NCBI GenBank assembly: GCA_001776935.1
Contig: MFDN01000001.1
Span: forward strand, 293,449 to 357,448
Source: Candidatus Daviesbacteria bacterium RIFCSPLOWO2_01_FULL_39_23
Lineage (GTDB): Bacteria > Patescibacteriota > Microgenomatia > Daviesbacterales > UBA10151
Direction: 5' to 3'
Length of the DNA: 64,000 nucleotides
Part shown: positions 1 through 64,000 of the stretch, in pieces
Numbering within the stretch: position 1 is the first letter of the stretch
Layout of the letters: every line of letters begins with the position of its first letter
The notes under the pieces: generated by a model
Seen by the model: the letters and a program-made list of their open reading frames with translations, nothing else
What the model was told of the DNA's origin: nothing
Databases searched by the model: none
Translations under genes and position numbers: made by a program

Positions 1-973
1 CAAATTTTTATTTTTTTATTACAAATACACCTATATGCTTGTTTAATAAGATTTATGGCATATTCAATCTCGTCTTCGGATGTTACATTAAATACTCTAT
101 CAAAAGCCCAGGCTGGGGTTCTTTTAATAACTCTTGAAATACCTTTTTCGTCTCTAAATTCATGACTACATTTTAAGTGGATCTCTAAAGAATCAGGGAG
201 GAATCTAATTGTGCAAAAATTTTTTAGAGGTGATGTTTGATAGGTAATCCAATTCTTCCTCGATTTTTGAGACACACCTGAGATTGAGCAAATTTCAGAG
301 TTCAGCATTGAAAACACCTTTTTAAAATCTCCTTTACCTTTTTCAAGGTGCTTTTCTACAGGAATCGTGCTCCATTTGAAAGTCCATTTTTTGGATTCAT
401 TCTCAAAAGCCTCTTTTGTAAAAGTAGTAAATTTAAAAATCTTATTATTTTGATCTGTATACATCTCGAATGGAACAGCAAGCACATCTGTCCCGTCTTG
501 CGAAAGCATATTAACTATTTCAACTAATTGTTCAGAGATATTGTCAATTAATATGGCTATACCAAAGTTTTTTCCGATTAGATTTTGAATGTCCGCTAAG
601 CTTGCTCTTTTCGAATTATTTTCTGTGATCTTTTTATGAAAGTCTTGAGCTAGACTCTCTTTAAGGTCAGGATTGTTCATAGCAACCTTAAAACGAATTA
701 ACTGATTTGAGATATGGCGGATTATGTCATGGGAGCTTAATTCAACTTCGACAATAAAAAGTTTATTTCTTTCAAAGTCCAACAAAAATCCATCAGGAAT
801 ACCGGAAATACCTTTAACGCTGGTTATTTTTCTTTTGAGGTTAATATAAACAGAATTCTTTCCAAATATATCTGGTGTGTATTGTGTAACAATTTCCTCC
901 AACTCTTTTTCCGATTGATAGGAATGCAGATGAAACTTTTTATTATTCTGGATAATTAATGGAATGCCTACCA
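1..973 (-). CDS. Partial hypothetical protein (runs past window start); possible PD-(D/E)XK-like nuclease motif
   Basis: Manual reverse-complement translation from ATG at 973 has no stop down to position 1 (>=324 aa). It is absent from the ORF track because it is truncated. Contains 'DGFLLDF...LFIVEVELSS', reminiscent of a restriction-endonuclease-fold D...(D/E)xK core (third residue S, not K). Confidence 0.35.
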
Positions 974-983
974 TATTTTATTT

Positions 984-1478
984 TTAATTTTGACTAAAAT
1001 GTTTATAGGTATCCTGCAACATCTGATTTACGCACCACTTGGCATATATTCTGCCGAACAAATACCCTAACCATCTGGTTCTAAATGATCCCGGGAGCTC
1101 ATAATCAATATATACCTTAAATTTGGACTCATTATTCTCAGGGTTAATTTCCAAACCCATCTTGTAATGACCAATAACCAAAAGACTTAAATCTCCCACC
1201 GTTTGCCACGCTTTCCTAAAAGGATGTTCGTGAACTGTCACAAACTCATCAAGATATAGGTTAATTCCTAGGATCTTCCCTTTTAACCTAATATGAGAGC
1301 CAACTTTTTGTCCCTTTCCTTCATCTACTTGAGTTTCCATTTTTCCACCAGCCATCATCCAGGAGGACTTACTCATATGTGCAGAAAAATTAGCATGATT
1401 ATCTGCATACTCAAAGATCTCCTGCGGAGAAGCCTTGATGTTCGCGCTTTTCTCAAAATGCCGCATTTCTTTATTCAT
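984..1478 (-). CDS. SRPBCC (START/Bet v1-like) fold protein, hypothetical
   Basis: 164-aa ORF. Size and hydrophobic pattern fit polyketide-cyclase/activator-like proteins; no catalytic motif seen. Confidence 0.35.
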   Translation of the reverse strand: MNKEMRHFEKSANIKASPQEIFEYADNHANFSAHMSKSSWMMAGGKMETQVDEGKGQKVGSHIRLKGKILGINLYLDEFVTVHEHPFRKAWQTVGDLSLLVIGHYKMGLEINPENNESKFKVYIDYELPGSFRTRWLGYLFGRIYAKWCVNQMLQDTYKHFSQN

Positions 1479-1499
1479 CGGAAATAGAAAAATTTGATT

Positions 1500-2366
1500 T
1501 CATACTATTGACACCTTTTGCATCTGTGAAGATCTGCATAACTGTTCAACTTCATCCTTGAGCTTTTCCATTTGGCTAACAGGCAGGTTAAGGTATGTAA
1601 GAATGTTAGACCTAATATTCAAGAGGTCTTTGCACAAAACAATGTCGTGAGAAAGTAATATTTGTTTCTGGGTAGCCGATAAAGAAGAAAGGCAAGTTAT
1701 AGGATGTAAACCTGAATCTTCTATTAAATCCCTTAAAGAGCCTTTATTTGGGTAATTCCAGCCTATTAATTTCATCCCTGCGCACTCACCATATTGGATA
1801 GCATCTGAAGTTAATTTAGTGTTGGTTACAAGCCATGCCTGATGGAATTTTGTCTGATGACCTACTTTTTCCCTCCAGACTGCTGCAATATCATCAAAGC
1901 GAGCCTTAACATACAGAGTTACCTTAACGTCAGAGTAGCCTCCCGGTTGGTTATGGAATTTACATTCCACCATGAAATGCTGGTTATCTTTTTCTGCCAC
2001 TACATCAACCTCATGGTTTACACACTTTCCAAAAACATTAGCTCCGACTTCAATCGTATAGCCGTTATGTTTAAGTAGTGCTCCAATAAATTTTTCAAAG
2101 GGATAGCCTGTTGGCCCCAATTCCATAATGGCTCTTTTAAGATTAAATTTACCAAGAAGCAGGGGGTTTTCTTTTTTGAGAGACTCAAAAATACCTGAGT
2201 AAATTTTATTTGTGGGTATACCATCGTAAAGCTCATTTTTAAGCTGAGTAAGTATTGTTTTTGTCAAATTTTGATCAACACTTGCTCTTTTCAATGAAAG
2301 TATGACTTTTTCTTCACTGAATGGTTCTAATTGCCCGGAAGCTTTTTTAACTTGAATAATATCCAT
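1500..2366 (-). CDS. ATP-cone domain fused to Mrr-like (PD-(D/E)XK) restriction endonuclease catalytic domain
   Basis: N-terminus 'IQVKKASGQLEPFSEEKVILSLKRASV...' resembles the ATP-cone of NrdR/RNR. Central 'GANVFGKCVNHEVDVVAEKDNQHFMVECKFHNQP' matches the Mrr_cat pattern (G..D...V.CK). Confidence 0.55.
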   Translation of the reverse strand: MDIIQVKKASGQLEPFSEEKVILSLKRASVDQNLTKTILTQLKNELYDGIPTNKIYSGIFESLKKENPLLLGKFNLKRAIMELGPTGYPFEKFIGALLKHNGYTIEVGANVFGKCVNHEVDVVAEKDNQHFMVECKFHNQPGGYSDVKVTLYVKARFDDIAAVWREKVGHQTKFHQAWLVTNTKLTSDAIQYGECAGMKLIGWNYPNKGSLRDLIEDSGLHPITCLSSLSATQKQILLSHDIVLCKDLLNIRSNILTYLNLPVSQMEKLKDEVEQLCRSSQMQKVSIV

Positions 2367-2374
2367 ATTAAACC

Positions 2375-2403
2375 TTGACAGACACCCCCTGGGGGTATAA
2401 CAT
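2375..2403 (+). promoter_or_regulatory. Sigma70-like promoter (TTGACA ... TATAAC) overlapping a GC-rich inverted repeat ACACCCCCTGGGGGTAT (2382-2398), candidate CsoR operator
   Basis: -35 TTGACA at 2375-2380. A 17-nt near-perfect palindrome sits between the -35 and -10 elements, directly upstream of csoR (ATG 2412). CsoR-family operators are GC-rich pseudo-palindromes of the TACCC..GGGTA type. Confidence 0.45.
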
Positions 2404-2411
2404 TAGCTTAT

Positions 2412-2681
2412 ATGAAAAATGATAAAGATGTCAAGGGTCAGTCCAGGAAAAGGATTAATATTATCAAAGGTCAACTTGATGGTTTGCTTAAAATGATTGA
2501 GGAAGATGAATATTGTATAGATCTGCTCAATCAAAGTCTAGCTATCCAGAATTCCATTAAAAGCCTTGATGCTCTTATATTCGAGAAGCACTTAAAAACA
2601 CATGTTGTGGATCAATTCCAAAACAAACAGGACAAAGCGATTGAAGAACTGCTAAGATTATTTAAGAGAATACATCAATAA
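2412..2681 (+). CDS. csoR: CsoR/RcnR/FrmR-family metal-sensing transcriptional repressor
   Basis: 89 aa, all-helical. Conserved C..H..H ligand pattern ('EYCIDL...EKHLKTHVV'). Lies immediately upstream of the copper ATPase. Confidence 0.75.
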
Positions 2682-2692
2682 ATAAATTATCT

Positions 2693-4930
2693 ATGAAAAT
2701 GTATACCTGTCCAATGCACCCTGAAGTACAGAGTGACAAGCCGGGAAAATGCCCTAAATGTGGGATGACTTTGATTGAGAAGGATGAGCAATCACATCGT
2801 GGAACGGAATCCATGCAACACACCTCTCATACACCTAAAGAAAATACTAATCATGGTCAGGGAGTTCTTTATACCTGTCCCATGGATCCTGACGTTATGC
2901 AGGATGCTCCTGGCAATTGCCCGAAGTGCGGGATGAAACTTGTGCCTATGACTTCAGAACATGAAGGACATGAGGACCATGCTTCAATGGAGCGGGATTT
3001 TAAGAGACGTTTTTTCATTACTCTTCCATTTGTTATTTTGTCCATTTTACTCTCAAGAATGATTCAGATGTGGCTTGGCCTTGATCTTGCTATTCCGGGA
3101 CAGGAGTTACTACTGTTTGCTATTGGAACCTTTATTTTCTTTTTCGGCGGGTTACCTTTTTTCAAAGGCGCTAAAGGTGAATTGTCACGCAGAAACCCGG
3201 GGATGATGACTTTAGTGGCTTTTGCCATAACGATTGGGTATACTTTTTCTGTAGCTGCTACATTTCTTTTTCCCGGAGAATCATTATATTGGGAAATTTC
3301 CACTCTTATTTCTGTCTTTCTACTCGGCCACTGGTTAGAGATGCGGGCTGTCAGAGGCGCAACAGGCGCTTTGGCAGAGCTTGCCAAACTTATCCCCCCC
3401 TCTGCCCATCTTTTGAAAGATGGAAATGTGGTAGATGTTCAAACTAGTGAGCTAAAAATTAGCGACGGAGTTTTAGTAAAACCGGGAGAGAAAATCCCGG
3501 TTGATGGAGTGGTAATTGATGGAGAAAGTTCCGTTAATGAATCAATGGTGACAGGTGAATCAAGGCCCATAAGTAAGAAAAAAGGTGACAAAGTAATTGG
3601 GGGTACGATCAACCAGGATGGGTCTTTGACAATTGAGGTATCTAAAACCGGAGCCGATACGGCCATCTCCCAGATTATGAAGCTGATAAGAGAAGCCCAG
3701 GCCTCAAAACCTAATGTACAGCATTTAGCTGATCAGGCCGCAGCTGTTTTGTTTTATGTAGCGGTGGTTGCCGGAGCATCCTCATTTGCTTATTGGATGT
3801 TTATTTCTCCACAAGGTGCGGTCTTTGCTGCAACAGTTGCCGTAGCTGCTGTTGTTGTCGCCTGTCCTCATGCTTTAGGTCTGGCTATTCCCACAGTTAC
3901 TACTATTACTTCTACTCTAGGCGCTAAAAATGGAATTTTAATAAAAGACATGAAGGGTTTGGAAATTGCCAGAAAAATCAGTTATGTAGTGTTTGATAAG
4001 ACCGGTACTTTGACCAAAGGCGAATTTGGGGTAACGGATATCATTCTAAATCCAGATGCAGGTATTAAGGATCAGGGTGAATTATTGAGATTGGCTTCAT
4101 CAGTGGAGGTTCAATCACAGCATTCTATAGCCCAAGGAATTGTTAATGATGCTAAAAACAAAAAACTGGAGATTCCCAGTGTCAAAGAATTTAAATCCTT
4201 CCCGGGTAAAGGAGCAGTTGGAAGCGTTGAAGGTAAAAAGGTTGCTGCTGGTAATAAAACTTTGATGGAAGAATTGAAAGTAGAGATAGATAATTTGAAG
4301 ATGGAACAAAAGGCTAATACGCCGGTTTACATTGCTATAAATAATAAATTAGCAGGGATCATTCTCCTTGCTGACATCATCAGAGAAGAATCCAAAGAGG
4401 CTGTTAAAAGGCTTCACGATATGGGAATAAAAACTGCCATGCTCACAGGAGATACCCAGGATGTTGCCAATGAGGTAGGTAAACAGCTTGATATGGATAC
4501 TGTCTTTGCCCAGGTTCTACCAGAAGATAAGGTAAATAAGATAAAAGAGCTGCAGGAAAAAGGCAATGTGGTGGCGATGGTGGGAGATGGAGTTAATGAC
4601 GCACCATCTTTAACCCAATCACATGTCGGTATTGCCATCGGTGCAGGTACAGATGTGGCAGTTGAATCGGCAGGTATAGTGCTGATGAAAAACGATCCCA
4701 TGGATGTAGTCAAAGCAATCTCCTTAAGCCGTAAAACTAATACTAAAATGGTTCAAAACCTTATTTGGGCAACCGGATACAATATCTTTGCTATCCCAAC
4801 TGCTGCAGGAGTACTATATCCTGCATTTGGTATCGTTCTTAGGCCTGAATGGGCAGCTTTACTTATGAGCGCATCCTCGATTATTGTTGTCTTTAATGCC
4901 TTGCTTTTAAGAAGAGCAAAACTTGATTAA
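2693..4930 (+). CDS. copB: Copper-translocating P1B-type ATPase (CPH-type, CopB-like) with two N-terminal CxxC..CPKCGM metal-binding repeats
   Basis: Shows DKTGTLT phosphorylation motif, [12 protein letters not shown] and transmembrane 'CPH' ('[13 protein letters not shown]'). Has duplicated 'YTCPM.P.V....PG.CPKCGM' N-terminal heavy-metal-binding domains. Confidence 0.9.
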
Positions 4931-4951
4931 ACTACGAAAGGAGGTAAAAGT

Positions 4952-5167
4952 ATGTTTGGATTATTTAGTAAAGTTACAGACCCAGTTTGTAGAATGAAAG
5001 TAGATAAAAACAAAGCTAAATATTCTTCAGAACATAAAGGCGAGAAGTACTATCTTTGTTCTGAAAATTGTAAGAAAAGTTTTGATGAAGAACCAGGAAA
5101 ATATGCCCAGCAAGAAAACATTCCCACAAAGAACTGCTGCCAGCAAAACACTAAATCCTGCTGTTAA
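4952..5167 (+). CDS. YHS/TRASH-domain small metal-binding protein
   Basis: 'DPVCRMKVDKNKAKY...GEKYYLCSENCKKSFDEEPGKY' matches the YHS motif. Strong RBS 'aaggaggt' upstream. Confidence 0.7.
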   Translation: MFGLFSKVTDPVCRMKVDKNKAKYSSEHKGEKYYLCSENCKKSFDEEPGKYAQQENIPTKNCCQQNTKSCC

Positions 5168-6573
5168 ACACAACAACTCAATTTGGAGATATCTTTAGTA
5201 AAAGATAACGCAACTATCTTTAGAGCCTCAGAAAGGGTTGGAAACATCGGCAAAGAGGAAACTACATCGTCAACAGTATTTTTATTTTTAACTAACCACA
5301 TAGCTTGAGCAACTAGGTCACCTGCATTAGGAGACAGAATATGCACCCCAAGAATTACTTTTGTCTCAGGATGAATAATCATTTTAATTAACCCTTCTGT
5401 TCTGCCAATGATATGAGCTTTGGGAACATCGGCAAATGAAACAGTACGGCAAAGACAACTTCCTATTTGTTTTATCTCTTGTTCCTCAGTTAAACCGACT
5501 CCGGCAAGCTGCGGGTCAGTAAAGATAGTCCAAGGTACAGAATGATAATCAATACTATTTTGTGCATTCTTTAGGGCATTTTCTGCTGCTAATGTACCTT
5601 CCCTGCCAGCAGTTGGTTCTTGCCTAATTAGTAAATTTGTTACATCACCTACTGCAAAAATGTTGGCTTGAGATGATTGAAAACCGGGACTTACCTTTAT
5701 AGCTTGTTTCTCATCCACCTCAACATCTGCTTTATCAAGAGCTAATCTTTCGGTATTGGGAGTTTTACCTGTTGCGAGTAATATTTCATCCGCTGATACC
5801 TCTTCTTGTTTATCGTCAACTATGTAAGTAAGTATCTTTTTATCTCCTTCTCTACGGGCAGACTGCACTTGTACACCAGTTCTAATAATTATTCCTTCAT
5901 TGGTAAGAATTTCTGTTAATTTATCAGTTAGTTCTCTTTCTGCCGGAGGGAAAATAGAATCACTTCTTTGTAGAATTGTTACTTTAGTGCCGAATCTTGA
6001 ATACATTTGTGCAAACTCTAAACCTAATGGTCCTGCACCAACTACAATCAGTTCCTTAGGCTGTTTTTTAATTTGCAATGCTTCAATATGAGTTAAATAT
6101 CCTACTTTTTTAATACCATCTATTGGTGGTACAGTTGCAGTAGAACCTGCAGCAATAATAAATTTTTTGGCTTGAAATTTTTGTCCGTCGACTTCTATCT
6201 CGTTAGGGGAAACAAAGGCAGCTTTACCTTCTATATGAGCAATATTTTCTAAACCATTTAAGACTTTCTCGTATTTTTCAGTTCTTAGTTTGGCTACTAA
6301 ATCAAGCTCATGCTGAACAACTTGTGAAAAATCAAAATCTTTAACTTCGATATTAACTCCCGGAATACTGTGGTTCTTGGCAAGATGCATTACCTCACCT
6401 GCCCAAAGAAGTGTTTTTGAGGGAACACAACCAACATTCACACAAGTGCCACCCAAAGGCAACCCTTTATTTACCATCAATGTTTTTGCGCCCAGTTCGT
6501 TGGCTTTAATAGCAGCAGCAAATGCTCCTGCTCCACCACCGACAATAATTAAATCAAATACCTGCATACTCAT
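5164..6573 (-). CDS. merA: Class I pyridine nucleotide-disulfide oxidoreductase, mercuric reductase (MerA)-like core
   Basis: FAD motif 'IVGGGAGAFAAA'. Redox-active 'GGTCVNVGCVPSK'. C-terminal vicinal cysteines '...KLSCCV', typical of MerA rather than Lpd. No NmerA (HMA) domain. Confidence 0.65.
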   Translation of the reverse strand: MSMQVFDLIIVGGGAGAFAAAIKANELGAKTLMVNKGLPLGGTCVNVGCVPSKTLLWAGEVMHLAKNHSIPGVNIEVKDFDFSQVVQHELDLVAKLRTEKYEKVLNGLENIAHIEGKAAFVSPNEIEVDGQKFQAKKFIIAAGSTATVPPIDGIKKVGYLTHIEALQIKKQPKELIVVGAGPLGLEFAQMYSRFGTKVTILQRSDSIFPPAERELTDKLTEILTNEGIIIRTGVQVQSARREGDKKILTYIVDDKQEEVSADEILLATGKTPNTERLALDKADVEVDEKQAIKVSPGFQSSQANIFAVGDVTNLLIRQEPTAGREGTLAAENALKNAQNSIDYHSVPWTIFTDPQLAGVGLTEEQEIKQIGSCLCRTVSFADVPKAHIIGRTEGLIKMIIHPETKVILGVHILSPNAGDLVAQAMWLVKNKNTVDDVVSSLPMFPTLSEALKIVALSFTKDISKLSCCV

Positions 6574-6602
6574 ATAAGTATAAAACAGAAATTAACAAAA
6601 GT

Positions 6603-6821
6603 TTAGCAATTTGCTTCTGCATATTGATAAGGGTTCTTATCAAACTCGGCTTTACAATTTTCAGAGCAGAAACCATATTCTTTGCCCTCGTAAGTGCTTT
6701 TATATTTTGTCTTTTCCAAATTAACCTTCATCCCACAAATTGGGTCTTTAACTTCATTTATTTCTTCATCAACCTTTTTGGCAATATTTTTTACAATCTT
6801 AGGTATCTTCAAAGGTTTCAC
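6603..6821 (-). CDS. YHS/TRASH-domain small metal-binding protein
   Basis: 'DPICGMKVNLEKTKYKSTYEGKEYGFCSENCKAEFDKNP'. Confidence 0.7.
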   Translation of the reverse strand: MKPLKIPKIVKNIAKKVDEEINEVKDPICGMKVNLEKTKYKSTYEGKEYGFCSENCKAEFDKNPYQYAEANC

Positions 6822-6833
6822 CTCCTCTATGAA

Positions 6834-7508
6834 CTATAATTTATCTATCTCTGTCGATAGCTCGTTATTTCTTACAGCCATAGTAACATCATCCCTGACA
6901 AACTTTATAATCCCTTCCTTATTGATTATTACATAAGTATGTCCAGGGAATTGGCCTTTATGCATTGATGAAGGAAGAGTTAAAACTCCATATTTTTGGG
7001 AAATCTGCCTGTTGCTGTCAAAAAGTACAGTTGCCCCCGCAAGCTCGGGCATTTTATCTATAGCTTGTTTCCAATTATTTTTTGGATCAGCTGTAATATT
7101 GAAAATAACTGCCTTTTTAGCCAGTTCTGTATCCTTACCAAAAGCTGCGATTTGGTTCCAGCAAGCCGGATAGCACATTAACCCTTCATTAAAAAAGAGA
7201 ATGACATTTTTGCCCTTTAATTCACTCAAGATGATCTTTTTCCCACTATAGTCTTCTAGAGTAAAGTCGGGAGCAATCTTGCCAAGTAAACTATTAAAAA
7301 TAGTAGCATCAGCGGGAGTCCCTCCTCCGTGATGACTGGCCATAGAGTTAGCTTGTGCATTCTGGTTTGTTTGAGTAGTTGGTTGGTTGGCAGAAACCTC
7401 ATCTCCCTTAGTATTTATATTTATCTGGATATTAAAATTACTAACAAGTAAGATTAAAGCTAATACTACCCCTGTTCCTAAAATTGCAATAAGTCCATTT
7501 TTGTTCAT
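6834..7508 (-). CDS. Membrane-anchored thioredoxin-fold protein (redoxin/SCO-like, CxxxC)
   Basis: N-terminal TM segment, Q/T-rich linker, then 'LKGKNVILFFNEGLMCYPACWNQIAAF' (CxxxC in a thioredoxin-like context). Paralog of 8383-8994. Confidence 0.55.
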   Translation of the reverse strand: MNKNGLIAILGTGVVLALILLVSNFNIQININTKGDEVSANQPTTQTNQNAQANSMASHHGGGTPADATIFNSLLGKIAPDFTLEDYSGKKIILSELKGKNVILFFNEGLMCYPACWNQIAAFGKDTELAKKAVIFNITADPKNNWKQAIDKMPELAGATVLFDSNRQISQKYGVLTLPSSMHKGQFPGHTYVIINKEGIIKFVRDDVTMAVRNNELSTEIDKL

Positions 7509-7512
7509 AGTT

Positions 7513-8379
7513 TCACCTCCTTTTCTTCAAAGAGATAAATTGTTTAACAGCAAGATAAACAATAGATAAGGCAATGCCAACGAAAATAACTGCCCAACCT
7601 ATTTCGGGAATAATCTGAGTAAACTGGCTGATAGATTTTATGAATTTTGTCATATAGATATTTAGTGCCACCTGATACGAATTATGGGAAGTGAGTTGGC
7701 TGGTTCTTGCGAGATAGATGATAACAACTCCTAAAATCAGAAACATTAACCCTGAGAAAAGATTAGCAAAGGTAAGACTAATCTTTTGACCCAACACGGT
7801 ATAAGAGATGCTTTTCCTGAAAGCAAAAAACTTCTTGGTAAAGTCAACTTTGTCCAAGAAAAGGGCAATGAGGAAGAGAGGAAGAACCATTCCCAGCACA
7901 TAAGCCAGAGTATAAACTCCTCCCAAGAAAACTGAACCAGGAAGCATTGATAAGGTCAGTACTCCTGCCAGCACCGGAGCGCAACAAGTAGTAGCAATGG
8001 CAGAAAATATACCCAGGACGTACACCGATATAAAATCCTGCCTCTTTAACTCCGGATGAACACTAAAAGGTAGCGAAAATTGTTGTCCTAAAAGTAAAGT
8101 CATACCCAGGAAGAGCAAGAAAACTCCACCTACAAGAAAGATTACGTCATGATACTGACTGAAAATTTGAGTGAGCAACGATACGCCAAGACCAATTGGA
8201 AGAAAAATAGTTAAGATACCCAGGAAATAAACAAAGGTCATCAAAAATACTGTGGCTTTTTGTTTAAAGATGGAAGCAAAATAGCTTGGCAAAAGCACAG
8301 TGATACAACAGGGTGCAAAGAGCGCGGCAATCCCTGCCACAAATGAAGCTATAAATGATGCACTAACTAAAAGATCCAT
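7513..8379 (-). CDS. ccdA: CcdA/DsbD-family transmembrane thiol-disulfide electron transporter (cytochrome c biogenesis protein CcdA-like)
   Basis: Multi-TM protein with 'FAPCC' and 'TTCCAPV' transmembrane cysteine motifs typical of CcdA/DsbD beta-domain. Confidence 0.7.
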   Translation of the reverse strand: MDLLVSASFIASFVAGIAALFAPCCITVLLPSYFASIFKQKATVFLMTFVYFLGILTIFLPIGLGVSLLTQIFSQYHDVIFLVGGVFLLFLGMTLLLGQQFSLPFSVHPELKRQDFISVYVLGIFSAIATTCCAPVLAGVLTLSMLPGSVFLGGVYTLAYVLGMVLPLFLIALFLDKVDFTKKFFAFRKSISYTVLGQKISLTFANLFSGLMFLILGVVIIYLARTSQLTSHNSYQVALNIYMTKFIKSISQFTQIIPEIGWAVIFVGIALSIVYLAVKQFISLKKRR

Positions 8380-8382
8380 AAT

Positions 8383-8994
8383 TTAAAGTTTTTCAATCTC
8401 TGCTATTAACTCTTGGTTTCTTGTTCCCATCTGAGGATCGTCTTTAACGAAACGGACAATTCCATCTTTATCAACAATTATATAAGTATGACCAGGGAGC
8501 TGACCTTTATGCATTGAAGAAGGTAGGGTGAGCACGTTATACAAGATAGAAGTCTTTTTGTCAGTATCTAATAGAACAGTTGATTGAGCTAATTCCGGCA
8601 TCTTGTCAATTGCTCCTTTCCAGTCATCTTTTTTGTCATTAACAATTGATAGTACAACAGTATTTTTGTCAGTAAAATCTTTAGCTTGTCCAAAGGCAGC
8701 AATCTGATTCCAGCAGGCCGGATAGCATACTAAGCCTTCATTGAAAAAGAGAATGACATTTTTACCTTTAAGACTGCTCAGAGTAATTTTATCGCCGGTG
8801 TAACTCTCCAGGGTAAAATCAGGAGCAGGTTTACCAATTAAATCATTAAGTGGAGTACTTGCATTTTGATTAGTAGAAGAACCTTGATTACTGCTGCCGC
8901 TTAGTAAAAAGACCCCACCAACAAGTATGGCAACTGTGACTAACACACCAATCATAATAATTATCTTATCTTTACCCATATTTTTTAGTGGCAA
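8383..8994 (-). CDS. Membrane-anchored thioredoxin-fold protein (redoxin/SCO-like, CxxxC), paralog of 6834-7508
   Basis: 'LKGKNVILFFNEGLVCYPACWNQIAAF' is almost identical to the motif in 6834-7508. Confidence 0.55.
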   Translation of the reverse strand: MPLKNMGKDKIIIMIGVLVTVAILVGGVFLLSGSSNQGSSTNQNASTPLNDLIGKPAPDFTLESYTGDKITLSSLKGKNVILFFNEGLVCYPACWNQIAAFGQAKDFTDKNTVVLSIVNDKKDDWKGAIDKMPELAQSTVLLDTDKKTSILYNVLTLPSSMHKGQLPGHTYIIVDKDGIVRFVKDDPQMGTRNQELIAEIEKL

Positions 8995-9212
8995 GACTTA
9001 CCATCTTGCTTAGTATTATCCTTTCCTTCCTGATTATGATCCCCATGGCCTTTCATCATGAATATATGCATCAAAGGGCAGGCCAGAAAAATACCAAAGT
9101 AGAGCAAGCTTCCAAAAGGGACTTTAAAAATTGTGACAGCTATAATTGTCCCCGCAAGAACTACTAAACAACCTAGCAACAATTTACCCTTAGTAAGTTT
9201 CAAAGATCCCAT
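8985..9212 (-). CDS. Small membrane protein with His-rich tail (DUF2933-like)
   Basis: Two predicted TM helices then 'MKGHGDHNQEGKD...KSCH'. This family is frequent in copper-resistance loci. Confidence 0.35.
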   Translation of the reverse strand: MGSLKLTKGKLLLGCLVVLAGTIIAVTIFKVPFGSLLYFGIFLACPLMHIFMMKGHGDHNQEGKDNTKQDGKSCH

Positions 9213-9679
9213 TTAAAGCTCCTTTCAACAACTCCGCCTACATTTTTAATTTTTAACTCCAGCGACCTAGGTTTTGGTGAAATTGGATTAAATTTCAGAA
9301 CACCATTACGATGATGACCACCGGGGGGCGAGCCGTCCCAAGAGGTAGGTTTATATGCCTTTCCTTGATCATCCAAAAGTTCAGAAACAGCGACCAAGTC
9401 TTCACTAAGCTCTTCTGAATGAGTATTTAAGGTGATATCAAAATCCCAACTGGAAGAACCACTTTCTAAACTGCGTGGAGTGACGGCAACAGTAACAGGC
9501 CCCTCACTACTCTCTTTTGTTTTTTGGTTGCTATTACTATTTGTGTTTTGGGTTGGGTTAGCTGTATTAGTAGATATGCTTGGATTTTTTGGGCCTATGT
9601 TTATAGAAAAATTATCCTTAAGATTAACCACAAAAATTACAAGTAATATAACAATAAAGATAATAGTTAAGTTTTTCAT
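9200..9679 (-). CDS. Secreted hypothetical protein
   Basis: Signal/anchor sequence, N/T/Q-rich linker, ~100-aa C-terminal domain. No recognisable motif. Confidence 0.4.
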   Translation of the reverse strand: MKNLTIIFIVILLVIFVVNLKDNFSINIGPKNPSISTNTANPTQNTNSNSNQKTKESSEGPVTVAVTPRSLESGSSSWDFDITLNTHSEELSEDLVAVSELLDDQGKAYKPTSWDGSPPGGHHRNGVLKFNPISPKPRSLELKIKNVGGVVERSFKWDL

Positions 9680-10173
9680 TGTTGAGAAAGTTTTAATACC
9701 TTACTTCCTATGTAAAATATCCCTAAAAGATTAAAAAATAAGCCAATCCAAAAAAATTGAACCTGATATTGACCAATAAAAGTAATTATCCCCGTTACGC
9801 CAAGAATCGGTAATATATTAGTTAAATAATGAGCACAACAGGAAATCATGGTAGCGGTGGAAGTGGTCCCTGTTGTAGCTAATACCTGTCCGGTAGCCTG
9901 TTGTTTAATAGCACCCTTAAGATAGCTGTAAAGGGTAACTTGAACTCCAAAACCTAAAGCAAGACTTATAACGTAATACCAAAATTGGGCGAATTGATCC
10001 CAGGCAAACTTCCACCCAGAAATAAGCGTAATAATCAAAAAATATACAGATAAAAGAATAGAAAAGGCTAACAATCCCTTTAGCAAGGATTTCTTCAAAA
10101 TATCCACATTTACAGTTAAATTATTCATCTTGATTAAGTCTAGCATAAAAGATACTACAATGTGTAGTACCAT
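9676..10173 (-). CDS. Integral membrane protein, hypothetical
   Basis: Four or more hydrophobic helices. Stop/start overlaps with neighbours suggest an operon. Confidence 0.4.
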   Translation of the reverse strand: MVLHIVVSFMLDLIKMNNLTVNVDILKKSLLKGLLAFSILLSVYFLIITLISGWKFAWDQFAQFWYYVISLALGFGVQVTLYSYLKGAIKQQATGQVLATTGTTSTATMISCCAHYLTNILPILGVTGIITFIGQYQVQFFWIGLFFNLLGIFYIGSKVLKLSQQ

Positions 10174-10184
10174 TTAAATGGTTA

Positions 10185-10448
10185 CTATCTATGTCCTTTC
10201 TTGAAAATAAGCAGCATTTCTTGAAACTGCTGATCTTTATTTTCACCACCTAATATTTTCTTGACGCATCTTTTTAAATGACCCGACAGAATCTCCTCGT
10301 CAGACATCCTGAGATATTTTTGGACTACCTGGGATTCGTGAATAATATCAAGGTAGTATCTTCTCTGTTCGACCATCTTTAAGACTTTGCGCAGGTGCTG
10401 CGCGGCAGTTTTTAATAGTTTTAGTGCTTTTCTCTCGTTATTACTCAT
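10185..10448 (-). CDS. Second CsoR/RcnR/FrmR-family metalloregulator
   Basis: 87 aa. 'LKLLKTAAQHLRKVLKMVEQRRYYLDIIHESQVVQKY...GHLKRCV' has the helical signature and an H..H..C ligand pattern. Confidence 0.6.
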   Translation of the reverse strand: MSNNERKALKLLKTAAQHLRKVLKMVEQRRYYLDIIHESQVVQKYLRMSDEEILSGHLKRCVKKILGGENKDQQFQEMLLIFKKGHR

Positions 10449-10459
10449 GTTCTTTTTTT

Positions 10460-11110
10460 CTAACGTTTTCCATAAGCTAATATTAATTTAAACGATTTGG
10501 CTGACGGTAAAAAGGCAGGTGTATTTTTAAGGTAATGTTGATACTCTGGGTGTTTTAGCAAAACTTCTCTTTCTTCCTTTCGGGACAGCCTGATATACAT
10601 AAAAGTTAAAACTGGTGCCATAATCAAAGTTGGAAGTGTTGGCCATTGCATTAAGAACCCTAAAATAATCACTACAAAACCAACGTATTGCGGATGCCTG
10701 ATGTATTTATAAGGACCGGTTCTGGCAATCGTCTGTCTCCTCGTGGCTTGATAAAGGATCTTCCAAGAAGCACTGATTAAGATTAATCCCCCGATAATTA
10801 ATATATAGCTTAAAATATGTAAAATACTAAAATGTGGATCTCCTGTATTTCCCAATAAATCTTCCCATAAATGACCGGAATTATGAGAGAAGTTAATTTG
10901 TGGAAACCTATTTCCTAACCAGGAAGAGAGTAGGTATATGGTTAAGGGAAAACCATACATTTCAGTAAAAAGGGCAATGATAAAGGCAGAGAAAGCCCCG
11001 AATGACCGCCAGTCAACCCCTGTCCTAGGTTTGAAGGACTGATAAGCAAATACAAGAAAAACCACGCTTAATGTTATTGCAACAAACCAATTTCCATATG
11101 CGTACTCCAT
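10460..11110 (-). CDS. Isoprenylcysteine carboxyl methyltransferase (ICMT/PEMT)-family membrane methyltransferase
   Basis: Multi-TM protein with C-terminal 'GPYKYIRHPQYVGFVVIILGF' (RHPxY motif). Confidence 0.6.
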   Translation of the reverse strand: MEYAYGNWFVAITLSVVFLVFAYQSFKPRTGVDWRSFGAFSAFIIALFTEMYGFPLTIYLLSSWLGNRFPQINFSHNSGHLWEDLLGNTGDPHFSILHILSYILIIGGLILISASWKILYQATRRQTIARTGPYKYIRHPQYVGFVVIILGFLMQWPTLPTLIMAPVLTFMYIRLSRKEEREVLLKHPEYQHYLKNTPAFLPSAKSFKLILAYGKR

Positions 11111-11177
11111 AATGATTTTCCCGACTTTAATTATATGAAACGTTCATGAAGGTTTAATGAAGATTTTAGGGATTAAA

Positions 11178-11203
11178 AAACACCCTCAGTTGAGGGTGTT
11201 TTC
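11178..11203 (-). terminator. Rho-independent terminator hairpin (stem CACCCTCA/TGAGGGTG, flanked by A- and T-tracts; could act bidirectionally)
   Basis: 8-bp perfect stem with 2-nt loop. On the minus strand it is followed by TTTTTTAA. Lies downstream of the HK/RR operon. Confidence 0.6.
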
Positions 11204-11498
11204 ATCTACTAATACAGATTAGTTAAGTAGGACTGCGAATTGGGCTTTGGCAACAACTCGTAAGCATCACCTCCTTAAAAATTAGGTGCTTTAAGGGTAG
11301 GGCCGCGGAGTCTAGGACTTTAAGAATTCATAAACCTTTTAGTAGGTATTCCACTTCCCCTGACTTCCCAGCAAGGGTTCTAAATGACCATTCCTACCCC
11401 AAAGCTGACTTTAAGTTAAACTTAACTTAAAGATAGTGCTAATCATACAAAAAGCGCCATGAAACCGTAGTGAAGAGCCTATGAAGATTTATTCATTT

Positions 11499-12911
11499 TT
11501 AAGTAGAAAAAGCTTTTACCAGAGGAAGTGCGATAGTAATTGTAGTTCCTTTCCCAATTTTACTATTAGCTTCAATTGTTCCCCGATGGGCCTTTATAAC
11601 CCCTAAAACGATTGCCAAACCTAAACCTGACCCAAAAACTTTATCGGCTTTAGAACCCCGATAGAACCTTTCAAAAATGTGAGGTAAATCTACCGGAGCT
11701 ATTCCTATTCCGGTATCTTTTACATAAATCATAGCTTTACTACCTTTTTTATGAAGAGATAAAGTTACCTTGCCCGGGGTAGGGGTATATTTGATAGCAT
11801 TATCAATAAGATTAAGCATGGCTCTATAGAGTTTATCCTGTTTACCTAAAATAGTAATATTTTGTTCGACTACACCCTCAACTGTAATGTGTTTGGAAGT
11901 AGCCATTTTTGATGCCACATCCTTTAATTCTTCAATAAGTTCCGAAAGATTTATTTCATCAGGTTTCATTCTGCCAGAATCTGCCTCTGACCAAGCTAAA
12001 TCCAGAATATTTTTGAGTGTGGAAATAACCCTGTTGGTATCAATAAAGGCTTCCTTAAGGACACCTTTGTATTCTTCCTTTGTTCGCTCTTTCGATATTG
12101 CCACTTCAATATCATTATGCAGGGTAGATAGGGGAGTTTTTAGCTCGTGAGCTACATCACCAATAAATTGTCTTTCCCTGTTAAAAGTCAGACGCAGTCT
12201 CTCCAGTAGACTATTAAAGGTTACTGCCAATTCTTCTATTTCATCACCAGTTTGAGGATTTGATACCTGCTCATCCAAATTAAGGTTTTCAGAGTTTATT
12301 CTGCGAAGCTGCGAAGACATAGTACTAATAGGCCGAATCGCCCGATTTGCCAGAAAATACCCACCTCCCACGGTTGGAATTGATAAAACGAGAAAGGTGA
12401 CAACTAGAACTAAAAGCAACGTATTAAGTGATTTTTGAATTACATCAATAGGATGCCCTATCATAACTGCACCGGCAAATTGGTTTTGAATGTTAAGCGG
12501 TACGGTATAGAACCGCATTGCAACCGACCCAACTTGCTCATCACGAAAAAACGGCTTTTGTAACTGTAGAGTTTCCTGGTAGAGACGGGTAAATACCTGA
12601 TCACCGGAGTTTATAGTATACGAGCTGTTTAAGACCTCCCCTTGATTGTTTATTAAGACAACAAACATTCCAGGCAAATCATTGAATTCATTAATAAATG
12701 CTTCTTTTTGCATCGCCTGACGCATATCGGTACTTTGGCGTAACATGACCTCTGCCACCTTATCTCCATGAGAGGTAAGAATCTGATCAGTATGAGTAAA
12801 AAGAACCTGACGGGTAACAAAATAAAAAGCTGCAAACACTAAAATTGTAGCTGCAAATAAAGCGCAGCTATACCAAATAATAAGCTGAAAACGGATTCCT
12901 TTTTTTCTCAT
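11499..12911 (-). CDS. Sensor histidine kinase (two TM segments, HAMP, HisKA/HATPase_c)
   Basis: H-box 'VAHELKTPLSTL', N-box 'NLIDNAIKYT', G-boxes 'DTGIGI', 'GSGLGLAI'. Confidence 0.85.
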   Translation of the reverse strand: MRKKGIRFQLIIWYSCALFAATILVFAAFYFVTRQVLFTHTDQILTSHGDKVAEVMLRQSTDMRQAMQKEAFINEFNDLPGMFVVLINNQGEVLNSSYTINSGDQVFTRLYQETLQLQKPFFRDEQVGSVAMRFYTVPLNIQNQFAGAVMIGHPIDVIQKSLNTLLLVLVVTFLVLSIPTVGGGYFLANRAIRPISTMSSQLRRINSENLNLDEQVSNPQTGDEIEELAVTFNSLLERLRLTFNRERQFIGDVAHELKTPLSTLHNDIEVAISKERTKEEYKGVLKEAFIDTNRVISTLKNILDLAWSEADSGRMKPDEINLSELIEELKDVASKMATSKHITVEGVVEQNITILGKQDKLYRAMLNLIDNAIKYTPTPGKVTLSLHKKGSKAMIYVKDTGIGIAPVDLPHIFERFYRGSKADKVFGSGLGLAIVLGVIKAHRGTIEANSKIGKGTTITIALPLVKAFST

Positions 12912-13609
12912 GCATCGGCGCTGATTTTACCTTTATCAAGCGGCAAGCCTATTTTATATCCTACTCCATGAACAGTATGGATAAGTTTAACTTTGGCTCC
13001 TCGGTCAACCTTTCGTCTGATAGCAGCTATAAAGGCATCAACAATATTACTCATCCCTTCAAAATTATAATCCCAAACATGCTCAATAATCATAGTTCTA
13101 GTCAGTACTTCATCTTTGTGTCTCAATAAGTATTCTAGTATGGCAAATTCCTTGGATGTAAGTGTGATTAAGTTGTCTGAACGCTTTACTATATGTTTCA
13201 GGGGATCAATTTCAAGATCAGCGATTTTTAAAACCAGAGTGGCTTCCTGCTTACTTCTTCTAATAAGTGCTTGAATTCTGGATCTAAGTTCCAAAAAGGA
13301 AAATGGTTTTGTCAGGTAGTCATCTGCACCACCATCCAATCCGGCAATCCTATCTTCGATATTTGACTTTGCCGTCAGCATAATAATTGGGGTTTTAATA
13401 TTTTTACTACGAAGTTCTTTACAAACCGTTACTCCATCAACTTTCGGCAGCATAACATCTAAAACAATCAAATCGTACTCCTCAGTTTCAGCCATATACT
13501 GGCCTTCTTCACCATCATAAGCCACATCAACTGCAAACCCTTCCTCAGCTAGACCCTTTTTAACACTATTAGCCAAACGGTGTTCGTCATCAACAACCAA
13601 AATACGCAT
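12908..13609 (-). CDS. OmpR/PhoB-family response regulator
   Basis: Receiver domain 'MRILVVDDE...DLIVLDVMLP'. C-terminal winged-helix 'VHTVHGVGYK'. 4-nt overlap with the kinase gene. Confidence 0.9.
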   Translation of the reverse strand: MRILVVDDEHRLANSVKKGLAEEGFAVDVAYDGEEGQYMAETEEYDLIVLDVMLPKVDGVTVCKELRSKNIKTPIIMLTAKSNIEDRIAGLDGGADDYLTKPFSFLELRSRIQALIRRSKQEATLVLKIADLEIDPLKHIVKRSDNLITLTSKEFAILEYLLRHKDEVLTRTMIIEHVWDYNFEGMSNIVDAFIAAIRRKVDRGAKVKLIHTVHGVGYKIGLPLDKGKISADA

Positions 13610-13693
13610 AAATCACCTTATAAGTAGCATTCTACAATAAAAAGGTTAAGATATTATGAAGATTCTATTGGTCTTAGTCAAATTGAAGGTGAA

Positions 13694-14050
13694 TTAAGGA
13701 AGCAAAGGCCCGCCCTGGTAATTAGGAATCCACCAGGGAAGAAAGACATAAATCATGAAAGCAATACCAAAAATTATAGAAAAAGCAATGTATAAAATAA
13801 TGCTTAGGGTATGGTCACCAAAAGTTTTATAACCTTTTTCTTTACAACATTTACCATGGTGATGATGCCACCATAAAAATAATCCTCCCAAAAGAAGAAT
13901 GGGAATTAGCAGCGTCTTATTTCTTCCTTCGTTGGTTAGTACTAACAAATACCCTGAGGAGATCAAGAAAAACAGCAATGCACCACAACAAAGTACATGG
14001 AAAAACAAAAAGGGGATGGTTGTTCCGGCAAACTTTTTGATTACATTCAC
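13694..14050 (-). CDS. Small membrane protein with HHHHGKCC motif
   Basis: Three hydrophobic helices. 'WWHHHHGKCCKEKG' loop could be a metal-binding site. Confidence 0.4.
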   Translation of the reverse strand: MNVIKKFAGTTIPFLFFHVLCCGALLFFLISSGYLLVLTNEGRNKTLLIPILLLGGLFLWWHHHHGKCCKEKGYKTFGDHTLSIILYIAFSIIFGIAFMIYVFLPWWIPNYQGGPLLP

Positions 14051-14107
14051 TGGATTAAATTATATGTAAAAAAGATTAAGAATTCATGAATACCATTAAA
14101 CTCCTGC

Positions 14108-14353
14108 TTACCCATGCTCATAGATAAATTCACTTGCATATTTCTCTGGACAGTCTTCAAAACGTTGTAAACAATCTTCTGAGCAAAAATAATACAACTT
14201 TCCTTTGTGATATGATCTATACTCTGTTTCGTAAGGTTGAAGTTCTAATTCGCAAATCGGATCTATAACAAATTCTTCTTCGTCAATGGGCACTTCCAAA
14301 TCATCAGAAACTTGTTGTCCAATTACTTTAGAAAACTTCATTTTAATGCTCAT
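14108..14353 (-). CDS. YHS/TRASH-domain small metal-binding protein
   Basis: 'DPICELELQPYETEYRSYHKGKLYYFCSEDCLQRFEDCPEKY'. Confidence 0.65.
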   Translation of the reverse strand: MSIKMKFSKVIGQQVSDDLEVPIDEEEFVIDPICELELQPYETEYRSYHKGKLYYFCSEDCLQRFEDCPEKYASEFIYEHG

Positions 14354-14415
14354 ATTACTAAAGATTGATGAATATTTAATGAATATTAGGGGGTGGAAGT
14401 AATCTTATATTTCCT

Positions 14416-14943
14416 CTAGCATTGTTCACTGACTCTGCAAATATAATCTGTTAACTGTTGCTTATCCAAAAAGCCGTAAGCAGGAGATTTTTCTATCCCT
14501 TTAGCATCAAAAATAAACGTAGGGACTCCCGAGATTTTATATTTTTGAGCCTCCTCACCACAAGAATCCAGCCCATACCATTCCCCGTAAAAGTGATCTC
14601 CATGCTCAGGTAGTATTTGATCCAAAACTTTATTTTGGGCAACACAATAAGGACAGGTTTCCGATTCAAAGACTTTAAACTTTAAAGGAGCAGCGGGATT
14701 ACCAGCTTTAATATTAGGACAGTTTTTTTCACCTAACTCAATTTTCTTACTAAACTCAGCCGCAACCATCCTCGGAGGTTTATTTGCAGCTTTCTCAATT
14801 TGAGTAATTTCCTGGCTAGTATTTTTAATTCCTAAGTTTAGGTAAACATTAAAACCAATAAACAGTGTTACTAACACCACTAAAAATAAAGGTGTTTTTT
14901 TAAAAATCTGTTGGTCTGTCCAAACAATTTTTGGTAAGCTCAT
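14416..14943 (-). CDS. Membrane-anchored thioredoxin/DsbA-like thiol-disulfide oxidoreductase
   Basis: N-terminal TM segment. 'ETCPYCVAQ' CxxC in a thioredoxin-like context. Confidence 0.55.
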   Translation of the reverse strand: MSLPKIVWTDQQIFKKTPLFLVVLVTLFIGFNVYLNLGIKNTSQEITQIEKAANKPPRMVAAEFSKKIELGEKNCPNIKAGNPAAPLKFKVFESETCPYCVAQNKVLDQILPEHGDHFYGEWYGLDSCGEEAQKYKISGVPTFIFDAKGIEKSPAYGFLDKQQLTDYICRVSEQC

Positions 14944-15617
14944 ATTGAAATTACTTGTAACGCTAAATAAATTAAATAAATTCCGGCCAAAATAATCAAT
15001 ACTCCTGCGCTTTTCTGCAATGTTCCCATATACCTTGTTAAAAACTTATGCATGGCGCTTTTTGACAAAGATGAGATGAGAGAAAATAGGATCATCAGGG
15101 ACGACATAGCTAAAGCATAAACTGCAAAATTAATTACTCCTCCAAACATTCCCTTCTGGGCTAATGATTGAAAAATCACCAACAAAAAAATTGGTAAAGT
15201 ACACCCTATCGCCCCAAAAGCATAAGCTACGCCAAAAAGATAGAACCTTCTTCCGCCATTAGTTCTAGTTTGGATAACAAGAGGCGGTCTGACGGCGAAT
15301 TCATAGCCAAGCAGTGTTGATGACCCCATAAATAAAAGGAGTCCGCCGGTAACCAATTCTATCCAGGGAAAAATTGGAGCAATAAGGCGCCCAAAAAGAG
15401 CCAGAATGATGCCAAAGACAATATAAACACTGATAAGTCCTAAGCTGGCTAAGCTGCCAGCCTTAAGGCCAAAAAGAAGCTGTTGTATTTTATTGTTATC
15501 TCCCGTTTCCTGCTTAACATAGTACCCGACGTACGCCGGAATTAAGGCAATACTACATGGAGCAAAGAAAGCCTGCAGACCTGCCAGAAACGAGAAGGAA
15601 ACTAAAACTAGATCCAT
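14940..15617 (-). CDS. ccdA: CcdA/DsbD-family transmembrane thiol-disulfide transporter
   Basis: 'FFAPCSIALIPAY' and 'FGAIGCTLPIF' TM cysteine motifs. 4-nt overlap with the downstream thioredoxin gene. Confidence 0.7.
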   Translation of the reverse strand: MDLVLVSFSFLAGLQAFFAPCSIALIPAYVGYYVKQETGDNNKIQQLLFGLKAGSLASLGLISVYIVFGIILALFGRLIAPIFPWIELVTGGLLLFMGSSTLLGYEFAVRPPLVIQTRTNGGRRFYLFGVAYAFGAIGCTLPIFLLVIFQSLAQKGMFGGVINFAVYALAMSSLMILFSLISSLSKSAMHKFLTRYMGTLQKSAGVLIILAGIYLIYLALQVISI

Positions 15618-15620
15618 ACT

Positions 15621-16205
15621 CTAGAGTGGTGCTTTTTCAGGACCCCGGTCTTCATTTGTTTCCATGAAAGTTTTGATTCGATCCTCATCAATTGTTTGGA
15701 GCTTAAGTAACCTGCCCCATGAAGTTAAAGCAATTGGAACATCAAGGCTGTCCCTTGGGATCATAATCTTTTTACTAACTGAAACAGATCCAAAAATTTG
15801 TTTTAACCTGTCAATATCTTGCTCAGATAAACCATTTGTCTTTGCTGATTCCGTTCCTTCTGTTACTTGATTATCTGTGCCACTGGATGGTTTGTACCAA
15901 AGTATAACGGCTCCGTGTTCCATGCTGTGTATTAGATTCCCATCCGGGATAGGTTTGTCATAGATACCAGCAGGTTGGGAGTTGGCATAATGGGGACCTG
16001 ATGTTGGCGGATTCGTGCTATATTCTTCTTTTGTACTTTCTGGTACATGATTTGCACCCTGACTGGCAATGGCCTCTCCTATTAAAGGTTGGTTTAATTT
16101 TGCCTGATCCTTGGCGCCTTGGATGTTTAGAAACCAGATGCCTCCACCAAGAATAATAACAGTGGCTATTACAACTCCTATAATAATTTTAGTTTCTGTC
16201 GTCAT
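15621..16205 (-). CDS. Secreted protein, DUF3105-like
   Basis: Signal anchor then a domain with 'HSMEHGAVILWYKP'. Family assignment is from memory and is low confidence. Confidence 0.35.
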   Translation of the reverse strand: MTTETKIIIGVVIATVIILGGGIWFLNIQGAKDQAKLNQPLIGEAIASQGANHVPESTKEEYSTNPPTSGPHYANSQPAGIYDKPIPDGNLIHSMEHGAVILWYKPSSGTDNQVTEGTESAKTNGLSEQDIDRLKQIFGSVSVSKKIMIPRDSLDVPIALTSWGRLLKLQTIDEDRIKTFMETNEDRGPEKAPL

Positions 16206-16212
16206 ATATTTC

Positions 16213-16560
16213 TCATTTTTTTGTAACAGTAATATTTATATTGAAAAGTTTGCTCAAAAAACCGGAAGAATTCATCCTCCACATTAGGAATTGGTTAAAT
16301 AAAAATGCTCCAATAATTACGATTAAAAGGATCACACTCAACTTTTTCATTAAAGCCTGCGAGTCAGTATTTTTTAGGCTTATGGGAAATATGATTTGTG
16401 TGACCGGCGCTTGCTTTGAAATTTTAAGCTTAGATATCTCTTCTTCCGATATGAAAATATTTTGCAAAGAATGGCGAAACAGGAAGTAAAGTATGCCTCC
16501 GATTATCAGGACGCTACCCAGAAATAGAAAAAAATCATTGTAGTCGGTCAAATTAATCAT
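16213..16560 (-). CDS. Small membrane protein, hypothetical
   Basis: Two hydrophobic helices. Overlaps the next gene by 4 nt. Confidence 0.3.
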   Translation of the reverse strand: MINLTDYNDFFLFLGSVLIIGGILYFLFRHSLQNIFISEEEISKLKISKQAPVTQIIFPISLKNTDSQALMKKLSVILLIVIIGAFLFNQFLMWRMNSSGFLSKLFNINITVTKK

Positions 16561-17840
16561 CTTGCAATTCCATGCCTTCCATCAGAACCTGCGCCACCAT
16601 GTGACTCATGTGGGAGGGCGCTGTCGTTCCCGGTTGCTAACAGATAATCTTCCAGCATTCCTTTTGGATACCACAGGGCATACCAACGATGAGATTCGCC
16701 AACAAGTTGCTCATCTGAATATTTATCGCCGAAATTTGTGATCATAAAGCGGTAAAAGCCCCTGACTGCTTTTGCATGGGCACATCCGCAGTTTTTATTC
16801 ATTGTCACATTATTAGCGCTGCCGCAACAGTAGCTACAAGTCATCATAGTAGAGATCAGCTTTTGATATCTTGTCTCTTGCTCGGTTGAAAGTTTTATGG
16901 AAGTTTCAAATACCCCCCACTTTTTTTGGGCATTGATAGGATCATCAAAAGCAACATCATCAGGAGCATAAAAAGGTTTACCGGTTGCAATCATTACCAC
17001 TTTGGCATCAGCGAGTGCGTTTCCTGAATTTGGGTTGGCAGATACTTCCGTGATTGTCGGCCATTCAAACAAGGAAGTGGTTTTTCCATCAGGATTTATT
17101 TTAGGTGCGATAATAGTGTAGGTGGATTTAGTTTGGATACCAAGTAGCTTTGCTACAAATCCTTTATTTGAAGTCATACCCATTGTAGCAGCAACCTGAG
17201 ACATCAAAAGCTGGTTTACAAGGAAAAGTCCTGCCAAAGAAAAAACAAAAATATTTTGTAGTGGTAAAATGACAAATCGTTTTTGTGCCCCTTGTTTTGC
17301 AACGGAACTTTTAAGATTGTGAGATATATCGTTACACTCCTTGCAATGAATAGCTGCCTTAACTTTGCTAATGCCATAGAGCAATGATCCGATCAAAAGG
17401 ATTAAACTTAAAAATTTAAGTTCTAAACCTTGCAAGGGGAATACAGCTAATCCACCCGCTACACCGATTGCTGATAATAGAAATGCCCCGCAAACAGGGC
17501 AACCCATACTAAAAGCAGCTGCTAATAAACCCCCGAAATTTGCACTGATGTTCTTAGTTTGACTCAACCTGGAATGACGATAAAGCCAAAGGGCAGTGGC
17601 TACGCTTACACCGGATAAAAGAATTATCAAGATTGATGTAGCTATATAGGTGATACCATACAAAACGCTGTATGAACCAAAGTCTCCGCTCTTCATGTTT
17701 TGTAAGAAAGTTTGGATAGTTGTGGTTTTATAAAACAGCCAGTAAGAAAGATAAGAAAATGCCAGAGTTGTATAGAAGGTTACATATCTGTAAAAAGATT
17801 CCCTAAATATAATTTTTAATGATGTTAATATTGTATACAT
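16557..17840 (-). CDS. Polytopic membrane protein with intramembrane CPxC and Cys-rich extracytoplasmic C-terminal domain
   Basis: 'SMGCPVCGAFLLSAIG' (MerT/CcdA-like intramembrane CxxC), 'CKECND', and a C-terminal soluble domain with 'TCSYCCGS...NKNCGCAHAK'. Confidence 0.45.
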   Translation of the reverse strand: MYTILTSLKIIFRESFYRYVTFYTTLAFSYLSYWLFYKTTTIQTFLQNMKSGDFGSYSVLYGITYIATSILIILLSGVSVATALWLYRHSRLSQTKNISANFGGLLAAAFSMGCPVCGAFLLSAIGVAGGLAVFPLQGLELKFLSLILLIGSLLYGISKVKAAIHCKECNDISHNLKSSVAKQGAQKRFVILPLQNIFVFSLAGLFLVNQLLMSQVAATMGMTSNKGFVAKLLGIQTKSTYTIIAPKINPDGKTTSLFEWPTITEVSANPNSGNALADAKVVMIATGKPFYAPDDVAFDDPINAQKKWGVFETSIKLSTEQETRYQKLISTMMTCSYCCGSANNVTMNKNCGCAHAKAVRGFYRFMITNFGDKYSDEQLVGESHRWYALWYPKGMLEDYLLATGNDSALPHESHGGAGSDGRHGIAR

Positions 17841-17842
17841 AA

Positions 17843-19063
17843 TTATTGTTGCGCTCCGCTTGGCGTGGCTGATGGTGTAGCTGACTGAACCTTACCCACT
17901 ATCTGATTAGTTGTTAAATCCTTATAAACGACACCTCTCAGTTGTTGCATTTCCCTAAACACATACCAGCCGTCTGTTTCCACTGTCCCCACATTTTTCC
18001 AAACATTCTTCAAATTCGTATACTGATCTGATTCGGGTGACGTAAGAATAGTAGGAATTTTGGTAATCTTATACTTGCTAATCAAACCCTGTCCCTCACC
18101 TGAAGACACATCAACAGTCCGTTCAGACCGGATACCTACACCATATCCTTGTTTAAGAATAGGTTTTTGAACCGCATCTGCTTTATAACAATCGCTACAG
18201 TTAGAGTCAGTTAAATAGATTAAATCAACTAAACCTAAGATTTGATTCTTCTCTAAATCTCTATATGGTAAAAATAAATTGCGTGCTACGTAAGTTTTAT
18301 CTTGCTCAACCGTACCAATATTTGCCCAGCTTGATTTAACATTGTCGTAGAAATCTATATCAGATGAAAGAACGAAAGTTGGCAGCTTGGTAATTTTGTA
18401 CTGATTGATAATTCTTTGTCCCTCAAAGGAATTCCATACGATTTCTTTTTGATCCACGATTTTTATTCCGGATTTTTTGAAACTCTCTAATGTTAACTTA
18501 GGATCGATACACTCCGTGCAAGACGGATCAGTCAGTATAGTTGCAATTACCTTACCCACTTCTTGTTTGCTGTCAGTATCAATAAAAACAGGAGTAACTT
18601 TGGTAAAGACAAAATTATTATTTTTTATCTCACCATTGTTTTTAACAAAACCCTCAAGATTGCTTTTGGTTACTTCTCCTGAAACAATATAAGCTGGAAT
18701 TCTTTTAATAGCTAACTCTTTAATAGAGGCGCTGGCTTCCGGTGAATCAAAGTTTAATGTAATTTCGTCTTCTACTTTAACATTTTGCTTCTTAAAGTCA
18801 TTGACAGCAGCATCAATGTTAAAGCAGTCCTGACAACCAGGTACAGAAATTTTAACAATTTTGACATTGGCTGGTCGGGCTGCTTCTTTTGCAGCAGCAA
18901 TATTTTTATTGACAGCAACAAGGGTTTTAGTAGAAACAAGCGCTCCTATAACAGTGGCGGTAAGCGTGACAATCAAAATTATCTTTGGCCATGTAATATT
19001 TAGCTTCTTTTTCTTGCTACTTAACCTCGAGCCGATACTAGATACAACATCTTTCCTGTTCAT
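17843..19063 (-). CDS. Membrane-anchored protein with three tandem thioredoxin-like CxxC repeats
   Basis: Three ~100-aa repeats each with Cx[DE]C: 'PGCQDCFNIDAAV', 'PSCTECIDPK', 'SNCSDCYKADAV'. Confidence 0.5.
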   Translation of the reverse strand: MNRKDVVSSIGSRLSSKKKKLNITWPKIILIVTLTATVIGALVSTKTLVAVNKNIAAAKEAARPANVKIVKISVPGCQDCFNIDAAVNDFKKQNVKVEDEITLNFDSPEASASIKELAIKRIPAYIVSGEVTKSNLEGFVKNNGEIKNNNFVFTKVTPVFIDTDSKQEVGKVIATILTDPSCTECIDPKLTLESFKKSGIKIVDQKEIVWNSFEGQRIINQYKITKLPTFVLSSDIDFYDNVKSSWANIGTVEQDKTYVARNLFLPYRDLEKNQILGLVDLIYLTDSNCSDCYKADAVQKPILKQGYGVGIRSERTVDVSSGEGQGLISKYKITKIPTILTSPESDQYTNLKNVWKNVGTVETDGWYVFREMQQLRGVVYKDLTTNQIVGKVQSATPSATPSGAQQ

Positions 19064-19087
19064 AATATTTAGACAGTTTGTGCATCA

Positions 19088-19363
19088 CTAGCATCCTCCA
19101 ACCATGGACTGCGGCACGTCCGCATTGCTTCCTGTGCCAGCTCCGCTGTTTGTAGTAGCAGGAGCAGCTTTTACCGTAGACGTACTGGCTTTAGAGCTGA
19201 TACGTACTAATTGAAATGTTTGGAAAAGAGTGATCACAGCTATAAGTCCAAGCACCACAATTTGTAAGTTAGGTTTTGGGACACGCAATACTACAGTATT
19301 ATTGTTTTCTTGACTCGGAGAATGACGTGTTGCGTTTGTTTCTATCCGTTGATTTTCTGTCAT
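19088..19363 (-). CDS. Small membrane-anchored protein, hypothetical
   Basis: 91 aa with a single TM segment, upstream of the thioredoxin-repeat gene. Confidence 0.3.
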   Translation of the reverse strand: MTENQRIETNATRHSPSQENNNTVVLRVPKPNLQIVVLGLIAVITLFQTFQLVRISSKASTSTVKAAPATTNSGAGTGSNADVPQSMVGGC

Positions 19364-19440
19364 AAAGCACCTCCTTTCTAATTAGACTACTACTTAGTGT
19401 AGTAGAATAATCTTTGCTTTGTCAATGAGGAAATGGTTAA

Positions 19441-20565
19441 TTAGTGGCTGGAAAGAGGCACCTGGTATTTAGAAACCTGTGCAGTAAATAGTGTCTGATT
19501 CGTCGAAGATTTAGAATTCAATAAAGACTTGTTTACATCTTCTAGATGGTCATCGCATTTCTTCTCTGGTAAGAATGACGCTCCGTTAGTCTTGCTTCGC
19601 AATAGATGTGCTGGGATATAGTTCGAAGGCTTTTCGGTTTCAGCGTGACACTGCTCTGAACAGGATTGATCTGCCGAACATAGAAAATAGGCAGAAGTTT
19701 CCATTGAATTTGTGTGAAAAGCACTAACGGGGGTTTGAAGTAAAAACCAACTCACGAGAACAAATAAAAAAGTTGTAAGTAAGCTAACTATTGATAGTCT
19801 AAGCTTACATTTTGTTCCCGGATCTATCAGTCGATGAATTCTTATTTCAAAATAATCAGGACCGGAAGCATTAGAGACTGTTGCTAAATTTAGATCCGGT
19901 GCGGCTAAGATTTTTTTGAGTGCACTACGGAGAAATATTGATTTTTGTTGATGGCTTATTGTCCATTGGTCTGCTAAAAGTTCATTAATTGCCTCTATGT
20001 TTTTATGAAGTTCCCTGAAAATAGGCAAGAAGAAAAACATTGAAGAAAATGTTTTTCCTATAAGAACTTTAATCGGATCCCGGCTTATCAGATGAGATTG
20101 TTCATGGAGTAAAACTGCTTCCAATTCTTTATCTGTCAAGGATTTTACAAGACCTGTGCTTACCACAATGAAAGGAGAAAAAATACCGCAACAAAAAGAA
20201 AACAAATTTTTATCTTTAACTAAAATAACTTTTTTTGTGAGATTTAAAGCCACTAAAGTTTTTGCTAAGTCTGAAGAGATGGTAATCTTTTTTATAAGCA
20301 ATCGTCTTAAAAAAATGCGAGTTTTAATAAGTTGTATCAGGAAAGACAAAAAGCCTATTCCTAAAACCGCCCCAACTGCCAAAATAAGCGTATTAGGAAG
20401 CGAGCGGGGGATTTCGAGCATGATGTTGGAAATAAATTTTTGGCACAAGAATAAGGTCTTTGAAGTAAATAGAGGGGAAGCTTTATATAGAAGAGTAGTT
20501 ATAACTAGACTGACAGTTAATGCAGAAAGGATGAGTGCATAAAAGCTAATGTTAATTCTTTTCAT
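19441..20565 (-). CDS. BlaR1/MecR1-family M56 sensor metalloprotease (membrane)
   Basis: Four N-terminal TM helices. HExxH 'LLHEQSHLISRDP'. Extracytoplasmic Cys-rich C-terminus ('CSADQSCSEQCHAE'). Immediately downstream of the BlaI-like repressor gene. Confidence 0.7.
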   Translation of the reverse strand: MKRINISFYALILSALTVSLVITTLLYKASPLFTSKTLFLCQKFISNIMLEIPRSLPNTLILAVGAVLGIGFLSFLIQLIKTRIFLRRLLIKKITISSDLAKTLVALNLTKKVILVKDKNLFSFCCGIFSPFIVVSTGLVKSLTDKELEAVLLHEQSHLISRDPIKVLIGKTFSSMFFFLPIFRELHKNIEAINELLADQWTISHQQKSIFLRSALKKILAAPDLNLATVSNASGPDYFEIRIHRLIDPGTKCKLRLSIVSLLTTFLFVLVSWFLLQTPVSAFHTNSMETSAYFLCSADQSCSEQCHAETEKPSNYIPAHLLRSKTNGASFLPEKKCDDHLEDVNKSLLNSKSSTNQTLFTAQVSKYQVPLSSH

Positions 20566-20591
20566 ATCAATCTTAAACGGTAAAGTCTGTT

Positions 20592-20978
20592 TTAACCTTC
20601 GCTTAGTTTTTTTAACAGATCTTGTCGTTTCTTTGGACTGATTTTTTGAATTTCTTTTATAAAATGAGCAAGTACCTCTTCTCCTAGGGTTGAAACTGCT
20701 GATGAAAAGATACCATGAACAGCTTTTGCGACAAATTGTTCTTTAGAAACTTTAGGTTTATACAGGTAGCTTGGCCCACTCATGTGTCTTACCAGGACAC
20801 CCTTATTTACAAGTCTTGCCATGATAGTCATCACAGTTGTATAAGCAATCTGGCGTCTTTTGCTTAAAATTTCAGTCACACTTTTGACTGAAACTGCACC
20901 CTTTTGACCCCAGATAATTTCCATTACCTCGGATTCCAGATCACCTAAAACCTTACCGGTAACACGTTTCTTGTTCAT
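20592..20978 (-). CDS. BlaI/MecI/CopY-family winged-helix transcriptional repressor
   Basis: 'EVMEIIW...AVSVKSVTEIL...YTTVMTIMARLVNKGVLVR' is the penicillinase-repressor fold signature. Confidence 0.8.
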   Translation of the reverse strand: MNKKRVTGKVLGDLESEVMEIIWGQKGAVSVKSVTEILSKRRQIAYTTVMTIMARLVNKGVLVRHMSGPSYLYKPKVSKEQFVAKAVHGIFSSAVSTLGEEVLAHFIKEIQKISPKKRQDLLKKLSEG

Positions 20979-20997
20979 ACTACTAACTATTGTAGTA
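20978..20997. promoter_or_regulatory. Inverted repeat TACTAC-N8-GTAGTA overlapping the blaI-like start codon; candidate BlaI/CopY operator
   Basis: Perfect 6-bp arms. The related dyad TACTAC-N5-GTAGTA lies upstream of the Met-rich gene. Confidence 0.4.
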
Positions 20998-21029
20998 TCT
21001 TACTCTACATTTAGTCAATTAAAGCATAT

Positions 21030-21719
21030 CTACAATAAGTCTTTTTTCTTCTCTTCAAATTCCTTTTTGTCAATTTCTCCTCTAGCATAACGCTCTTTGA
21101 GAATATCTAGAGAGCTTTTGTCTCCTTTACCTTGTCCAGACCGAGCAAGATAACGGATTAAAGTTACTACACCAAGAATGATAAGAAGCCAAAAGGCAAG
21201 CATGAAAATCCATCCCAAAACTCCAAAACCACTCCAACCATTACCGCTCCAGCCATTCATCATTCCAAATCCCGGACCCATCATAGAATTGCCACCTCCT
21301 TTCATCATCCACATCATAGGCATAAATCCAATCCCATTTGCAGGGAGTTGGGCATCAGGATCACAGCTGCTTAATCTTTTTCCCATAGCGATATGCATTT
21401 GCTCTTCTCCTTCTTCACCCATCATTTGTATCATCATGTTGTTCATTGCCTCGTGAGATGAACCCATCATCTGGCCCATGAAGTACTCGCCAAGAGATCC
21501 GTATTGATTATCTGTAATATTTTTACATTCAAGCTGCTTAGACTGCAGTTTATCCCAAATTTCTTTGCCTTCTGCTTCCTCACGGGCAGTATGACCATTT
21601 GGGGAAACTGCTGATTGAGAACCTGCTTGTAGCGGGTTTATTGATCCTTGAGCAAAAGTATTAACAGGCTGGATAATAATGATAAGTAGTAAAATAATGA
21701 TAGTAAGGAATTTTTTCAT
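21030..21719 (-). CDS. Secreted/membrane Met-rich protein with C-terminal SHOCT domain
   Basis: Met-rich stretches 'MMGSSHEAMNNMMIQMMGEEGEEQMH', 'MPMMWMMKGGGNSMMGPGFGMM' (Cu(I)-binding-like). TM segment. C-terminal 'LDILKERYARGEIDKKEFEEKKKDL' (SHOCT). Confidence 0.55.
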   Translation of the reverse strand: MKKFLTIIILLLIIIIQPVNTFAQGSINPLQAGSQSAVSPNGHTAREEAEGKEIWDKLQSKQLECKNITDNQYGSLGEYFMGQMMGSSHEAMNNMMIQMMGEEGEEQMHIAMGKRLSSCDPDAQLPANGIGFMPMMWMMKGGGNSMMGPGFGMMNGWSGNGWSGFGVLGWIFMLAFWLLIILGVVTLIRYLARSGQGKGDKSSLDILKERYARGEIDKKEFEEKKKDLL

Positions 21720-21747
21720 AAATTGGTGATTGTTATATTGCTAATTA

Positions 21748-21764
21748 TACTACAATAAGTAGTA
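21748..21764. promoter_or_regulatory. Perfect palindrome TACTACAATAAGTAGTA upstream of the Met-rich/BlaI/BlaR1 operon; candidate repressor operator
   Basis: 6-bp arms with 5-nt spacer. Shares the 11-mer CTACAATAAGT with 21030-21040. Confidence 0.4.
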
Positions 21765-21805
21765 GGAGATAAACTACGTTTGTTGCTGGCGTAATAAATA
21801 CGTGA

Positions 21806-22399
21806 ATGAAGAAAAAACTACTTTTTATCTGTTTAGGCTTAATTTCTATAGCAGTAATACTTTATTGGTTAAAGGTCCCACATCTTCTTATTGGTCGATA
21901 TCTTGCTCCCTCAGATAATTTATCCCGAGCTGATGCAATAGTGGTTGTTAGTGGAGATAGTGACCGAATGAGACAAGCGATAGATTTATATAAGCAAGGT
22001 TACGCTCCAAAACTAATCCTCTCGGGTGCTGCAAGAGATGGGATAACCTCGAATGCTTTAGCTATGCATATTGAAGCATCTCAATCAGGAATACCTAACG
22101 AAGCAGTAATTTTGGAAGAAAAAGCAAATAATACCTATGAAAACGCTTTGTACACGAAAGAAATAGTACTTTCCCAAGGAATGCAAAATATTATTTTAGT
22201 TACCTCTCCTTATCATCAAAGGAGAGTATATGAAACTTTTAAAAATGTGTTTAAAGGATCAAAGGTTAAGTTACAAAATAGTCCCTCAATTTATTCCAGT
22301 TGGAAGCCTGATAACTGGTGGAATAGAGAAAGAGAATTACACCTCACTCAAGAGGAAACCATAAAAGTTCTGTGGTCTAGTATTACGGGAAGTTACTGA
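21806..22399 (+). CDS. DUF218/YdcF (ElyC)-family protein
   Basis: N-terminal TM segment. 'ADAIVVVSGDS' and 'YHQRR' are characteristic of the family. Confidence 0.6.
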   Translation: MKKKLLFICLGLISIAVILYWLKVPHLLIGRYLAPSDNLSRADAIVVVSGDSDRMRQAIDLYKQGYAPKLILSGAARDGITSNALAMHIEASQSGIPNEAVILEEKANNTYENALYTKEIVLSQGMQNIILVTSPYHQRRVYETFKNVFKGSKVKLQNSPSIYSSWKPDNWWNRERELHLTQEETIKVLWSSITGSY

Positions 22400-22417
22400 T
22401 AGCTTAAGAAGCTTACT

Positions 22418-23395
22418 TCATCTAAGATATTTGTCAAAGAAATCAATAGTCCTCGGTGAAATTACATCCCAGCCCAAATTTCTGAAATTGTGATCCTGAT
22501 CTTCGTATTCAAAATACTCAACAGATTTACCTTCTCTTTTCAGAGCCTCATTTAACTCTTTGGACCATTCCGGCCTTACTTCGGTATCTGCTAACCCCTG
22601 GTGCAGACTGATTGGAGTTGTAATGTATTTTAGATAATTGATCGGTGATACATCTTCAAGATTAGGACTTGAAGGTCCTGGAGTGCCTCTTCTTCCACCA
22701 TAGAAAGCAGCATTATCAGAAGACCTTCCACTGGTTGGTGCCCAAAGAACCAGAGCTTTTACTCTACTTGTGACCTCAATTGTTCTTAAAGATACCTCAC
22801 CTCCCATGCTGTGTCCCCACATACCAATTTTATTTTGATCAGCTTTAGGCAAACTTTTTAGTGAGGCAATCAAATTTAATATATCTATAGCATAATTGGG
22901 ATTGTGTCCTCGTGATCCTAGGCCATCATTTTCCGATTTCCCAAAACCCCGGTAGTCCGAGGCCAAAGTAAGATAACCGTTAGCTGCCAGTATATTGGCT
23001 ATTCCATCTGTGCCGTTACCTGAAATATAAGTGGACTGGTTAAAATAGCCATGGTTTAAAAGAATTACCGAAAATGGACCAACACCCGCGGGAATATTCA
23101 TCTTTCCATAAATTGTTAAATCATCGGAAGGGTAGGAAAAGAGATAGCTGGTGTATAAATTATTGCTCGATATAGTTTCTTCTATTTTAATTTCTCCACC
23201 TTTAAATTCTCTTTTACGCAAATTTTCAATGAATGATTCAGCACCGTTCTCAGCAGTACTCCCTATGTTTTGATTTACCTCCGGATTATTTTGTGCCAAA
23301 GGTAACTTTTTAAAAATATTGCTTTGCCACAACAAAAAAATTATTAATCCTAATATAGTAGCAATTGATAAAATTTTAATAGGTAGTGACTGCAT
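22418..23395 (-). CDS. Alpha/beta hydrolase (prolyl oligopeptidase/dienelactone hydrolase-like), membrane anchored
   Basis: Nucleophile elbow 'GMWGHSMGG' (GxSxG). Acid and His residues downstream. Confidence 0.65.
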   Translation of the reverse strand: MQSLPIKILSIATILGLIIFLLWQSNIFKKLPLAQNNPEVNQNIGSTAENGAESFIENLRKREFKGGEIKIEETISSNNLYTSYLFSYPSDDLTIYGKMNIPAGVGPFSVILLNHGYFNQSTYISGNGTDGIANILAANGYLTLASDYRGFGKSENDGLGSRGHNPNYAIDILNLIASLKSLPKADQNKIGMWGHSMGGEVSLRTIEVTSRVKALVLWAPTSGRSSDNAAFYGGRRGTPGPSSPNLEDVSPINYLKYITTPISLHQGLADTEVRPEWSKELNEALKREGKSVEYFEYEDQDHNFRNLGWDVISPRTIDFFDKYLR

Positions 23396-23416
23396 GTTAT
23401 AAATGGGCTGAGCTGA

Positions 23417-26400
23417 TTAAACTAAATCTTTGAACTCCAGATGGCCTTTCAAAACCAAACTGTTAGCCAAGTCTTTTGCTGTTTGAACTGCATCTCTACG
23501 TTTTGAAGCTAAAACTGCTTTTATTGTTTCTAGAAGCTCGCCTCTCCAAGTTAGAACTCCCCAGCCTTTCTTATCCTGCTCCACCATCTTCTCTGCACAT
23601 CTGATAATTTCTAGAGGATAATGAGAAGTCATCCTAGGTAACTGCTCAAGAATAAGATGGTCTCCCTCCAGCACACATCCCAATGTTAGAATTTCCAGCA
23701 GTTGCTCTAAAACCCACTTCTCATCAAACTTTCCAGAAGCGAACCACCAGCTAAACCCTGCAAGCTCTTGCACATCTTCTGCCCCCTTTGTGCGTTTTAC
23801 AGTACTCAGCCTATTCTCCCATAATAACTTTATGCGTTTTTTTACTTCTTCCGGAAGGGTCGTGTCTTCCTTGAGGTTACGACCAATAAATTCTACTGCT
23901 TCTGCTCTAAGAGAAACCGGAGCATCTCTAAAGAATTGATCCACTAAACCGCCTTTGGAAAGATTTAATTCTCCAACCCAATAAAAAACCATCAAATGTT
24001 GCGCCAGTCTTTGATCAGGACTTTCTAAATGATGTTTTGTATCGGCATGTTTTCCTGCTTCCTTAAGCGCTCTTTTATACTGTTTTCCTAAGATCCTCAG
24101 TAGCTCTTTGAAAGGTTGAACAAAAATGATATAAGCTTCCCAGGCTGCATCAAAGTATGCTTGCTGTTTCTCATCTATGGGGAAAATGGTATCTTCTTTG
24201 CTAATTACCCAACTTTTATCGAGCCAAGTAAGCGTTCCTAGTTTTTCTCCATAAACTGCCCTAATTGCTAACGAAGAATCTTTCTTTATATCTAAATGGG
24301 TATCCAGTACCTTTAAAAGCTCCGGCGCTTTTGCTTGGAATGACCAACTACCCTGAGCTTCTTTGCTTTCAGATTCTTTCAACCATACGCCATATTGAAT
24401 TGCTGCCAACATCGCATCTCCCCGAGTAGAGTTGATAGCCAGAGTAAGAGGATCTTCATGGGATTTAAGGTATTCTTCTTCGTGTTTTGGAGTAGGATCC
24501 GGATCATTTGTAAGCTTTTCAATAAGCCTCCACGCCTGTTCACGAAGAGATGGTGGTAATTTACCTGCATGTCCACTCATTCCTTCACTCAAAAGTTCGA
24601 CAATTGTATTCCTGCACCAACTCCAGTCAGGATCTTCTCCAAAAGGAACTGTTGGTTTTCTTTTTTCCACCTGGATTGGCTTTGACAGTGCAATTTCGCA
24701 TAGTTCAAGAACAGGTTCCCAATCAAAGCTTTTTCCCTGTTTAAGGGCATCGCGATACCCACCAAGCAGTGATCTTACATAGGTAGGGTCTAGTTTGCCA
24801 AAAGACTGAGTAACCTTGCTCCATTTTTCAGGATCAGAAGCTACTTGTTCGGCGAGTTGTCTCCCAGTTCCCTCTCTTGAACGGTCAAGAGGATCGTTTG
24901 CCGGAGGCTCCCATTTCTCAAGAAACTCTACAACTTTTTGAGGCTCCATTTCTTTTAACTGTTCCTGAGAAACAGTACTGTTGGGTCCCCAGCTTCCACC
25001 ACTAGACCAGGACCTAAAAGAAGGAAATTCTGGTTCTCCCACCAAAGCAACTATCTCGTCAAAATATTTCTTCCACTTGGGATCAATATCCTTAAAAGGC
25101 ATGAGATGATACATTTGCCAGTTCTTAATATACTTTTCAATCTCTGCCTGGGTGGTTTTATGACCATTTTGAGCACGCCATTTTTTATAACTTTCTACAT
25201 CAGCTCCATTCATAATCCAAGACCAAACCTGCTCTTTTTGTTCTTTGTTTAGTAGACTTCCATGAGCCTCTGCCAGGAGGAAATATTCATGGGTAACTCT
25301 AGACTCTCCTTGAAATTCCTCCTTATTCAGTAATTCCTGAGCAATTTTTTCCTCGGCACCTTTGGGAAAAAGCCTAAGCAAGTGAAGGGATAAACGCTTG
25401 AAAATGCTCAACTTCTTTGACTCAAGTTCTTTTACCATTACTAAAATCTGATCCGGATGAGAGCGCAAGAATTGCTCACAAGCATCCCTAAGCCCTGTAA
25501 CCAGCAGGTCTCTTACTCCAAATTTATGGTTTTGGGAGTTGTCTTCAATGGCAGGTCTCCAGATATAGGAATAATCATCCTTTGAACCTGATTTTCTTCC
25601 CTCATCTGAAAGATTTACATAGTCCTGGATTAAATCGACCAAGACTTTTACTGCCTCCATGCCGGTTTGATCAACAAACCCTGGGTAATTTTCATTAAGA
25701 ATCTTCTCGTAGTGCCAGTCATCAAAGAAGGCTATCGGATCATGAGAGAAAGTATGACCCTCTATTACAGTCGGTTTTCGAGGATCTGGTTTAACAGCCA
25801 ATACTTTCCTTGCCAGGGTAAGTGCTTCGCTTGAAAATCCTTCTTTAGCCAAATAAACTATGAGTGCTCCATATTTTTCTGGATGAAACCAAGAGTTAAT
25901 TTGATCTAACTTGCTGTAAGATTTCTCAACGATTTGGATGGACATTTTCCCAGGCAGGTTTAGTGCTACCTCAAGCAACTCCGCCTGCGTCCTGATGTTA
26001 TCCGTTTCTATTCCCAAACAAATCTCCAAAACCTTCTTCTGCGCAGAGGGGATCTTGGACATCTTGACCAGATAAGTCAGCTGTGGCCAATAAGGATAAC
26101 TTATACCACCATCCGGATGCTCAAGAGGAGGGGTGGGATCATCGAAGAAGCCTTTCTCTAATAAAGTATTCAGACAGTCTGGTTTATCAAGCCGTTCAAA
26201 AAAGTAGCCTAAAGTAACAGCATTACAAGGTATTTTTTGTTTAAACTCATCCAAATCTTTCTTGGCAATAGCAGGTTTTACAAGTAACTTATCTAAGTAA
26301 TCAACATAATGAACGAAGTTTTTTTCAACGACGTCAATTAAGAAGGCAAACAATATTTGGACCTTATCCCAAAGATAGTCAAACTGCTCATCTGCTGGCC

Positions 26401-26803
26401 TCACCGATAATAGCCCCCTCCTATGCGCCCACCGATGTAGAGCCACATTATCTTTACTTTTGGCTATATCCATCCAAAGTTGAACCGGTTCTTGGTCAGC
26501 CTTTATCTTATAAGTCCGGAGCACCTTTTTAATCTTCTTTTCATTTTTACCATTACCTCTGGGCTTGTAATCAGCAGGAAGTAAAACAGTGGTGAGATCG
26601 CCCAAGATTTCTCTAAGCAAGTGTCCTATCAAGTGAGTTTTTGATTCCAAATCCGCGTCGCCATAGTAAATCTTGCAAGCATCTTTATAAAACGAGGCTG
26701 TAGCCTCGCCGACTCCACGCTTCAAGCCCTCATATACCTTGGTGTTACGAGGATCCTGAAAACTGAACTGCTTAATTTGTTTTAACTTTGGACGAGATGC
26801 CAT
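23417..26803 (-). CDS. Large (1128 aa) hypothetical cytoplasmic protein, no recognisable motif
   Basis: Long uninterrupted ORF. Trp/Lys-rich, alpha-helical appearance. No Walker, HExxH or nuclease motifs found by eye. Confidence 0.5.
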   Translation of the reverse strand: MASRPKLKQIKQFSFQDPRNTKVYEGLKRGVGEATASFYKDACKIYYGDADLESKTHLIGHLLREILGDLTTVLLPADYKPRGNGKNEKKIKKVLRTYKIKADQEPVQLWMDIAKSKDNVALHRWAHRRGLLSVRPADEQFDYLWDKVQILFAFLIDVVEKNFVHYVDYLDKLLVKPAIAKKDLDEFKQKIPCNAVTLGYFFERLDKPDCLNTLLEKGFFDDPTPPLEHPDGGISYPYWPQLTYLVKMSKIPSAQKKVLEICLGIETDNIRTQAELLEVALNLPGKMSIQIVEKSYSKLDQINSWFHPEKYGALIVYLAKEGFSSEALTLARKVLAVKPDPRKPTVIEGHTFSHDPIAFFDDWHYEKILNENYPGFVDQTGMEAVKVLVDLIQDYVNLSDEGRKSGSKDDYSYIWRPAIEDNSQNHKFGVRDLLVTGLRDACEQFLRSHPDQILVMVKELESKKLSIFKRLSLHLLRLFPKGAEEKIAQELLNKEEFQGESRVTHEYFLLAEAHGSLLNKEQKEQVWSWIMNGADVESYKKWRAQNGHKTTQAEIEKYIKNWQMYHLMPFKDIDPKWKKYFDEIVALVGEPEFPSFRSWSSGGSWGPNSTVSQEQLKEMEPQKVVEFLEKWEPPANDPLDRSREGTGRQLAEQVASDPEKWSKVTQSFGKLDPTYVRSLLGGYRDALKQGKSFDWEPVLELCEIALSKPIQVEKRKPTVPFGEDPDWSWCRNTIVELLSEGMSGHAGKLPPSLREQAWRLIEKLTNDPDPTPKHEEEYLKSHEDPLTLAINSTRGDAMLAAIQYGVWLKESESKEAQGSWSFQAKAPELLKVLDTHLDIKKDSSLAIRAVYGEKLGTLTWLDKSWVISKEDTIFPIDEKQQAYFDAAWEAYIIFVQPFKELLRILGKQYKRALKEAGKHADTKHHLESPDQRLAQHLMVFYWVGELNLSKGGLVDQFFRDAPVSLRAEAVEFIGRNLKEDTTLPEEVKKRIKLLWENRLSTVKRTKGAEDVQELAGFSWWFASGKFDEKWVLEQLLEILTLGCVLEGDHLILEQLPRMTSHYPLEIIRCAEKMVEQDKKGWGVLTWRGELLETIKAVLASKRRDAVQTAKDLANSLVLKGHLEFKDLV

Positions 26804-27085
26804 AAAAATATCCTTGTTAAGGGTAGATGATAAAGAATTTTTCTATCAGTCTCTGTCCTTAACTTCAAGAGTAATTATACTCGAATCTCTTTAATTTTGA
26901 CCCCGCAGTTTTGTAACAAATGCTAGAAAATGACAGAAATGTTATTGATGTTATTTGTCTGCTTCCACTAGGATGAAAGCATAAGAAGTTAGCGCCTAAC
27001 GAAACTATCGGGGCTGTGACTTTTGAATATACGCTATGCGTGTGCTTAGAAGTTGCAGCCTTTTTTTATTTATAACAGGAAAAGT

Positions 27086-27412
27086 ATGGACGATATGCAT
27101 ATGAAACAAAATAAACCGCACATGTCAGATCAAGAGCAAAATTCTCATAATGAAGATAAAAACGACTCCTCCCAATCTAGTGAAACGCAGGTTTGGGATA
27201 AAGTAGATGCTGTTTTTGTAGCAGCCCGCAATGCCCTTTATCAAGGACAGTCCAATTTCCTGGAAGTTTTGGACAGTCTTATTGCTACCCTTCAAGATAT
27301 GAGAGAAAACGAAGTCCGCCCTTTGGGTGGTTTAGGTACCGCAGAATCCAAAATGAAAATTCAGGAGCCATCTGAGTCAGAAGAAGAAATTCCTGAGGAT
27401 CAAAATACATGA
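27086..27412 (+). CDS. Phage acidic hypothetical protein
   Basis: ORF track 27053-27412. Internal ATG at 27086 preceded by AGGAAAAG is the more likely start. Confidence 0.35.
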   Translation: MDDMHMKQNKPHMSDQEQNSHNEDKNDSSQSSETQVWDKVDAVFVAARNALYQGQSNFLEVLDSLIATLQDMRENEVRPLGGLGTAESKMKIQEPSESEEEIPEDQNT

Positions 27413-27663
27413 TGGATACAGTTGATGAAAAGCTTGAACGAAGCAGAGCTGTTTGGGAAATGACCCAGACTGAAGGATGGCAAATCATTAAAGGGTTGAT
27501 CGATCGGGAGATAGAAATTGAGACTAATGATTTACTGGAGTGTCCAGTAGCAGAAGATCTTGAGCATAAACAAATGATCAAAGCATATAAAAGAATTTTA
27601 AACACTGTTGAGAGCTTACTTAAAGAACGTGAGGAAATTTCTAAAGATTTACAAAAAGAATAA
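27409..27663 (+). CDS. Phage hypothetical protein
   Basis: 84 aa. 4-nt overlap with the previous gene. Confidence 0.4.
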   Translation: MMDTVDEKLERSRAVWEMTQTEGWQIIKGLIDREIEIETNDLLECPVAEDLEHKQMIKAYKRILNTVESLLKEREEISKDLQKE

Positions 27664-27692
27664 ACAAGTTTGTTACTTACGTAATAACAAAT

Positions 27693-27893
27693 ATGCCATA
27701 CGGACCAGAAACAACAAACAAAGATGGAACTCTCAATGAAGTAGGCCAAAAGGTCGAACGTTGTGTAGCTCAGGTAATGAAGGATCCAAATTTTAAACCT
27801 AAAACAGGACAAGATAAAAAAGAAGCCGCTATCGCAGTTTGTAAAGCTTCAATTATTCGTGCAGAAGAAGTTAATAAACAATTGCAAAAATAG
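27693..27893 (+). CDS. Phage hypothetical small protein
   Basis: 66 aa, basic. Confidence 0.35.
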   Translation: MPYGPETTNKDGTLNEVGQKVERCVAQVMKDPNFKPKTGQDKKEAAIAVCKASIIRAEEVNKQLQK

Positions 27894-27904
27894 GAGTAAA
27901 AACT

Positions 27905-28825
27905 ATGGAGGATGATAAGTTAAAAGACAAAGAACAGGAAGAATTAAGAGCACTGCTGGATACCCCAGATGAGGGTACTTTTTCAGATGAAGATGATCAG
28001 GATAATAAAGGCGATCAGGATGAAGATAAAAGTTCTTCTGAATACGATGACACTGGTGATGATACTTCTTCCAAGAACACAAAAAACAATCCTGAAGCTG
28101 GTAATGGTTCTGAAGATAATAAAGATAAAGCTAAAAGCGATACCGCTTCCGGCGAGGAGGATGAAGATAAGGACAATAAAGACCGCTGGCATGGTAAAAG
28201 CAGAGAGGAAGTTATAAAAGCTTATGAGTCTTTGGAAGCTCGTATCATTGCTTTGGAAAATAAGGCTGATTCAGAAAATAAAACTGACAAGGACGACACT
28301 GCCACCGACGAGAAGGCAGACGAGAAAACCGAAAGCGATGAAAACGAAGATAATAATCCTGGGATTCCCTCTGCTGATGAACTTCAAAAAATGACTCCGA
28401 CTGATTTTGCAAAATGGGTTTTGGGACGAATTGACGAAGGAGTCAAGCGCACTATCGAAACGCAGGAGAAAATCCGTGATGCTGTTCATCAGGAAATTTC
28501 TGATGCCAGGAAAGAGCATCCACTGCAAGATCCCGACTATCGAAAAATGGTCCTGGCAATTATTGATTCTGCCAGCGCTAAGGGGACAACTATTCCACTC
28601 AAAGATGCCTGCAGCCAAGTTGATTCCTTCTTAGGCAAACATAAAGGACAATCCGAAAATTTATCAGACGAAGAAAAGAGCCGCCTTAAAAAAGCAAAAG
28701 CTCAAGTTGAGAGTGGAGCGGGCGCTCCGACTCAACCCGATGGCTCGGATGCCGAGACAAAACGCATCCAGAAAGCTCTCGCCGGAAGCGGGTCAAAAAG
28801 CCCATTGGGAGGGTTAGGAATCTAA
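27905..28825 (+). CDS. Putative capsid scaffolding protein (highly acidic, coiled-coil)
   Basis: D/E/K-rich low-complexity N-terminal half and helical C-terminal half. Positioned immediately before the capsid gene. Confidence 0.45.
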   Translation: MEDDKLKDKEQEELRALLDTPDEGTFSDEDDQDNKGDQDEDKSSSEYDDTGDDTSSKNTKNNPEAGNGSEDNKDKAKSDTASGEEDEDKDNKDRWHGKSREEVIKAYESLEARIIALENKADSENKTDKDDTATDEKADEKTESDENEDNNPGIPSADELQKMTPTDFAKWVLGRIDEGVKRTIETQEKIRDAVHQEISDARKEHPLQDPDYRKMVLAIIDSASAKGTTIPLKDACSQVDSFLGKHKGQSENLSDEEKSRLKKAKAQVESGAGAPTQPDGSDAETKRIQKALAGSGSKSPLGGLGI

Positions 28826-28864
28826 CCTCCTGTATTTTCAAAAGGAGGGAGGTGAAAAAATATT

Positions 28865-30034
28865 ATGCCAGCATCAACAACAGGAATTAGAGGTTCAGGT
28901 AGCTTAGGGGTAACACGCAGATATGACGTGTCTGATGTTGTATCGCTTTTGGATGTTAACCGATATCCGCTTATTGCGATACTAACTAACGCTGGTAAAG
29001 ATCCTGCAACCGGCGAAGGAGAAGCTCTAAAAAAGAAGGAAGCAACTGATCCGGAATTCAAGTGGTTTGAAGATGAATTTGGTAAAAGACAACTAACCGG
29101 TTCAGGAACTGTTGATCCGGACGGGGGTAACTTAACCATCACAGGACAATCACAATATCTGCAGGTCGGTGACATCATTCTAGTCTCATCCCAGAAATGG
29201 GTTTTTCAGGTTACTGCTATCGTTGACGCCAATACCGTCACAGTAGGAGCAGAGCTAGGGGGCGCAACAGGTGTAGCGGCAGATGCAACAGGAGATGTGT
29301 GGTTAATCGGAAATGCCAATGAAGAAGGCGCAGGTCTAAGGGACATTAAATCCACAACTATTGCGGAAGTATCAAATTATTGTCAGATTTTCAGAACTCC
29401 GGTAGGTATTACGGAAACTGCCAGAAACACACAAGGATGGGTTAAGGAAAATGATTTCGATTACCAGAGACGCAAAAAAGGTATTGAGCATTATGTCGAT
29501 ATCGAACGGACGTTTATTTTCGGCAAGAAAGGGATTATCACAAGTGGTACTCATCCTAAGAGATTCACCAGTGGGGTTTTAGGAAGAATTGCTACATATG
29601 CTACTGCCAACGTTGATACGGAATCTGAATTTGACTCATGGTTGGAGAGTTTATTTGCTCACGGAAACACAGAAAAATACCTTTTTGCTTCAGCTGCGGT
29701 AGTCTCTATGGTTAACAGCTGGGCTAAGGGTAAGCTTCAGGTGGTGAATCCTACCAAAGCCTACGGGCTCAGGATTGTCACTTATGATTCACCGCACGGA
29801 ACGCTACACATTATTAAGCATCCACTTTTGATTGGAACAACCTATGGGAATTATGCCATCGGTTTGGATATGGAAGCTTTGACATACCGCTATTTGACTA
29901 ACAGAGATACGAAGCTTTTGACCAACCGCCAAAATCCCGGTGAAGACAGTCAGGTTGACGAGTATCTCACTGAATGCGGATTGCAGATGGAACAGGAGCA
30001 ACGCCATGCCATCATGAGCGTCGGTGCCCTTTAA
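28865..30034 (+). CDS. Putative major capsid protein
   Basis: 389 aa with strong RBS 'aaaaggagggaggtg'. Follows the scaffold-like gene and is followed by a stable hairpin. Composition and size fit HK97-fold MCPs. Call rests on context. Confidence 0.5.
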   Translation: MPASTTGIRGSGSLGVTRRYDVSDVVSLLDVNRYPLIAILTNAGKDPATGEGEALKKKEATDPEFKWFEDEFGKRQLTGSGTVDPDGGNLTITGQSQYLQVGDIILVSSQKWVFQVTAIVDANTVTVGAELGGATGVAADATGDVWLIGNANEEGAGLRDIKSTTIAEVSNYCQIFRTPVGITETARNTQGWVKENDFDYQRRKKGIEHYVDIERTFIFGKKGIITSGTHPKRFTSGVLGRIATYATANVDTESEFDSWLESLFAHGNTEKYLFASAAVVSMVNSWAKGKLQVVNPTKAYGLRIVTYDSPHGTLHIIKHPLLIGTTYGNYAIGLDMEALTYRYLTNRDTKLLTNRQNPGEDSQVDEYLTECGLQMEQEQRHAIMSVGAL

Positions 30035-30121
30035 GAGAGTTTATTACTGAAAATACTTTATGAACGAAATCACAAACATCGGAAGTCACTGCACACTTTC
30101 TTACTCAGTGTAGTCGCCTGT

Positions 30122-30147
30122 GAAGGGGTGAGCGTTATCACCCCTTC
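30122..30147 (+). promoter_or_regulatory. Stable hairpin GAAGGGGTGA-gcgtta-TCACCCCTTC after the capsid gene (terminator/processing or stability element; no clear T-tract)
   Basis: Perfect 10-bp GC-rich stem, 6-nt loop. Confidence 0.45.
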
Positions 30148-30175
30148 AATTTAAACGGAAAGCGGGGTGAAAAAT

Positions 30176-30763
30176 ATGACAGATGAAGTTAAAAAATCAT
30201 TAGAAGAAATGTCTATGCCAGAACTTTGGAGTGAAGCTAAACGATTAGGTATTTCAAAAGACGGCAGGAAAGAGGAACTAATTATACGTATTAAAGAGGC
30301 CCAGGAAGAAGAGGACAACACTGAGCAGCCTAAGAATAGTAAATCTGAGGTATTAAAGGAAACTATTTATATCTCCAGGTATTACGAGCTTAAATTGGTA
30401 ATGAGCCCATCATACTTAAAAGAGGTTGGAGGCAAAGTGCTTATTATCCGAGGCACATATATTCAGTTCCATGATGGTGCATATAAAACCAGTAATCCTG
30501 AAGAAATTGAATTTCTCGACAATCACCCCAACTTAGGCAGCGTTTTTAGGAAGATAGAAAGATCCGATCTAAGTGGAGGTAAAAGCATTGAACAGATATA
30601 CCAGGATAAATTTAAAACCTTGGAGGAGCGCGAAAAAGAATTGGCTGCCAGAGAAGAATTACTTCGCAAAAAAAAGATTGAGCTAAAAGGGTCAGAAGAA
30701 GGTGCTCCGCAGCAAGAAACGGTTACCGGTATCAGAAGTACAACTGACCGACCAAAGTTTTAA
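30176..30763 (+). CDS. Phage protein with N-terminal SAP/HeH-like motif
   Basis: 'MSMPELWSEAKRLGISKDGRKEELIIRIKEA' matches the SAP/Rho-N helix-extension-helix pattern. ATG at 30176 with GGGGTG RBS preferred over GTG at 30167. Confidence 0.5.
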   Translation: MTDEVKKSLEEMSMPELWSEAKRLGISKDGRKEELIIRIKEAQEEEDNTEQPKNSKSEVLKETIYISRYYELKLVMSPSYLKEVGGKVLIIRGTYIQFHDGAYKTSNPEEIEFLDNHPNLGSVFRKIERSDLSGGKSIEQIYQDKFKTLEEREKELAAREELLRKKKIELKGSEEGAPQQETVTGIRSTTDRPKF

Positions 30764-30775
30764 AGAGGTAAAAAT

Positions 30776-31066
30776 ATGACAAGCAGGCCAGCATTTACAA
30801 CAGCAAATGTCACCTTAACTCTTGCGGACACATGGTACCCTCTGCCATCTATCCAGGTTGGCGAAGGGTGCGATGTGGTTATAAAGTCCAAAAACGGAAA
30901 CACTGCAGCAATTAAAGTAGCTCATGACGATGCAGACAGTAAAGCAGCGCCATTTTTACTCGATAACCCGGGAGACAGTGTCAGGCTAAAAATAAAAGGT
31001 ACCGAACAGGTGGTACTAAGCTCAGGTACAGCAGGACAGATAGCAGAAGTTATAACGGAAAAATAA
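30776..31066 (+). CDS. Phage hypothetical protein
   Basis: 96 aa. Confidence 0.4.
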   Translation: MTSRPAFTTANVTLTLADTWYPLPSIQVGEGCDVVIKSKNGNTAAIKVAHDDADSKAAPFLLDNPGDSVRLKIKGTEQVVLSSGTAGQIAEVITEK

Positions 31067-31070
31067 AACT

Positions 31071-31658
31071 ATGGCTAAATTTGAACCATCTTTTGTAAAC
31101 ATTAGGAGAATGCTCTCAAAGTATAGAATACTTGTTAACACTGATGATGGAGAGGAAGATTACGATACAACCTGGTATCCTAATGGTTTTTCCGGTAATC
31201 AAATCTCAATTGGCAATGACGGCACAGGCAGCAACGATGCGGGGCTACGATTCTTAAGGGTTCCAATACCTAACAACGTTAAAATTACCAAAGCTGTCTT
31301 GAGAGTTAAATCAGCAGTTAACTCTACCAAACGGCCCACTCTTATTATTAAAGGTATTAAACAGCCCAGTGCCTTAAGCTACGATTCGACTAACCGCCCA
31401 TCGACAAAACCAAAAACAACAAACACTGTTGCATGGAATATAACCCAAGATTGGGTGATTAACACCTGGTATGAGAGTCCTGATGTCAAAGCAATCATCC
31501 AGGAAATTATCGACCAGACGGAATTTACTAATAAGGCAATCGGCATTGTAATTGAGGACAATGCCAGTCCAGTAAATCAGTATGAAAACATCTGGGATTT
31601 TAACAGCGGAGCAACTAATACAGCACAATTGGTGCTGACGCTGGAACCGGACATATAA
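31071..31658 (+). CDS. Phage protein; first copy of a ~190-aa domain repeated in 31921-33606
   Basis: 'DGEEDYDTTWYPNGF.GNQI..G.DG......AG......PIP......NRPST..KT......WN......ESP..K.IIQEIID' recurs twice in the next large ORF. Confidence 0.5.
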   Translation: MAKFEPSFVNIRRMLSKYRILVNTDDGEEDYDTTWYPNGFSGNQISIGNDGTGSNDAGLRFLRVPIPNNVKITKAVLRVKSAVNSTKRPTLIIKGIKQPSALSYDSTNRPSTKPKTTNTVAWNITQDWVINTWYESPDVKAIIQEIIDQTEFTNKAIGIVIEDNASPVNQYENIWDFNSGATNTAQLVLTLEPDI

Positions 31659-31685
31659 AGATAAAAGCAAAGGAGGTGGTAAAGA

Positions 31686-31997
31686 ATGCAAGGAAGCGAT
31701 GCAGTGTTACTGGAAACAATCATAAAAGCTATCGTCGAAAATTCGCAGTCAGTAAAAGTAAACCGCAAGGTCGATGAGATGGGAGTACTTCTGATAGTTG
31801 CTATGGATGAAAAGGACGCAGGAGCAGTAATTGGTAAGGATGGATCAACCATTCAGTCAATTAGAAAAATTATGAAAATTGTTGGTATGAAGAATAACGC
31901 CAGAATCAATGTCAAATTAGATGTTCCCAAATGGAGCAAAAAACATCATGTTGAACCAAGTCTTAAAGATCAAAACGAAGATACAACAAAACTCTGA
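31686..31997 (+). CDS. KH-domain (type II, KhpA-like) RNA-binding protein
   Basis: 'GVLLIVAMDEKDAGAVIGKDGSTIQSIRKIMKIVG' has the KH GxxG-loop pattern. C-terminal tail overlaps the next gene and may be an over-extension. Confidence 0.45.
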   Translation: MQGSDAVLLETIIKAIVENSQSVKVNRKVDEMGVLLIVAMDEKDAGAVIGKDGSTIQSIRKIMKIVGMKNNARINVKLDVPKWSKKHHVEPSLKDQNEDTTKL

Positions 31998-33606
31998 TGA
32001 CGGCAGAGAAATTGGTACTGCAACTTGGGATAAAGACGGCAATACTTCACAAATAATTACCTTTGGAAACTACACCGGAGCACAAAATGTGGCTTTCAGA
32101 TTCCGTGGGATCGATATTCCCAGATTATCAAAAATACTGCTTGCGCGGATGAGGCTACGTCCTGCATTCACTGACGCCGTAGACTTTACTGTAAATTTAA
32201 AAATAAAAGGGATTAAGGAGCCTGACCCCCAGCCTTTCAGTCAAAACACAAGACCTTCTACCAGGTCGAAAACTGTTAATTTAATAGATTGGGATATCTT
32301 AAAAAAGTGGAATGTCCACGAATGGGTTCAAACCCCAAATTTGAATTTAATCGTGGAAGAACTGGTAGCTCAAACCACCTGGAAACCAGGCAATTCGATG
32401 GCGTTTGTTATTGAAGATGACAGTAGTTTAGCTGATAATTCAAAAACCTGTTGGGATTTCAGCCATGGGGACGGTTATCAGGCAGAACTTGAGGTTTATT
32501 ATCTTCCACAGGGCCTGCATGAGCAAATAACCATAGGACTCCTTCAGGGTAATGATCGTGATGGCGAAGAAGATTATAAAACTACTTGGTATCCTAACGG
32601 CTTTGCTAATAACCAAATAACCTTTGGTGATGATGGCAGTTTATCTCCGAATGAGTCCGCAAATGATGCAGGCTTTATATTAAGCCCGATAAATATTCCC
32701 AGAGGAGCAGAAATCATCTCTGCCAGTCTTCTTATACCAAGCCCCATTCAAAACAACGGCATGCCCAATGTCTTAATTAAGGGCTTTGCAGAAGACAATG
32801 CTGCAGTTTTTGCATCAGACGGCTCAAACAGACCTTCAACCAGAACAAAGACACAAGCTCAAGTTCAATGGAACTTAGGGCATGCAGAGGCAGGAGTGCT
32901 AATTGGTGACCACTGGACAGCAGAAAGCTACTACGAATCCCCGGAGATAAAGGAAATCATACAGGAAATAATTGACAAACCAGGCTGGGCAAAAAGCAAA
33001 CTTGGCATTGTTATAGAAAACTACAACTCAGGGCAAGGTAATGTGAAATACTGCTGGGATTATAACCAGGATGCAGGAGCGCATAGAGCAAAGCTTCTTA
33101 TTGCTTGGACTAATATCCGAAGGGTAATAACCCGAACAAAAGATACCGAATCATTCAACAAGGCCAACTATCCCGAATACATCATTGTCCACCACTCCGC
33201 TACTCCACGAGATACCACTAGGTTTGAAACCATCAAAAAGTCACATATTGGTTTTGGCTGGGATGATATCGGATACCACAGATGGGTATCCGGAGCGCTC
33301 GATGGAGACGGAGTGCTTATTTTAGGCAGAAAAGACAACATGATAGGTGCTCACACAGACACCAACAAAATGAATTACAGATCTTTAGGGATAGTCCTCT
33401 GCGGAAATTTTCAGAACTCCGAAACTCCGACAACAGCACAGCTTGCAACATTACAGACAGTTTTAGATGACCTTCGTGTTGAGCGGGGTATTCCAAGGGA
33501 AAGAGTCCTCGGACATAAGGAAGTGCCGGAATCGGCAACCGATTGCCCAGGCAACGCTCTGCTTCCCTATGTTCAAAACTACAGGAGGACCGGTCAACTT
33601 CAGTAG
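31921..33606 (+). CDS. Phage cell-wall hydrolase: two N-terminal repeat domains plus C-terminal N-acetylmuramoyl-L-alanine amidase (PGRP/amidase_2)
   Basis: C-terminus 'YIIVHHSATPRD...IGYHRWV...GAHTDTNKMNYRSLGIVLCGNF...ATDCPG' matches zinc amidase_2. Alternative start at 31948 (MLNQ...). Confidence 0.65.
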   Translation: MFPNGAKNIMLNQVLKIKTKIQQNSDDGREIGTATWDKDGNTSQIITFGNYTGAQNVAFRFRGIDIPRLSKILLARMRLRPAFTDAVDFTVNLKIKGIKEPDPQPFSQNTRPSTRSKTVNLIDWDILKKWNVHEWVQTPNLNLIVEELVAQTTWKPGNSMAFVIEDDSSLADNSKTCWDFSHGDGYQAELEVYYLPQGLHEQITIGLLQGNDRDGEEDYKTTWYPNGFANNQITFGDDGSLSPNESANDAGFILSPINIPRGAEIISASLLIPSPIQNNGMPNVLIKGFAEDNAAVFASDGSNRPSTRTKTQAQVQWNLGHAEAGVLIGDHWTAESYYESPEIKEIIQEIIDKPGWAKSKLGIVIENYNSGQGNVKYCWDYNQDAGAHRAKLLIAWTNIRRVITRTKDTESFNKANYPEYIIVHHSATPRDTTRFETIKKSHIGFGWDDIGYHRWVSGALDGDGVLILGRKDNMIGAHTDTNKMNYRSLGIVLCGNFQNSETPTTAQLATLQTVLDDLRVERGIPRERVLGHKEVPESATDCPGNALLPYVQNYRRTGQLQ

Positions 33607-33623
33607 AAAGGAGAGATAAATAT

Positions 33624-34328
33624 ATGCAATTACAAGAATTCAGACAAGATTTAAATGCCAGGATAGCAGCAGCCAAAGTATCAGGTTTCTGGAAAGATGC
33701 AGATAAAGACCGCTGGATTAATAAGGCAATAATCAGAGCATGCAATTATGCCCGTTTCAAATTTTTAAGCAAACATGCAACCCAGCTTACGGAATTACTG
33801 CCAGATGGAACAGGCAGAGAATCCTACTTCCTGCCCTTTGATTACAAGCCAGGAGGAATGATTTATCTGTCTGTAGACGGAGAAGAATATCACAAGGTAA
33901 GCGAGGAAGCATTCTTAAGCCGAAAATCAGATGACAAAATAGGAGTGCTGATCAGTCCGCAGCAGGATATTCTTCACTCAGGATCTAATACAGACTGGAG
34001 ATGGAACAAAATATATGCCGTTATAGGCGATGAGTACTTTATAAACCCGGTATCTGCAGAGGAAGGATTAGTAATTGATTTGTTTTACAAACGCCGTCCC
34101 GTAAGGCTGGTTGAAGACACAGACGAACCGATAACCCCGGAAGAAATGGATGAGCCAATTCTTAAGCTGGCACTGGCAACCTGTCTGGCAAAAGAGCCAG
34201 GTAAAAAAGGTGATGCAGAAAAGGAAGTTATAGAAGCCCATGCATTGCTTCAGCAGATAAAAGAGCGGGAAGATGAAGAACCGAATGCTGTCTTTAAGGG
34301 GCAGGCAACAAGCACAAGGTGGCAGTAA
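33624..34328 (+). CDS. Phage hypothetical (tail/baseplate-associated?) protein
   Basis: ORF track 33543-34328. ATG at 33624 follows the upstream stop and the RBS GAAAGGAGAG. Confidence 0.45.
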   Translation: MQLQEFRQDLNARIAAAKVSGFWKDADKDRWINKAIIRACNYARFKFLSKHATQLTELLPDGTGRESYFLPFDYKPGGMIYLSVDGEEYHKVSEEAFLSRKSDDKIGVLISPQQDILHSGSNTDWRWNKIYAVIGDEYFINPVSAEEGLVIDLFYKRRPVRLVEDTDEPITPEEMDEPILKLALATCLAKEPGKKGDAEKEVIEAHALLQQIKEREDEEPNAVFKGQATSTRWQ

Positions 34329-34332
34329 ATAT

Positions 34333-35784
34333 ATGAATGCATACAAAGTACAGGGATACAGAGGAGGCATTGCAGACGATCCATATTCAGGAGTGCGGGA
34401 AGCATTCCGTTTCGGCTATGGCTTGAATATCAGAGGCGAAACCAATGTCCTTAAATGCAATCAGAAATTAAAAGTGGACCTGGGTAATGAGGTAATTGTT
34501 GACCTGATTCTTTTCTATATTCCGGCATCAAACGGAATTCTCTATGGCTTTGGAGACACCGGAAAAATCTACAGAAAAAACGGCGTTGATGGAACATGGG
34601 AGGTAGTTTATACCGATGCAAACGGCAAAATAACCGGAGCTGCAGAATACACAAACAATGATGGTGTTGATAACTACATCCCCTATCTTTACTGGGCAAC
34701 CGAAACAAAAGTAAGCAGAATAAAACTCTCCGGCATTTGGCCGACAGATGTAGAGCATGACTGGGGAACTCTAAACGGAGATCCCTCCTGGCATACAATG
34801 GCAGAAGCGCTGGGAGTATTGCTTATTTGTGACGGTAAAGATCTGGCAATGGTTGACTACGAAGGAGCATTCGCTGCCGGAGCAAATCCAGCTCTCGATT
34901 TACCCAGAGGCCATCGGAATAAATGTCTTTTAGGATTGGATCAACTGGTTGTATTCGGCTCAACTAAGGGAGATAAAGTCGAAGAAGGCTGGCTCTGGAC
35001 CTGGGACAAAATCCAGCCCTCCTGGATACAAAGAAGAATGATCGCAGAAAGAGGTATAAACGCAATCCTGCAGGGCGAGTTTATGGCAATCCAGGCAGGC
35101 GTAAAAGGCGGGCTTTACTTCTGGGATACATCTTCTCTTATAAGAATCAAGAAATTTCCAGGGGAATTCGGATGGGTTAACCCAGGAGGTGTGACAATCA
35201 TGGGGGGTCTTCCCTTATTTGGTTTGAACGGTTCAAATAAATGCGGGGTTTATTCCTACGGCAGGCTAACTAAAAACGACCCTTATGCTTTGAACCTCGA
35301 ATACATTCCCTCTCACGAAAAGATGGAAAATGTAAATATTGGAGCTTTAACAATGTATGGAGATGTCTTGCATGTCTCCTGGAAGGATGGCATAGAGTTT
35401 GGAGTAGACCGGATTGATGCGGATAACAAAGCTGAGGGCAGATATGAAGGTATGGTTTTTGATGGAGGCGAACCTTTCACTCAGAAATCCTTCAGAACTA
35501 TAAAACTCGTCACGAAAAAACTTCCCAAAGATACCAGCGTAGAAGTGTTCTACAGAGTAAATGAAGATGATGAGTGGCAAACAGCCGCCATGCAGGATAG
35601 TTCAGAATCGTTTGATAAAGAAGGAAAAACAAAAGCTATTTTTTCCATTGAAACAGGCGGAGATGAGGACGAACCGGGACAAGGGGAAGAATATGAAGTA
35701 GCGCTTAACATTCATCCAAGCGGAAACAATACACCGGAAGTTAAATCAGTAACCTCCTACTTTGAACCAGTAGGAATTTTATAA
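34333..35784 (+). CDS. Phage structural hypothetical protein
   Basis: ORF track 34273-35784. ATG at 34333 preceded by AAGGTGG just after the upstream stop. Confidence 0.45.
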   Translation: MNAYKVQGYRGGIADDPYSGVREAFRFGYGLNIRGETNVLKCNQKLKVDLGNEVIVDLILFYIPASNGILYGFGDTGKIYRKNGVDGTWEVVYTDANGKITGAAEYTNNDGVDNYIPYLYWATETKVSRIKLSGIWPTDVEHDWGTLNGDPSWHTMAEALGVLLICDGKDLAMVDYEGAFAAGANPALDLPRGHRNKCLLGLDQLVVFGSTKGDKVEEGWLWTWDKIQPSWIQRRMIAERGINAILQGEFMAIQAGVKGGLYFWDTSSLIRIKKFPGEFGWVNPGGVTIMGGLPLFGLNGSNKCGVYSYGRLTKNDPYALNLEYIPSHEKMENVNIGALTMYGDVLHVSWKDGIEFGVDRIDADNKAEGRYEGMVFDGGEPFTQKSFRTIKLVTKKLPKDTSVEVFYRVNEDDEWQTAAMQDSSESFDKEGKTKAIFSIETGGDEDEPGQGEEYEVALNIHPSGNNTPEVKSVTSYFEPVGIL

Positions 35785-35788
35785 ACAT

Positions 35789-37114
35789 ATGTTAACCAAC
35801 TTAATCAAAAAAATATTTATAAATAAGGAAACACCGGATGTCCCGTTTCCGGAGATAGCCCCACATAGCCACAATTCTGTGGATTCTCCTCCGCTTGCTC
35901 CTAGCAGTGTAGATGGTGTGAACATTAAGCCAGGAGCTATCGGAGATACAAAAATTGCTGACTTTTCAGTAACAGAACAGAAGCTAGCAGATACAGCAGT
36001 AGCGACACAGAAAATAAAAGATGATGCCATAACCGCAGCTAAAGTCTGGAAAGGTGGAAATGTTATAACCCTCTCTGCTCAAATTGCAGATGCCACTATT
36101 CTTTCAGCTCACATAGGCGCACTTCAGGTAGGAAACAGCAAGATTATGGACGCTGCTATCTCAACAGCAAAGATACAGGATCTCGCAGTCACAAACGCTG
36201 AAATAGCAGATGCAGCGATAACTAACGCCAAAATCGGCATGCTGGAAGTAGGAAACTCCCGAATAGCTAACGCAGCAATAAGTACAGCTAAGATACAAGA
36301 TCTGGCAGTGACCGATGCTGAAATCGCCAATCTGAATGCAGGAAAGATCAATGCGGGAATAATGACTGGAAGAACAGTAAGGACCGCAGATTCGGGTGCC
36401 AGGGTACAAATGAGTGGCTTGGATAACAGATTCGAGGTTTATAACAGTATAACTCTAGCAGGTTATATTCAAACCTACAGTGATAACATTGGCATTATTT
36501 CCGGTATTAACTACCAGATCGTTCTCTCTGCCACTAATTATGTGCATTTATTTGATTGTAATTTGGATGTTGATGGTGATTTAAACGTTGGCGGAACAAA
36601 GAACTTCAAAATTCCTCATCCTTTAAATCCAAAGCGCTGGATTGTTTATTCAGGCATTGAAAGCAACGGAGTATTTTTGGATATTCATGGAGAGGTGGTT
36701 ATTAAAAATAATAGAGCAAAAATAAACTTCCCTGTCTATCACATTGCAGTTACTTCAGGAACACCAATAATTCAGCTGACAAAAGTCGGCTGGTTTGGAG
36801 ATTTATATGTAGAAAGTCCAGACGAACAAGGCTTTGGTATTGTGGCGCAAAACGCTCCGGATGGCGCAAAAGTCAACTGGTATGCACGAAGCGTCAGAAA
36901 AGGCTATGAGGATGTGGAGATAGAACCACTTCTGGAAGAAGGAACAGCCAGAAATGAAATGGCCTTTCTTGCTGGCAAGCTCCACCCTAAGAATAAAGGG
37001 CTTTATAAACAGATTGATGTTCAAAAAGCACAAGATGAAATGTTCAAAAAGAAAAAACAAATTCAAGATTTCCAGAAAAGTATACAAAGAAAGTACAGAG
37101 AGAGGGGTGAATAG
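35789..37114 (+). CDS. Putative tail fibre / receptor-binding protein with 40-aa tandem repeats
   Basis: Repeats 'VGNS.I..AAISTAKIQDLAVT.AEIA...' and degenerate upstream copies '(I/V)xDxA(I/V)TxAK(I/V)'. Fibre-like C-terminal globular region. Confidence 0.5.
   Translation: MLTNLIKKIFINKETPDVPFPEIAPHSHNSVDSPPLAPSSVDGVNIKPGAIGDTKIADFSVTEQKLADTAVATQKIKDDAITAAKVWKGGNVITLSAQIADATILSAHIGALQVGNSKIMDAAISTAKIQDLAVTNAEIADAAITNAKIGMLEVGNSRIANAAISTAKIQDLAVTDAEIANLNAGKINAGIMTGRTVRTADSGARVQMSGLDNRFEVYNSITLAGYIQTYSDNIGIISGINYQIVLSATNYVHLFDCNLDVDGDLNVGGTKNFKIPHPLNPKRWIVYSGIESNGVFLDIHGEVVIKNNRAKINFPVYHIAVTSGTPIIQLTKVGWFGDLYVESPDEQGFGIVAQNAPDGAKVNWYARSVRKGYEDVEIEPLLEEGTARNEMAFLAGKLHPKNKGLYKQIDVQKAQDEMFKKKKQIQDFQKSIQRKYRERGE
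36131..36370 (+). repeat. Two ~120-nt direct tandem repeats inside the tail-fibre gene
   Basis: 'ggaaacagcaagattatggacgctgctatctcaacagcaaagatacaggatctcgcagtcac...' recurs at 36251 as 'ggaaactcccgaatagctaacgcagcaataagtacagctaagatacaagatctggcagtgac...'. Confidence 0.7.
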
Positions 37115-37116
37115 AT

Positions 37117-37350
37117 ATGTTTAATAAAACCAAAAAACTAGACAAGGCAGATCTTGAGGAGTTTAGGGAAAAAGAAAAACTAATTAAACAGCATCTTGCC
37201 ATAGCCCAGGCATTGGAGATGCAAAAGAACACATGGCTTATCAGCAAGTTTTCCAAATATGGCCTTGATGGTAATAAAGAATGGAGTTTTAGCCTTAAAA
37301 CAGGCGAAATTACAGAAGTAAAGCAACCAAAGAAGGGAGGTGGCGAATAA
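37117..37350 (+). CDS. Phage hypothetical small protein
   Basis: 77 aa. Stop overlaps the next start (ATAATG). Confidence 0.4.
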   Translation: MFNKTKKLDKADLEEFREKEKLIKQHLAIAQALEMQKNTWLISKFSKYGLDGNKEWSFSLKTGEITEVKQPKKGGGE

Positions 37351-38426
37351 TGGCAGACAAACAATACGGCGGATGGTACTGGCAGCCTGAACAAAATAAG
37401 GCACTTCGCTGGTGGGGTGCTGATACCAGTGGTAAGGATATTTATACCGAAGGCGAAGAACCCAACAAGCGGCAATCAGTTACCAGTTTATCAAGTGGGC
37501 TTTCGGGTATAGGAAGTGACAGTGTGCTCGGTTTTGACTTGGGGACATTAAATACCCGGTTTCAGGACACCTACAGCAAAGTAGGTTCTCTGCAAAATGA
37601 TCTTCAGGGATACCAATCCAGAAAATACGAAGGAGAATACGGAAAGGCAGGACTTGGGAAAATAAAGGATGAAATTTCTCTTTTAGACAGCAGTATCGCA
37701 GGTGAGAAAAATACCCGGGATGAGTCAGTCAGTAAAGTCAGGAAAAACCCAGGGTACTCCGCAGCAACCATTACAGGTGAAACCGGAGAGATTCAAAGAC
37801 TGGCCAATGCCAAGATTAATAATTTAATAGAAGAAAGAAATACAAAAGCACAGAGTTATAACGCAGGACTAGGTGAAATTACCCAGAAAGTAGCAACGGA
37901 AACAAAAGATAAAGAATTTGAGCTAAACAATTTAAGATATGACCTGCAATTTTTAGGCGGACTTCTGGATAGCTACAATAAAGTAAGATCAGCAGAACTT
38001 GCCTCACAGAAAGAAGCAGAACGTTGGGAGAAAGAATTCGGGCTTCAGCTTTACAATGCCCAGACATCCAGAATTAATACTACCAGTTCAGGTGGTGGAG
38101 CAAAAACCTACAGCAAAGAATCGGTCAAAGATGCATTCGGAAATGTAGTCGGATACTTCGACCCAGGTACAGGACAGACAAATTACTACCAAACACCAGA
38201 GTCACAGCAATCCCAGAAAACTACAGTTAAAGAAGGTGACCTAAGAACAGAAATCAGATCATCATGGAAAGACGGTTACCAACCGGACCAGCTCAAGAAA
38301 AACTTAGCAAATGTCACAACTGATAAGGGCAAAAGTGCAGCAGCAATAGTCGATGAGGAATGGCAGTTAAAAACTCAGCCAGGAGTCATGGGCTTCCTGA
38401 GAAGGTTATTTACACCAGGAGTATAG
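37350..38426 (+). CDS. Phage structural hypothetical protein
   Basis: 358 aa, Gly/Ser/Thr-rich with a coiled-coil segment. Confidence 0.45.
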   Translation: MADKQYGGWYWQPEQNKALRWWGADTSGKDIYTEGEEPNKRQSVTSLSSGLSGIGSDSVLGFDLGTLNTRFQDTYSKVGSLQNDLQGYQSRKYEGEYGKAGLGKIKDEISLLDSSIAGEKNTRDESVSKVRKNPGYSAATITGETGEIQRLANAKINNLIEERNTKAQSYNAGLGEITQKVATETKDKEFELNNLRYDLQFLGGLLDSYNKVRSAELASQKEAERWEKEFGLQLYNAQTSRINTTSSGGGAKTYSKESVKDAFGNVVGYFDPGTGQTNYYQTPESQQSQKTTVKEGDLRTEIRSSWKDGYQPDQLKKNLANVTTDKGKSAAAIVDEEWQLKTQPGVMGFLRRLFTPGV

Positions 38427-38428
38427 AT

Positions 38429-41400
38429 ATGAACGATTTTCTAAAACAGTTAGGACAAAATGTCAGTTCAGCTGCAAATCAGGTGAGTAAAAATATTGGG
38501 GATTTCTTCTCCAATACCCAGCGTGGAGTTTCAGAAAGCATTTCTTCATTGGTTAAAGGAACGCAAAAAAACATTTTTGAGCCAATCGGGAAACTCATGC
38601 CTGAACAATATGATATTGAAATAGAGGGACCTTCAGGACAAAAGTACAAAGCATTTAAAAACCTATATGTCGAAACAGCAGCGCAAGCACTCGGTCTTGG
38701 AGGCAGAGATACTGATGTTTTGGAAAGACTTCCCAGCGCCACTATCGGGGCATTCAAAGGAGCAACTGACGGACTGGCACAATCGCTCACCTTTGGCTGG
38801 TGGAATCCGGAGATAAAGTATGCCAACGACATCGAAGAACAGGCTGGCAAAATGACAGAGGTTGAATTCAATGTCATCGGAACTGTAGGTACATTTCTCG
38901 TAGGAGGTGGGCTTGTGGCGGGCGCACTAAAAGGAATTCCTCTTCTTGCCAGAGCAGCAACAATAGCTCCGAGAACATTCAGCTTACTATCAAACGGTCT
39001 TACCTTTGCAGGTCTTACCCAGGTCCAGAAAGACGAAGCCCAAAAAGATGCTGGCCAAAGAGCAAAGGACTTTGTTAGTGATTTTGCATTAGGTGGAGCA
39101 TTTTCAATAGCAGGGATGAAACCTTCATTCTTTAAATCCTCTGCAATTATTGGACCGGCAACTTATGTGACTTCACTTCTTAAAGGAGATTCAAATGAAG
39201 ATGCATTAAAAAACACAGCAGCCATGATGGGACTTCATTCTCTCAATTTTGCTGTAGCTAAATACCTTCCATATGGAGGCAACCCCCAGAAACAAATGGA
39301 GAAAGCCACTGGAGAACAACTAAATATAACAAAGCAGGAGGCACTGAAATATCTAGGTGTGGAAGAAAAAGCCACTGCAGAACAAATCAAACAAGCCTGG
39401 AAAAATAAAGTAGTAGAAATTACCAAAGCATTTCCAGCTCAGGCGAAACAAACCCCTCAAAAGATGGGGCAATTCAATCAAGCTTGGAATACAGCAAATC
39501 GCGCATATGAATTTATAACAAAAGCGAGCAATCCGGCAGGATATACAGGCAAATCATTCCGCCAGGAATTTCAGGATCTTTACTATGAACTCTGGCAGAC
39601 AGTACCAGACAAAAGAGCGTTAATTGTAATAACGATCCGCAATTTGCCTGCAGGATTATCAGTAAGAGCAACCCTGGAAGATTCTCAAAGAAATGAAATT
39701 ATCACAGCATTAGGTGGAGAAAATGCAAAAACCCGACTCGGCAGAGTTGCAGAATTAACAGATGCAGACTTAGTGGCAGTAGCAATGGAGAACAACATCA
39801 AGGTAAGTCCATCAAAAGGAATACTAGAACAGGCAATTGCCGAGGCAGCAAAAACACCCAAAGCAACCCAGCCAACAGTTGAAAGAACAGAGATTTGGAA
39901 TGTGCCAGGCGATCTTATGCCAGTCAAAGGCAAACCTACCTGGAAGCATAGCAAGATGCTCTGGAATACCATGCGCAATCAATACGGCATGACCAACACC
40001 TGGGGCAAAGATATAACAAAAAATAAAGGAGCGGTCTTCTGGATTATCGACACCCTAGAAAACGGACTGGCAAGCAAAAAAGACTTAATGGCCGAAGCCA
40101 GAAAAACAAAAGGGGTACACATGGACAGATACCAGTATAAAAAACTCTATGCAATGTTTAAATCCCACGACTATGATATTGAAGGCTACAAAAAAGTAAT
40201 GGCAACTTTAAAAGGATTAAAACCTGCGGTAATAGAAAAAACCCAGGAGTTTGCTGCTAAAGCTCAGTCACCAGCACAACCTGTTTCTATCTCTGAACCT
40301 GAAGTGAAACCGGCAGAGGGTTTTCAATTTGATCCCAATTCAACAGTAAATCAGGGCAAAGTGATAGTCAAAGACTCAAGCATCTTCGAGAAAGGAACGT
40401 TCTTCCGACAGAAAGGAAAAGATACTGGAGTGTCCTACTTAATGGGTAAGAATACTCAAACCGGGAATACAGAAGTACAGACAATCTATTTTGACAAAAA
40501 GTTATTTGCCGAAGAAAAAGCAGCTAAGTGGTGGACGAAAAATGCAGACAGATTTATAAAACCTTGGAGTGTAAAAGAAGAAAAACTTCCATCTACACCA
40601 GAACCAAAGCATGTGTCTGAGATAACAAAAGAAGGTACAATCCGAGTCGTCCGTTATTCAACAGAAAAAACAGTCAATACCGATGAATTTAGAGGCGGGA
40701 CTTGGTATGCAACACCGGAAAGCAAAACATTTGATTTCAGCAAAGAAGAAGGCATTGGAGGAAATCTAAAAACTGAAACAGCGGTAGAAGTTAAAAATCC
40801 TCTTGTGATTAAGGGAGCAAACACAGAAGATGGTTCGTTTGCTGTGGTGAACGAAGGTTATGAAAACTTCCTGCCAGAGCAACAGAAAAACCTTGCAAAT
40901 GAATTATGGGAAAGAATTCATACACCTGAAGAAATCCCAGACGAAACGGAAACAGAAGGGATCATAAGTGATATCTTAATCAGAAATGGAGACGGTAAAG
41001 ATCAGATTGCCAATGTAGTCAAATCATCGAACAAAATCGACGCAGCCATGGATCTGATAATTTCCAAAGGATTAAAAGTGGAGGGTTATGATGCTCTTAT
41101 ACTCACAAACACATATAAGGATCAGGAAATAGATAGACATGTATTTAAGTTTATAAAGGAAACCGAACCTACTGTAAAACCTTTAATAACTGATAAATTT
41201 ACCCCAGCCGAGCAAAAAGCTGCCAGAGCCGAAGAAATCAGGTTGAAATATAGGCCGGAAGAAAAAGAATTGCTCGATGTAGAACGAATCCCTAGTATTG
41301 GTGAAATCATGCGAAGCACAAAATTCAAAGATAGAATCTCCGGAAAGGTAACTGCGCCTGATACACCAAGAGCAGATGAATTAAAAGATGCCCCCTCAGG

Positions 41401-44062
41401 GCAGCCACCTAGATCCCCAGAAGAAACACCCTTATCAGGTTCAACTCCTCCGCCTGAAGGCAGTGCACTTAGTGCAATAGATGCGATGGTGGGCAAAAAG
41501 TCCGCAGTAAGGAATATTGGTGAAATGATAACAGGAGCAATCAGATCATTCCCCCGTTTGTTTACTGATAGGTTTGCGGCTATCAGAAAATTTGAAGATG
41601 ATGTCAGTAAACTGCAAGGACAACCAATAGATATAAACTCCAGTCCTTACGTAGCAGCCAGAATGTATGCCGGAAGGTTTGGTATTGTGGAAGGAAGTTT
41701 TCGAGATTTACAAAAAATATTAGAGTCAGTAAGAAAGCTGCGGCCAGATTTCACAAGGTTCGTATTAGCACAACGTGCCATTGAAAGGGGTGAGAGAGGA
41801 TTTCAAAACCCAGCTGGAGTAACTCAGGAGACTGCCAAACAAGCACTTGAAGAACTAAGAGCAAAGGTCGGCGAAAAAGTATACCAACAATTTGAACAAG
41901 CTGGGCAAAATATCCAGGACTGGTCCATAAACACAATCCTAAAACCTATGAAGAATGCAGGTATTCTTAGTAACGAAGCATTCAACGCGATAACCGAAAA
42001 GAATAAGCACTGGATGCCCTTCCATGTTCTCGATTACCTGCCAAGTCCGGAACAGGCAGACAAGATACCAATTGGCAGTGAAACCTTTTCAGTGAGTAAA
42101 CAAGGAGTAGTAAAAGCGCTGGAAGGAACAGAGAAAATTATCAGAGATCCTTTCGAGTCTATTCTCGACAACCTGACAAAAGCAGTATCGCTAACCAAAA
42201 GAAATGAAGTAGCTCGTAAGTTAATAGACTTGAGGAACGTTCATCCGGAAGCAAAAGAGTTTATTAAATTCCTGCCAGGAGATCAAAGACCACAAGAAGG
42301 ATGGGACAGCATCTCTGTATTTATAAAAGGTAAAGCAATCCGCTGGGCATTACCAAACGAACTCTCAGAAGCAATGCATGCTATGACTCCGCCGGAAGCA
42401 AACCTTCTTGGGAAAATGATTCTGTTGTCCTCCAAAGCATTCAAAGCGGGTACAACTACTCTCTATTTTCCATTCACTCTGTCCAATGCAATCAGGGACT
42501 ACCAGACAGCCACAATGGTATCTAAATGGGGCTTTAATCCGGCAGTCTGGCTCTCAGGTTTTGGAGATGGACTCAAAGGTGCATTCAAATGGGAGTCAAA
42601 AGCCTATGACGAATTCATGAGAAATGAGGGTGGCTATGGAGGCTATATACAATCTGCCAAAGGACTCGCTATAGCGTCAAAAGAATTATTCGCACCCCAA
42701 TGGATGCAAAGAACAAAAGCAGTCCTTAATCCATTTGAATTGATAAGTAATTTTTCAGAAGCAATAGAACTGGCTCCCCGTCTTGGAATTTACAAAAAAG
42801 GAATAGGCAAAGAGGGAGTAACACCTCTGGAAGCAGCATTTGAGGCAAGAAACGTCACAGTCGACTTTGCCAAAGCAGGTATAGAAGGAAGGCTTATTAA
42901 TATGTGGATTCCATTCGTAAATGCCAGATGGCAGGGGTTACTCAACGTAGGGCGTGTAATGAAGGACAATCCGCTAAGAACTGCAGCAAGAGCGCTGGCA
43001 ATGACTGTTCTGCCAGGAGTAGCAACCTATTTTTATAACGTCATGAATCATGAGGAACTTTGGGATGATATTCCACAATGGGCAAAAGACACCTACTTCA
43101 TCATTATCGTAGGAGAAGAAAAAGATAAAGACGGCAATACAGTACCAAAAGTGGTGCAAATTCCAAAAGGAGATATCGGCGCAATTTTCTTCAATCCAAT
43201 CATGTACGCACTGGAATATGTAAGAAAGCAAGAACCGCAAAACCTCTTCGCGCTGGGGTTGGAATGGACCAGCCAGCTCTCGCCTGTGCCATTTACCAGA
43301 GATGGTGAATTATCAGCGCAGGCATTTTTGGGAGGCGCTCTTCCTCCGGCATTAAAAACACCAATAGAGCTGGCAACCAATACAAACTTCTTTACAGGCT
43401 TTCCTGTAGTGCCAAGAAAGCTGGAAAAGGTAGCACCCTCTGAGCAATATGATGAAAGAACTCCGGAACTGGCAATAACAGTAGGCAGAGCATCGGGAGT
43501 AAGTCCTATGAAACTGACTCACGCAATCTACGGCTTAACAGGCAGTTTCTCCAAAGAATTAATCAATCCGACAGATATCCTCGGAATGACAGCGCAGCGC
43601 TTTTACAGGGCATCAGGTGGCGAGAAACAACGCCTTGCGTGGGATTTGAAGTATGACACCGAAGTTGGCTACAACACGACCCGCTTGCAAATTCAGAAAG
43701 CCATGCAGGAAGGTAATATGCAGGAAGCACAACGGATCGCTACAGAGTGGAATACAAAAGCTGCACAAATTGTACCCGTTATAGTTCCGCTTCTTATGAA
43801 AGATGATCCTAAAGAAGCTGCCAGTTTTCAGAAAAGCGTCACATTCGGTAATGACGATATACAGAGACTACTGAAATTAAATCCTCCTGCAGAAAACACA
43901 AGTCAACCGAAAGGCTCAGAGATTAGAGGTATTAAAAATTTATTAAGAGGTAGCCAACCGCCTGCAGGTGCATCTCAAGCACAACCAACAATGGGTCAAT
44001 TTTTCCCGGGTAATAAACAAAGCGGAGATGATCAAACCATTAAAAACTTAATTTATCGATAA
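38429..44062 (+). CDS. Giant (approx. 1877-1900 aa) virion-associated protein (internal/ejection or tail-associated), function unknown
   Basis: ORF track 38360-44062. In-frame ATG at 38429 follows the upstream stop and an AGGAG RBS. N-terminal Gly-rich hydrophobic segments, Pro/acidic linker near residue 1000, no catalytic motif recognised. Confidence 0.5.
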   Translation: MNDFLKQLGQNVSSAANQVSKNIGDFFSNTQRGVSESISSLVKGTQKNIFEPIGKLMPEQYDIEIEGPSGQKYKAFKNLYVETAAQALGLGGRDTDVLERLPSATIGAFKGATDGLAQSLTFGWWNPEIKYANDIEEQAGKMTEVEFNVIGTVGTFLVGGGLVAGALKGIPLLARAATIAPRTFSLLSNGLTFAGLTQVQKDEAQKDAGQRAKDFVSDFALGGAFSIAGMKPSFFKSSAIIGPATYVTSLLKGDSNEDALKNTAAMMGLHSLNFAVAKYLPYGGNPQKQMEKATGEQLNITKQEALKYLGVEEKATAEQIKQAWKNKVVEITKAFPAQAKQTPQKMGQFNQAWNTANRAYEFITKASNPAGYTGKSFRQEFQDLYYELWQTVPDKRALIVITIRNLPAGLSVRATLEDSQRNEIITALGGENAKTRLGRVAELTDADLVAVAMENNIKVSPSKGILEQAIAEAAKTPKATQPTVERTEIWNVPGDLMPVKGKPTWKHSKMLWNTMRNQYGMTNTWGKDITKNKGAVFWIIDTLENGLASKKDLMAEARKTKGVHMDRYQYKKLYAMFKSHDYDIEGYKKVMATLKGLKPAVIEKTQEFAAKAQSPAQPVSISEPEVKPAEGFQFDPNSTVNQGKVIVKDSSIFEKGTFFRQKGKDTGVSYLMGKNTQTGNTEVQTIYFDKKLFAEEKAAKWWTKNADRFIKPWSVKEEKLPSTPEPKHVSEITKEGTIRVVRYSTEKTVNTDEFRGGTWYATPESKTFDFSKEEGIGGNLKTETAVEVKNPLVIKGANTEDGSFAVVNEGYENFLPEQQKNLANELWERIHTPEEIPDETETEGIISDILIRNGDGKDQIANVVKSSNKIDAAMDLIISKGLKVEGYDALILTNTYKDQEIDRHVFKFIKETEPTVKPLITDKFTPAEQKAARAEEIRLKYRPEEKELLDVERIPSIGEIMRSTKFKDRISGKVTAPDTPRADELKDAPSGQPPRSPEETPLSGSTPPPEGSALSAIDAMVGKKSAVRNIGEMITGAIRSFPRLFTDRFAAIRKFEDDVSKLQGQPIDINSSPYVAARMYAGRFGIVEGSFRDLQKILESVRKLRPDFTRFVLAQRAIERGERGFQNPAGVTQETAKQALEELRAKVGEKVYQQFEQAGQNIQDWSINTILKPMKNAGILSNEAFNAITEKNKHWMPFHVLDYLPSPEQADKIPIGSETFSVSKQGVVKALEGTEKIIRDPFESILDNLTKAVSLTKRNEVARKLIDLRNVHPEAKEFIKFLPGDQRPQEGWDSISVFIKGKAIRWALPNELSEAMHAMTPPEANLLGKMILLSSKAFKAGTTTLYFPFTLSNAIRDYQTATMVSKWGFNPAVWLSGFGDGLKGAFKWESKAYDEFMRNEGGYGGYIQSAKGLAIASKELFAPQWMQRTKAVLNPFELISNFSEAIELAPRLGIYKKGIGKEGVTPLEAAFEARNVTVDFAKAGIEGRLINMWIPFVNARWQGLLNVGRVMKDNPLRTAARALAMTVLPGVATYFYNVMNHEELWDDIPQWAKDTYFIIIVGEEKDKDGNTVPKVVQIPKGDIGAIFFNPIMYALEYVRKQEPQNLFALGLEWTSQLSPVPFTRDGELSAQAFLGGALPPALKTPIELATNTNFFTGFPVVPRKLEKVAPSEQYDERTPELAITVGRASGVSPMKLTHAIYGLTGSFSKELINPTDILGMTAQRFYRASGGEKQRLAWDLKYDTEVGYNTTRLQIQKAMQEGNMQEAQRIATEWNTKAAQIVPVIVPLLMKDDPKEAASFQKSVTFGNDDIQRLLKLNPPAENTSQPKGSEIRGIKNLLRGSQPPAGASQAQPTMGQFFPGNKQSGDDQTIKNLIYR

Positions 44063-44067
44063 AAACT

Positions 44068-45141
44068 ATGGCAGATATCATACGATCAATAGAACCATTT
44101 GAACTGACACAGGGATTCGGAGACAACCCTCAGGCTTACGCCCGTTTTGGACTAAAAGGTCATAACGGTTGGGATTTAAGAACTCAATATCCGGATACTC
44201 CTAAAGGCTTCAGGAACATACTGACTTCATGGTTGAGCAAATTTTATACCCAAGGAAACGAAGGAAACGATGGTTTCGGGCTCTATTTTGAAGTTATTGT
44301 ACAACTTTATAACACATATAAACTCACTTACGCACATTGCAATTCGATAGAAAACTTTCAAACAAAAAACGAAGGTGAAGCAATGGGCATAAGTGATAAC
44401 ACTGGAAACAGTACCGGCAGTCACCTTCATCTGACAGTAAAAAGAGGTTCACTCCAAAATGGAAAGTTTATAAGCGATAACTACAATAACGGCTACTTCG
44501 GAGCAATTGAACCACAAGAATTCTATGATGAATTAAGACAGTATAAAAAAGAGAAAGGTACAACACAAAACCCAGAAGGCTGTCTTGTCCCCAACACTCT
44601 AGAATGGAGGCAAAAGTACGAAGAAATTGTAAGTAGCGCTAATAAATGGGCAGAAACGCTAAAGATTTTAGAGATAACTGATGACCCTAACACTACCCCT
44701 CCCGATAGAATTAAAAGCACCATCGCTGGGTATAAAAGTAGGGAAACAGACTTAAACAACAAGCTAAATGAGAAACAACAACAGATTGATGTTGCCAACA
44801 GAGAACTAGAGAATAGAAAAGAACAAGTTAGCAGAATGGAAAAAGGACTGCTAGATAAGGAAAAGTATTACAAGTCCCAAATAGACGCACTAAATAAACA
44901 GATTAAAAACGGCTCTGAATCTCTACCCTTGGCACAGGCTAGGATAGGGGTACTGGAAAAGGAACTTGACGAAGCTAATAAAGCAAAAGGGGGAGCGTTA
45001 CTGGGAGCTGAAGAATATAAAACAAAGTTCGAGTCATCCCAAAAAGGCACACTAATACCTACTCCGCAAATTATCTTCTCGTTAATTATTCAGTACATAG
45101 GAAATAGTCTCAAACCAAAAGGGGGTGATAAGCATGGATAA
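44068..45141 (+). CDS. M23-family peptidase (endolysin-like) with C-terminal coiled-coil and hydrophobic tail
   Basis: 'GHNGWDLR' (HxxxD) and 'GSHLHLTV' (HxH) zinc-ligand motifs. Coiled-coil 'NKLNEKQQQIDVANRELENRKEQVSRME'. Confidence 0.65.
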   Translation: MADIIRSIEPFELTQGFGDNPQAYARFGLKGHNGWDLRTQYPDTPKGFRNILTSWLSKFYTQGNEGNDGFGLYFEVIVQLYNTYKLTYAHCNSIENFQTKNEGEAMGISDNTGNSTGSHLHLTVKRGSLQNGKFISDNYNNGYFGAIEPQEFYDELRQYKKEKGTTQNPEGCLVPNTLEWRQKYEEIVSSANKWAETLKILEITDDPNTTPPDRIKSTIAGYKSRETDLNNKLNEKQQQIDVANRELENRKEQVSRMEKGLLDKEKYYKSQIDALNKQIKNGSESLPLAQARIGVLEKELDEANKAKGGALLGAEEYKTKFESSQKGTLIPTPQIIFSLIIQYIGNSLKPKGGDKHG

Positions 45142-45397
45142 TCTCTATCCCGAATGGAAAAAAGTAGCCTGGCGATTTATTCGTGTTTTTATATCCGCCT
45201 TCCTTTTTACAGGATCACTGGTTCTTATGAATGCACAGCCAGAATCTCTCACTAATGAGGATAAATTCCTAAATACATTAATAATGCCTTTCTTTTTATC
45301 AGGGGCAATTGCAGGAATTAATGCCGTTGGAAAGCTGTTGCGTGATCTATTAGGTTCAAAGGGAAAGGATGGTTTAGTAGATAAACTGCCATTCTAG
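45125..45397 (+). CDS. Holin-like small membrane protein
   Basis: 90 aa, two hydrophobic helices, charged C-terminus. Overlaps the peptidase gene end. Confidence 0.4.
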   Translation: MISMDNLYPEWKKVAWRFIRVFISAFLFTGSLVLMNAQPESLTNEDKFLNTLIMPFFLSGAIAGINAVGKLLRDLLGSKGKDGLVDKLPF

Positions 45398-45402
45398 AAA
45401 CT

Positions 45403-45654
45403 ATGGAAAAAAGCGGACCAGTAAATACTATAAACATGCTTGAAAGAGTAGCCAAACTCGAAGAGCGGGTTGATGGCGGGTTCAGCTATGTCGAGAAAGA
45501 ACTGACGGAAATAAAGGAAAATCACTTGCAACATCTGCAGGCAGATGTGAGTGAGCTAAAAATCCAGGTTAATACATTGGCTGTAAAAATAAGCATTGCT
45601 GTGGCAATAGCGACTATCATTGTGGATATTGCCTTCCGCTTTTTCTTTAGATGA
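45403..45654 (+). CDS. XhlA-like (phage haemolysin/lysis accessory) protein
   Basis: 83 aa. N-terminal coiled-coil 'LERVAKLEERVDGG...LQADVSELKIQVNTL' plus C-terminal TM 'ISIAVAIATIIVDIAF', as in XhlA-family proteins. Confidence 0.4.
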   Translation: MEKSGPVNTINMLERVAKLEERVDGGFSYVEKELTEIKENHLQHLQADVSELKIQVNTLAVKISIAVAIATIIVDIAFRFFFR

Positions 45655-45659
45655 AGGTA

Positions 45660-45947
45660 TTATTTACCCTTCTTCTTTTCTTTGGTAGGAAGTGGTTCGT
45701 GACCCAGAAGATTTTGGAGATCCTTTGTAAAGCCTTCAAAGGCATTGGCATTCAAAACAGTGAAGTAATTTGTATCAGGTACACCTGTAAATATAAGTGT
45801 ATCGCCGGGCTGGATATTTTGTGCCTTTCTTAATTTTGCAGGAATAACCAACTGGCCTCTAGAACTTACTGGAGATGTTCCATAAACAACAGTTTTTGCC
45901 TCTTTTCTTACTGCTTTGCCCTCTTTTTGCTTTGTTTTGTTTTTCAT
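45660..45947 (-). CDS. AbrB/MazE (SpoVT_AbrB swapped-hairpin) family small DNA-binding protein
   Basis: 'GQLVIPAKLRKAQNIQPGDTLIF' matches the looped-hinge-helix motif. Confidence 0.5.
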   Translation of the reverse strand: MKNKTKQKEGKAVRKEAKTVVYGTSPVSSRGQLVIPAKLRKAQNIQPGDTLIFTGVPDTNYFTVLNANAFEGFTKDLQNLLGHEPLPTKEKKKGK

Positions 45948-46247
45948 ATATTGAAACTAAATTTTGGGCAGTGTAAAATCTTAGATAAGAGAAATCTTAA
46001 ATCTCTTAAGTTTATTAGAATGTATTATACAATAAACGTGGATAAAATACGCAAGGAAGATGCTATAATAAAAACGTTAGCTGGGAGAAGCAAAAGATTT
46101 TATACCCATGTGGTCTTTAAGAGATTGGAGCTGTAGCTGGAGATCTAGTGTGATATAGTCCCTGAGGCTAAATAGGTCCGAGCCAATTACGCTCCCCCGC
46201 TCACAAGTCTTAACTTGCTTTAAGTGTATTTACAAATTTGTGTAATT

Positions 46248-47960
46248 TTACCGACTGGATTCTTGTAGATGATAGACCTGCATTTTTCGTAATAGATCAA
46301 ACAGTTGTTCTGATAATTCTTTCTCAGTTTGCAGCTGTCCGGCCTCTTGGGAACTTTTCATAAATCTTTTTTTTATTTCTTCAAATCCAGCAGGACTGAG
46401 TAATTGCCGGGCGTTTTCAACTTGAATTCTTGCTCTGTTTCTACTTCTCAGCCAACGTGCTGCTAATTCATTATTCCATTGATCGATAGTGCCATCAACA
46501 AACACATGCCATTCTTGTCCAACTAATATTGCACCCGCAAATATGGAATTAAAATCTGTCAATCCCATATCTTCTTCTATTGCTTGCCTGCTTCTGTGAA
46601 CTAAGCCCTCATAAGAGGGTAAATTATTCACATACCAACCCGAACTTTCTGATACAGCAAATAATTGCTCAATTAGAAATGATCCCGGCCGTTTATAGTT
46701 GCCTTCTACCAGCAATAAGCCTGCTTGGGTAACAGAGGGGATAACTCTATAATCTGGATAGCCCATTCGCTCAAGTTTTCGTTTAGCCAATTCAGCAACT
46801 TTCTGCGGACTTTCTTCACTTTTCTCCTTGCATACTGCCAGCTGGTCTCTATGACAGTAGGCAGAACAGACGGATTCAAACTTTGGTTTTGTATCGCCCG
46901 ACCAATGTGCCAATCTATCCGGTGTGGGCTGATGATATTTTAATGTCATCAGCTGTGAAACAGCGCAACTTGTGTTATTGTGCACTGGGGTGCTGATCCC
47001 CATATCTGATGCGACTTGTCTAACAAGTTTTTTTATACCGTCGGGTAAAATTTTTGCTACAGGATAATCAATCGCAGTGTATTCGGGTGGTAACGGATAC
47101 CCGGCTTTACTAAAAGCTTCTGCTGTAACACCCCGATATACAAAAAGACCTCCAACCGTATAAATATCGGCAAATTGTTGCGTATCATGAATAGTTTCTT
47201 TAATTTTACCTTCAGTTGCATTAATTCCTGTGATCATAGGACGCATAGAAACAATAACCGGAATGCCTGCATTGTGCATTTGCTCCATTGTTTTTAAGCG
47301 TGCTTTTCCGTTTATTGGTTCAATTTCCTGTGGCATTCCGCTGTAGGTTACAATGCAGATAGGCCTTCCTCCCATTTCTTTCACTTTTCTTATTTGTTCT
47401 GCATAGTTTGGAGTAATGCCCATTTTTGTAATAAACAAAATTGGCCCGGTGTGTTGTAACTCGGTTACCATTCTTTTCATGATTTCAACAGTTTTGCCCC
47501 AATCCATTCCAGGATCATTGAAGTTTTCCAATATAACTGAAGAGCTTGTTTCGTAGTATGGATATTGCCCTATTGCATTTATTAAATCATCTGCGGCAAT
47601 TTCTTGATCTATTTTGTTGCCAACCATGAGTCTGGAATTAACTGATATGCCTCCGTCCACCCCACAGGACAAATATCCGGCTATTTTATCTCCATTTGTG
47701 TTTTTATCTAAAGAGATTTGGTTGCAATAAATACATCCGACTGCGCATCCGGGACCGCTTTCTCCAGCATGAACAATTCCGGTTTTTTTCCAAAGAGCAG
47801 TCGGACGCAAGCTCTGGTCAATGTGTTCAGAAAATATGAGATCTGCAGAAGGTAAGCTTACGCCTTCCAGAGGTGTAAACGTTCCAAAAACAGGATTGCC
47901 TTCTGCTTCTCGTCCCATTGGGCGGACGTATTTATTAGAATTATTTGATTCTATTGACAT
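46248..47960 (-). CDS. Radical SAM protein (570 aa) with C-terminal extension, function unknown
   Basis: 'ESGPGCAVGCIYCNQ' gives CxxxCxxC after a Gly-rich stretch. The ~200-aa C-terminal extension has no recognised motif. Confidence 0.65.
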   Translation of the reverse strand: MSIESNNSNKYVRPMGREAEGNPVFGTFTPLEGVSLPSADLIFSEHIDQSLRPTALWKKTGIVHAGESGPGCAVGCIYCNQISLDKNTNGDKIAGYLSCGVDGGISVNSRLMVGNKIDQEIAADDLINAIGQYPYYETSSSVILENFNDPGMDWGKTVEIMKRMVTELQHTGPILFITKMGITPNYAEQIRKVKEMGGRPICIVTYSGMPQEIEPINGKARLKTMEQMHNAGIPVIVSMRPMITGINATEGKIKETIHDTQQFADIYTVGGLFVYRGVTAEAFSKAGYPLPPEYTAIDYPVAKILPDGIKKLVRQVASDMGISTPVHNNTSCAVSQLMTLKYHQPTPDRLAHWSGDTKPKFESVCSAYCHRDQLAVCKEKSEESPQKVAELAKRKLERMGYPDYRVIPSVTQAGLLLVEGNYKRPGSFLIEQLFAVSESSGWYVNNLPSYEGLVHRSRQAIEEDMGLTDFNSIFAGAILVGQEWHVFVDGTIDQWNNELAARWLRSRNRARIQVENARQLLSPAGFEEIKKRFMKSSQEAGQLQTEKELSEQLFDLLRKMQVYHLQESSR

Positions 47961-48452
47961 TTATCCTCCGGTTATAGATCTATTGGGAAGGTTTAAAGAA
48001 TTATTTAGCCGCTCCAGTGCTTCTGTAATGATTCCCGGGACTTGTGGTAATGTGGGCAATCTTTTTAGGGCATCTAAAGGCACCCAAGTAAAAGCAGAGG
48101 ATTCATGATTAGCGCCTATATTGATATCTTCATTTGCCAAATCAATAATATAAGCAAACATAAGCCGGTGATAGGAAATTACTTTCCCGTCCGGCTGTTG
48201 CTTTTGAAAAGTTGATGAACGGATAATCGGCCCGGGAATGATAATCCTTGCGTCCGAGTTAAGTTCTTCTCCTATTTCCCTTTTTAATGTATCTTCCGGA
48301 TGCTCTCCAAATTCCAAAGCGCCCCCGGGCAATTGCCACTTATTATGTTCCTCAGGATTGTCTGGTTGATAACGTTTGGTTAACAACACCTGATTATCTT
48401 TATTGAATGCAACTCCTAATACACCAGCAATAAGTACTTCTGCTTTTGACAT
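47961..48452 (-). CDS. NUDIX hydrolase
   Basis: Nudix box 'GGALEFGEHPEDTLKREIGEELN' (Gx5Ex7REUxEExGU). Directly abuts the radical SAM gene. Confidence 0.75.
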   Translation of the reverse strand: MSKAEVLIAGVLGVAFNKDNQVLLTKRYQPDNPEEHNKWQLPGGALEFGEHPEDTLKREIGEELNSDARIIIPGPIIRSSTFQKQQPDGKVISYHRLMFAYIIDLANEDINIGANHESSAFTWVPLDALKRLPTLPQVPGIITEALERLNNSLNLPNRSITGG

Positions 48453-48685
48453 TTTATTATAGTATTATATTTCCCACACAAATATAAATAATAACAAAAA
48501 AATAGGAAATAGTCAAAACTATAGGGTTAACTGTGCAAAAGTCCTGCAAGGGTTATTTTCCGATATTGGGAAAACAAGCATCTAATTCATAAGGTGTGGG
48601 TTTAACAATGCAGGCCCTTGATGGGAATTCTACCTTACTGATGCTGCAGACATTGTTAGATAATTTAAGGTGCAAGCCAAGGATT

Positions 48686-48895
48686 CTATTTAACTGCAAT
48701 AGATATTAATTTTTCGTGATATTCCGGCTTTATTGTAGTATCCACTCCATATAAAACTATTTCTGTAATATCAAATGTCCAACTTACTTTTTTAAGTCTG
48801 GAAGTTAATTCTGCCTTGGAAGCTTTAAATACAATTTGAGCCTCCGGATCTCCTACCCAACAGAAGTATATCAAAATTTGCTTCTGTAAATACAT
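48686..48895 (-). CDS. Small hypothetical protein
   Basis: 69-aa ORF overlapping the nuclease gene end. Coding status uncertain. Confidence 0.2.
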   Translation of the reverse strand: MYLQKQILIYFCWVGDPEAQIVFKASKAELTSRLKKVSWTFDITEIVLYGVDTTIKPEYHEKLISIAVK

Positions 48896-49524
48896 AAACT
48901 ACAAGTTTTTGAAACTGCAGGCAAATCTCCGTTTAACAAAGTTGAAATTTCGCGGATTAAGTTATGGAAGCTTTCCGTATCTTCTTCTACCGGATGATAT
49001 TTTGGAGTGGTAGTAAAAATTACTTTTCCATCTACTAATTTCATTTCATCAGGGTTAATACTTACAATACCCATTTTTGAAACTTTAATCGGTTTTCCGC
49101 TGCTTGGGTTTTCCAGCGCAAATTTATATGCGTGTAGTTGACTTATATATTTGGATATTTTTTCGCTGTCCGGAGTGGTTATTTTAAAATCTATTATTGC
49201 AAAAGTGCCATCATCAAGCTTACTTAAAATATCAAACCTGCCGCTAAGATAGCAGTTTGTACCGTCAATAGTTATTGATTTCATATAGCCTTCCTGAATT
49301 TCTATAATTCCGCTTGGCAAGTCCGGGTGAATATCGGATAAATTCATTCCCATGATTGAATCCTGCAATAATTTATTAATCCGGCCAAACATGGAGGGGA
49401 ATATACCGGAGTGGAAGACACCCAGTTTTACTTTTTGGTAATAGCAATGTTTACAGTCATTCCAAAGGTAAGCAAAATCCGAAGGACTCAGTTTATATAA
49501 TTTATCATCTTTAGATTGCGGCAC
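48871..49524 (-). CDS. Cas4/RecB-like PD-(D/E)XK nuclease with Fe-S cysteine cluster (stand-alone, no CRISPR nearby)
   Basis: N-terminal 'CKHC'. 'GRFDIL'/'AIIDFK' core. 'QLHAY' (QxxxY motif of RecB-family nucleases). C-terminal 'CSLC'. Confidence 0.5.
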   Translation of the reverse strand: MPQSKDDKLYKLSPSDFAYLWNDCKHCYYQKVKLGVFHSGIFPSMFGRINKLLQDSIMGMNLSDIHPDLPSGIIEIQEGYMKSITIDGTNCYLSGRFDILSKLDDGTFAIIDFKITTPDSEKISKYISQLHAYKFALENPSSGKPIKVSKMGIVSINPDEMKLVDGKVIFTTTPKYHPVEEDTESFHNLIREISTLLNGDLPAVSKTCSLCIYRSKF

Positions 49525-49636
49525 ATATTCAGACTATGATAAAAATTAATCTGAAGTCAAGAGTAATTTTTATACAAAAGTTTTTGCGTCTTTGGTACCT
49601 TACACACAACGGTGTTGGTTTAAACGTAGAATTTTC

Positions 49637-50026
49637 TTATTTGGGTTTTAATTCTAAATCTTCTTTTTGAAGATCGAACTTCACAACGAACTTATCAAAA
49701 AATCCTTTTTGTCCAACAATTCCATAAGCTGAACTTCTCATAGACATAAATCCAGCTTCTGTTTTATATTCCAAGCCTCCTACCTTTATCAGAATTTCAT
49801 GGAGATAGTAGAATTCCGGAAAACCAGTTAATCCCGAAACTTGTTGGCGTTCTCCTTTGAGTATATCTATTCCTAAAATCTCGGCTATGTGTGCGTCAAA
49901 AATACAAAGATCTGCTCCTGAATCCACTAAAACTTCATATGGTACTTCTACACTATTTTTAATAATTTCAATTGGAATCACAGGACGAAGCACTCTAGGG
50001 CCGTATTTTTTATACCTAAATTTCAT
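49637..50026 (-). CDS. Retropepsin-like (clan AA) aspartic protease
   Basis: 'VLVDSGADLCIFD' D(S/T)GA active-site motif in a 129-aa protein. Confidence 0.55.
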   Translation of the reverse strand: MKFRYKKYGPRVLRPVIPIEIIKNSVEVPYEVLVDSGADLCIFDAHIAEILGIDILKGERQQVSGLTGFPEFYYLHEILIKVGGLEYKTEAGFMSMRSSAYGIVGQKGFFDKFVVKFDLQKEDLELKPK

Positions 50027-50226
50027 TGATGAGAGCCAACGTATGAGGTAAGTTTGGAAGGGAATTTAGTTAAAATTGGTTTATTATAACCCAATTTTCG
50101 TGCCTTATCCCACACTGATTTAGCAGTTCTACCGCTTGCTAAAACAGTCTTTTCATCATTTTTTAAAGCCACCCAGAGGCCTTTATATTTTTTATAGATT
50201 TGCGTCCAATCTATTGCCATAAACAA
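50023..50226 (-). CDS. Small partner protein of the aspartic protease (DUF5678-like)
   Basis: 67 aa. 4-nt overlap with the protease gene. Such small proteins recurrently precede stand-alone retropepsin-like genes (recalled, not verified). Confidence 0.3.
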   Translation of the reverse strand: MFMAIDWTQIYKKYKGLWVALKNDEKTVLASGRTAKSVWDKARKLGYNKPILTKFPSKLTSYVGSHQ

Positions 50227-50623
50227 ATAATATCATAGTTTTGTAAGTTTTCTGCAAGTAATTTTATCTTCCATTTCTCCTTCTTACCCCTCATAGTTTC
50301 GTATTGTGGAGGCATGGATTTATCCAGGATGCAGTCAAAAAATTTCCGAAATCCCCAAGTGTCCTCTCTGATCCACTCCCCAGGTGGGATGGGATTGTGT
50401 TTTTTGACGCTTTTTCAGTCAATGCCAACACGAATATGCCAACAAGAATGATAAGAACAAGCAAAAAAGAATTGCAAAATGCAGGTTCCACAATTGCAAT
50501 TTCAGATCCTTTGATATGACTATGAAACAGTCGGCCGAGTTTGTCCTATACCATCAGGTGCGGGATTATAAATATTACGCAAAAATTTTCAAAAAGCTTT
50601 CCAAAAAATTTATTTGTCTTAGG

Positions 50624-51193
50624 CTATAACAAATTTAATCCTTCTAGCTTCAAATCATTAATGATCTCTCTATAATTAGGGATTGTTCTGCTAACTAGAT
50701 TCCAAAATTTTGATGAATGATTGAATTCTTTCAAATGACATAATTCGTGAACAATAATGTAATCTTGCAATTCAGTAGGAAGTAAAGCAATTTTAAAGTT
50801 GAAGTTAAGGTTCTTTTTCTTTGAACAGCTTCCCCAACGTGTTCTCTGATTTTTAATAGCAAGCTTATTAAATTTGTACCTATATATCTTATTAAAGTGT
50901 TCGATTCGTACGCTAGTAATCTGTAATGCTATTTCTTTATGCTGAATATAAGCTTTGGATGTTAGTTTGAAAGTTTTAGATAAAGACGCATTTTTAAAGA
51001 AATCTAGTTTTGATAATACCCACTTTGATTTCCCAATAATGTATTTCTCTGCTGTAGTCTCATTTAGCCCTTTAGGCAGCGTAACTACAAAATTACCATC
51101 GCAATAGACAGCTAATCTCATCCGTTTTGCTTTTCTACTTCGACGGATTAAGTAAGTTACGATTCGATTATGCAAGGTAATCTTTCGTTTCAT
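50624..51193 (-). CDS. YgjP-like/DUF45 (M48-related, WLM-like) zinc metallopeptidase
   Basis: 'YIIVHELCHLKEFNHSSKFW' matches the YgjP HExxH...NHS..FW signature. Start overlaps the hsdR stop. Confidence 0.75.
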   Translation of the reverse strand: MKRKITLHNRIVTYLIRRSRKAKRMRLAVYCDGNFVVTLPKGLNETTAEKYIIGKSKWVLSKLDFFKNASLSKTFKLTSKAYIQHKEIALQITSVRIEHFNKIYRYKFNKLAIKNQRTRWGSCSKKKNLNFNFKIALLPTELQDYIIVHELCHLKEFNHSSKFWNLVSRTIPNYREIINDLKLEGLNLL

Positions 51194-54129
51194 TAGAATT
51201 TTTTGATCACAATATCAACAAGTCTATTTAAGAATTTTGGGAAATCCTCAACTTGTATTCTATCCTTATACTCTTTGAGAAGGAGTTCTTGGACAATTTG
51301 CTTTACACCTTTGAGAAATTCCTCACGTTTTGATGAATTTTGCCAGCCCTCGTCAAGAATAGACTGCAATCTTTTTGAAAGGTCTTTTGACAAAGTTAGC
51401 AGGAGTGGTTGATCTGTTTTTGGTAAAAACTCTTGAGAAATCACAAATAATCCATACTCTCTCAAATTAAGTCCTAAGTCTTTTGCTTCATCTGCCTTGC
51501 TCTTGATATCATTCATTAAATCAAAGTAACGTTTGATTCTTTCGGAAAGATCAATTTGGTGCTGTTCAAACTCCTTGCGAATGGCAGTTAATCTTTCGCT
51601 AAACTTTTGAAAAATAGGATTAGTATCAATATTAATAGAAATTTCCTGCTTAAGCATTTTTTCAAGATTTAACGCTTTTTCTTCATCGTCCATTTTGTCT
51701 AATCGTTCAAGAGTATAAATATCGTTGATTTTTAACTCTCTAAAATTTTTAGTAATTCCTTCGTAGTCAATTTGTTCTTGAATCAATTTCTTAACTTTCT
51801 CCCCATATTGTCCAAAGGTTGGTATATCGCCAGTGCGGAAGGCTTCCATTGCAATATTTTCTGCACGGAAATCATTAAGGAAGGCAATATAAACACTGGT
51901 AATCCATTCAAACGCTCGAATGTAGTCCGCGAGGAATGGATCTGGTGACAAAACCTCAAATAATAATTTTAATCGACTATACTTATCAGTAAAATAACGT
52001 TGTTTTCCTTCGTTATCAATAAAGATCTTAAGGCAAGTCCTCAAGTTTTCGATAGATGGATCTTCTTGATTAATGCCAATAAAAATATCTTTAATTTCGG
52101 TTAATATTTCTAGGAATTCCTTTTTTAGGTGATCAAGGTCTATAAGTGCTGAGTCAATTATGCTTTCATCAAAATTTAAGGCTTCATAGAGGTTTCTAGT
52201 AATACCATAATAATCAATAATTTTTCCACATCCCTTGTTCGGGTAAACCCTGTTCGTACGAGCTATGGCTTGCAGCAAATTATGATCTCTCAAAGGCTTG
52301 TCAAGATACATTGCTTGTTCAATCTGAGCATCAAAACCTGTTAGGAGCATGTCGCATACCAATAGTAATCTCAAAGGACTTCTGTGGTCTTTGAACTTAT
52401 CAATAATCTTTTCTCTTTGAGCTTTGCTAGTATTATATTTTTTTAGATTATCAGCATCAGTGTTAGGATCACCAGATGAATAAATAACTTCTGTCCAATC
52501 AGCAGGGATTAACTCGTCAAAAAGCTCCTTGAATCTGGCTGTGGCTTCCCGATCATAACAAACAACCTGGGCTTTAAAGCCATTCGGCTCAATGTAAAGC
52601 CTGTAATGATCAACAATATCTTGAGCAACAGCCCTCATTCGTTTATCCAGCTTTATTAGCGCCTCTTTCTTACCATATCTACGCATAACTAGTTGCTTTT
52701 GTTCAGGAGAAAGATCAGTTGTCATCTCATCAAATTGCTGATCAATTTTTTCTTCATCAATAAAGAATTTCGAAAGACGAGCTTCATATGTTACAGGTAA
52801 TGTTGCACCATCATCAATTGCTTGTTGAATCGAATAGTAATCAAGATATCTTTCGCCTTCTTGGCCAAAGTTTCGGTGAGTATTTAAGGTTGTTTTATCA
52901 ATTGGTGTGCCTGTAAATCCAAAGAAAAAGGCTCTTTGCATTGAATCTCGCAATTTTATCCCAGCCACACCTTCGTTTGATCGATGAGCTTCATCTGAAA
53001 GGATAATGACGTTTTCATTAGGATTCTCAAGGTGTAGCGGAAGCTCGTTGAACTTCTCGATAGTTGAAATAAAGATTCCTCTTTCATCATTGGTGATTTT
53101 TTTCTCAAGGTCTCGACAAGAAGTAACCCTGATTACGTTTTTACCGCCCGCATTGACGAATGTATCATGAATCTGATCATCAAGATCAATACGATCAACA
53201 AGGACAAACACCTTTGGATTCCTGAGCGTCTTATCAAATCTAAGTTTCCATGCTGTAAAGAACATTGTTAAAGATTTTCCAGATCCTTGTGTATGCCAGA
53301 TTAAGCCTTTTCTCTTTTCTCGATCCTGTACTCGTTCAACAATTTTATTGGTTGCACGAAGCTGTTGATAGCGGGCGATCTTTTTGACTCGACCATCTTT
53401 TGTCTGCTCAAAGACAATAAAGTTTTTGACTATGTCTAACAATCTTTTTTTCTCAAGTAAGGATGTCAGGGTCATTTCAAGCTGTCCGTCAAGTTTTTTT
53501 TCAAGTTTTTCATCTTTCCACTGCAAGAAATACTGCTCTGGAGCATAAGTGGTTGCATAAACAGTTTTTAAGCCATCTGTCGCAACATTAAAGCAGTTCG
53601 GCCAATACAGCTTCATTGCAACTCGTTCATAACGTTTTATTTGGCCAATTGCATTTTCGTAACTAACGCTTGTTGATGCGGTAGGGCTTTTTGCTTCTAT
53701 ATCAGCAATGGGGACACCATTAAGAAAGATCAAAATATCAGGGCGTATATTTTCCAGATTGCCTTCAAAGTAGAATTGATTTGTGACTATAAAGTGATTA
53801 TTTTCAGGATTGTCGTAATCAACAATCATATAGTCACGCATTTTGCCTGTTTCTGAATCCTTTAGATTTATGCCATTACGGAGCATATTCAAAAAACCTT
53901 CGTTTGTATCAATTTTCTTTATTTCTCGGATAACACTTTGTACTTCTGTATCATCTGTAATGTTATTGATTCGCTTTATAGCTTCCGCAAGATGAGAATT
54001 GATCAGATATTCATTTTCTAATTCTCTCAAAAGCGCAAATTTTTCAGGAGTAATGTACTCATAGCCCAGATTTTGGGATAAGAATTTGATGATATGTTTT
54101 TCAACTGTATATTGTTCGTTAAATTTCAT
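51193..54129 (-). CDS. hsdR: Type I restriction enzyme R subunit (HsdR)
   Basis: 978 aa. Walker A 'TQGSGKSLTMF', DEAH box 'ILSDEAHRS', helicase motif VI region. N-terminal nuclease-like region. Confidence 0.9.
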   Translation of the reverse strand: MKFNEQYTVEKHIIKFLSQNLGYEYITPEKFALLRELENEYLINSHLAEAIKRINNITDDTEVQSVIREIKKIDTNEGFLNMLRNGINLKDSETGKMRDYMIVDYDNPENNHFIVTNQFYFEGNLENIRPDILIFLNGVPIADIEAKSPTASTSVSYENAIGQIKRYERVAMKLYWPNCFNVATDGLKTVYATTYAPEQYFLQWKDEKLEKKLDGQLEMTLTSLLEKKRLLDIVKNFIVFEQTKDGRVKKIARYQQLRATNKIVERVQDREKRKGLIWHTQGSGKSLTMFFTAWKLRFDKTLRNPKVFVLVDRIDLDDQIHDTFVNAGGKNVIRVTSCRDLEKKITNDERGIFISTIEKFNELPLHLENPNENVIILSDEAHRSNEGVAGIKLRDSMQRAFFFGFTGTPIDKTTLNTHRNFGQEGERYLDYYSIQQAIDDGATLPVTYEARLSKFFIDEEKIDQQFDEMTTDLSPEQKQLVMRRYGKKEALIKLDKRMRAVAQDIVDHYRLYIEPNGFKAQVVCYDREATARFKELFDELIPADWTEVIYSSGDPNTDADNLKKYNTSKAQREKIIDKFKDHRSPLRLLLVCDMLLTGFDAQIEQAMYLDKPLRDHNLLQAIARTNRVYPNKGCGKIIDYYGITRNLYEALNFDESIIDSALIDLDHLKKEFLEILTEIKDIFIGINQEDPSIENLRTCLKIFIDNEGKQRYFTDKYSRLKLLFEVLSPDPFLADYIRAFEWITSVYIAFLNDFRAENIAMEAFRTGDIPTFGQYGEKVKKLIQEQIDYEGITKNFRELKINDIYTLERLDKMDDEEKALNLEKMLKQEISINIDTNPIFQKFSERLTAIRKEFEQHQIDLSERIKRYFDLMNDIKSKADEAKDLGLNLREYGLFVISQEFLPKTDQPLLLTLSKDLSKRLQSILDEGWQNSSKREEFLKGVKQIVQELLLKEYKDRIQVEDFPKFLNRLVDIVIKKF

Positions 54130-54776
54130 ATAGTTTTAAGAAAATCAAAGTCCTTTTCTGAAATATATTTATTTGTTCTCTTGAATAACAGTTCTGTCTT
54201 TGTTAATGGTTTAGACTGGATTTTGATTGAAGCTTCGAATGTTTTTTTATACTTAGTAATAATATCGTTTGCAAAATCATCTATTGAGTTAACTACATCA
54301 TAATAAAACGTATTCGCGTCTAACATCAACACGTTATCAATAAATACTAGATGATTTCCAGCCTGTACTTCTTGCGGATTATTTTGATTTCCGATTGTAA
54401 ATTGTAGACCGATTACTTTCTTTTTGTAACTAAAGCATTTTGGTTCATGCTGATGGAGCAAACCATGCCGATACACAAAAACCATAAAAGCTGCAACTTC
54501 TTTATAACGTGATCTTTTAATACCCATGACTTCTGATAAATAGGTCTTAATATTTAATCCAGTTGAGTGAGGATTTCCAGTTATATAAGAACCCAACCCA
54601 TCAATCTCAGGAAAAAGCATTCTAGGAATGGCATAAAAACCAGCTCCACCGGTTTGATCGATTTGACTAGACCAACCTTCAAAAGCTCCGCCCACATCAT
54701 TTATAATTGATTGTTTAATGCGGTTAATTAAATAACTTTTAATTTGATCGTCTGTGTATTTATTTTTAAGTTTCAT
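54126..54776 (-). CDS. Hypothetical protein embedded in the Type I R-M operon; possible HEPN-like Rx4H motif
   Basis: 216 aa, soluble. 'VFVYRHGLLHQHEP' fits Rx4-6H. 4-nt overlap with the hsdR start. Confidence 0.35.
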   Translation of the reverse strand: MKLKNKYTDDQIKSYLINRIKQSIINDVGGAFEGWSSQIDQTGGAGFYAIPRMLFPEIDGLGSYITGNPHSTGLNIKTYLSEVMGIKRSRYKEVAAFMVFVYRHGLLHQHEPKCFSYKKKVIGLQFTIGNQNNPQEVQAGNHLVFIDNVLMLDANTFYYDVVNSIDDFANDIITKYKKTFEASIKIQSKPLTKTELLFKRTNKYISEKDFDFLKTI

Positions 54777-54783
54777 AGTTAAA

Positions 54784-55413
54784 TTACTTTAATGGACAAA
54801 TTAGAAATGATGATAGTAAAAGTAAAATTCCAACTACAGATAAAATAAGAATCACTCTATGGGGAGGTATTTCATCCTTCTGTTCTTTTTTTCTTCCAAT
54901 GAATTCAAGGATTTTATTGTTCTTTTCTGAAATAGCCAACATATTAGATTTTTTTAATGTTTGACTGTTCATGTAATCTTTACTTATTTCCAAGTAGACC
55001 TTGTCTCGATCTTTATACAACTCAGAAACTGTATTTGATGATTTTTGTATTGCTGAAAGATTGGATTCGTAAAAGCGTTTTAACCACCATAAACCGACAA
55101 GGATTGACGATACCAACATTGCCTCTCCAGTTAGAAAGATGTAAAGGTTTTTTACTCTGTCTATCGCTGTAAACCCAAAACCTGCAAAAATGCCAACAAT
55201 TGAAAGCATCTGGTAAGTAAAGCCAATAAAGCGATATAACAAATCTATTTCATTCTTTCCGTACTCTGCCATCGCTTCACCCTCCGTCTTCAAACCCTTT
55301 GAAAAGACTCCCTCGTAAAGCTCTCTATAATCCTGCTCTGATAGTTTTATTGTGTCGTTATTCATATCAGTTAATTTGTACTTTCTGACTAAAAATATCT
55401 TGCATAAGTCCAT
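54784..55413 (-). CDS. Hypothetical membrane protein embedded in the Type I R-M operon
   Basis: 209 aa. Two central and one C-terminal hydrophobic helices ('IVGIFAGFGFTAI', 'LVSSILVGLWWL', 'VILILSVVGILLLLSSFLI'). Start overlaps the hsdS end. Confidence 0.4.
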   Translation of the reverse strand: MDLCKIFLVRKYKLTDMNNDTIKLSEQDYRELYEGVFSKGLKTEGEAMAEYGKNEIDLLYRFIGFTYQMLSIVGIFAGFGFTAIDRVKNLYIFLTGEAMLVSSILVGLWWLKRFYESNLSAIQKSSNTVSELYKDRDKVYLEISKDYMNSQTLKKSNMLAISEKNNKILEFIGRKKEQKDEIPPHRVILILSVVGILLLLSSFLICPLK

Positions 55414-56548
55414 TTTTTAGGTCTTTTAAAATAGCTATTTGTTTAATTTCCGAGTAATGCTTCAAGTCTAACGTTTTTAATTGACATACGATCTTTAACT
55501 GTTCGTCTTGTGGAAGAATTGGAATTAACAAATTCTTCAAACTTCCAATCGGGAGTTGTGGTTGCGCTGAACCAGACCCAAGTTGGATATAACGTTCCTT
55601 AAAGAGCGGACTCTTTAACAGGTAGTACAGGAACTCTGGAGCAATTGATTTTCCTGCACGAAATATCAACATCCCAGAGTTAATGCGAATATGGTCATAA
55701 ATTATTGAATCGTCATAAATTGCAACATTTCCTACTGTTCCTCTAGTTGTAAGTATCACATCCCATCTGTTTAACTTTCCTTTCCGCAATTGCTTGTCTT
55801 TTTCCTGAGAAATAAAGATAGGCTCACTAAAGTCAAAAGAGTCATTGCGGATATTTCTATTACTTAAAAATAAACAAAATCCTTCTGAGTAAAATTCATG
55901 CTGTTTTGGATAATTTACACCACGATCACCATCTATTATTTCAATATCAGATTCCAACATAGAGCTAACGCTCCATTCTTCAGGAATATCTCCGATTTTT
56001 GTTTTCTTAAACTTTTTATGTCCAATTCCTTTTGTAAGTAACTCTCGCATCAATCCTTGCTTCAAACTTTCAGTTTTCTGGATAATCTGATCAGTCTTTT
56101 GGATTGCTTCATCAATAGAAGATAAGATTTCAACAATTTTTTTCTGACCTTCGTATCTAGGTAGACTAAGTGGAAAATTTTGCAACATATAAAGTCGTAA
56201 AGACTTCACTGTTGAACCAACAGCCATTTTTAAAAAGTATCTTTTATTGTAATCTATCCAATAATAAAGGAATTTTATACTTATCTGATTTTTTTTCTTC
56301 GAGAAAATAGCGTATGCACGTTGATGTAAATCAAACTTACCAAAATAGTATTGAGGGATAAATTCCTTACCCTCACCTGGAATAATGATGGCTTCTGTAT
56401 CAAACAAGTATTTATTACTGTGCTTTATTTCTGTTGAGCGATCAAATAAAGGATAGGCTCCATCTACTACAGCGTCATCCGTATTCGTTTTGCCATTAGT
56501 AACTTCAAAAGAATCACCAATTTTCTGCTGAATCCACTTATTTGTCAT
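55367..56548 (-). CDS. hsdS: Type I restriction-modification specificity subunit (HsdS), two target-recognition domains
   Basis: 393 aa with an internal repeat architecture and conserved central/C-terminal coiled-coil spacers. Overlaps the hsdM stop. Confidence 0.8.
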   Translation of the reverse strand: MTNKWIQQKIGDSFEVTNGKTNTDDAVVDGAYPLFDRSTEIKHSNKYLFDTEAIIIPGEGKEFIPQYYFGKFDLHQRAYAIFSKKKNQISIKFLYYWIDYNKRYFLKMAVGSTVKSLRLYMLQNFPLSLPRYEGQKKIVEILSSIDEAIQKTDQIIQKTESLKQGLMRELLTKGIGHKKFKKTKIGDIPEEWSVSSMLESDIEIIDGDRGVNYPKQHEFYSEGFCLFLSNRNIRNDSFDFSEPIFISQEKDKQLRKGKLNRWDVILTTRGTVGNVAIYDDSIIYDHIRINSGMLIFRAGKSIAPEFLYYLLKSPLFKERYIQLGSGSAQPQLPIGSLKNLLIPILPQDEQLKIVCQLKTLDLKHYSEIKQIAILKDLKNGLMQDIFSQKVQIN

Positions 56549-58220
56549 ATCCCAGCTCCTTCATAAATCCTGAAACTTTAGACATAGATGTGTCCCGCTC
56601 TCTTTCTATACCTTGAAGCTCGTTCCAGATATTTTTGACATCAATTTCCTTCTGCTCATCACTTGAATCAATATATCTTTTCACGCTTAGATTGTAATCA
56701 TTTTTCTCAATTTCTTTTACATCTACCACACGGGCATATTTTTCGATATCCTGGTATTGGTCATAAGCCTTAATAATTTTGTCTATGTCCTGTTTTCTGA
56801 GGGTGTTTTGGTTTTTACCTTCAAGAAAATCACGCTCGGCATCAATTATCAAAACTTTACCTTTTTTATTTTCTAGCTTATTTCTATTAAAAATAAGAAT
56901 AGCTGCTGGAATACCAGTTCCGTAGAAAAGTTTTGGAGGAAGTCCAACGACTGCTTCCAGAAGATCATTTTTAATAATCTGTTCTCGAATTCTGCCCTCA
57001 CTCCCACTTCTAAATAGCACACCATGAGGCAACACAATGCCAGCACGACCATTTACATTTAATGACTTGAGTATGTGAAGTACGAAAGCATAGTCGGCAT
57101 TTTTTTGTGGAGGCTGGTCATAACCTGCGGTACGGCCATATTTGTCGTTTTTAAATAGTTCAAACTCCCAGTCCTTAATTGAGTAGGGTGGATTCGCCAC
57201 TACGATGTCAAAAGTTTGCAAATTGCCTATGTTGTTCAAAAACTGTGGATTGGCTAATGTATCACCGCGCCGTATATCCGCACTATCTAAACCATGTAAA
57301 AACATATTGATCTTGGCAATGGCAAAAGTGCTGATGTTAATTTCCTGCCCATAAAAATATAATGTTCGCGCAACGTGCTCGCTCGATTTATCTTTAAGAT
57401 AGTTATATGCCTCAAGGAGAAAACCACCCGATCCCACTGCAGGATCATATACATGGTCTTTTTGATGAGGTTTAACAATCCCGATGATGATTCGTTCAAC
57501 TTCTCGTGGGGTATAAAATTCCCCGCCCTTTTTTCCAGCATCTGCGGCAAATTGCTTTATTAAATATTCATAAGCATCACCTAAAAGATCAGAGCTAATG
57601 TAATTACTGCCAAAATTATATTGCGAGAAATGGTTTATCAATCTTTGTATGGTTTCATTAGGGAACCGGTCTTTATTAGCAAAATCCAGATCATCAAAAA
57701 TCTTGTCTAATTTGGGGCTATTTACGTTAGTTATTTTGTCAAAAATATCATTAAGTCTTTGACCAATATTCTCCGAGGTCTCAGAAATGACGGACCATTT
57801 ACAATCTTTGGGCACTTGGAATCTGTGGTTATAATCAGCCTCCGCAAGAGTTTTGTCTTTATATTCATCAATGACTTTTTTGTATTCCTCATCCCAAACA
57901 TCGCTTATTCTCTTGTAAAAAAGTAGGCCAAAGATATATTTTTTATAGTCCGAACTGTCAATTTTACCTCGTAAAATATCTGCACTTTTCCATAAAAATT
58001 GCTCAAGTTGAGCCAAGGTAAGCTTGCTTCCCATTTCATCAGCTAAAATTTGAATATCTTCTCTTCGATATTTACGATCTTGTCTTGGCCCAACTCTCAA
58101 AGGAGTCAACTTTCCGGCTTTTTCCCAGTTTCGGAGGGTATCACGATGAATTTGAAATAACTTGGATACCTCACCAATGGTCAGAAGATCGGTAGATGTA
58201 ATAAATTGGTTTATTTTCAT
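56538..58220 (-). CDS. hsdM: Type I R-M N6-adenine DNA methyltransferase (HsdM)
   Basis: N-terminal HsdM_N helical domain. Motif I 'DPAVGSGGFL'. Motif IV 'VVANPPYS'. Confidence 0.9.
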   Translation of the reverse strand: MKINQFITSTDLLTIGEVSKLFQIHRDTLRNWEKAGKLTPLRVGPRQDRKYRREDIQILADEMGSKLTLAQLEQFLWKSADILRGKIDSSDYKKYIFGLLFYKRISDVWDEEYKKVIDEYKDKTLAEADYNHRFQVPKDCKWSVISETSENIGQRLNDIFDKITNVNSPKLDKIFDDLDFANKDRFPNETIQRLINHFSQYNFGSNYISSDLLGDAYEYLIKQFAADAGKKGGEFYTPREVERIIIGIVKPHQKDHVYDPAVGSGGFLLEAYNYLKDKSSEHVARTLYFYGQEINISTFAIAKINMFLHGLDSADIRRGDTLANPQFLNNIGNLQTFDIVVANPPYSIKDWEFELFKNDKYGRTAGYDQPPQKNADYAFVLHILKSLNVNGRAGIVLPHGVLFRSGSEGRIREQIIKNDLLEAVVGLPPKLFYGTGIPAAILIFNRNKLENKKGKVLIIDAERDFLEGKNQNTLRKQDIDKIIKAYDQYQDIEKYARVVDVKEIEKNDYNLSVKRYIDSSDEQKEIDVKNIWNELQGIERERDTSMSKVSGFMKELGYDK

Positions 58221-58221
58221 T

Positions 58222-58941
58222 TTAAAAATGGAACTGTGTACTAAGCCAGGTTAATAACGCAATCGTTGGTGTGGCAACTGCGGTAATGTCGGCAAGAAAA
58301 GCAATATTATCTTTAGCTTTTTGAAGTATGCCGGTGTCAGGCTGCTGTTTTGCTAGTTGGCTTTTAATTGTCTCAAGGTCACTTTGAATTGAGATTTTTT
58401 GCTCGTCGGGTAACTCACCAAGGGCATTTACTCGACGCCGGAGATCCTCTGCAAGCTTATGTCCTTCCACAAACTGGGCGTTTGCAATATTTGCAATTGT
58501 ATTTTGATTTCCAATAATAATGTTATTGCCATCTCCTGTTATATCACCTATGCCTGCGAAGACGTTACTCTTGTCAAATTTTGATCCATGTTCAAAGTAT
58601 GCAAGACCCTCTTTAGTAAGGCAATATTTATATGAGGGCTTAGAATTACCAAATTTATTATTTGCAAAATAATTTTCTATTGCCTCTTCTTTTACAAATT
58701 CATTTTCTATAAGAAACCGTGTATTTGAGAATACTTCGTTTTCCTTTATTTTTGGTAAATCTTTTTTAACTTCTTGAGTGAGGTCTCTGATACCAACAAG
58801 TAATGACTTTTTTCCCCGTGCTTTGTTATGGATGCGGTAAAGTGCTTCAAGAATTTTTTCTCGGATATAATCTGAATCCATATTTGTGTGTTGGCAGTAA
58901 GAATATACTAATGGCATCAATTTGTCAAGTTTTTCTTTCAT
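58222..58941 (-). CDS. Hypothetical protein, first gene of the hsdM operon
   Basis: 239 aa. Stop is 2 nt before the hsdM start. Gly/Asn-rich 'GDITGDGNNIIIGNQNTIANIANAQ' and a C-terminal hydrophobic helix. Confidence 0.4.
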   Translation of the reverse strand: MKEKLDKLMPLVYSYCQHTNMDSDYIREKILEALYRIHNKARGKKSLLVGIRDLTQEVKKDLPKIKENEVFSNTRFLIENEFVKEEAIENYFANNKFGNSKPSYKYCLTKEGLAYFEHGSKFDKSNVFAGIGDITGDGNNIIIGNQNTIANIANAQFVEGHKLAEDLRRRVNALGELPDEQKISIQSDLETIKSQLAKQQPDTGILQKAKDNIAFLADITAVATPTIALLTWLSTQFHF

Positions 58942-59245
58942 AGGTTTTCATAGGTTGTCAGGTTGAGCGGAATTAGTAGCAGGAGAGTATTTGGAGATAT
59001 TGGGAATAAGTGGAACAAGTTTCTTAAAGGAGGTTATTTCTTTAATTTCAATTGCATTATTTTCTGCTTTCATTTTAACTCTGAATGTATGGAAAAGCTA
59101 GACTGATTAGTAGTAAGTAGTAAGTAGGGGTAGCTGGGATGATACTAGGTGTCAGTTATGTTCAATAAAGGCCTTATAACCAGTCAACTGTTTATTATTC
59201 CCTGAACCGGAATAGATATTTTTAGTTCCAAAGGTAAAGGAAATA

Positions 59246-60229
59246 TTATTTTTGGACGATTCTGTAGTATCTACCACGGGTTTTCCCGCTTGTTTCTATT
59301 AAACCTTTGTCAACTAGGCTTTTCAGATCATACCGCAGGGTTCTCCCGGGGATTTTTGGAAATCTTCTTCTTATCATATCAAAAGATATAACTTTATGGT
59401 CTTTCATAATATTAACTATTTCCTCTTGTCTTGGGGCAAGAAACCTTTGTTTATTTGCAATTTCTTCCTCAAGTTGGTTTTTTAATGTTTCCAGTTGATC
59501 AAGATAAGCCTCCAGCATAAACTCAAGGTATTCATTTGTATTCTGCAATCCTTTATCCAGATGAAAATAGTAGTCACTTTTGTGGGCATCGAGATATTCT
59601 TCAAACGGGACCGCAAAGGCAAAGTTCCATCCGTAAGACTTTAAAACAGCTGATATCAGGAGCCTGCCTACTCTGCCGTTCCCATCCAGGAACGGGTGGA
59701 TTTTCTCAAAGATAAGATGGCTAAGGAACGCCGTTACAAGAGGAAACCCTTCTTTTTTGGAATTGATAAATTGAAGTAATTGGTTCAAAAGGGGATTAAT
59801 TTGTGAGGGGCGGGGTGGTAAATATACCGCAACATTGGCCTGATTAAAAATTACACTTACTTCGGTCCGGATTTGTCCGGCATCAGGACTTAAATCTTTA
59901 AGCACTACAAGGTGTAATTTTAAAAGAATGTTTTTAGAAAGAGGTTCATCGACCTTTATCCGGTTAATTAAATTTGCCGCATCTATAAGGTTAAAAATTT
60001 CTTTTTTCTTTTGTTTTTCCGTATTCTTAGATTCCAGATCAGAAATCTCAAGAGTATTTCCTTCGATACGGGCAGAGTAAAGAGAGCTTTTTAAGAGACT
60101 TATTCTTTTGATTTTATCCATGATTTTGGGAGGAAGATTGGCAGAAGAGAAGTGTATTCTTAAGACTTCGATTTTTGTTATAAGAGAGATTATCCTGTTG
60201 GTTGTAGTGTATAAAGGAGGGATCCACAT
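59246..60229 (-). CDS. Fic/Doc-family protein with C-terminal winged-helix domain
   Basis: Fic motif 'HPFLDGNGRVGRLL' (HPFx[DE]GNGR). C-terminal 'RTLRYDLKSLVDKGLI'. Confidence 0.8.
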   Translation of the reverse strand: MWIPPLYTTTNRIISLITKIEVLRIHFSSANLPPKIMDKIKRISLLKSSLYSARIEGNTLEISDLESKNTEKQKKKEIFNLIDAANLINRIKVDEPLSKNILLKLHLVVLKDLSPDAGQIRTEVSVIFNQANVAVYLPPRPSQINPLLNQLLQFINSKKEGFPLVTAFLSHLIFEKIHPFLDGNGRVGRLLISAVLKSYGWNFAFAVPFEEYLDAHKSDYYFHLDKGLQNTNEYLEFMLEAYLDQLETLKNQLEEEIANKQRFLAPRQEEIVNIMKDHKVISFDMIRRRFPKIPGRTLRYDLKSLVDKGLIETSGKTRGRYYRIVQK

Positions 60230-60287
60230 AACCCTATTTTACCAAATATTGCCGAATCTTGCCATATGTTGCCAAATATTGCTTAAA

Positions 60288-61469
60288 TCAGGTTGAGAAA
60301 ATATAGAGTTCTTCTTCGGCTCTTGTGACAGCAGTATAAAGCCATCTGCGCCAGATATCATCTGTCATTTGTTTAAATCTTTCCTCAAATAAAATCACTT
60401 TTTTTGATTGCGACCCCTGTGCTTTGTGCACAGTTAAGGCATACCCAAAATCAAATAAATCCCCTGCCATAATTTGTGAGCGCTTTTCCGTAAAATTTAA
60501 GGGTTTATCAGAGTTAAACTGCATAACAGAAATAAGCCCCTCATAATTTTTGTCTTCATCATCCATACAAATTTCTGCTTCATACCAGCTGTTGTCTTTT
60601 TTCTTTATATTGATAATTGTTCCCAGCATGCCGTTTGCGATATTTTTTTTGTGATTATTCCGCAGGCAGATCACCCTGTCTCCTGATTGTGGTTCGGGTG
60701 ATTCAAATCCTAAGATGTTTCTTATATGATTATTTAATTTTCTGCGGGTGGAGTTGTAACCGCAGAGGATCAGGGTATCTGTTTGAAAATTTGCAAGCAT
60801 TTCTCCCATTTCTTCCCGGGCATCCGGATCATCAGGAGAAAATTTTTTGACACCGGAGGAATATTTGCCCGGACGGATTAAGCCGTGTTCTCTTGCCTGA
60901 ATAGATAATCCGATTATCGGGTTTTGCCTTGCCTGACGGTGTATTTCTTCCAAACGCAAATTGGGATCCTCCATTAAATTAAAATTTCCTTTAATCGGGG
61001 GAAGCTGACCATGATCGCCAACTACAATAATCGGTACATGATAACCCAGGAGATGATTCCAGATTGTTTCATCTACCATGGAGGCCTCATCTATGATAAT
61101 TAAGTTGCATTCAATTTCATCTTTTGTCTGCCAGCCGATAATTTCTTCTTTTTCATTAACAATAGGGGAGTAAATTAAGGAATGAATCGTGCTGACTGTA
61201 TCTTTTTTTAAGATGACATTTTGCATTTTTAGTTTATTTTTCAAAACCCGGGCTGCTTTGCCGGTGTATGATGCAAACCCCACTTTTAAGTTTTTATTTT
61301 CTTTGGCAAGTTTTTGCCTTAAAATGGCAATTAAAGTAGTTTTGCCGGTGCCTGCATATCCTCCCAGGGTGATGAATTGCTTTTTTTCTTTTTCTTTTTT
61401 CCGCCAGCCGGCAGACCAGGCCAAAATTGAATCCAAAACATTTTGCTGGTCTTTTGAGAGATTAATCAT
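60288..61469 (-). CDS. RecD/Dda-like SF1 DNA helicase (AAA_30 + UvrD_C_2)
   Basis: Walker A 'GGYAGTGKTT'. Walker B 'LIIIDEASMV'. C-terminal 'YALTVHKAQGSQ'. Confidence 0.75.
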   Translation of the reverse strand: MINLSKDQQNVLDSILAWSAGWRKKEKEKKQFITLGGYAGTGKTTLIAILRQKLAKENKNLKVGFASYTGKAARVLKNKLKMQNVILKKDTVSTIHSLIYSPIVNEKEEIIGWQTKDEIECNLIIIDEASMVDETIWNHLLGYHVPIIVVGDHGQLPPIKGNFNLMEDPNLRLEEIHRQARQNPIIGLSIQAREHGLIRPGKYSSGVKKFSPDDPDAREEMGEMLANFQTDTLILCGYNSTRRKLNNHIRNILGFESPEPQSGDRVICLRNNHKKNIANGMLGTIINIKKKDNSWYEAEICMDDEDKNYEGLISVMQFNSDKPLNFTEKRSQIMAGDLFDFGYALTVHKAQGSQSKKVILFEERFKQMTDDIWRRWLYTAVTRAEEELYIFST

Positions 61470-61508
61470 ACCTGTGAATTTTAATACTAAATATGGTAAT
61501 GTAGGAAT

Positions 61509-62045
61509 ATGTCAGATACACAAGAGATTTGTCCCAAATGCGGCTCAAGCTTAGGCGAGGTTGTGCAAACTGCTACCGGTAAAAAGCTTAGGAGGTGTTC
61601 TGCCGGAGCCTGGAACCCCCAGACCAAAAAAAATGAGGGATGCGAATATGTTTTATGGCTTGCTGTTGAACCGCAAAATTTGGATGAAAAATGCCCCAAA
61701 TGCGGTGCAGGATTGATTTTGCAGACCACGCGTTTTGGCAAGAAAATGAAAAAGTGCGCTAGTGGCGGCTGGGATAAAGAGGCCAAAAAAGCAACGGGTT
61801 GTGATTTTGTTGAGTGGATAAACGGCAGTTCTGAGCCTTTGGATGAAAAATGTCCTGACTGCGGGGAGTCTTTGGTTTTATATACAACAGCAGCAGGTAA
61901 AAAGATGAAGAAATGTTCAACGGCAGGCTGGGACAGGGAAGCAAGGAAAGCAACAGGTTGTACATATGTCCAGTGGCTAAAACCAGGGGAAATCCCCCAA
62001 ACTCCAAGCAGTGCAGGAGAGGAATTTTTACCCCCGGAAAAATAG
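61509..62045 (+). CDS. YrdD-like protein: three tandem topoisomerase-IA-type C4 zinc ribbons
   Basis: Three repeats of 'CPKCG..L......GKK..(K/R)C...GW....KK..GC.(Y/F)V.W'. Confidence 0.65.
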   Translation: MSDTQEICPKCGSSLGEVVQTATGKKLRRCSAGAWNPQTKKNEGCEYVLWLAVEPQNLDEKCPKCGAGLILQTTRFGKKMKKCASGGWDKEAKKATGCDFVEWINGSSEPLDEKCPDCGESLVLYTTAAGKKMKKCSTAGWDREARKATGCTYVQWLKPGEIPQTPSSAGEEFLPPEK

Positions 62046-62053
62046 ATTGATGT

Positions 62054-62653
62054 ATGGAAAATGCCGGCGTAGAAATTAACCAAAACGCAAAAAAGAGCCT
62101 TGAAGACATTTTAAAAGAGGCGGATGAAAAGTCTGAGGGTAGTCAGGGAATAAAAGTTTCTGAGGCCTGGAGATATCGGGAAGCAGTCCGGGTCAAATAC
62201 GGCTTGCCGGAATGCGGCTACAGGTGGGAGGATCCGATAAGGTATATCAGCGAAGCGGAAGGCTTGCTGAAAGAAAACGGAGTACAGGTAAGAGGGAAAC
62301 ATGAATTTTCCACCTTCTTTAAGGAAAACCCAGGCGCTATTGCATTACATTCCGGTCCTAATGTTTTTAGAGATTCAACTGTTGCGGTAGAAGAGGCTTC
62401 TGACGGGGAATGGTTTAAGCTTAGAGCCCGCGCTAATCAGTTAGCTCATGAGTCGGTTCACGCTTTTCAAGATATCAAATATCCAAGAATGCCGGATGAG
62501 GAAGCTGAAAGAGAAGCATTTTATTACCAGATGCTAACACCCCAGCAGATTGTTAGCCATAAAGATGATCCCGAATTTTTATATAGCCTGGTAAATGATG
62601 TAATAGAAGGTAATGTTCAGTGTTCAGTTTCGATTGATCAGAAAATTAATTAG
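62054..62653 (+). CDS. Small putative zinc metallopeptidase (HExxH)
   Basis: 199 aa with 'LAHESVHAF'. 8-nt gap to the zinc-ribbon gene suggests co-transcription. Confidence 0.4.
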   Translation: MENAGVEINQNAKKSLEDILKEADEKSEGSQGIKVSEAWRYREAVRVKYGLPECGYRWEDPIRYISEAEGLLKENGVQVRGKHEFSTFFKENPGAIALHSGPNVFRDSTVAVEEASDGEWFKLRARANQLAHESVHAFQDIKYPRMPDEEAEREAFYYQMLTPQQIVSHKDDPEFLYSLVNDVIEGNVQCSVSIDQKIN

Positions 62654-63733
62654 TTATTTAACTAAATTTTGGCTTTGCACTTTCATAGCTTCAAGAATTT
62701 TTATTTTTTCTTCCCCTTCCAAAAAGTGCGGTTGTCCAAAATCTTCTATTTGAATAGGAAAAAATTCCGCATCAATTAAAGTTTTATCATAAAAAGTATA
62801 TTTTCCCACAACTCCCTGCTTGGTTTTTAAACTCCACTCCTGATCAAAAATAAAATTCCCGTGAGCGTAAGTAATTAATTTATTTTTGTATACTTCAACG
62901 GGCTGGATCCAGTGCGGGTGATTGCCGATGATTAAATCTGCCCCGGCATCTATTGCAAAACGGGCTAAATATTTTTGTCTCTCATCCGGCTGGTCCTGAT
63001 ATTCAACACCCCAGTGGAAAGCAACTATGACTACATCAGCGATTTTCTTTGCCTTAAGAATTTCAGATTTTATTTTTTCTTCATCTGCATTGGAAATACC
63101 CGGCTGGGGTTTGGTTATATCGTTATACCCTAAAAAGGCAAATTTTAGTCCCCGGATATCCATAACAACCGGCCCGTTTACTCCGGTTACCAGGACCCTG
63201 TTTTTTACCAGAAGGTCATATGTTTTTTGCACGCCCTCTTTACCAAAATTTCCGGCATGGTTGTTGGCCAAAGAGGCAATATCAACTCCGCTGTATTTTA
63301 AGCCTTCTAAATTCCCGGCATCTCCGCAAAAAATCATTCCCTCATTGGTTAAAGGACAATTTGGAAAAAGCGGAGTTTCCAGATTTATGAAAGTAATATC
63401 AGCGCTTTTTAAAATTTGAGCAGTTTCCAGGTACGGCCATTTAAAATCTTTTCTAATATTGGCCTGAAAATTCACCGAGCGGGCAGGAATAATGTCTCCT
63501 GTTGCAATAATGGTTCTTAGTTTTTCTTTGGGAAAAGAGGAAATTTGATTATGACCGGGGCTAAATATTTGATCAATTGCGGGTATTTTTTCAATATAGG
63601 AGGGTTTTTCCGGTTTAGTAATTATATTTTTACCTTCAAGGAATACAGGTTTGATAATTTCTAAAGGCTTTTTAGGAAGCAGGAAAAAAACCAGCCCGGC
63701 AATTAATACTAAGGCAAGAATTAATTTGACCAT
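62654..63733 (-). CDS. capA: CapA/PGA_cap-family metallophosphatase-fold protein (poly-gamma-glutamate capsule synthesis-like)
   Basis: N-terminal TM segment. 'GNHPHWIQPVEVY...HGNFIFDQ'. Calcineurin-like layout. Confidence 0.7.
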   Translation of the reverse strand: MVKLILALVLIAGLVFFLLPKKPLEIIKPVFLEGKNIITKPEKPSYIEKIPAIDQIFSPGHNQISSFPKEKLRTIIATGDIIPARSVNFQANIRKDFKWPYLETAQILKSADITFINLETPLFPNCPLTNEGMIFCGDAGNLEGLKYSGVDIASLANNHAGNFGKEGVQKTYDLLVKNRVLVTGVNGPVVMDIRGLKFAFLGYNDITKPQPGISNADEEKIKSEILKAKKIADVVIVAFHWGVEYQDQPDERQKYLARFAIDAGADLIIGNHPHWIQPVEVYKNKLITYAHGNFIFDQEWSLKTKQGVVGKYTFYDKTLIDAEFFPIQIEDFGQPHFLEGEEKIKILEAMKVQSQNLVK

Positions 63734-63737
63734 GTTT

Positions 63738-64000
63738 TTAATGATATACTAAAGAATAGTAACTTATGACAGGGATATTTTCTTTTTTTTGCAATTGGCC
63801 GGAATTTGTATGATACAAAAGGTCCATTCCGGTTGTTCCCAGATTCTGCATTGTTTTTAAAAGTACGGTAATCGAAGGGGGGCTGTCCAGGTAGTCGCTG
63901 TTTAGCAGGTACAATTTTTGGAAATTAAATTCTTCAATTGCTCCTAATGTTATTTTGTCTTTTTCTTTGGCCTGCGTGCTTTTAAGATAGTGGGAAAAAT
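63738..64000 (-). CDS. Partial hypothetical protein (start beyond window end)
   Basis: Manual reverse-strand translation is open from the window end to the stop at 63738-63740 (>=87 aa). Confidence 0.3.
   Translation of the reverse strand, partial: FSHYLKSTQAKEKDKITLGAIEEFNFQKLYLLNSDYLDSPPSITVLLKTMQNLGTTGMDLLYHTNSGQLQKKENIPVISYYSLVYH

Follow-up and report, generated by a model that had tools for sequence, protein, structure and literature searches.

The proteobacterial suppressor-of-copper-sensitivity system (Scs) is a published copper-linked envelope thiol-redox system, and DUF2933 and ICMT-family proteins are known from copper-induced islands (PMC8478169). MerA is already known from Daviesbacteria (Christakis 2021), and in a MerA tree the Daviesbacteria enzyme stands beside those of Thermococci and Archaeoglobi (PMC8261052). 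There is also an archaeal precedent, of the MerH type, for TRASH/YHS proteins serving MerA: in Sulfolobus, MerA is found together with TRASH proteins (PMC3466566).

Here we analysed a 64,000-nucleotide stretch (the window) from the genome of a groundwater Candidatus Daviesbacteria, a Candidate Phyla Radiation (CPR) bacterium, in which open reading frame and profile checks confirmed a metal-related gene cluster. An earlier sequence-only reading had described the cluster as a composite of copper, mercury and thiol-redox genes. That description holds: CsoR, a Cu ATPase, MerA and CcdA/redoxin genes were found, and the CPH-type ATPase, the MerA without NmerA, a second CsoR, ICMT and the His/Cys-tailed membrane proteins all lie where they had been placed. 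The proposed boundaries (2375-15617) were too narrow, as a conserved co-directional block reaches ~21719 and further metal genes precede the window on its left side: a 1204-aa HMA ATPase, a 65-aa HMA protein and a fusion of HMA, DsbD_2 and cupredoxin. About 5 kb past the window edge there is an HMA (CopZ-like) gene. The island is real and is one of mostly ordinary copper resistance, with a genuine MerA appended. Its distribution across genomes is patchy and mosaic, and we consider it reasonably probable that the island is a horizontally shared, modular system for soft metals, with copper at its centre and mercury as an extension.

The copper operon lies on the plus strand. It is preceded by a promoter-like site (TTGACA-17-TAACAT, 2375-2403, plus strand) that overlaps a CsoR-type GC-tract palindrome, ACACCCCCTGGGGGTAT (2382-2398), which occurs once in the window versus 0.05 expected by chance; a search of the window for a second CsoR-type operator found none. 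The metal-sensing repressor CsoR1 (2412-2681; PF02583, 77 bits) has 3AAI as its top PDB match, with 'YC..HLKxHV' aligned, and its C-H-H ligand pattern resembles that of Thermus thermophilus CsoR. Downstream are a CopB-like copper-exporting P1B ATPase (2693-4930; TIGR01511, 586 bits against a cut-off of 397), with CPH in 'ACPHALG', two N-terminal HMBD domains and His-rich stretches, and, as third gene of the operon, YHS1 (4952-5167), a 71-aa cytoplasmic YHS/TRASH protein (PF04945, 61 bits; TRASH motif) with a CC...CC tail. The csoR-copA-YHS triad is found again in loci L019 and L024. We propose that CsoR1 would occupy the promoter-overlapping palindrome until released by copper; the ATPase would then export copper, while its HMBD domains and YHS1 would handle metal inside the cytoplasm.

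The long minus-strand operon proposed from 11110 to 5164 was borne out, comprising ten genes with intergenic gaps of -13 to +29 nt, flanked by an intrinsic terminator upstream (11175-11198) and a convergent gene downstream. The order is ICMT, CsoR2, a CCAH membrane protein, a His-triad beta-sandwich protein, DUF2933, redoxin, CcdA, redoxin, YHS2 and, as the final gene, MerA (5164-6573, minus strand). This 469-aa mercuric reductase lacks NmerA, its FAD-binding site beginning at residue 7, and scores 518.7 bits on the NCBI equivalog TIGR02053, above the cut-off of 454.45. All five of its top solved-structure matches are MerA; 5x1y and 4ywo align with it at the CVNVGC and KY motifs and at the C-terminal SCC. 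Its relatives bear the NCBI name mercury(II) reductase, and one with 78% identity sits within an ArsR-MerT::HMA-MFS-MerA operon. These sequence criteria mark the flavoprotein as a genuine core MerA, in keeping with its initial description as MerA-like without NmerA.

A comparison of MerA with lipoamide dehydrogenase (Lpd) had been set beforehand as the refuting test. In a housekeeping interpretation, the flavoprotein would be a disulfide reductase of the Lpd-like kind, and the CcdA/thioredoxin genes would act in general disulfide metabolism or the maturation of cytochrome c. Labels given by NCBI and Pfam, 'cytochrome c biogenesis protein' among them, favour such a role, and Lpd is indeed the second-best family for the flavoprotein. 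However, it scores 360 bits on the Lpd model, under the cut-off of 408.8, while passing the MerA cut-off and carrying the C-terminal CC pair; because it is MerA and not Lpd, the test does not refute the sequence-only reading. Moreover, the genes have a copper ATPase, YHS proteins and metal regulators as neighbours, in an island with the patchy, mosaic distribution noted above. The housekeeping interpretation is thus already disfavoured, and we give it a very small chance. The enzyme would belong to an NmerA-less, archaeal-like CPR clade of MerA, added as the terminal gene in some genomes, and would use NAD(P)H to reduce Hg(II) in the cytoplasm, yielding volatile Hg(0).

Comparison across loci shows that MerA is the optional last gene of a copper-centred core. 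In the WWE3-labelled locus L021, the genes follow the same order as in the window all the way from BlaI through YHS2, with 56-84% amino-acid identity, and MerA is lacking; its island closes with a YHS2 orthologue (65% identity). Loci L022, L023 and L024 carry CcdA-redoxin beside csoR-copA or a multicopper oxidase, again without MerA, and the module is present together with MerA in L020.

Stand-alone YHS/TRASH proteins are present as the sequence-only reading had claimed, but three rather than four exist: YHS1, the 72-aa YHS2 (6603-6821, minus strand; PF04945, 69 bits; TRASH motif), and the 81-aa YHS3 (14108-14353, minus strand; TRASH motif and profile match). A six-frame scan for C-x19-22-C-x3-C found no fourth in a real gene. 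The same reading proposed a periplasm-directed reductive detoxification in which YHS proteins replace MerP/CopZ and thioredoxin/CcdA pairs serve MerA. Its observation that merR, merT and merP are missing stands, as 20 open reading frames (2412-16205) gave zero Pfam matches to MerR, MerT or HMA, and YHS2 lies immediately upstream of MerA in one operon, recalling the Sulfolobus arrangement (PMC3466566). Against this, all three YHS proteins are cytoplasmic, with no signal peptide or membrane segment in any of them, and therefore cannot replace a periplasmic MerP. YHS accompanies the csoR-copA operon (the window, L019, L024 and L007) rather than MerA, whose relatives in L017, L018, L020, L009 and L011 have no YHS. 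The role of MerP stand-in is thus not supported, whereas that of a CopZ-like partner is plausible; between YHS and MerA, the link observed here is one of adjacency. MerA being an optional final gene, HMA proteins lying just beyond the window and the CcdA-redoxin module recurring in MerA-less copper contexts also argue against the proposal, which we regard as improbable. In addition, a Gram-negative periplasm is not known from CPR cells.

The CcdA-redoxin genes differ in arrangement from the two redoxin-CcdA pairs and third CcdA originally described. The CcdA family is present, with two members instead of three, organised as redoxin-CcdA-redoxin plus one CcdA-thioredoxin pair. The membrane-anchored AhpC/TSA-fold redoxin at 6834-7508 (minus strand) contains CYPAC (CxxxC), conserved His (SSMH, PGH) and an N-terminal 'SHHGGG'; a paralogue at 8383-8994 (minus strand; motif and profile) is likewise a membrane-anchored CYPAC protein. 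Between them, the CcdA-family membrane protein (7513-8379, minus strand; PF02683, 35.6 bits against a cut-off of 27.1) has a C-terminal extension and aligns with T. thermophilus CcdA (5VKV), keeping the canonical catalytic Cys in both repeats. Whereas canonical CcdA has a single Cys, here both motifs contain vicinal Cys ('FAPCCITV' and 'TTCCAPVL'). CC/CC is found in 94 of the 117 best representatives with both sites aligned, and is kept down to ~28-31% identity. Such proteins can be fused N-terminally to P1B ATPases (P0393; P0423, also with HMBD) or C-terminally to YHS (P0391). A new finding is that the island CcdA belongs to a large subfamily in which each of the two active-site motifs carries vicinal CC and some members are joined to copper ATPases or YHS. 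The CcdA-thioredoxin pair (14416-15617, minus strand) looks canonical: a CcdA-like membrane protein (14940-15617) with single Cys ('FAPCSIALIP', 'GCTLPIF'), scoring 18.9 bits on DsbD_2 (below the cut-off of 24.9) with 27% identity to the operon CcdA, and a membrane-anchored CPYC thioredoxin (14416-14943).

All seven plasmid loci examined combine CC/CC-CcdA with a CxxC redoxin and a small protein resembling glutaredoxin or thioredoxin, and have CueR, P-type ATPases, multicopper oxidase, DUF2933, ICMT, DUF3105 or BlaI/M56 as neighbours; in Actinobacteria and Burkholderiales plasmid copper islands the order is DUF2933-CcdA-redoxin-glutaredoxin(-ICMT). By comparison, the CPR redoxins have CxxxC in place of CxxC (10/10 examined), and YHS stands in place of glutaredoxin; both replacements are new. 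The module is not mer-specific, being found in MerA-less copper islands of CPR and cultured-bacteria plasmids. The first nine genes of the operon would represent the CPR version of an envelope module whose core sits in plasmid copper islands, an uncharacterised, cysteine-rich membrane module shared with cultured bacteria. An outward route for reducing power, as had been suggested, is plausible: starting from a small partner in the cytoplasm, reducing equivalents would pass through CcdA to thioredoxin-fold proteins anchored in the membrane at the cell surface, which would keep surface cysteines reduced or metal-free under copper or mercury stress. This working would resemble Scs and the CcdA-ResA pair.

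The same proteins could instead relay metal, with CC/CC-CcdA acting as a thiolate-lined Cu(I)/Hg(II) conduit, a MerT analogue derived from CcdA. Surface CxxxC redoxins (compare MerP and Sco) would capture metal and pass it through CcdA to cytoplasmic YHS, from which MerA would receive Hg(II) and the ATPase HMBD domains Cu(I). The deeply conserved vicinal CC and the fusions to P1B ATPases and YHS agree with such a role, as do the metal-type motifs of both CPR partners: YHS in the place of glutaredoxin, and in the redoxin CxxxC plus conserved His, the combination that forms the Sco copper site (PMC3603459). L019 has a CC/CC-CcdA in a MerA operon with the redoxin absent, and actinobacterial CcdA-domain proteins, like TrxA-domain ones, are listed as 'mercury transporter' (PMC12195606). 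The CPR replacements and the fusions count against electron transfer in our preferred explanation; metal handling fits them at least as well. However, the plasmid combination of CcdA with a glutaredoxin-like protein and a CxxC redoxin is a textbook triad that reads as an electron relay, the canonical catalytic Cys is present in both CcdA repeats, a search for Sco (PF02630) gave no match even at E<=10, and the module is commonly without MerA. Copper import beside a copper exporter is also physiologically implausible, and we consider a metal relay unlikely.

Among the remaining operon products, DUF2933 (8985-9212, minus strand; profile match) is a small membrane protein with 'ACPLMH' and a C-terminal 'KSCH'. 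The anchored extracytoplasmic beta-sandwich protein (9200-9679, minus strand; AF2 model, pLDDT 83.6) has invariant H87 and G-H-H-R 121-124 (alignment A1) and possibly binds metal; its relatives occur only in CPR-labelled or unlabelled metagenome records, and a PDB fold search with the model gave no significant match. It is paired in every case with a multi-pass membrane protein (9676-10173, minus strand), which has an invariant 'MISCCAH(Y/H)L' and no Pfam family. The operon begins with the ICMT-family membrane methyltransferase (10460-11110, minus strand; PF04140, 32.8 bits against a cut-off of 24), and both ICMT and DUF2933 recur in copper islands, including plasmids. CsoR2 (10185-10448, minus strand; PF02583, 41.5 bits; aligned to 4M1P and 2HH7) has the pattern Y-H-C, Tyr replacing the first Cu(I)-ligand Cys, which counts, like the missing second CsoR-type operator, against our preferred explanation.

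Upstream of the operon, three TTCAT direct repeats with 11-bp phasing (11135-11161, minus strand) adjoin a -10-like CATATAAT and form a candidate response-regulator operator. Similar arrays lie at 11459-11485, 14064-14090 and 14357-14383; the pattern gives five matches where 0.6 would be expected by chance, each of them intergenic, inside the island and on the minus strand. The terminator (CACCCTC-aact-GAGGGTG then T6, minus strand), read from the sequence and the last hairpin in the computed fold, parts the operon from the kinase gene region. There, profile matches identify a minus-strand two-component system (11499-13609) of an OmpR-type regulator (12908-13609) and a HAMP histidine kinase (11499-12911). 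Their top families are heavy-metal (CopRS/CusRS-type), both below cut-off (TIGR01387, 256 bits against 279; TIGR01386, 223 against 293), a further point against our explanation. This inserted CopRS-like system would probably drive the ICMT-to-MerA operon and neighbouring small genes via the TTCAT repeats.

To the right, a 118-aa protein (13694-14050, minus strand) with ~3 membrane segments and 'HHHHGKCC' has no family match and a 48%-identical orthologue in L024; its Cys arrangement is MerT-like, with CC in the first of these segments ('HVLCCG') and a loop containing 'KCC'. The block at 15621-19363 (minus strand), colinear in L020, L021 and L024, encodes DUF3105 (15621-16205), a 115-aa membrane protein, a Cys-rich membrane protein of 427 aa ('GCPVCG'; 'CSYCCG..CGCAH'), an anchored protein of 406 aa that contains three thioredoxin-like CxxC repeats, and a 91-aa protein. 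Beyond it are a BlaR1-like M56/M48 membrane protease (19441-20565, minus strand; profile match) and a BlaI/CopY-family repressor (20592-20978, minus strand), for which CopY/TcrY is the best family at 68.5 bits, under the cut-off of 122, a shortfall also counted against the copper-centred explanation. This BlaI/BlaR1-like pair heads the conserved block, as it does in L021, L023, L024 and one Streptomyces plasmid.

Open reading frame listing combined with Pfam and NCBIfam scans placed most of the genes named in the sequence-only reading where it had located them. On the plus strand, csoR1 (2412-2681) is followed by a CPH-type copper ATPase with two HMBD domains (2693-4930) and by YHS1 (4952-5167). 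On the minus strand, a ten-gene operon runs from 11110 to 5164 with intergenic gaps of -13 to +29 nt, in the order ICMT, CsoR2, a 165-aa membrane protein (9676-10173), a 159-aa anchored protein (9200-9679), DUF2933, redoxin (8383-8994), CcdA (7513-8379), redoxin (6834-7508), YHS2 and MerA. An intrinsic terminator (11175-11198, minus strand) precedes this operon, and upstream of it lie a histidine kinase and response regulator, a 118-aa Cys/His membrane protein (13694-14050) and YHS3. Further upstream are a CPYC thioredoxin with a single-Cys CcdA-like partner (14940-15617), DUF3105, Cys-rich membrane and thioredoxin-repeat proteins and, at the head of the island block, a BlaR1-like/BlaI-like pair ending near 21719. 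While an island had rightly been recognised, the span proposed for it (2375-15617) is too short: it goes on to ~21.7 kb and past the left edge of the window. There the contig L001 (15600-21410) continues it with Lycopene_cyc-like, DUF5676 and DsbA-like genes, a 596-aa HMA-DsbD_2-cupredoxin fusion, a 65-aa HMA (CopZ-like) protein and a 1204-aa HMA P-type ATPase. This genome gives more than 20 kb to surface copper/mercury defence, although CPR bacteria are uncultured and tiny and have a sparse metabolism.

Two of the reported gene counts were too high. Instead of four YHS mini-proteins there are three stand-alone YHS/TRASH genes; a fourth was rejected because a six-frame motif scan gave only three in real genes. 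Instead of three CcdA there are two CcdA-family genes, one between the two redoxins and one paired with the thioredoxin. The 165-aa membrane protein was considered as the third and gave no DsbD/CcdA hit even at E<=10. The reported lack of merR, merT and merP was borne out, with no MerR, MerT or HMA hit among the 20 ORFs scanned (2412-16205) and hence no canonical mer operon set (merR/arsR with merT/merP or merC/F/E beside merA) in that interval. Proteins identical to those of the window occur on dozens of contigs from Candidatus Daviesbacteria genomes of Rifle-type groundwater, including GW2011_GWC2_40_12, RIFCSPHIGHO2 bins and GCA_003516415.1. As mobile-element hallmarks, a tRNA in the window and a distinct base composition were both absent, so that horizontal transfer is suggested solely by the mosaic, high-identity sharing across CPR lineages.

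The flavoprotein of the operon scored 518.7 bits on TIGR02053, the NCBI MerA equivalog (cut-off 454.45; model positions 1-464 of 465), and remained below the cut-off of the lipoamide dehydrogenase (Lpd) model. Mercuric reductases account for all five of its best solved-structure matches. At the FAD site the redox-active CxxxxC (GGTCVNVGCVPSK), and at the C-terminus '...KLSCCV', align to the MerA structures 5x1y and 4ywo. In these alignments the 'KY' tyrosine is conserved, and the second Hg-binding tyrosine position is occupied by Phe ('MFPT'), as in Metallosphaera MerA (4ywo), with Tyr in 5x1y; we take the two positions to correspond to Tn501 Y194/Y535. Both 'MFPT' and the 'SCCV' ending are common to the window and Metallosphaera enzymes. 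Because the protein begins at the FAD site, NmerA is absent, as the sequence-only reading had described for its MerA-like reductase.

More than 100 proteins are 74-87% identical to the window MerA. The named relatives, from Daviesbacteria, Gottesmanbacteria, Levybacteria, Woesebacteria, Blackburnbacteria and other Patescibacteria, are all called mercury(II) reductase by NCBI. In Blackburnbacteria (locus L018) a recognisable mer operon consists of an ArsR-type regulator gene, a MerT::HMA fusion ('SLCCIGPLVL', 'GMWCTSCA'), an MFS gene and, after these, a 78%-identical merA. Seven Daviesbacteria MerAs had already been listed by Christakis et al. 2021, who placed them beside those of Thermococci and Archaeoglobi and inferred transfer from an archaeon (PMC8261052); MerA identity in Daviesbacteria is thus already known. 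Family scores, motifs, structural matches, named relatives, the mer-operon relative and the published Daviesbacteria enzymes together speak against placement in the Lpd clade, which had been named as part of the outcome that would refute the proposed pathway; the scores and the C-terminal CC also dispose of a housekeeping Lpd. Judged from its sequence, the flavoprotein is a true core MerA, and Hg(II) reductase activity is predicted for it.

Two side observations concern the relatives of this gene. Four loci labelled 'uncultured Gammaproteobacteria' (L009, L010, L012, L013) encode MerAs 73-81% identical to that of the window, and L009 and L012 also hold other island genes (BlaI/BlaR1-like; CsoR-CopA, ICMT, DUF3105); these labels are probably wrong. 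In addition, other CPR genomes (L017, 6465-7937; L019, 6273-7247) repeatedly encode, immediately upstream of MerA, Cys-rich proteins that have a 'GCPVCG' membrane segment, a 'YRPCC..DCNHG' domain or both, comparable to window 16557-17840 (minus strand). They may be further uncharacterised mercury/copper-handling proteins.

The window merA resembles those of archaeal and Thermus-type NmerA-less mer operons, such as Sulfolobus merR-merH(TRASH)-merA, in its core MerA, redox CxxxxC and C-terminal CC, in the lack of MerT and MerP, and in having a TRASH-clan protein adjoining merA. TRASH in mer operons was reported earlier only from archaea (PMC3466566). Unlike those operons, the window has no mer-specific regulator, its MerA tails a copper-type envelope operon, and the YHS adjacency is not conserved among MerA relatives. 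The contexts of close MerA relatives are mosaic, some with ArsR and Cys-rich membrane proteins and some followed by BlaI/BlaR1. Locus L019 combines CsoR, a CcdA with a vicinal Cys pair in both active-site motifs (CC/CC), a Cys-rich protein and MerA, while L020 holds the window module (159-aa protein, DUF2933, redoxin, CcdA, redoxin, MerA) without YHS2.

When the search starts from CcdA, the module is often found without MerA. In L021, a locus whose CcdA is assigned by NCBI to a WWE3 genome, gene order matches that of the window from BlaI as far as YHS2, with 56-84% identity, and the match then stops. Three further loci (L022, L023, L024) carry CcdA-redoxin beside csoR-copA, DUF5676, multicopper oxidase, ICMT and DUF2933. 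YHS tracks copA (window, L019, L024, L007) and not merA. Seen across these loci, the conserved unit is copper-linked, with MerA as an optional terminal addition. The earlier finding was real and its description broadly correct, but its counts and its mer-centred pathway were overstated; the island is a copper island with an appended, already published CPR MerA.

The copper ATPase scored 586 bits on TIGR01511 (cut-off 397) and contains 'ACPHALG', the two HMBD domains and His-rich stretches, features by which it is assigned to the CopB-like CPH subgroup of P1B copper ATPases. The three YHS/TRASH ORFs reached 61, 69 and 54 bits on PF04945 (cut-off 30.3), all with C-x19-22-C-x3-C, and the ICMT-family gene 32.8 bits on PF04140 (cut-off 24). 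CzcN and NccN are ICMT-like proteins presumably comparable to the latter.

The CcdA between the redoxins matched PF02683 with 35.6 bits (cut-off 27.1). Compared with T. thermophilus CcdA (5VKV) it keeps both catalytic cysteines and has an extra Cys after each ('APCC', 'TCCAP'). For the CcdA-like gene at 14940-15617 there is a motif match only, its DsbD_2 score being 18.9 bits against a cut-off of 24.9. A homologue scan of 1.84 billion sequences gave at least 542 representatives at E<=1e-10. Among the best 150, CC/CC was present in 94 of the 117 with both sites aligned and extended to ~28-31% identity, with single-Cys CcdAs occurring only lower among these 150. CC/CC CcdAs were also found fused to a C-terminal redoxin (P0382) or a C-terminal YHS (P0391), and as domains N-terminal to P1B copper ATPases of 967 and 980 aa (P0393 and P0423, the latter with HMBD). 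These fusions place the CcdA C-terminus in the cytoplasm, beside metal-binding domains. No description of the ATPase, YHS or redoxin fusion architectures was found.

Both redoxins matched PF00578 (AhpC/TSA) at 64-66 bits. A peroxiredoxin function was rejected, as the PxxxT/SxxC motif is absent, with Glu standing where 2ywn has Pro and Tyr where it has Thr ('FNEGLVCYPAC'). The redoxins resemble Sco/SenC copper chaperones in their thioredoxin-like fold, membrane anchor, CxxxC and conserved downstream His before a beta-strand ('GHTYIIVDKDG'). They differ in grouping by sequence with AhpC/TSA and ResA, and their non-CPR homologues have CxxC. Membership in Sco/SenC was rejected because PF02630 gave no hit at E<=10 and only the CxxxC and His motifs resemble Sco (PMC3603459). 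CYP(A/S)C was present in 10/10 CPR redoxin sequences; at the aligned position the plasmid homologues have CxxC, namely CGSC in Cellulomonas and C(Q/P)PC in the other six. Where a small gene follows the redoxin in a CPR locus, it is a YHS and not glutaredoxin-like.

The plasmid homologues belong to a recurring set, found by protein search of plasmids and in annotated neighbourhoods, of DUF2933 (at some loci), CcdA, a 'peroxiredoxin family/redoxin' protein and a small glutaredoxin/thioredoxin-like protein. The hosts are Burkholderia, Paraburkholderia, Streptomyces, Cellulomonas, Cryobacterium, Rubrobacter and Microvirga, and the neighbours include CueR, heavy-metal ATPases, multicopper oxidase, ICMT, DUF3105, DUF305 or a BlaI/M56 pair. 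All seven plasmid CcdA homologues have CC/CC, with only the second motif readable in Burkholderia contaminans because the annotated start cuts off the first. Shared with the window are the 'APCC' and 'CCAPVLA' motifs, a homologous anchored redoxin ('F.EG..C..PCW.Q', 'GH[ST]'), the DUF2933, ICMT, DUF3105 and BlaI/M56 neighbours, and an adjacent copper ATPase and copper regulator. In contrast to the plasmid version, the CPR redoxin has CxxxC in place of CQPC and is duplicated, and YHS stands where plasmids carry the glutaredoxin-like gene. The CPR version also adds a CCAH membrane protein and a His-triad sandwich protein, so far seen only in CPR loci, appends MerA, and has CsoR and CopRS-like regulators rather than CueR. 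A literature search returned no functional study of the plasmid CcdA-redoxin part, whose genes are annotated only, and nothing relevant linking DUF3105 to copper.

Two further systems bear comparison. In Alteromonas, DUF2933 and ICMT lie beside copA in copper-induced islands; the island, merR-copA-cupredoxin-DUF2933-ICMT, is also one of other Gammaproteobacteria (PMC8478169). The window likewise combines a copper P-type ATPase with DUF2933 and an ICMT-family methyltransferase on an apparently mobile island, whereas CsoR replaces MerR/CueR and the cupredoxin is absent inside the window, the cupredoxin fusion lying to its left. The window system would also resemble Scs (suppressor of copper sensitivity) and the CcdA-ResA/TlpA/Etrx envelope reducing systems, in which a DsbD/CcdA-family membrane thiol transporter feeds anchored thioredoxin-fold proteins, with a link to copper stress; Caulobacter ScsB also reduces a peroxiredoxin-like protein. 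Unlike these, the window system lacks the ScsB-type N-terminal domain, its CcdA is CC/CC, and its redoxins have neither the peroxiredoxin motif nor CxxC; its CPR host is not known to have a classical periplasm.

Since a cytoplasmic CxxC protein, CcdA and an anchored CxxC redoxin occur together in cultured bacteria, the family is read as an envelope reducing system. By analogy with Scs or CcdA-ResA, the module would most likely be such a system recruited to copper stress. Reducing equivalents would pass from the small cytoplasmic CxxC protein through CcdA to the anchored redoxin. To this the CsoR-controlled ATPase would add copper efflux, and MerA the reduction of Hg(II). The doubled cysteines of CcdA, the fusions of CC/CC CcdAs to ATPase and YHS, and the motif change on both sides in CPR (redoxin and cytoplasmic partner) would also suit a model that we consider rather improbable. 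Here the CC/CC subfamily would be a soft-metal (Cu(I)/Hg(II)) transporter or hand-over platform evolved from an electron carrier. Its CPR partners would have moved from redox to metal motifs (redoxin CxxC to Sco-like CxxxC plus His; glutaredoxin to YHS), and the operon would make up a complete mercury/copper relay of a non-canonical kind, with MerA at its end, that replaces MerP, MerT and NmerA in function. However, the plasmid homologues, with their glutaredoxin-like and CxxC partners, fit electron transfer.

If the module is an electron relay, organisms outside Proteobacteria would have in it a widespread equivalent of the Scs copper-stress system. If the doubled cysteines and pump fusions mean metal handling, they would define a new copper/mercury transporter class and explain how MerA is fed in organisms without MerT and MerP. 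Cultured bacteria, Burkholderia and Streptomyces among them, also have the core of doubled-Cys CcdA and dedicated redoxin in plasmid-borne copper islands, and its function is therefore directly testable in tractable hosts. What is most useful here is that the CC/CC-CcdA plus redoxin module is now defined as a widespread unit open to testing.

Both CsoR-family repressors pass PF02583 (CsoR1, 77 bits; CsoR2, 41.5 bits). While the family pattern of ligands is C-H-C, CsoR1 has C-H-H, as T. thermophilus CsoR (3AAI), and CsoR2 has Y-H-C, with Tyr at the first ligand position and thus without the first Cys. A perfect GC-tract palindrome, ACACCCCCTGGGGGTAT, overlaps the csoR1 promoter; a second operator for CsoR2 was discounted because the palindrome occurs only once in the window. 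Directly adjoining this promoter is a gene (1500-2366, minus strand) that fuses an ATP-cone domain to an Mrr-type restriction endonuclease domain.

The best hits of the two-component proteins are heavy-metal families, below their cut-offs (TIGR01386, 222.9 against 292.55; TIGR01387, 256.3 against 279.2). Just upstream of the ICMT operon is a direct-repeat array, TTCAT-N6-TTCAT-N6-TTCAT, with 11-bp phasing (11135-11161). Similar arrays follow the kinase gene (11459-11485) and precede the 118-aa gene (14064-14090) and YHS3 (14357-14383), all on the minus strand. The five matches, against 0.6 expected, share one orientation and are all intergenic within the island, and the arrays are a candidate regulon operator of the adjacent OmpR-type regulator. 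Between the kinase stop and the ICMT operon lies an untranslated stretch of ~270 nt (11168-11440, minus strand). A TTCAT array and a -10-like box, TATGAT, precede its start, and the strong intrinsic terminator forms its end. It folds better than 200/200 shuffles (z = -3.56), and within it a Shine-Dalgarno-like AAGGAGGTG precedes an ORF of 14 codons, MLTSCCQSPIRSPT (11267-11223). Searching the whole window against Rfam at gathering thresholds gave no family, nor did 11050-11560 at E<=1. A generic promoter/terminator scan was not enriched over shuffles (44 promoter-like sites, 55.8 expected), and only individual well-placed sites were therefore used.

Three island proteins are unassigned. The 159-aa family comprises only CPR-labelled or unlabelled metagenome records and has an invariant His87 and GHHR (121-124); its confident beta-sandwich model gave only generic Ig-like matches (best E 4.7e-3, TM below 0.5) and so no functional lead. 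Its constant partner, the 165-aa membrane protein, has an invariant 'SCCAH'. The 118-aa protein shows a MerT-like arrangement of cysteines and no family hit.

Elsewhere in the window, a type I restriction-modification system occupies 51193-58220 on the minus strand (HsdR, 51193-54129; HsdM, 56538-58220). The N-terminal helix-turn-helix of HsdM is of MerR type; no other MerR-family domain was seen in the scanned ORFs, and this one is unrelated to mercury. A plus-strand block with strong AT skew (~27000-45100) is probably a prophage in this CPR genome. Its products are an SU10-type major capsid protein (28865-30034), a protein containing an amidase (31921-33606) and, from 38360-44062, a polyvalent protein of 1900 aa that includes an LPD38 domain.

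Follow-up and report, generated by a model that had tools for sequence, protein, structure and literature searches.

The window analyzed here, a 64-kb stretch of Candidatus Daviesbacteria DNA, contains three neighboring minus-strand genes, which encode, in this order, a Met-rich SHOCT membrane protein, a BlaI-like repressor, and an M56 (BlaR1-type) membrane protease (Table 1). This order and the presence of a BlaI/M56 pair had been proposed in an earlier note on this DNA, and both are confirmed by the ORF coordinates and by the Pfam domains Penicillinase_R and Peptidase_M56, respectively. The blaI stop codon ends at position 20592 and the M56 gene starts at 20565, leaving a gap of 26 nt. The host is a tiny uncultured groundwater bacterium, one of the CPR bacteria with reduced genomes.

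Table 1. Genes, putative operators, and promoters of the BlaI/M56 locus and of the two long operons preceded by the same dyad
Feature	Position	Strand	Evidence
Met-rich SHOCT membrane protein, 229 aa	21030..21719	-	Pfam SHOCT 2e-9
BlaI-family winged-helix repressor, 128 aa	20592..20978	-	Pfam Penicillinase_R 3e-29
M56 (BlaR1-type) membrane zinc protease, 374 aa	19441..20565	-	Pfam Peptidase_M56 3.7e-13, plus M48
Putative operator 1, upstream of SHOCT gene	21748..21764	-	Perfect dyad, TACTACTTATTGTAGTA on minus strand, 25.5 bits
Putative operator 2, blaI start	20981..20997	-	TACTACAATAGTTAGTA on minus strand, N5, one mismatch, 20.7 bits; alternative N8 at 20978-20997
blaI promoter TTGACT-18-TACAAT	20989..21018	-	Best promoter-like match in 9-22.5 kb, 10/12 positions
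Putative operator 3, just downstream of M56 gene	19388..19404	-	Perfect dyad, TACTACACTAAGTAGTA on minus strand, highest score, 27.1 bits
p91 operon promoter TTGACA-18-TACACT	19396..19425	-	10/12 match
Operon 1, tightly packed, seven genes	14416..19363	-	ORFs, Pfam, synteny behind dyad in related loci, conserved Cys motifs
p91, operon 1	19088-19363	-	ORF
Triple thioredoxin-like protein, operon 1	17843-19063	-	ORF/Pfam
Cys-motif membrane protein p427, operon 1	16557-17840	-	ORF
p115, operon 1	16213-16560	-	ORF
DUF3105 protein, operon 1	15621-16205	-	ORF/Pfam
DsbD/CcdA-like protein, operon 1	14940-15617	-	ORF/Pfam
Thioredoxin-like protein, operon 1	14416-14943	-	ORF/Pfam
Putative operator 4	10153..10169	-	Perfect dyad, TACTACACATTGTAGTA on minus strand, 26.4 bits
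Operon 2, eight genes	5164..10128	-	ORFs, Pfam, synteny
SCCAH-motif membrane protein, operon 2	9676-10128	-	Start revised to ATG at 10128
DUF5643-like protein, operon 2	9200-9679	-	ORF/Pfam
DUF2933 protein, operon 2	8985-9212	-	ORF/Pfam
ResA/Bcp-like redoxin, operon 2	8383-8994	-	ORF/Pfam
DsbD/CcdA-like protein, operon 2	7513-8379	-	ORF/Pfam
Second redoxin, operon 2	6834-7508	-	ORF/Pfam
YHS protein, operon 2	6603-6821	-	ORF/Pfam
Mercuric reductase merA, operon 2	5164-6573	-	TIGR02053

The repressor belongs to the Penicillinase_R family (PF03965; 102 bits against a cut-off of 22.6), the domain covering residues 11-126 of 128. Its best relative of solved structure is 2g9w (2e-12), listed as 'conserved hypothetical protein', which we take to be M. 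tuberculosis BlaI, Rv1846c; it also aligns with BlaI and MecI of S. aureus. The recognition helix AYTTVMT(I/V)M (AYTTVMTIM in this protein) is nearly unchanged in orthologs down to 53% identity and has the form SFNTVMTVM in a 39% identical relative, whose locus lacks the dyad described below. In S. aureus BlaI cleavage occurs at N101-F102; the aligned residues here are H105-F106, and this position is filled by His-Phe or Tyr-Phe in all orthologs. The best NCBIfam match of the repressor is CopY_TcrY (TIGR02698), though its 68.5 bits lie below the equivalog cut-off of 121.95. The C-terminal CxC...CxC metal motif of CopY/TcrY is absent, as there is not a single cysteine among the 128 residues (the orthologs have 0 or 1). 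The missing cysteines, the missing CxC motifs, and the sub-cut-off score rule out the CopY-like mechanism that had been suggested for this system; the metal response that formed the other part of the suggestion remains plausible, given the copper and mercury genes found around the orthologs (see below).

The M56 protein scores 49.7 bits with Peptidase_M56 (cut-off 31) and contains HEQSH (20106..20092) and E195xxxD199. In an alignment of 52 homologs H154, E155, H158, E195, D199, and C125 are invariant, and C41, C302, and C306 are kept in at least 90%. C41 (48/52) lies with one mostly conserved Met in the loop 28-58. The C-terminal tail (residues 280-374, 95 residues; 19728..19444) has four cysteines, at positions 296, 302, 306, and 337, with a C-x5-C-x3-C motif at 19680..19648. 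The motif is found in 40 of the 52 tails, which vary in length from 27 to 97 residues; loci L002 and L004 lack the first two cysteines of the tail, and L006 has a truncated one. In the AF2 model the core is confident, the first loop has low confidence, and the tail, with pLDDT <50, is apparently disordered. The top Foldseek matches of this model are the S. aureus BlaR1 structures 8exp and 8exr (E ~4e-6). The score with the NCBIfam model blaR1_generic is only 29 bits (cut-off 400), and a Pfam search of the protein for a transpeptidase (penicillin-binding) domain gave no match. Absence of a transpeptidase-like sensor was the check set by the earlier note, which expected a Cys-bearing rather than penicillin-binding C-terminus; the Pfam result and the tail, which is short, contains cysteines, and is predicted to be disordered, agree with this expectation. 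Judging from homology to BlaR1 and the positive-inside rule, the active site would face the cytoplasm, and C41 and the tail cysteines the outside of the cell.

The SHOCT protein combines a signal peptide, a helical Met/His ectodomain with two invariant cysteines, a Met/Gly-rich linker, one transmembrane helix, and a predicted cytoplasmic SHOCT domain (PF09851; residues 204-229, 37.3 bits against a cut-off of 27). Met makes up 13.5% of the ectodomain, against 2.0% for the window's long ORFs. The homologs form at least 1910 clusters, with identities of 55-74% for the best 120 listed. C65, C119, H89, H109, and several Met residues are invariant; a search of the PDB with the AF2 model of this protein found no fold match. 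The gene had been considered the first of an operon shared with blaI and the M56 gene. However, blaI has its own promoter between both genes, and most of the related loci retrieved through the M56 protein lack a SHOCT gene; in other places the same SHOCT family adjoins DsrE-like and DUF302 genes without BlaI. The SHOCT gene is thus a recurrent but dispensable accessory member of the regulon and does not head a fixed operon.

The hexamers TACTAC and GTAGTA separated by 3-12 nt occur four times in the window, each time in an intergenic region, compared with 0.01 occurrences expected, and none of 100 shuffles reached four. One dyad is located at the SHOCT promoter and one at the blaI promoter; a third precedes a thioredoxin/CcdA operon of seven genes, and a fourth precedes a redoxin/CcdA/YHS/merA operon of eight. 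The dyads at SHOCT and blaI had been reported before, and the other two, both perfect, had been overlooked. The site upstream of the SHOCT gene, previously described as a perfect palindrome, is perfect in its 6-nt arms only, the 5-nt spacer between them being non-palindromic. The site at the repressor start is present in the reported form, TACTAC-N8-GTAGTA, and does overlap the gene, its last base being the A of the blaI ATG; it is nevertheless better read as N5 with one mismatch. A weight matrix constructed from 65 sites, all from other genomes, assigns 20.7 bits to the register 20981-20997, versus 8.2 for the register three bases away (20978-20994), and N5 alone is supported by most orthologous blaI-proximal sites, while L006 and L001 fit only N8. 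Applied to the window, this matrix finds exactly these four sites (20.7-27.1 bits), the next match scoring 8.2 and the best shuffle 13.6. Among the 65 distinct sites the arms are near-invariant and the spacers variable. The 6-N5-6 geometry is that of an experimentally defined operator of the BlaI family in C. thermocellum (PMC8457756).

The two best sigma-70-like promoters in the 9-22.5 kb segment have their -10 hexamers inside dyads. One is the blaI promoter (dyad 2), with both -35 and -10 kept in orthologous loci; the ATG follows the -10 hexamer at a distance of only ~10 nt, so the blaI mRNA is probably leaderless. The other is the p91 promoter (dyad 3), which is followed by the ribosome-binding site AAGGAGG and whose TTGACA is kept in 12 of 12 aligned loci. 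The right arm of dyad 1 overlaps a TATAAT -10 box at 21749..21744, and just downstream of dyad 4 lies an extended -10 (TGCTAGACT, 10145..10137); the position of this dyad and the downstream TGnTAnAnT are kept in 10 loci. Since the candidate operators cover the -10 hexamer (two sites), overlap it (one), or adjoin an extended -10 (one), bound repressor would exclude RNA polymerase.

The dyad recurs at the same promoters, overlapping the -10 hexamer, in 37 related loci of other CPR bacteria. In 464 kb of loci with M56 orthologs of at least 46% identity the matrix has 76 matches; 273 kb of loci that have nothing closer than distant M56 relatives, or SHOCT homologs alone, give none. In most orthologous loci the dyad is located at the blaI promoter, where it co-varies with the recognition helix, and by hand tally it follows the M56 gene in ~29 of 34 orthologous loci having downstream sequence. 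The regulator gene accompanying the dyad is blaI-M56, CsoR and two-component genes being only sporadic. By the weight matrix, by conservation at orthologous promoters, and by co-variation with the recognition helix, the dyads behave as the repressor operators postulated earlier, and on this comparative evidence we are confident in assigning all four to the BlaI-family repressor.

The two long operons, envelope thiol-disulfide and metal proteins, would be the main output of the system, which the earlier note missed. Operon 1 may extend to a YHS gene at 14108-14353. In operon 2 the redoxins have ResA and peroxiredoxin relatives in the PDB, and MerA scores 518.7 bits with TIGR02053 (cut-off 454.45), its translation showing the redox-active CVNVGC (CxxxxC) and the C-terminal CCV cysteine pair. 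No recognizable family was found for p91, p427, and the SCCAH membrane protein. The predicted regulon thus comprises ~18-20 genes for envelope thiol redox and metal handling and appears to be subject to repression only.

Several observations connect this regulon with metals. YHS, DUF2933, and merA all lie within dyad-preceded operons. In related loci merA was recruited at least two times, and CopA/CopB, CsoR, and CopZ recur near the orthologous genes. In particular, in L011 a dyad at 11749-11765 precedes a gene for a DsbD-cupredoxin fusion followed by one for a CopZ-like HMA protein, and a CopA gene lies upstream of blaI. In a distant locus of actinobacterial type, SHOCT-BlaI-M56 genes adjoin cupredoxins and a CopB-type ATPase. 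A link between metals and the BlaI/M56 system is therefore plausible from gene content. The copper ATPases of these islands have no dyad and usually adjoin CsoR, and thus metal efflux itself would not be under the BlaI/M56 switch; the regulon is dominated by thiol-disulfide oxidoreductases and would suit oxidative or disulfide stress no less than metals.

On balance, we favor a chain of events in which an autoregulated switch of BlaI/BlaR type governs envelope defense against thiophilic metals and thiol damage, the metal signal included. A dimer of the Cys-free repressor would bind the 17-bp TACTAC-N5-GTAGTA at the four window promoters and block RNA polymerase. The co-expressed M56 protein would hold HEQSH...ExxxD in the cytoplasm and expose outside the cell C41 of the first loop and C296, C302, and C306 of the disordered tail; it would be activated when Cu(I), Hg(II), or Ag(I) binds or when its exposed thiols are oxidized. 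The activated protease would cut the repressor near H105-F106 in the dimerization domain, derepressing ~18-20 genes: SHOCT, blaI, M56, the thioredoxin/CcdA relay operon, and the redoxin/CcdA/YHS/merA operon. Judging from genomic context, the signal is probably a thiophilic metal (Cu, Hg, or Ag) or the resulting thiol damage, perceived via extracytoplasmic cysteines. A broader reading is offered tentatively: many CPR bacteria (WWE3, Daviesbacteria, and relatives) might share this self-contained envelope defense, in which the disordered Cys-motif tail of M56 would itself sense soft metals or thiol oxidation, and a previously undescribed extracytoplasmic thiol relay would be the main output. The proposed parts of the relay are a membrane-tethered protein ending in the invariant PQSMVGGC-COOH, the triple-thioredoxin protein, and a membrane protein with the invariant CSYCCG...CGCAHA.

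The same circuit might instead respond to oxidative or disulfide stress of the envelope (oxygen, peroxide, hypochlorite, or electrophiles), with the M56 cysteines as a redox switch and a regulon that restores reduced thiols. Such a signal would suit the composition of the regulon, as most of its genes encode thioredoxin-like proteins, ResA/Bcp-like redoxins, or DsbD/CcdA electron conduits, as well as the cysteines of the sensor motif and the lack of a dyad before the copper ATPases. We nevertheless consider it rather unlikely, because metal modules occur in or right behind the operators (YHS, DUF2933, merA, the cupredoxin fusion and CopZ-like protein of L011, and the Met/His-rich SHOCT ectodomain), and the one experimentally characterized signal found here for a BlaI/M56 pair lacking a sensor domain is copper. 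Less probable still is a response to an envelope cue of unrelated kind, be it cell-wall damage, a beta-lactam, a peptide, or a lipid, as in the sensor-less BlaIR of mycobacteria or CenIR of C. difficile; the cysteines would then be structural. No beta-lactamase, PBP, or peptidoglycan hydrolase was recognized by Pfam and tblastn in the regulated operons examined, and the conserved outputs are thiol and metal proteins; this outweighs the closeness of the repressor to 2g9w and the published features of non-canonical BlaR proteins, which have disordered tails and no known ligand, a transpeptidase domain being found in only ~6% of M56 proteins (PMC13492132).

It is very improbable that some other regulator encoded in the island, either the CsoR-like protein (10185-10448) or the response regulator (12908-13609), binds the dyads, with BlaI/M56 as a mere neighbor. 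Although operator 4 is 16 nt downstream of the CsoR-like gene and the two-component system lies between both operons, CsoR and two-component genes are missing from most dyad loci, where blaI-M56 is present; moreover, the dyad over the blaI start follows the usual autoregulatory layout, and the dyad is gone exactly where the BlaI recognition helix diverges. Finally, a role of the inverted repeats as RNA-level terminators or attenuators is hardly credible: the dyads at 10151-10171 and 19387-19405 were also called terminator-like hairpins by a consensus scan, but the arm sequence is invariant over the 65 sites with no compensatory changes and only the loop varies, the A+T-rich stems have three G-C pairs, a proper T-run is missing at three of the four sites, the dyads coincide with -10 hexamers, and an Rfam search gave no match.

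The favored model, a protease-relieved switch responding to thiophilic metals, has a precedent in PetR/PetP of Synechocystis sp. PCC 6803, where a BlaI-type repressor undergoes copper-dependent proteolysis by an M56 protease (bioRxiv 10.1101/2020.07.31.226407). Copper-dependent BlaI/M56 control is thus already known, and BlaR homologs without a sensor domain are common, ~94% of M56/BlaR-like proteases lacking a penicillin-binding domain by one recent count (PMC13492132). By published features rather than by sequence, both systems have a repressor without the CopY metal site and an adjacent M48/M56 protease without a penicillin-binding domain. In both, the core of the operator (a putative one here) consists of inverted arms 5 nt apart (GAC-N5-GTC for PetR, TAC-N5-GTA here, with AC-N5-GT in common), located between or over the promoter hexamers. 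Copper triggers repressor proteolysis in PetRP, whereas metal-triggered cleavage is only proposed here. [quoted passage not shown] PetP has three helices before the protease domain instead of two, and it lacks a C-terminal extension; for ligands, two conserved Met of its extracytoplasmic TM2-TM3 loop, equivalent to the loop 28-58, have been proposed, whereas the Daviesbacteria M56 protein has the Cys-motif tail and the loop cysteine.

The BlaI/BlaR1 and MecI/MecR1 systems of S. aureus and B. licheniformis also consist of a winged-helix repressor and an M56 zinc protease encoded side by side, with the same protease core fold, an aligned scissile-bond position, and an operator over the promoter providing autoregulation (PMC1935004), which is predicted here. 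The Daviesbacteria pair differs in having neither a transpeptidase-like sensor nor beta-lactamase or PBP2a outputs, in its operator (TACTAC-N5-GTAGTA instead of the core TACANNTGTA; PMC1935004), and in scores that fall far short of the NCBIfam cut-offs for BlaR1 and BlaI. The CopY/TcrY/CopR regulators of Firmicutes share the winged-helix family and a copper-linked genomic context, but recognize the cop box RNYKACANNYGTMRNY, and CopY senses Cu(I) directly by its C-terminal CxC motifs, with no protease needed (PMC7253601), unlike the cysteine-free repressor of Daviesbacteria. Finally, the non-canonical BlaIR systems (M. tuberculosis Rv1846c/Rv1845c, C. difficile CenIR, and P. aeruginosa PvmSR) have M56 proteins with a short or disordered C-terminus and no transpeptidase domain, and their signal is unknown or not a beta-lactam. 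Their regulons, however, comprise cell-wall hydrolases, ATP synthase, or virulence genes, and neither a Cys-motif tail nor a thiol/metal regulon has been reported for them.

As for the output, DsbD/CcdA-type conduits feed anchored thioredoxin-fold proteins in the Scs (for ScsC, see PMC8900818) and DsbD/CcdA-ResA/TlpA systems, which protect envelope thiols under copper stress. To our knowledge, Scs is not under the control of any BlaI/M56 pair. These systems and the Daviesbacteria regulon resemble each other only in their domain families, and the regulated operons additionally include p91, p427, and the SCCAH protein, which have no known relatives.

If the tentative reading of the Cys-motif tail as a sensor were true, the large group of 'sensor-less' BlaR homologs would for the first time have a predictable class of ligands. 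The family is a tractable one: its operator is almost invariant, so that regulon members can be recognized straight from the sequence, a short conserved Cys motif is a candidate sensor, and the outputs point to one stress class, which together make the ligand question testable in a heterologous host. Several conserved Cys-motif proteins without a recognized family are candidates for a new thiol relay. In these reduced-genome CPR bacteria, ~13 kb and one dedicated regulator appear to be given to the protection of envelope thiols and to metal defense.

The SHOCT, blaI-like and M56 genes are adjacent to one another on the minus strand (see the table), and their order, Pfam families, protease fold and tail composition show that the gene description in the earlier note, a Met-rich SHOCT gene followed by blaI-like and blaR1-like genes, was correct. 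Database entries identical to the encoded proteins come from Candidatus Daviesbacteria, which belongs to the CPR/Patescibacteria. In a fold search of the predicted structure, the M56 core resembles the transmembrane and protease domains of Staphylococcus aureus BlaR1 (8exp and 8exr, E about 4e-6), and the HEQSH and ExxxD motifs are invariant in the alignment of 52 homologues. Beyond the last transmembrane helix the protein continues into a tail of 95 residues, modeled with very low confidence and containing four cysteines. No transpeptidase domain was found in this tail by Pfam, NCBIfam or in the predicted structure, which distinguishes the protein from the beta-lactam-responsive BlaR1 and agrees with the earlier expectation that a penicillin-binding sensor would be absent. 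The CopY-like side of the metal response proposed in the note was not borne out, since the BlaI-like protein has no cysteines among its 128 residues and scores below the CopY cut-off.

The inverted repeat TACTAC..GTAGTA with a spacer of 3-12 nt occurs four times in the 64 kb, compared with 0.01 expected, and all four dyads are intergenic and lie upstream of minus-strand genes. A search for copies beyond the two sites reported initially thus yielded two more, both perfect with an N5 spacer, and together with the operons behind them they confirm and extend the original observation as a whole. A weight matrix built from 65 distinct sites, all from other genomes and with the window sites excluded, recovered exactly these four dyads (20.7-27.1 bits), against a top score of 13.6 bits in 20 shuffles and 8.2 bits for the next-ranked match in the window. 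The blaI-proximal site, first read as TACTAC-N8-GTAGTA, does exist, but its N5 register scores 20.7 bits versus 8.2 bits for the register three bases off; N5 is also common to most orthologous sites, and N8, the only fit in the related loci L006 and L001, is retained as an alternative only. The dyad arms are practically invariant among the 65 sites and the spacer is variable. This invariance, along with the overlap with promoters described below, makes a role as transcription terminators very unlikely, and an Rfam scan of the whole window detected no RNA families.

Features of the predicted BlaI/M56 regulon and its surroundings in the window
Feature	Position	Strand	Remarks
SHOCT protein, 229 aa	21719..21030	minus	Pfam SHOCT, 2e-9
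BlaI-like repressor, 128 aa	20978..20592	minus	Pfam Penicillinase_R (BlaI/MecI/CopY family), 3e-29
M56 protease, 374 aa	20565..19441	minus	Pfam Peptidase_M56 plus M48, 3.7e-13
Dyad, reported earlier	21748-21764		upstream of SHOCT gene
Dyad, reported earlier, blaI-proximal	20978-20997 (N8)		preferred register 20981-20997, N5 with one mismatch
Dyad, new	19388-19404		perfect N5; directly beyond M56 gene
Dyad, new	10153-10169		perfect N5; ahead of operon 2
Operon 1	19363..14416	minus	p91, triple thioredoxin-like, p427, p115, DUF3105, DsbD/CcdA-like, thioredoxin-like
p91 gene	19088-19363	minus	operon 1
p427 gene	16557-17840	minus	operon 1
Operon 2	10128..5164	minus	SCCAH protein, DUF5643-like, DUF2933, redoxin, DsbD/CcdA-like, redoxin, YHS, merA
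SCCAH-protein gene	9676-10128	minus	operon 2
merA	5164-6573	minus	operon 2
CopB-type P1B ATPase	2693-4930	plus	two HMBD motifs, CPH motif; no dyad
YHS protein	4952-5167		same island, no dyad
CsoR-like repressor	10185-10448		same island, no dyad
1128-aa ORF	23417-26803	minus	just past DUF218 and hydrolase genes

Loci encoding the M56 protein were collected from 12 genomic and 41 metagenomic records of WWE3, Daviesbacteria and other Patescibacteria, and the 37 loci with an M56 protein at least 46% identical to that of the window were treated as orthologous. Three dyad positions are found in this set: in the blaI promoter; immediately past the M56 gene and in front of the p91/triple-thioredoxin/p427/p115/DUF3105 (/CcdA/thioredoxin) operon (by hand tally, about 29 of the 34 loci having downstream sequence); and ahead of the SCCAH-protein/DUF5643/DUF2933/redoxin/CcdA/redoxin/YHS operon. 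Occasional sites precede an ICMT-like, a SHOCT or a BNR-like gene. The matrix gave 76 matches in the 464 kb of the orthologous loci and none in 273 kb of loci containing only distant M56 relatives (at most 36% identity) or only SHOCT homologues. Several genome records with this typical CPR locus (L002, L004, L006, L010, L012), all binchicken bins, bear the title 'uncultured Gammaproteobacteria bacterium', which looks like a taxonomic mislabel.

Across the related loci the regulator pair accompanying the dyads is blaI-M56, CsoR-like and two-component genes being sporadic, and this pattern of co-occurrence speaks strongly against CsoR or a response regulator binding the dyads. BlaI orthologues with as little as 53% identity keep the recognition helix AYTTVMT(I/V)M almost constant; in a relative with 39% identity the helix reads SFNTVMTVM, and the dyad is absent from its locus. 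The 6-N5-6 geometry of the dyad is that of the experimentally defined operator of a Clostridium thermocellum BlaI-family repressor, inverted GTCTAT repeats with a five-nt gap (PMC8457756), and the inner AC-N5-GT coincides with the core of the PetR operator (GAC-N5-GTC). The left arm and the next base form TACA in 59 of the 65 sites, and TACA is also the published core of the BlaI and MecI half-sites (PMC1935004). From these observations we infer that the BlaI-like protein binds the dyads, and the proposed regulatory architecture is backed by strong comparative evidence. The M. tuberculosis BlaI operator reportedly has a similar 6-N5-6 motif; this was not counted as evidence, because the published operator, wanted for half-site comparison, was not found in a literature search.

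The positions of the dyads suit repression. The two best sigma-70-like promoters in the 9-22.5 kb region are TTGACT-18-TACAAT of blaI and TTGACA-18-TACACT of p91, and in both of them operator positions 4-9 constitute the -10 hexamer. In the SHOCT promoter the right dyad arm overlaps TATAAT, and the extended -10 element of the SCCAH-protein promoter, TGnTAnAnT, is abutted by the operator. The ATG codons of blaI and the SCCAH gene lie just 7-11 nt beyond the predicted -10 (20976-21018 and 10126-10145), so that these two mRNAs, both without a Shine-Dalgarno sequence, are probably leaderless, unlike p91 with its strong AAGGAGG. The SCCAH gene has a conserved ATG at 10128, and the listed ORF start at 10173 is probably wrong. 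Since blaI has its own promoter, the suggested co-transcription with the SHOCT gene is not required here; a SHOCT-blaI-M56 operon is likely in the WWE3 loci L001 and L024, where the sole strong dyad is upstream of SHOCT.

Genes within operons 1 and 2 overlap or are separated by 3-30 nt, and with SHOCT, blaI and M56 the predicted regulon comprises about 18-20 genes. The triple thioredoxin-like protein of operon 1 has three thioredoxin-like CxxC modules, and in operon 2 the DsbD/CcdA-like protein is flanked by two anchored ResA/Bcp-like redoxins. The best-conserved operator is followed first by the gene for p91. This protein begins with a membrane anchor at its N-terminus, continues as a linker rich in Ser, Thr, Ala and Gly, and has an extreme C-terminus, ...PQSMVGGC-COOH, that is nearly invariant in 24 distinct orthologues; p91 could serve as a tethered thiol or metal 'arm'. 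In p427, a transmembrane GCPVCG motif is combined with a C-terminal half containing the invariant CSYCCGGPxxVTxxxxCGCAHAKAxRG, and several relatives encode that half alone. A relationship between p427 and the PCYCGC family (PF13798, present in locus L052) was suspected but not confirmed. A predicted helix of the SCCAH protein contains the invariant motif M(I/V)SCCAH(Y/H)L, which recalls the paired cysteines of Hg(II) transporters. For p91, p427 and the SCCAH protein, sequence searches of Pfam, NCBIfam and the PDB returned no family or relative. The merA product is a bona fide mercuric reductase, its 518.7 bits exceeding the TIGR02053 cut-off of 454. This gene ends operon 2 in this window only; it directly follows M56 in L033 (11367-12803; order blaI-M56-merA) and is upstream of blaI in L045 (208-552), which argues that it was recruited to the regulon more than once. 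Outside the regulon, the island also holds genes for a CsoR-like protein, a two-component system and a CopB-type ATPase, as well as further YHS genes. The 1128-aa ORF of the window had zero Pfam matches.

The SHOCT protein has a signal peptide and an ectodomain, which a single transmembrane helix joins to a SHOCT motif on the cytoplasmic side. Methionine accounts for 13.5% of the ectodomain compared with 2.0% in long ORFs of the window, and the homologue alignment shows no variation at two Cys, two His and several Met. This conservation would suit a folded Met/His metal site outside the cytoplasm; a fold search of the ectodomain against the PDB gave no significant match. Homologues form at least 1910 clusters, the best 120 listed having 55-74% identity and one named source in Babeliales. 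Outside the regulon the usual neighbors of the gene are DsrE-like and DUF302 genes, with which it forms a compact cassette in L013-L020, located near position 5001 in most of these loci but at 4644 in L014 and 3343 in L015; in the homologue P0155, SHOCT is fused to DsrE. These cassettes have neither dyad nor BlaI. Among the related loci, only L001 and L024 of WWE3 have SHOCT upstream of blaI in the same orientation; SHOCT is divergent from blaI in L007 and L025, and occurs elsewhere within operons in L006 and L044. This varied placement, together with the dyad-free cassettes, rules out a fixed first operon gene. Within the regulon SHOCT takes up at least five distinct positions, depending on the lineage, and is a recurrent but optional member. 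A literature search for SHOCT and copper retrieved only a silver-induced Haloferax SHOCT protein, not necessarily homologous.

H105-F106 of the repressor aligns with N101-F102 of S. aureus BlaI and with H-F in 2g9w, which we take to be M. tuberculosis BlaI, and either H-F or Y-F occupies this position in all BlaI orthologues. N101-F102 is the scissile bond in the S. aureus protein (PMC1935004), and the alignment is consistent with, but does not prove, inactivation of the repressor by proteolysis. Among known systems, PetRP of Synechocystis comes closest; there, a BlaI-family repressor undergoes copper-dependent degradation by an M56 protease that lacks a sensor domain. Given this precedent, a protease-relieved metal response is not a new concept. 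The system described here differs from PetRP in its candidate sensor (a Cys-motif tail and a loop Cys), its regulon (an envelope thiol relay and metal proteins) and its CPR hosts. Sensor-domain-free BlaR homologues are the majority of the family, with mostly unknown signals (PMC13492132; PvmSR preprint), and our literature search found no description of this BlaI/M56 family or its regulon.

The signal, like the cleavage step, is hypothesized. Conserved cysteines of the M56 protein include C41, a first-loop residue present in 48 of 52 sequences, and C296/C302/C306 of the tail, which form C-x5-C-x3-C in 40 of 52 tails, with CxxxC in 45; by BlaR1 topology they would be in extracytoplasmic segments. 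The main rival explanation, that M56 is a redox switch answering disulfide stress, fits the same data as a metal signal. The genomic context favors thiophilic metals, because metal-binding modules and merA are inside the operons, merA was independently recruited in L033, and CopA/CopB, CsoR and CopZ recur near the related loci. In agreement with this, a dyad in L011 precedes a DsbD-cupredoxin fusion and then a CopZ-like gene, with CopA upstream of blaI. A high-GC actinobacterial-type contig (L052, 6250-12700) points the same way: the genes for a PCYCGC-motif protein and a SHOCT-cupredoxin fusion come first, followed by those for a small SHOCT protein, BlaI and a tail-less M56-like protease, and then by those for cytochrome c, a plastocyanin-like protein and a CopB-type ATPase. 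The TACTAC dyad is absent from this contig, which may carry an independent copper-linked SHOCT-BlaI-M56 system. The interpretation in the earlier note is supported in part: context favors its metal response, and its CopY-like mechanism was not borne out. Finally, the copper ATPases of these islands have no dyad and are usually located beside CsoR, which suggests a division of labor, where CsoR would sense cytoplasmic copper and control efflux and BlaI/M56 would answer to the envelope.

Follow-up and report, generated by a model that had tools for sequence, protein, structure and literature searches.

The co-directional head, tail and lysis genes at positions 27053–45654 of the window (the whole 64-kb stretch of DNA that was analysed) very probably represent the late arm of a temperate short-tailed phage integrated in the chromosome of a tiny Candidatus Daviesbacteria bacterium (CPR/Patescibacteria) from groundwater, within a prophage of about 76 kb that comprises about 37 kb of phage core and about 40 kb of cargo. 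Of the features expected of an integrated tailed phage, TerL, portal, HK97-fold capsid, integrase and lysogeny control were found. The apparent capsid-and-tail module lacking portal and terminase arises from the position of the window edge in a prophage whose internal insertion is unusually long, and does not represent a new kind of domesticated particle.

Content of the head, tail and lysis block

The original prediction described a co-directional capsid, tail and lysis run of 18 or more genes, and 19 plus-strand ORFs, all in the same direction, were counted filling positions 27053–45654, several of them with HMM support. It also stated that the block has no recognisable portal or terminase and that its flanks have no integrase or tRNA; the absence of all four from the 64-kb window was confirmed by profile, tblastn and tRNA scans. 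Pfam and PHROGs searches of the block ORFs and of most flank ORFs revealed no terminase, portal, integrase or transposase, the flank ORFs beyond these searches being covered by precomputed Pfam hits. When TerL and portal proteins of the same phage family were used as tblastn queries, no match was obtained in the 64 kb. The tRNA scan of the window returned zero tRNAs, no Rfam family was matched in it, and a tandem-repeat scan of it gave nothing relevant. Among 50,697 phage records, none was matched by the block in a megablast search. Beyond the block, phage-derived DNA extends to about 46200.

The head genes of the block are the following:

27086–27412, plus strand: first conserved head-block ORF, 108 aa (119 aa from the TTG at 27053)
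27409–27663, plus strand: conserved 84-aa head-block ORF (54–70% identity in all close relatives)
27693–27893, plus strand: 66-aa ORF, present in some relatives only (homologs in loci L005 and L023)
27905–28825, plus strand: scaffold-like acidic protein, 306 aa, directly 5' of the capsid gene
28865–30034, plus strand: major capsid protein (MCP), HK97 fold, SU10/DUF5309 family (PF17236, E 9e-44; phrog_1328, E 6e-34)
30167–30763, plus strand: 198-aa protein with an N-terminal Rho_N/SAP-like motif (PF07498 and PF02037 just under cutoff)
30776–31066, plus strand: conserved 96-aa ORF (68–84% identity in most close relatives, 33% in L023)
31071–31658, plus strand: 195-aa protein, a paralogue of both N-terminal repeats in the 561-aa protein
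31686–31997, plus strand: KH-domain (KhpA/B-like) protein (PF13083, E 1.9e-15), inside the structural module and kept in relatives
31948 (or 31921)–33606, plus strand: 552/561-aa protein with two repeat domains and a C-terminal Amidase_2 domain (PF01510, E 1.5e-17)

Homologs of the first ORF occupy the same position in relatives, with 31–55% identity. Among PDB sequences, the capsid protein matched 9in6 ('major capsid of VP1', E 6e-19) and the SU10 head protein 7z45 (E 0.003). Position and composition suggest a scaffold role for the 306-aa protein, which gave no match in Pfam or PHROGs and, in tblastn, showed 30% identity (E 2e-12) to the 268-aa protein preceding the capsid in the complete relative L009. 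The Rho_N/SAP-like ORF is kept 3' of the capsid gene in relatives, and in every relative tblastn aligned the 195-aa protein to two segments of the 561-aa protein with 34–41% identity. The PF01510 N-acetylmuramoyl-L-alanine amidase domain of the latter covers residues 416–545, and amidase and endolysin PHROGs also match; this protein is probably a virion-associated or lytic murein hydrolase.

The tail genes follow directly:

33624–34328, plus strand: tail adaptor, the portal-to-nozzle connector (PF24175 SU10_adaptor, E 1.8e-8, 35.5 bits, cutoff 27)
34333 (or 34273)–35784, plus strand: predicted tail nozzle, 483/503 aa, beta-propeller plus beta-sandwich fold
35789–37114, plus strand: tail fibre or receptor-binding protein, 441 aa (tail-fibre PHROGs, best E 2.6e-17)
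37117–38426, plus strand: two conserved ORFs of 77 aa and 358 aa, with no HMM matches
38429–44062 (ORF open from 38360), plus strand: giant 1877-aa protein (PF18857 LPD38, E 2.9e-23; phrog_9854, E 1e-61)

A portal or terminase homolog might have been hidden among the unassigned block ORFs, but PHROGs and Pfam searches of these found nothing of the kind; the ORFs comprise the adaptor, the nozzle and unknowns. Positions 33624–35784, previously taken as one ORF, contain the adaptor and nozzle genes in different frames. The adaptor gave nothing significant against PDB sequences. By sequence, the nozzle had no match in PHROGs, Pfam or the PDB (the last searched with the single sequence and with a profile of the 503-aa form). 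Its AlphaFold2 model (pLDDT 90.6, pTM 0.91) had podophage nozzles as best Foldseek matches in the PDB, namely those of Pa223, PhiM1, P22 (gp10), Sf6 and T7 (gp12), with E values of 1e-10 to 1e-8 and TM scores of 0.5–0.6, and judged by this modelled fold the 483-aa protein is assigned as the nozzle. The tail anatomy is thus complete, with the adaptor identified by HMM and the nozzle by fold.

The tail fibre is the most variable protein of the block, with 42–78% identity among relatives. The 77-aa and 358-aa ORFs are probably tail or ejection proteins, and the L009 homolog in this pair carries PF12200 (DUF3597). Neither portal nor terminase was found at 37350–38426, which the original prediction had singled out for a check; the real ones are located elsewhere. 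The giant protein had no match among PDB sequences and, from its size and position, is probably an internal or ejected virion protein.

The lysis genes and the right end of the element are arranged as follows:

44068–45141, plus strand: M23-like peptidase with a coiled-coil C-terminal half (PF01551, 26.9 bits, below the 28.7 cutoff)
45125–45654, plus strand: two small membrane proteins, one of 90 aa with two predicted TM segments and one of 83 aa with a coiled coil and a C-terminal TM segment
45660–45947, minus strand: AbrB/MazE-type small DNA-binding protein (PF04014, E 8e-6)
46091–46203: final segment that resembles related phage contigs at the nucleotide level

The proposed M23 lysin is supported by its HxH motif and by matches to metallo-endopeptidase PHROGs, its Pfam match being weak; the protein shows 69–78% identity in relatives. 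The pair of small membrane proteins is kept 3' of the M23 gene in relatives, and neither member gave a significant HMM match. By topology, the 90-aa protein may be holin-like and the 83-aa protein spanin/XhlA-like. The label 'XhlA-like' itself found no HMM support, the 83-aa protein consisting only of a coiled coil and a C-terminal TM helix. The AbrB/MazE-like gene, which has the same position in L301, L302 and L304, is the last conserved phage gene, and the segment at 46091–46203 matches the end region of IMG/VR contig 3300025010_001927, with 80% identity across 113 nt. Related contigs stop 0–1.6 kb past the M23 gene. The right end of the prophage (attR) would accordingly be placed at about 46.2 kb.

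Packaging, integration and lysogeny genes upstream of the window

Locus L001 corresponds to window positions 18865–40034 at 100% identity, which ties the window to the JGI contig Ga0209211_10000027 (Ca. Daviesbacteria). An upstream walk on this contig through loci L159, L293 and L297, based on exact overlaps with the window or with each other, assembled 92,358 bp. The third reading offered by the original prediction, that the packaging genes lie outside the window, was correct: TerL, portal and serine recombinase are encoded upstream on the same contig, 12.7 to about 30 kb before the window start. Measured from the capsid gene, the portal gene lies 41.5 kb, the TerL gene 49.6 kb and the serine recombinase gene about 56.6 kb in the 5' direction. 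Relative to the window start, this arm contains:

about -30.2 to -27.7 kb: large serine recombinase (Resolvase PF00239 N-terminal domain, E 1e-22)
between recombinase and DNA methylases: DUF3800, ImmA-like protease and XRE-type repressor (Peptidase_M78 and HTH_19, precomputed)
between lysogeny switch and TerL: DNA methylases, then terS (DNA_methylase and ParB_N/N6_N4_Mtase, precomputed hits)
-20.7 to -19.2 kb (L297:7620-9179): TerL, 519 aa (PF05876, E 2.7e-19)
between TerL and portal: sigma-70-like gene and small ORFs
-14.5 to -12.65 kb (L297:13832-15706): portal, 624 aa (PF23899 SU10_portal, 36.1 bits, cutoff 30)

These genes are co-linear and co-oriented in the canonical order of recombinase, ImmA/XRE switch, methylases, terS, TerL and portal. 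The 624-aa protein bears the UniRef name 'Portal protein', and PF16510 (P22_portal) is also matched in related portals. The recombinase was read as an 829-aa gene call running off locus L298, its 3' end and attL lying outside the sequence seen. Compared with proteins of related contigs that carry the same head block, TerL showed 84–92%, the portal 87–88% and the recombinase 85% identity. Furthermore, the same arrangement of the arm was present in independent assemblies (JGI, ENA, and NCBI GCA_001779775.1 and GCA_003516415.1), an agreement that counts against a chimeric contig. A portal scan of metagenomes matched at least 600 stretches, 61 of which were confirmed, and the contig of the window was not among the matches listed. 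Particles of this phage would be built as in P22/T7/SU10-type podoviruses, from portal, adaptor and nozzle.

A cargo island between the portal and head genes

The two arms are separated by a cargo island of 39.7 kb (-12.65 to +27.05 kb), which starts right after the portal stop and ends at the first head gene. Its main features within the window are:

1–27052: in-window part of the island, 27 kb (Pfam and precomputed Pfam)
2693–4930: P-type ATPase with HMBD
5164–6573: MerA-like oxidoreductase
11499–13609: histidine kinase and response regulator (two-component system)
19441–20978: BlaR1/BlaI
23417–26803, minus strand: 1128-aa protein with no hits

The P-type ATPases of the island are of the Cu/Hg type. 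Other genes encode CsoR-like repressors, YHS proteins, AhpC/DsbD/thioredoxin, DUF3105, SHOCT and DUF218 proteins, and an alpha/beta hydrolase. Pfam searches revealed no integrase, transposase or housekeeping gene in the island, and a search for direct repeats flanking it gave nothing above chance. An HTH_19 gene marks the distal end of the island and shows 84–90% nucleotide identity to the post-portal or same-slot gene in relatives. The cargo would have arrived by accretion at the portal-to-head junction and, in this element, would have expanded to form a large island of Cu/Hg-type metal-resistance and regulatory genes.

Relatives and cargo hot spots of the phage family

The element is a member of an uncultured, podovirus-like phage family with CPR bacteria as hosts. 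Gene order is common to the relatives, with 0.1–20 kb of variable cargo at the portal-to-head junction, which is a cargo hot spot of the family; a second one is located between TerL and portal. In L009 (a 37.4-kb contig) and others, TerL, portal, small ORFs, scaffold and MCP are adjacent. Within the clade of nearest relatives, whose MCPs are at least 93% identical, the TerL-to-portal gaps measure 16–28 kb and the portal-to-MCP gaps 8.5–20 kb on the same IMG/VR contigs. A reassembled reference shows the order recombinase, TerL, portal, P-type ATPase/ArsC/PadR cargo and head block. The cargo of relatives includes diversity-generating retroelements (DGRs), P-type ATPase/ArsC genes and defence systems of the RM, DISARM-like, OLD/Gabija-like and HEPN kinds. 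The exact capsid gene of the window was found in no IMG/VR contig, the best match being 95% identical.

Cargo-poor relatives measure 33–39 kb and members of the closest clade 54–62 kb. In the present element, the left arm measures 15 kb up to the start of the recombinase gene, or about 17.5 kb when that gene is included in full, and the right arm 19.1 kb; their sum of about 37 kb agrees with the contigs of cargo-poor relatives, which argues for a single prophage.

Two other possibilities were considered and rejected. A conserved portal-less clade was suspected because the window, L005 and L014–L019 showed no portal within 10 kb 5' of the capsid gene, but IMG/VR contigs carry the portal 8.5–20 kb and TerL 25–43 kb 5' of that gene, and cluster look-ups showed that the contigs of L014, L015 and L017 also carry portal genes. 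Truncation, suggested by the lack of a conserved 132-aa ORF at the start of the head block, was discarded because this ORF is also absent in 61 of 167 related loci (66 of 172 when the window and its own copies are counted), the portal-bearing L020 and L021 among them.

For annotation pipelines and readers of single windows, the lesson is that hallmark genes in this CPR phage family can lie 10–50 kb from the head genes. These are widespread temperate podovirus-like phages of Patescibacteria, whose two hot spots gather defence systems, DGRs and cation/metal transporters. CPR genomes measure about 1 Mb, of which a prophage of about 76 kb would account for several per cent. Provided that such elements are mobile, adaptive genes could spread through them in organisms for which few other mobile elements are known.

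Activity of the element and alternative explanations

A size of about 76 kb makes excision, replication and packaging as a unit doubtful. The chances appear evenly balanced that this is a grounded (defective) prophage, whose gene set is complete and whose 40-kb insertion between portal and head genes makes the unit too long to package. We are similarly divided on whether the element is fixed in the chromosome, serving its host mainly as a metal-resistance and defence island. Both proposals form a sub-case of the integrated-phage explanation, since activity and not identity is at issue. They are favoured by the size of about 76 kb against 33–39 kb in cargo-poor relatives and 54–62 kb in the closest clade; if capsid capacity is fixed, this twofold excess over cargo-poor relatives argues against packaging of the whole element. 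Moreover, the exact capsid occurs almost only in long chromosomal contigs with the same context (0.2–1 Mb in 15 among the 39 blocks listed), and TerL is of the lambda gpA type (PF05876). Terminases of this type often package unit lengths between cos sites. On the other hand, the 30-odd core genes are all intact, with lengths as in relatives and no pseudogenes seen, and SU10-type capsids are prolate (PMC9509320); in principle, the length of the head might vary. For the 'degraded prophage' of the original prediction, the evidence thus points both ways, with intact core genes on one side and a doubled size on the other.

It seems rather unlikely that the 76-kb element remains active as a phage, or at least in making particles, and that this phage family, through its portal-to-head cargo slot, is a vehicle for metal-resistance and defence islands between CPR bacteria. 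In that case, the prolate head of the SU10 type might elongate enough to accommodate a genome double the ancestral length; alternatively, packaging from terS could fill particles with the adjacent 40-kb island (island transduction).

It is highly improbable that this is a domesticated particle system, whether GTA-like or a head-bearing tailocin, whose capsid and tail genes are kept for host use and whose phage identity is lost. It would be consistent with the window alone, which contains no portal, terminase or integrase, and with a block that is intact and identical across many assemblies. However, a single contig carries the recombinase, ImmA/XRE switch, terS, TerL and portal genes in co-linear order and with a common orientation, and the relatives occur in many genomic contexts with mosaic similarity (MCP 95%, fibre 46%), a pattern typical of mobile phages and not of a vertically inherited domesticated locus. 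The loss of phage autonomy that marks a gene transfer agent was not observed, the recombinase, M78/XRE switch, terS and TerL genes being co-linear. A tailocin is a tail without capsid, portal or terminase, whereas here capsid and scaffold are encoded in the block, and portal and TerL upstream. The packaging, head, tail and lysis set is complete on one contig, which also sets the element apart from phage satellites (PICI, cf-PICI or P4-like). The 'GTA- or tailocin-like domesticated structure' put forward originally is thus unsupported, given a complete co-linear phage gene set that includes an integrase and a lysogeny switch.

Finally, it is scarcely credible that the packaging arm on the left and the structural arm on the right are remnants of unrelated prophages that flank a genomic island by chance. 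The arms do differ in their nearest relatives (L311 and L127 for TerL and portal, at 84–92%, and the L014 clade for the MCP, at 95%, with only 86% identity to the MCP of L127 itself), but they are exactly complementary, the left ending at the portal stop and the right starting at the first head-block ORF of L020 and L021, relatives without the optional 132-aa gene; the core genes are neither duplicated nor missing and stand in canonical order and orientation, and such mosaicism is found throughout the family.

Comparison with known systems

The integrated phage described here shares several traits with SU10/phiEco32 (Kuravirus, PMC9509320). Its capsid (PF17236), portal (PF23899) and adaptor (PF24175) fall in families built on SU10, the short tail likewise consists of portal, adaptor and nozzle, and large internal or ejection proteins are likely. 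In contrast, SU10 is a virulent 77-kb phage of E. coli, whereas the element is temperate, with a serine recombinase, a repressor and a core of about 37 kb, and has a gpA-type TerL, a CPR host and an only distantly related capsid, whose best PDB match is the 'VP1' capsid 9in6. It is not a Kuravirus, as indicated by the E value of 0.003 to the SU10 head protein, the lack of a megablast match, the temperate lifestyle and the smaller core.

One study (PMC12455944) described aquifer Patescibacteria MAGs with temperate phages about 44 kb long, islands reaching 45 kb, and cytosine methylases as phage cargo. Those prophages are from Paceibacteria only, whereas the present host belongs to Daviesbacteria (Microgenomates). 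The terms 'heavy metal', 'terminase' and 'portal' do not occur in that text, and an island nested in a prophage is thus not evident there.

As in P22/T7-like podoviruses, the genes follow the order portal, scaffold, coat, and the nozzle has the fold of P22 gp10, Sf6 and T7 gp12; the temperate lifestyle is shared with P22. Unlike these phages, to which it has no sequence-level similarity, the element uses a serine recombinase as integrase, has large cargo slots, and carries a 1877-aa LPD38 protein and an amidase fusion in its structural module.

At prophage cargo, moron and defence hot spots such as those of P2/P4-like elements, reportedly described by Rousset et al. in 2022, variable non-phage genes are said to occupy fixed junctions between conserved phage genes, as they do in the phage family described here. 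The present element differs from such hot spots in that its 39.7 kb of cargo exceeds the phage core, consists mainly of Cu/Hg-type metal-resistance, thiol-redox and signalling genes, and occupies a slot inside the morphogenesis operon, between the portal and head genes.

Phage structural and lysis genes in the window

ORF calling revealed that 19 ORFs, all on the plus strand, fill window positions 27053-45654, and this block displays a G+C content of 0.40-0.44, compared with 0.33-0.39 in most 2-kb windows of the flanks, together with a strongly positive AT skew. HMM searches assigned the following genes:

28865-30034, plus strand, SU10-type major capsid protein (PF17236, E 9e-44; phrog_1328)
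31921-33606, plus strand, 561-aa protein with an Amidase_2 domain at its C-terminus
33624-34328, plus strand, SU10 adaptor (PF24175)
35789-37114, plus strand, tail fibre (tail-fibre PHROGs)
38429-44062, plus strand, giant protein (LPD38 and phrog_9854)
44068-45141, plus strand, M23-like protein (M23 match below threshold)

The capsid, adaptor, fibre, amidase and LPD38 matches confirm the co-directional structural and lysis block of the original prediction. Among its proposed lysis genes, the M23 hydrolase is backed by the sub-threshold match, and the two small ORFs closing the block, described as holin-like and XhlA-like, fit in topology (holin-like and coiled-coil-plus-TM) but obtained no HMM support from Pfam or PHROGs.

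The protein encoded at 34333-35784, directly after the adaptor, found no sequence-level match in PHROGs, Pfam or PDB sequence searches. Its confident AlphaFold2 model (pLDDT 90.6) is nearest to the podophage tail nozzles Pa223, PhiM1, P22 gp10, Sf6 and T7 gp12. Because this model resembles nozzles, the ORFs that had been singled out as a possible hidden portal or terminase are neither, one of them being a nozzle by fold.

Further features of the block were observed. A KhpA/KhpB-like KH-domain protein (31686-31997, plus strand; PF13083, E 1.9e-15) is encoded within the head-tail module, between the capsid-associated genes and the amidase fusion, and is kept in many relatives; a domain that binds RNA would not be expected at such a position. 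The 195-aa protein at 31071-31658 (plus strand) and the tandem pair of domains at the N-terminus of the 561-aa amidase protein are paralogous (34-41% identity), so that one domain is present in three copies beside a murein hydrolase. In L003, from the same-strain NCBI assembly GCA_001776655.1, the sequence is 32 bp shorter at ~11888-11900 (window ~30752-30796), near the end of the Rho_N/SAP-like gene, and this disrupts the local gene calls; either an assembly error or genuine strain variation may be behind the difference.

Pfam and PHROGs searches of the block ORFs and most flank ORFs, with the other flank ORFs covered by precomputed Pfam matches, detected no terminase, portal, integrase or transposase. 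Likewise, tblastn with the TerL or portal of complete relatives found no match anywhere in the 64-kb window, which also contains no tRNA and no Rfam family. The window thus lacks portal, terminase, integrase and tRNA, as had been claimed.

Gene order and cargo in related phages

Homologs of the capsid protein number in the hundreds and come almost exclusively from Patescibacteria (CPR) assemblies, including Beckwith-, Davies-, Woese- and Gottesmanbacteria among others. The identical protein is present on many long chromosomal contigs, such as the JGI contig Ga0209211_10000027 (354,635 bp), whose locus L001 matches window 18865-40034 at 100%. More distant relatives (capsid 54-79% identical) occur on 33-39 kb contigs in a canonical order: terS, TerL (PF05876), portal (~625-645 aa), a few small ORFs, scaffold and capsid, followed by adaptor, nozzle-sized protein, fibre and giant protein.

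In the closest clade (capsid 86-95% identical), no portal was initially visible within 10 kb upstream of the capsid gene. A conserved portal-less element was nevertheless rejected, since portal and TerL share contig and orientation with the capsid in this clade, far upstream. A separate scan of IMG/VR with portal and TerL alignments located the portal 8.5-20 kb upstream of the capsid gene and TerL another 16-28 kb upstream of the portal, and cluster look-ups demonstrated that three loci portal-less in the 10-kb view (L014, L015 and L017) do carry one.

One closest-clade contig, rebuilt from three overlapping loci, begins with a large serine recombinase, DUF3800, ImmA/XRE, methylases, terS and TerL. 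A first cargo slot (TerL-to-portal) holds a sigma-70-like gene, a YceG-like gene and a type III R-M system; after the portal, a second (portal-to-head) holds HEPN, PAP2, P-type ATPase, ArsC-like and PadR genes, and the head block follows. In other members, these slots contain DISARM-like, Eco57I-type, OLD/Gabija-like, Z1/Dcm and HerA-like defence systems, diversity-generating retroelements (reverse transcriptase and bAvd), MoxR/VWA pairs, ABC transporters, Band_7/cation-efflux genes and P-type ATPases.

Large defence systems fill the TerL-to-portal slot in the closest clade (L272 1-9778; L282 158-9586; L105 855-9612; ref25010 19437-27128), comprising DISARM-like DrmE/helicase/PLD, PLD-SNF2 with an Eco57I-type methylase, an OLD-family nuclease and type III R-M; these CPR-phage-borne defence islands measure 10 kb or more. 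Retroelements of the portal-to-head slot (reverse transcriptase PF00078 plus a bAvd-like gene) are found at L016 5911-7539, L105 18913-20534 and L287-L289 20299-21890. A well-conserved 132-aa ORF (L014 8091-8489 and homologs; motif KIEESD...AKGGEE...ERKKRYLR) stands first in the head block at 106 loci, out of 172 (the window and its own copies included) that extend 3 kb or more upstream of the capsid gene. It has no counterpart in the window's prophage or in further relatives that appear complete, and may encode an optional decoration or virion protein.

Packaging and lysogeny genes upstream of the window

Locus L159, on the window's own contig and reached via the protein at the window's left edge, extends 8.5 kb past the window with further copper-/mercury-type genes, and up to its end, 37.4 kb upstream of the capsid gene, no portal was found. 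Its last 300 nt are occupied by a 75-aa HTH_19 gene with its upstream region, 84-90% identical to a segment ~1 kb past the portal stop, or in the same slot, in related phages, which suggests that phage DNA borders the island. Searching for exact copies of the ORFs of L159 and then L293 provided two more 10-kb steps along the same contig; the pieces overlap exactly and, joined with the window, span 92,358 bp. The newly reached genes are as follows (negative coordinates lie upstream of the window start):

start -27,692, minus strand, large serine recombinase, 829 aa by gene call (Resolvase domain, E 1e-22)
between recombinase and methylases, DUF3800, then Peptidase_M78 and XRE-type HTH
between XRE-type HTH and terS, C5 methylase and ParB-N6/N4 methylase
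before TerL, terS, 188 aa
-20,738 to -19,179, TerL (PF05876, E 2.7e-19)
between TerL and portal, sigma-70-like gene and four small ORFs
-14,526 to -12,652, portal (PF23899, 36 bits against a cutoff of 30)

The same arrangement was found in independent JGI, ENA and NCBI assemblies. Identity to the counterparts on IMG/VR contig 3300025309_000278 is 84% for TerL, 87% for the portal and 85% for the recombinase; this contig carries the same head block with a portal-to-head cargo of only 5.8 kb. The suggestion that packaging genes lie beyond the window was therefore borne out, and the puzzle of a packaging-less capsid/tail module is resolved as a window-edge effect. A GTA- or tailocin-like reading is not supported, and a satellite is rejected, because the gene set is full and co-linear, with integrase and repressor.

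Metal-resistance island and extent of the prophage

Left of the block the window looks cellular, with P-type ATPases, a MerA-like oxidoreductase, thioredoxin/DsbD, a two-component system and BlaR1/BlaI. From the portal stop (-12,652) to the first head-block ORF (27,053), the island measures 39,704 bp and contains:

MazE-like gene, ABC/FtsX transporter and HTH_19 regulator
three P-type ATPases with HMA or HMBD domains
CsoR-like repressors, YHS proteins and cupredoxin/DsbD fusions
AhpC, thioredoxin and DSBA genes and a MerA-like flavoprotein
histidine kinase with response regulator, DUF3105 and BlaR1/BlaI
SHOCT, DUF218, alpha/beta hydrolase and an orphan 1128-aa protein

No integrase, transposase or housekeeping gene was found in the island, and no flanking repeats above chance. 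The orphan (23417-26803, minus strand), which adjoins the head block, has no Pfam or PHROG match and was seen only in this genome's island copies (L001-L004). L311, closely related to the left arm (portal 88% identical), differs in the defence genes that occupy its slot next to the portal, whereupon follow the HTH_19 gene again and a DUF5676 gene shared with the window's island. By this comparison, the portal-to-head junction acts as a cargo hot spot with rapid turnover.

Beyond the M23 gene, related contigs encode the pair of small membrane proteins and then, on the minus strand, an AbrB/MazE-like protein (window 45660-45947). These contigs terminate 0-1.6 kb past M23, and in L304 the next minus-strand gene is a long ORF continuing off the contig end. 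Since the window's nucleotide similarity to them ceases at ~46,203, the predicted right end is placed at ~46.2 kb, giving a prophage of about 76 kb, with a core of ~37 kb and ~40 kb of cargo.

Proposed life cycle and relation to known phages

By its gene content the element is a temperate phage and, judged from family membership, it would integrate via the serine recombinase, with lysogeny held by the XRE-type repressor and the ImmA-like protease as antirepressor. DNA would be packaged by the gpA-type terminase through the SU10/P22-type portal, and an HK97-fold head assembled on the scaffold would then receive the adaptor-nozzle-fibre tail. Given portal, adaptor, nozzle and fibre, the virion is predicted to be short-tailed. 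For lysis, the small membrane proteins would act together with the amidase or the M23 hydrolase.

Whether this copy is grounded, that is, no longer active, appears about evenly balanced: the unit is ~2x its cargo-poor relatives and exceeds the 54-62-kb contigs of the closest clade, and the exact capsid gene is met almost only inside long chromosomal contigs, but all core genes are intact.

Cargo hot spots within prophages are known. Moreover, prophages and islands have already been reported from groundwater Patescibacteria (PMC12455944). The element is thus grouped with a known kind; it has a metal-resistance island of unusual size nested in the morphogenesis region. Kuravirus SU10 (PMC9509320) shares the capsid, portal and adaptor families. 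Kuravirus identity was nonetheless rejected, as the block has no nucleotide match to phage records, capsid similarity is distant, the core is small and the prophage temperate.

Right flank

The right flank looks cellular (Nudix, type I R-M, Fic, RecD-like helicase). Just past the inferred prophage end, a 570-aa protein (46248-47960, minus strand) without Pfam or PHROG match bears the cysteine motif CAVGCIYC (CxxxCxxC), reminiscent of radical-SAM enzymes. Positions 50624-58941 (minus strand) are taken up by a type I restriction-modification locus:

51193-54129, minus strand, HsdR
55367-56548, minus strand, HsdS
56538-58220, minus strand, HsdM with an N-terminal MerR HTH

Between HsdR and HsdS (54126-55413) lie a YgjP-like peptidase and two genes without assignment. 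Followed by a Fic protein (59246-60229) and the RecD-like helicase (60288-61469), the locus renders this flank defence-island-like. At 61500-61900, an imperfect direct repeat occurs in three copies at a ~160-nt period, each copy encoding a CPKCG-like zinc-ribbon motif on the plus strand, and the 198-aa minus-strand ORF at 61487-62083 is probably an antisense artefact.
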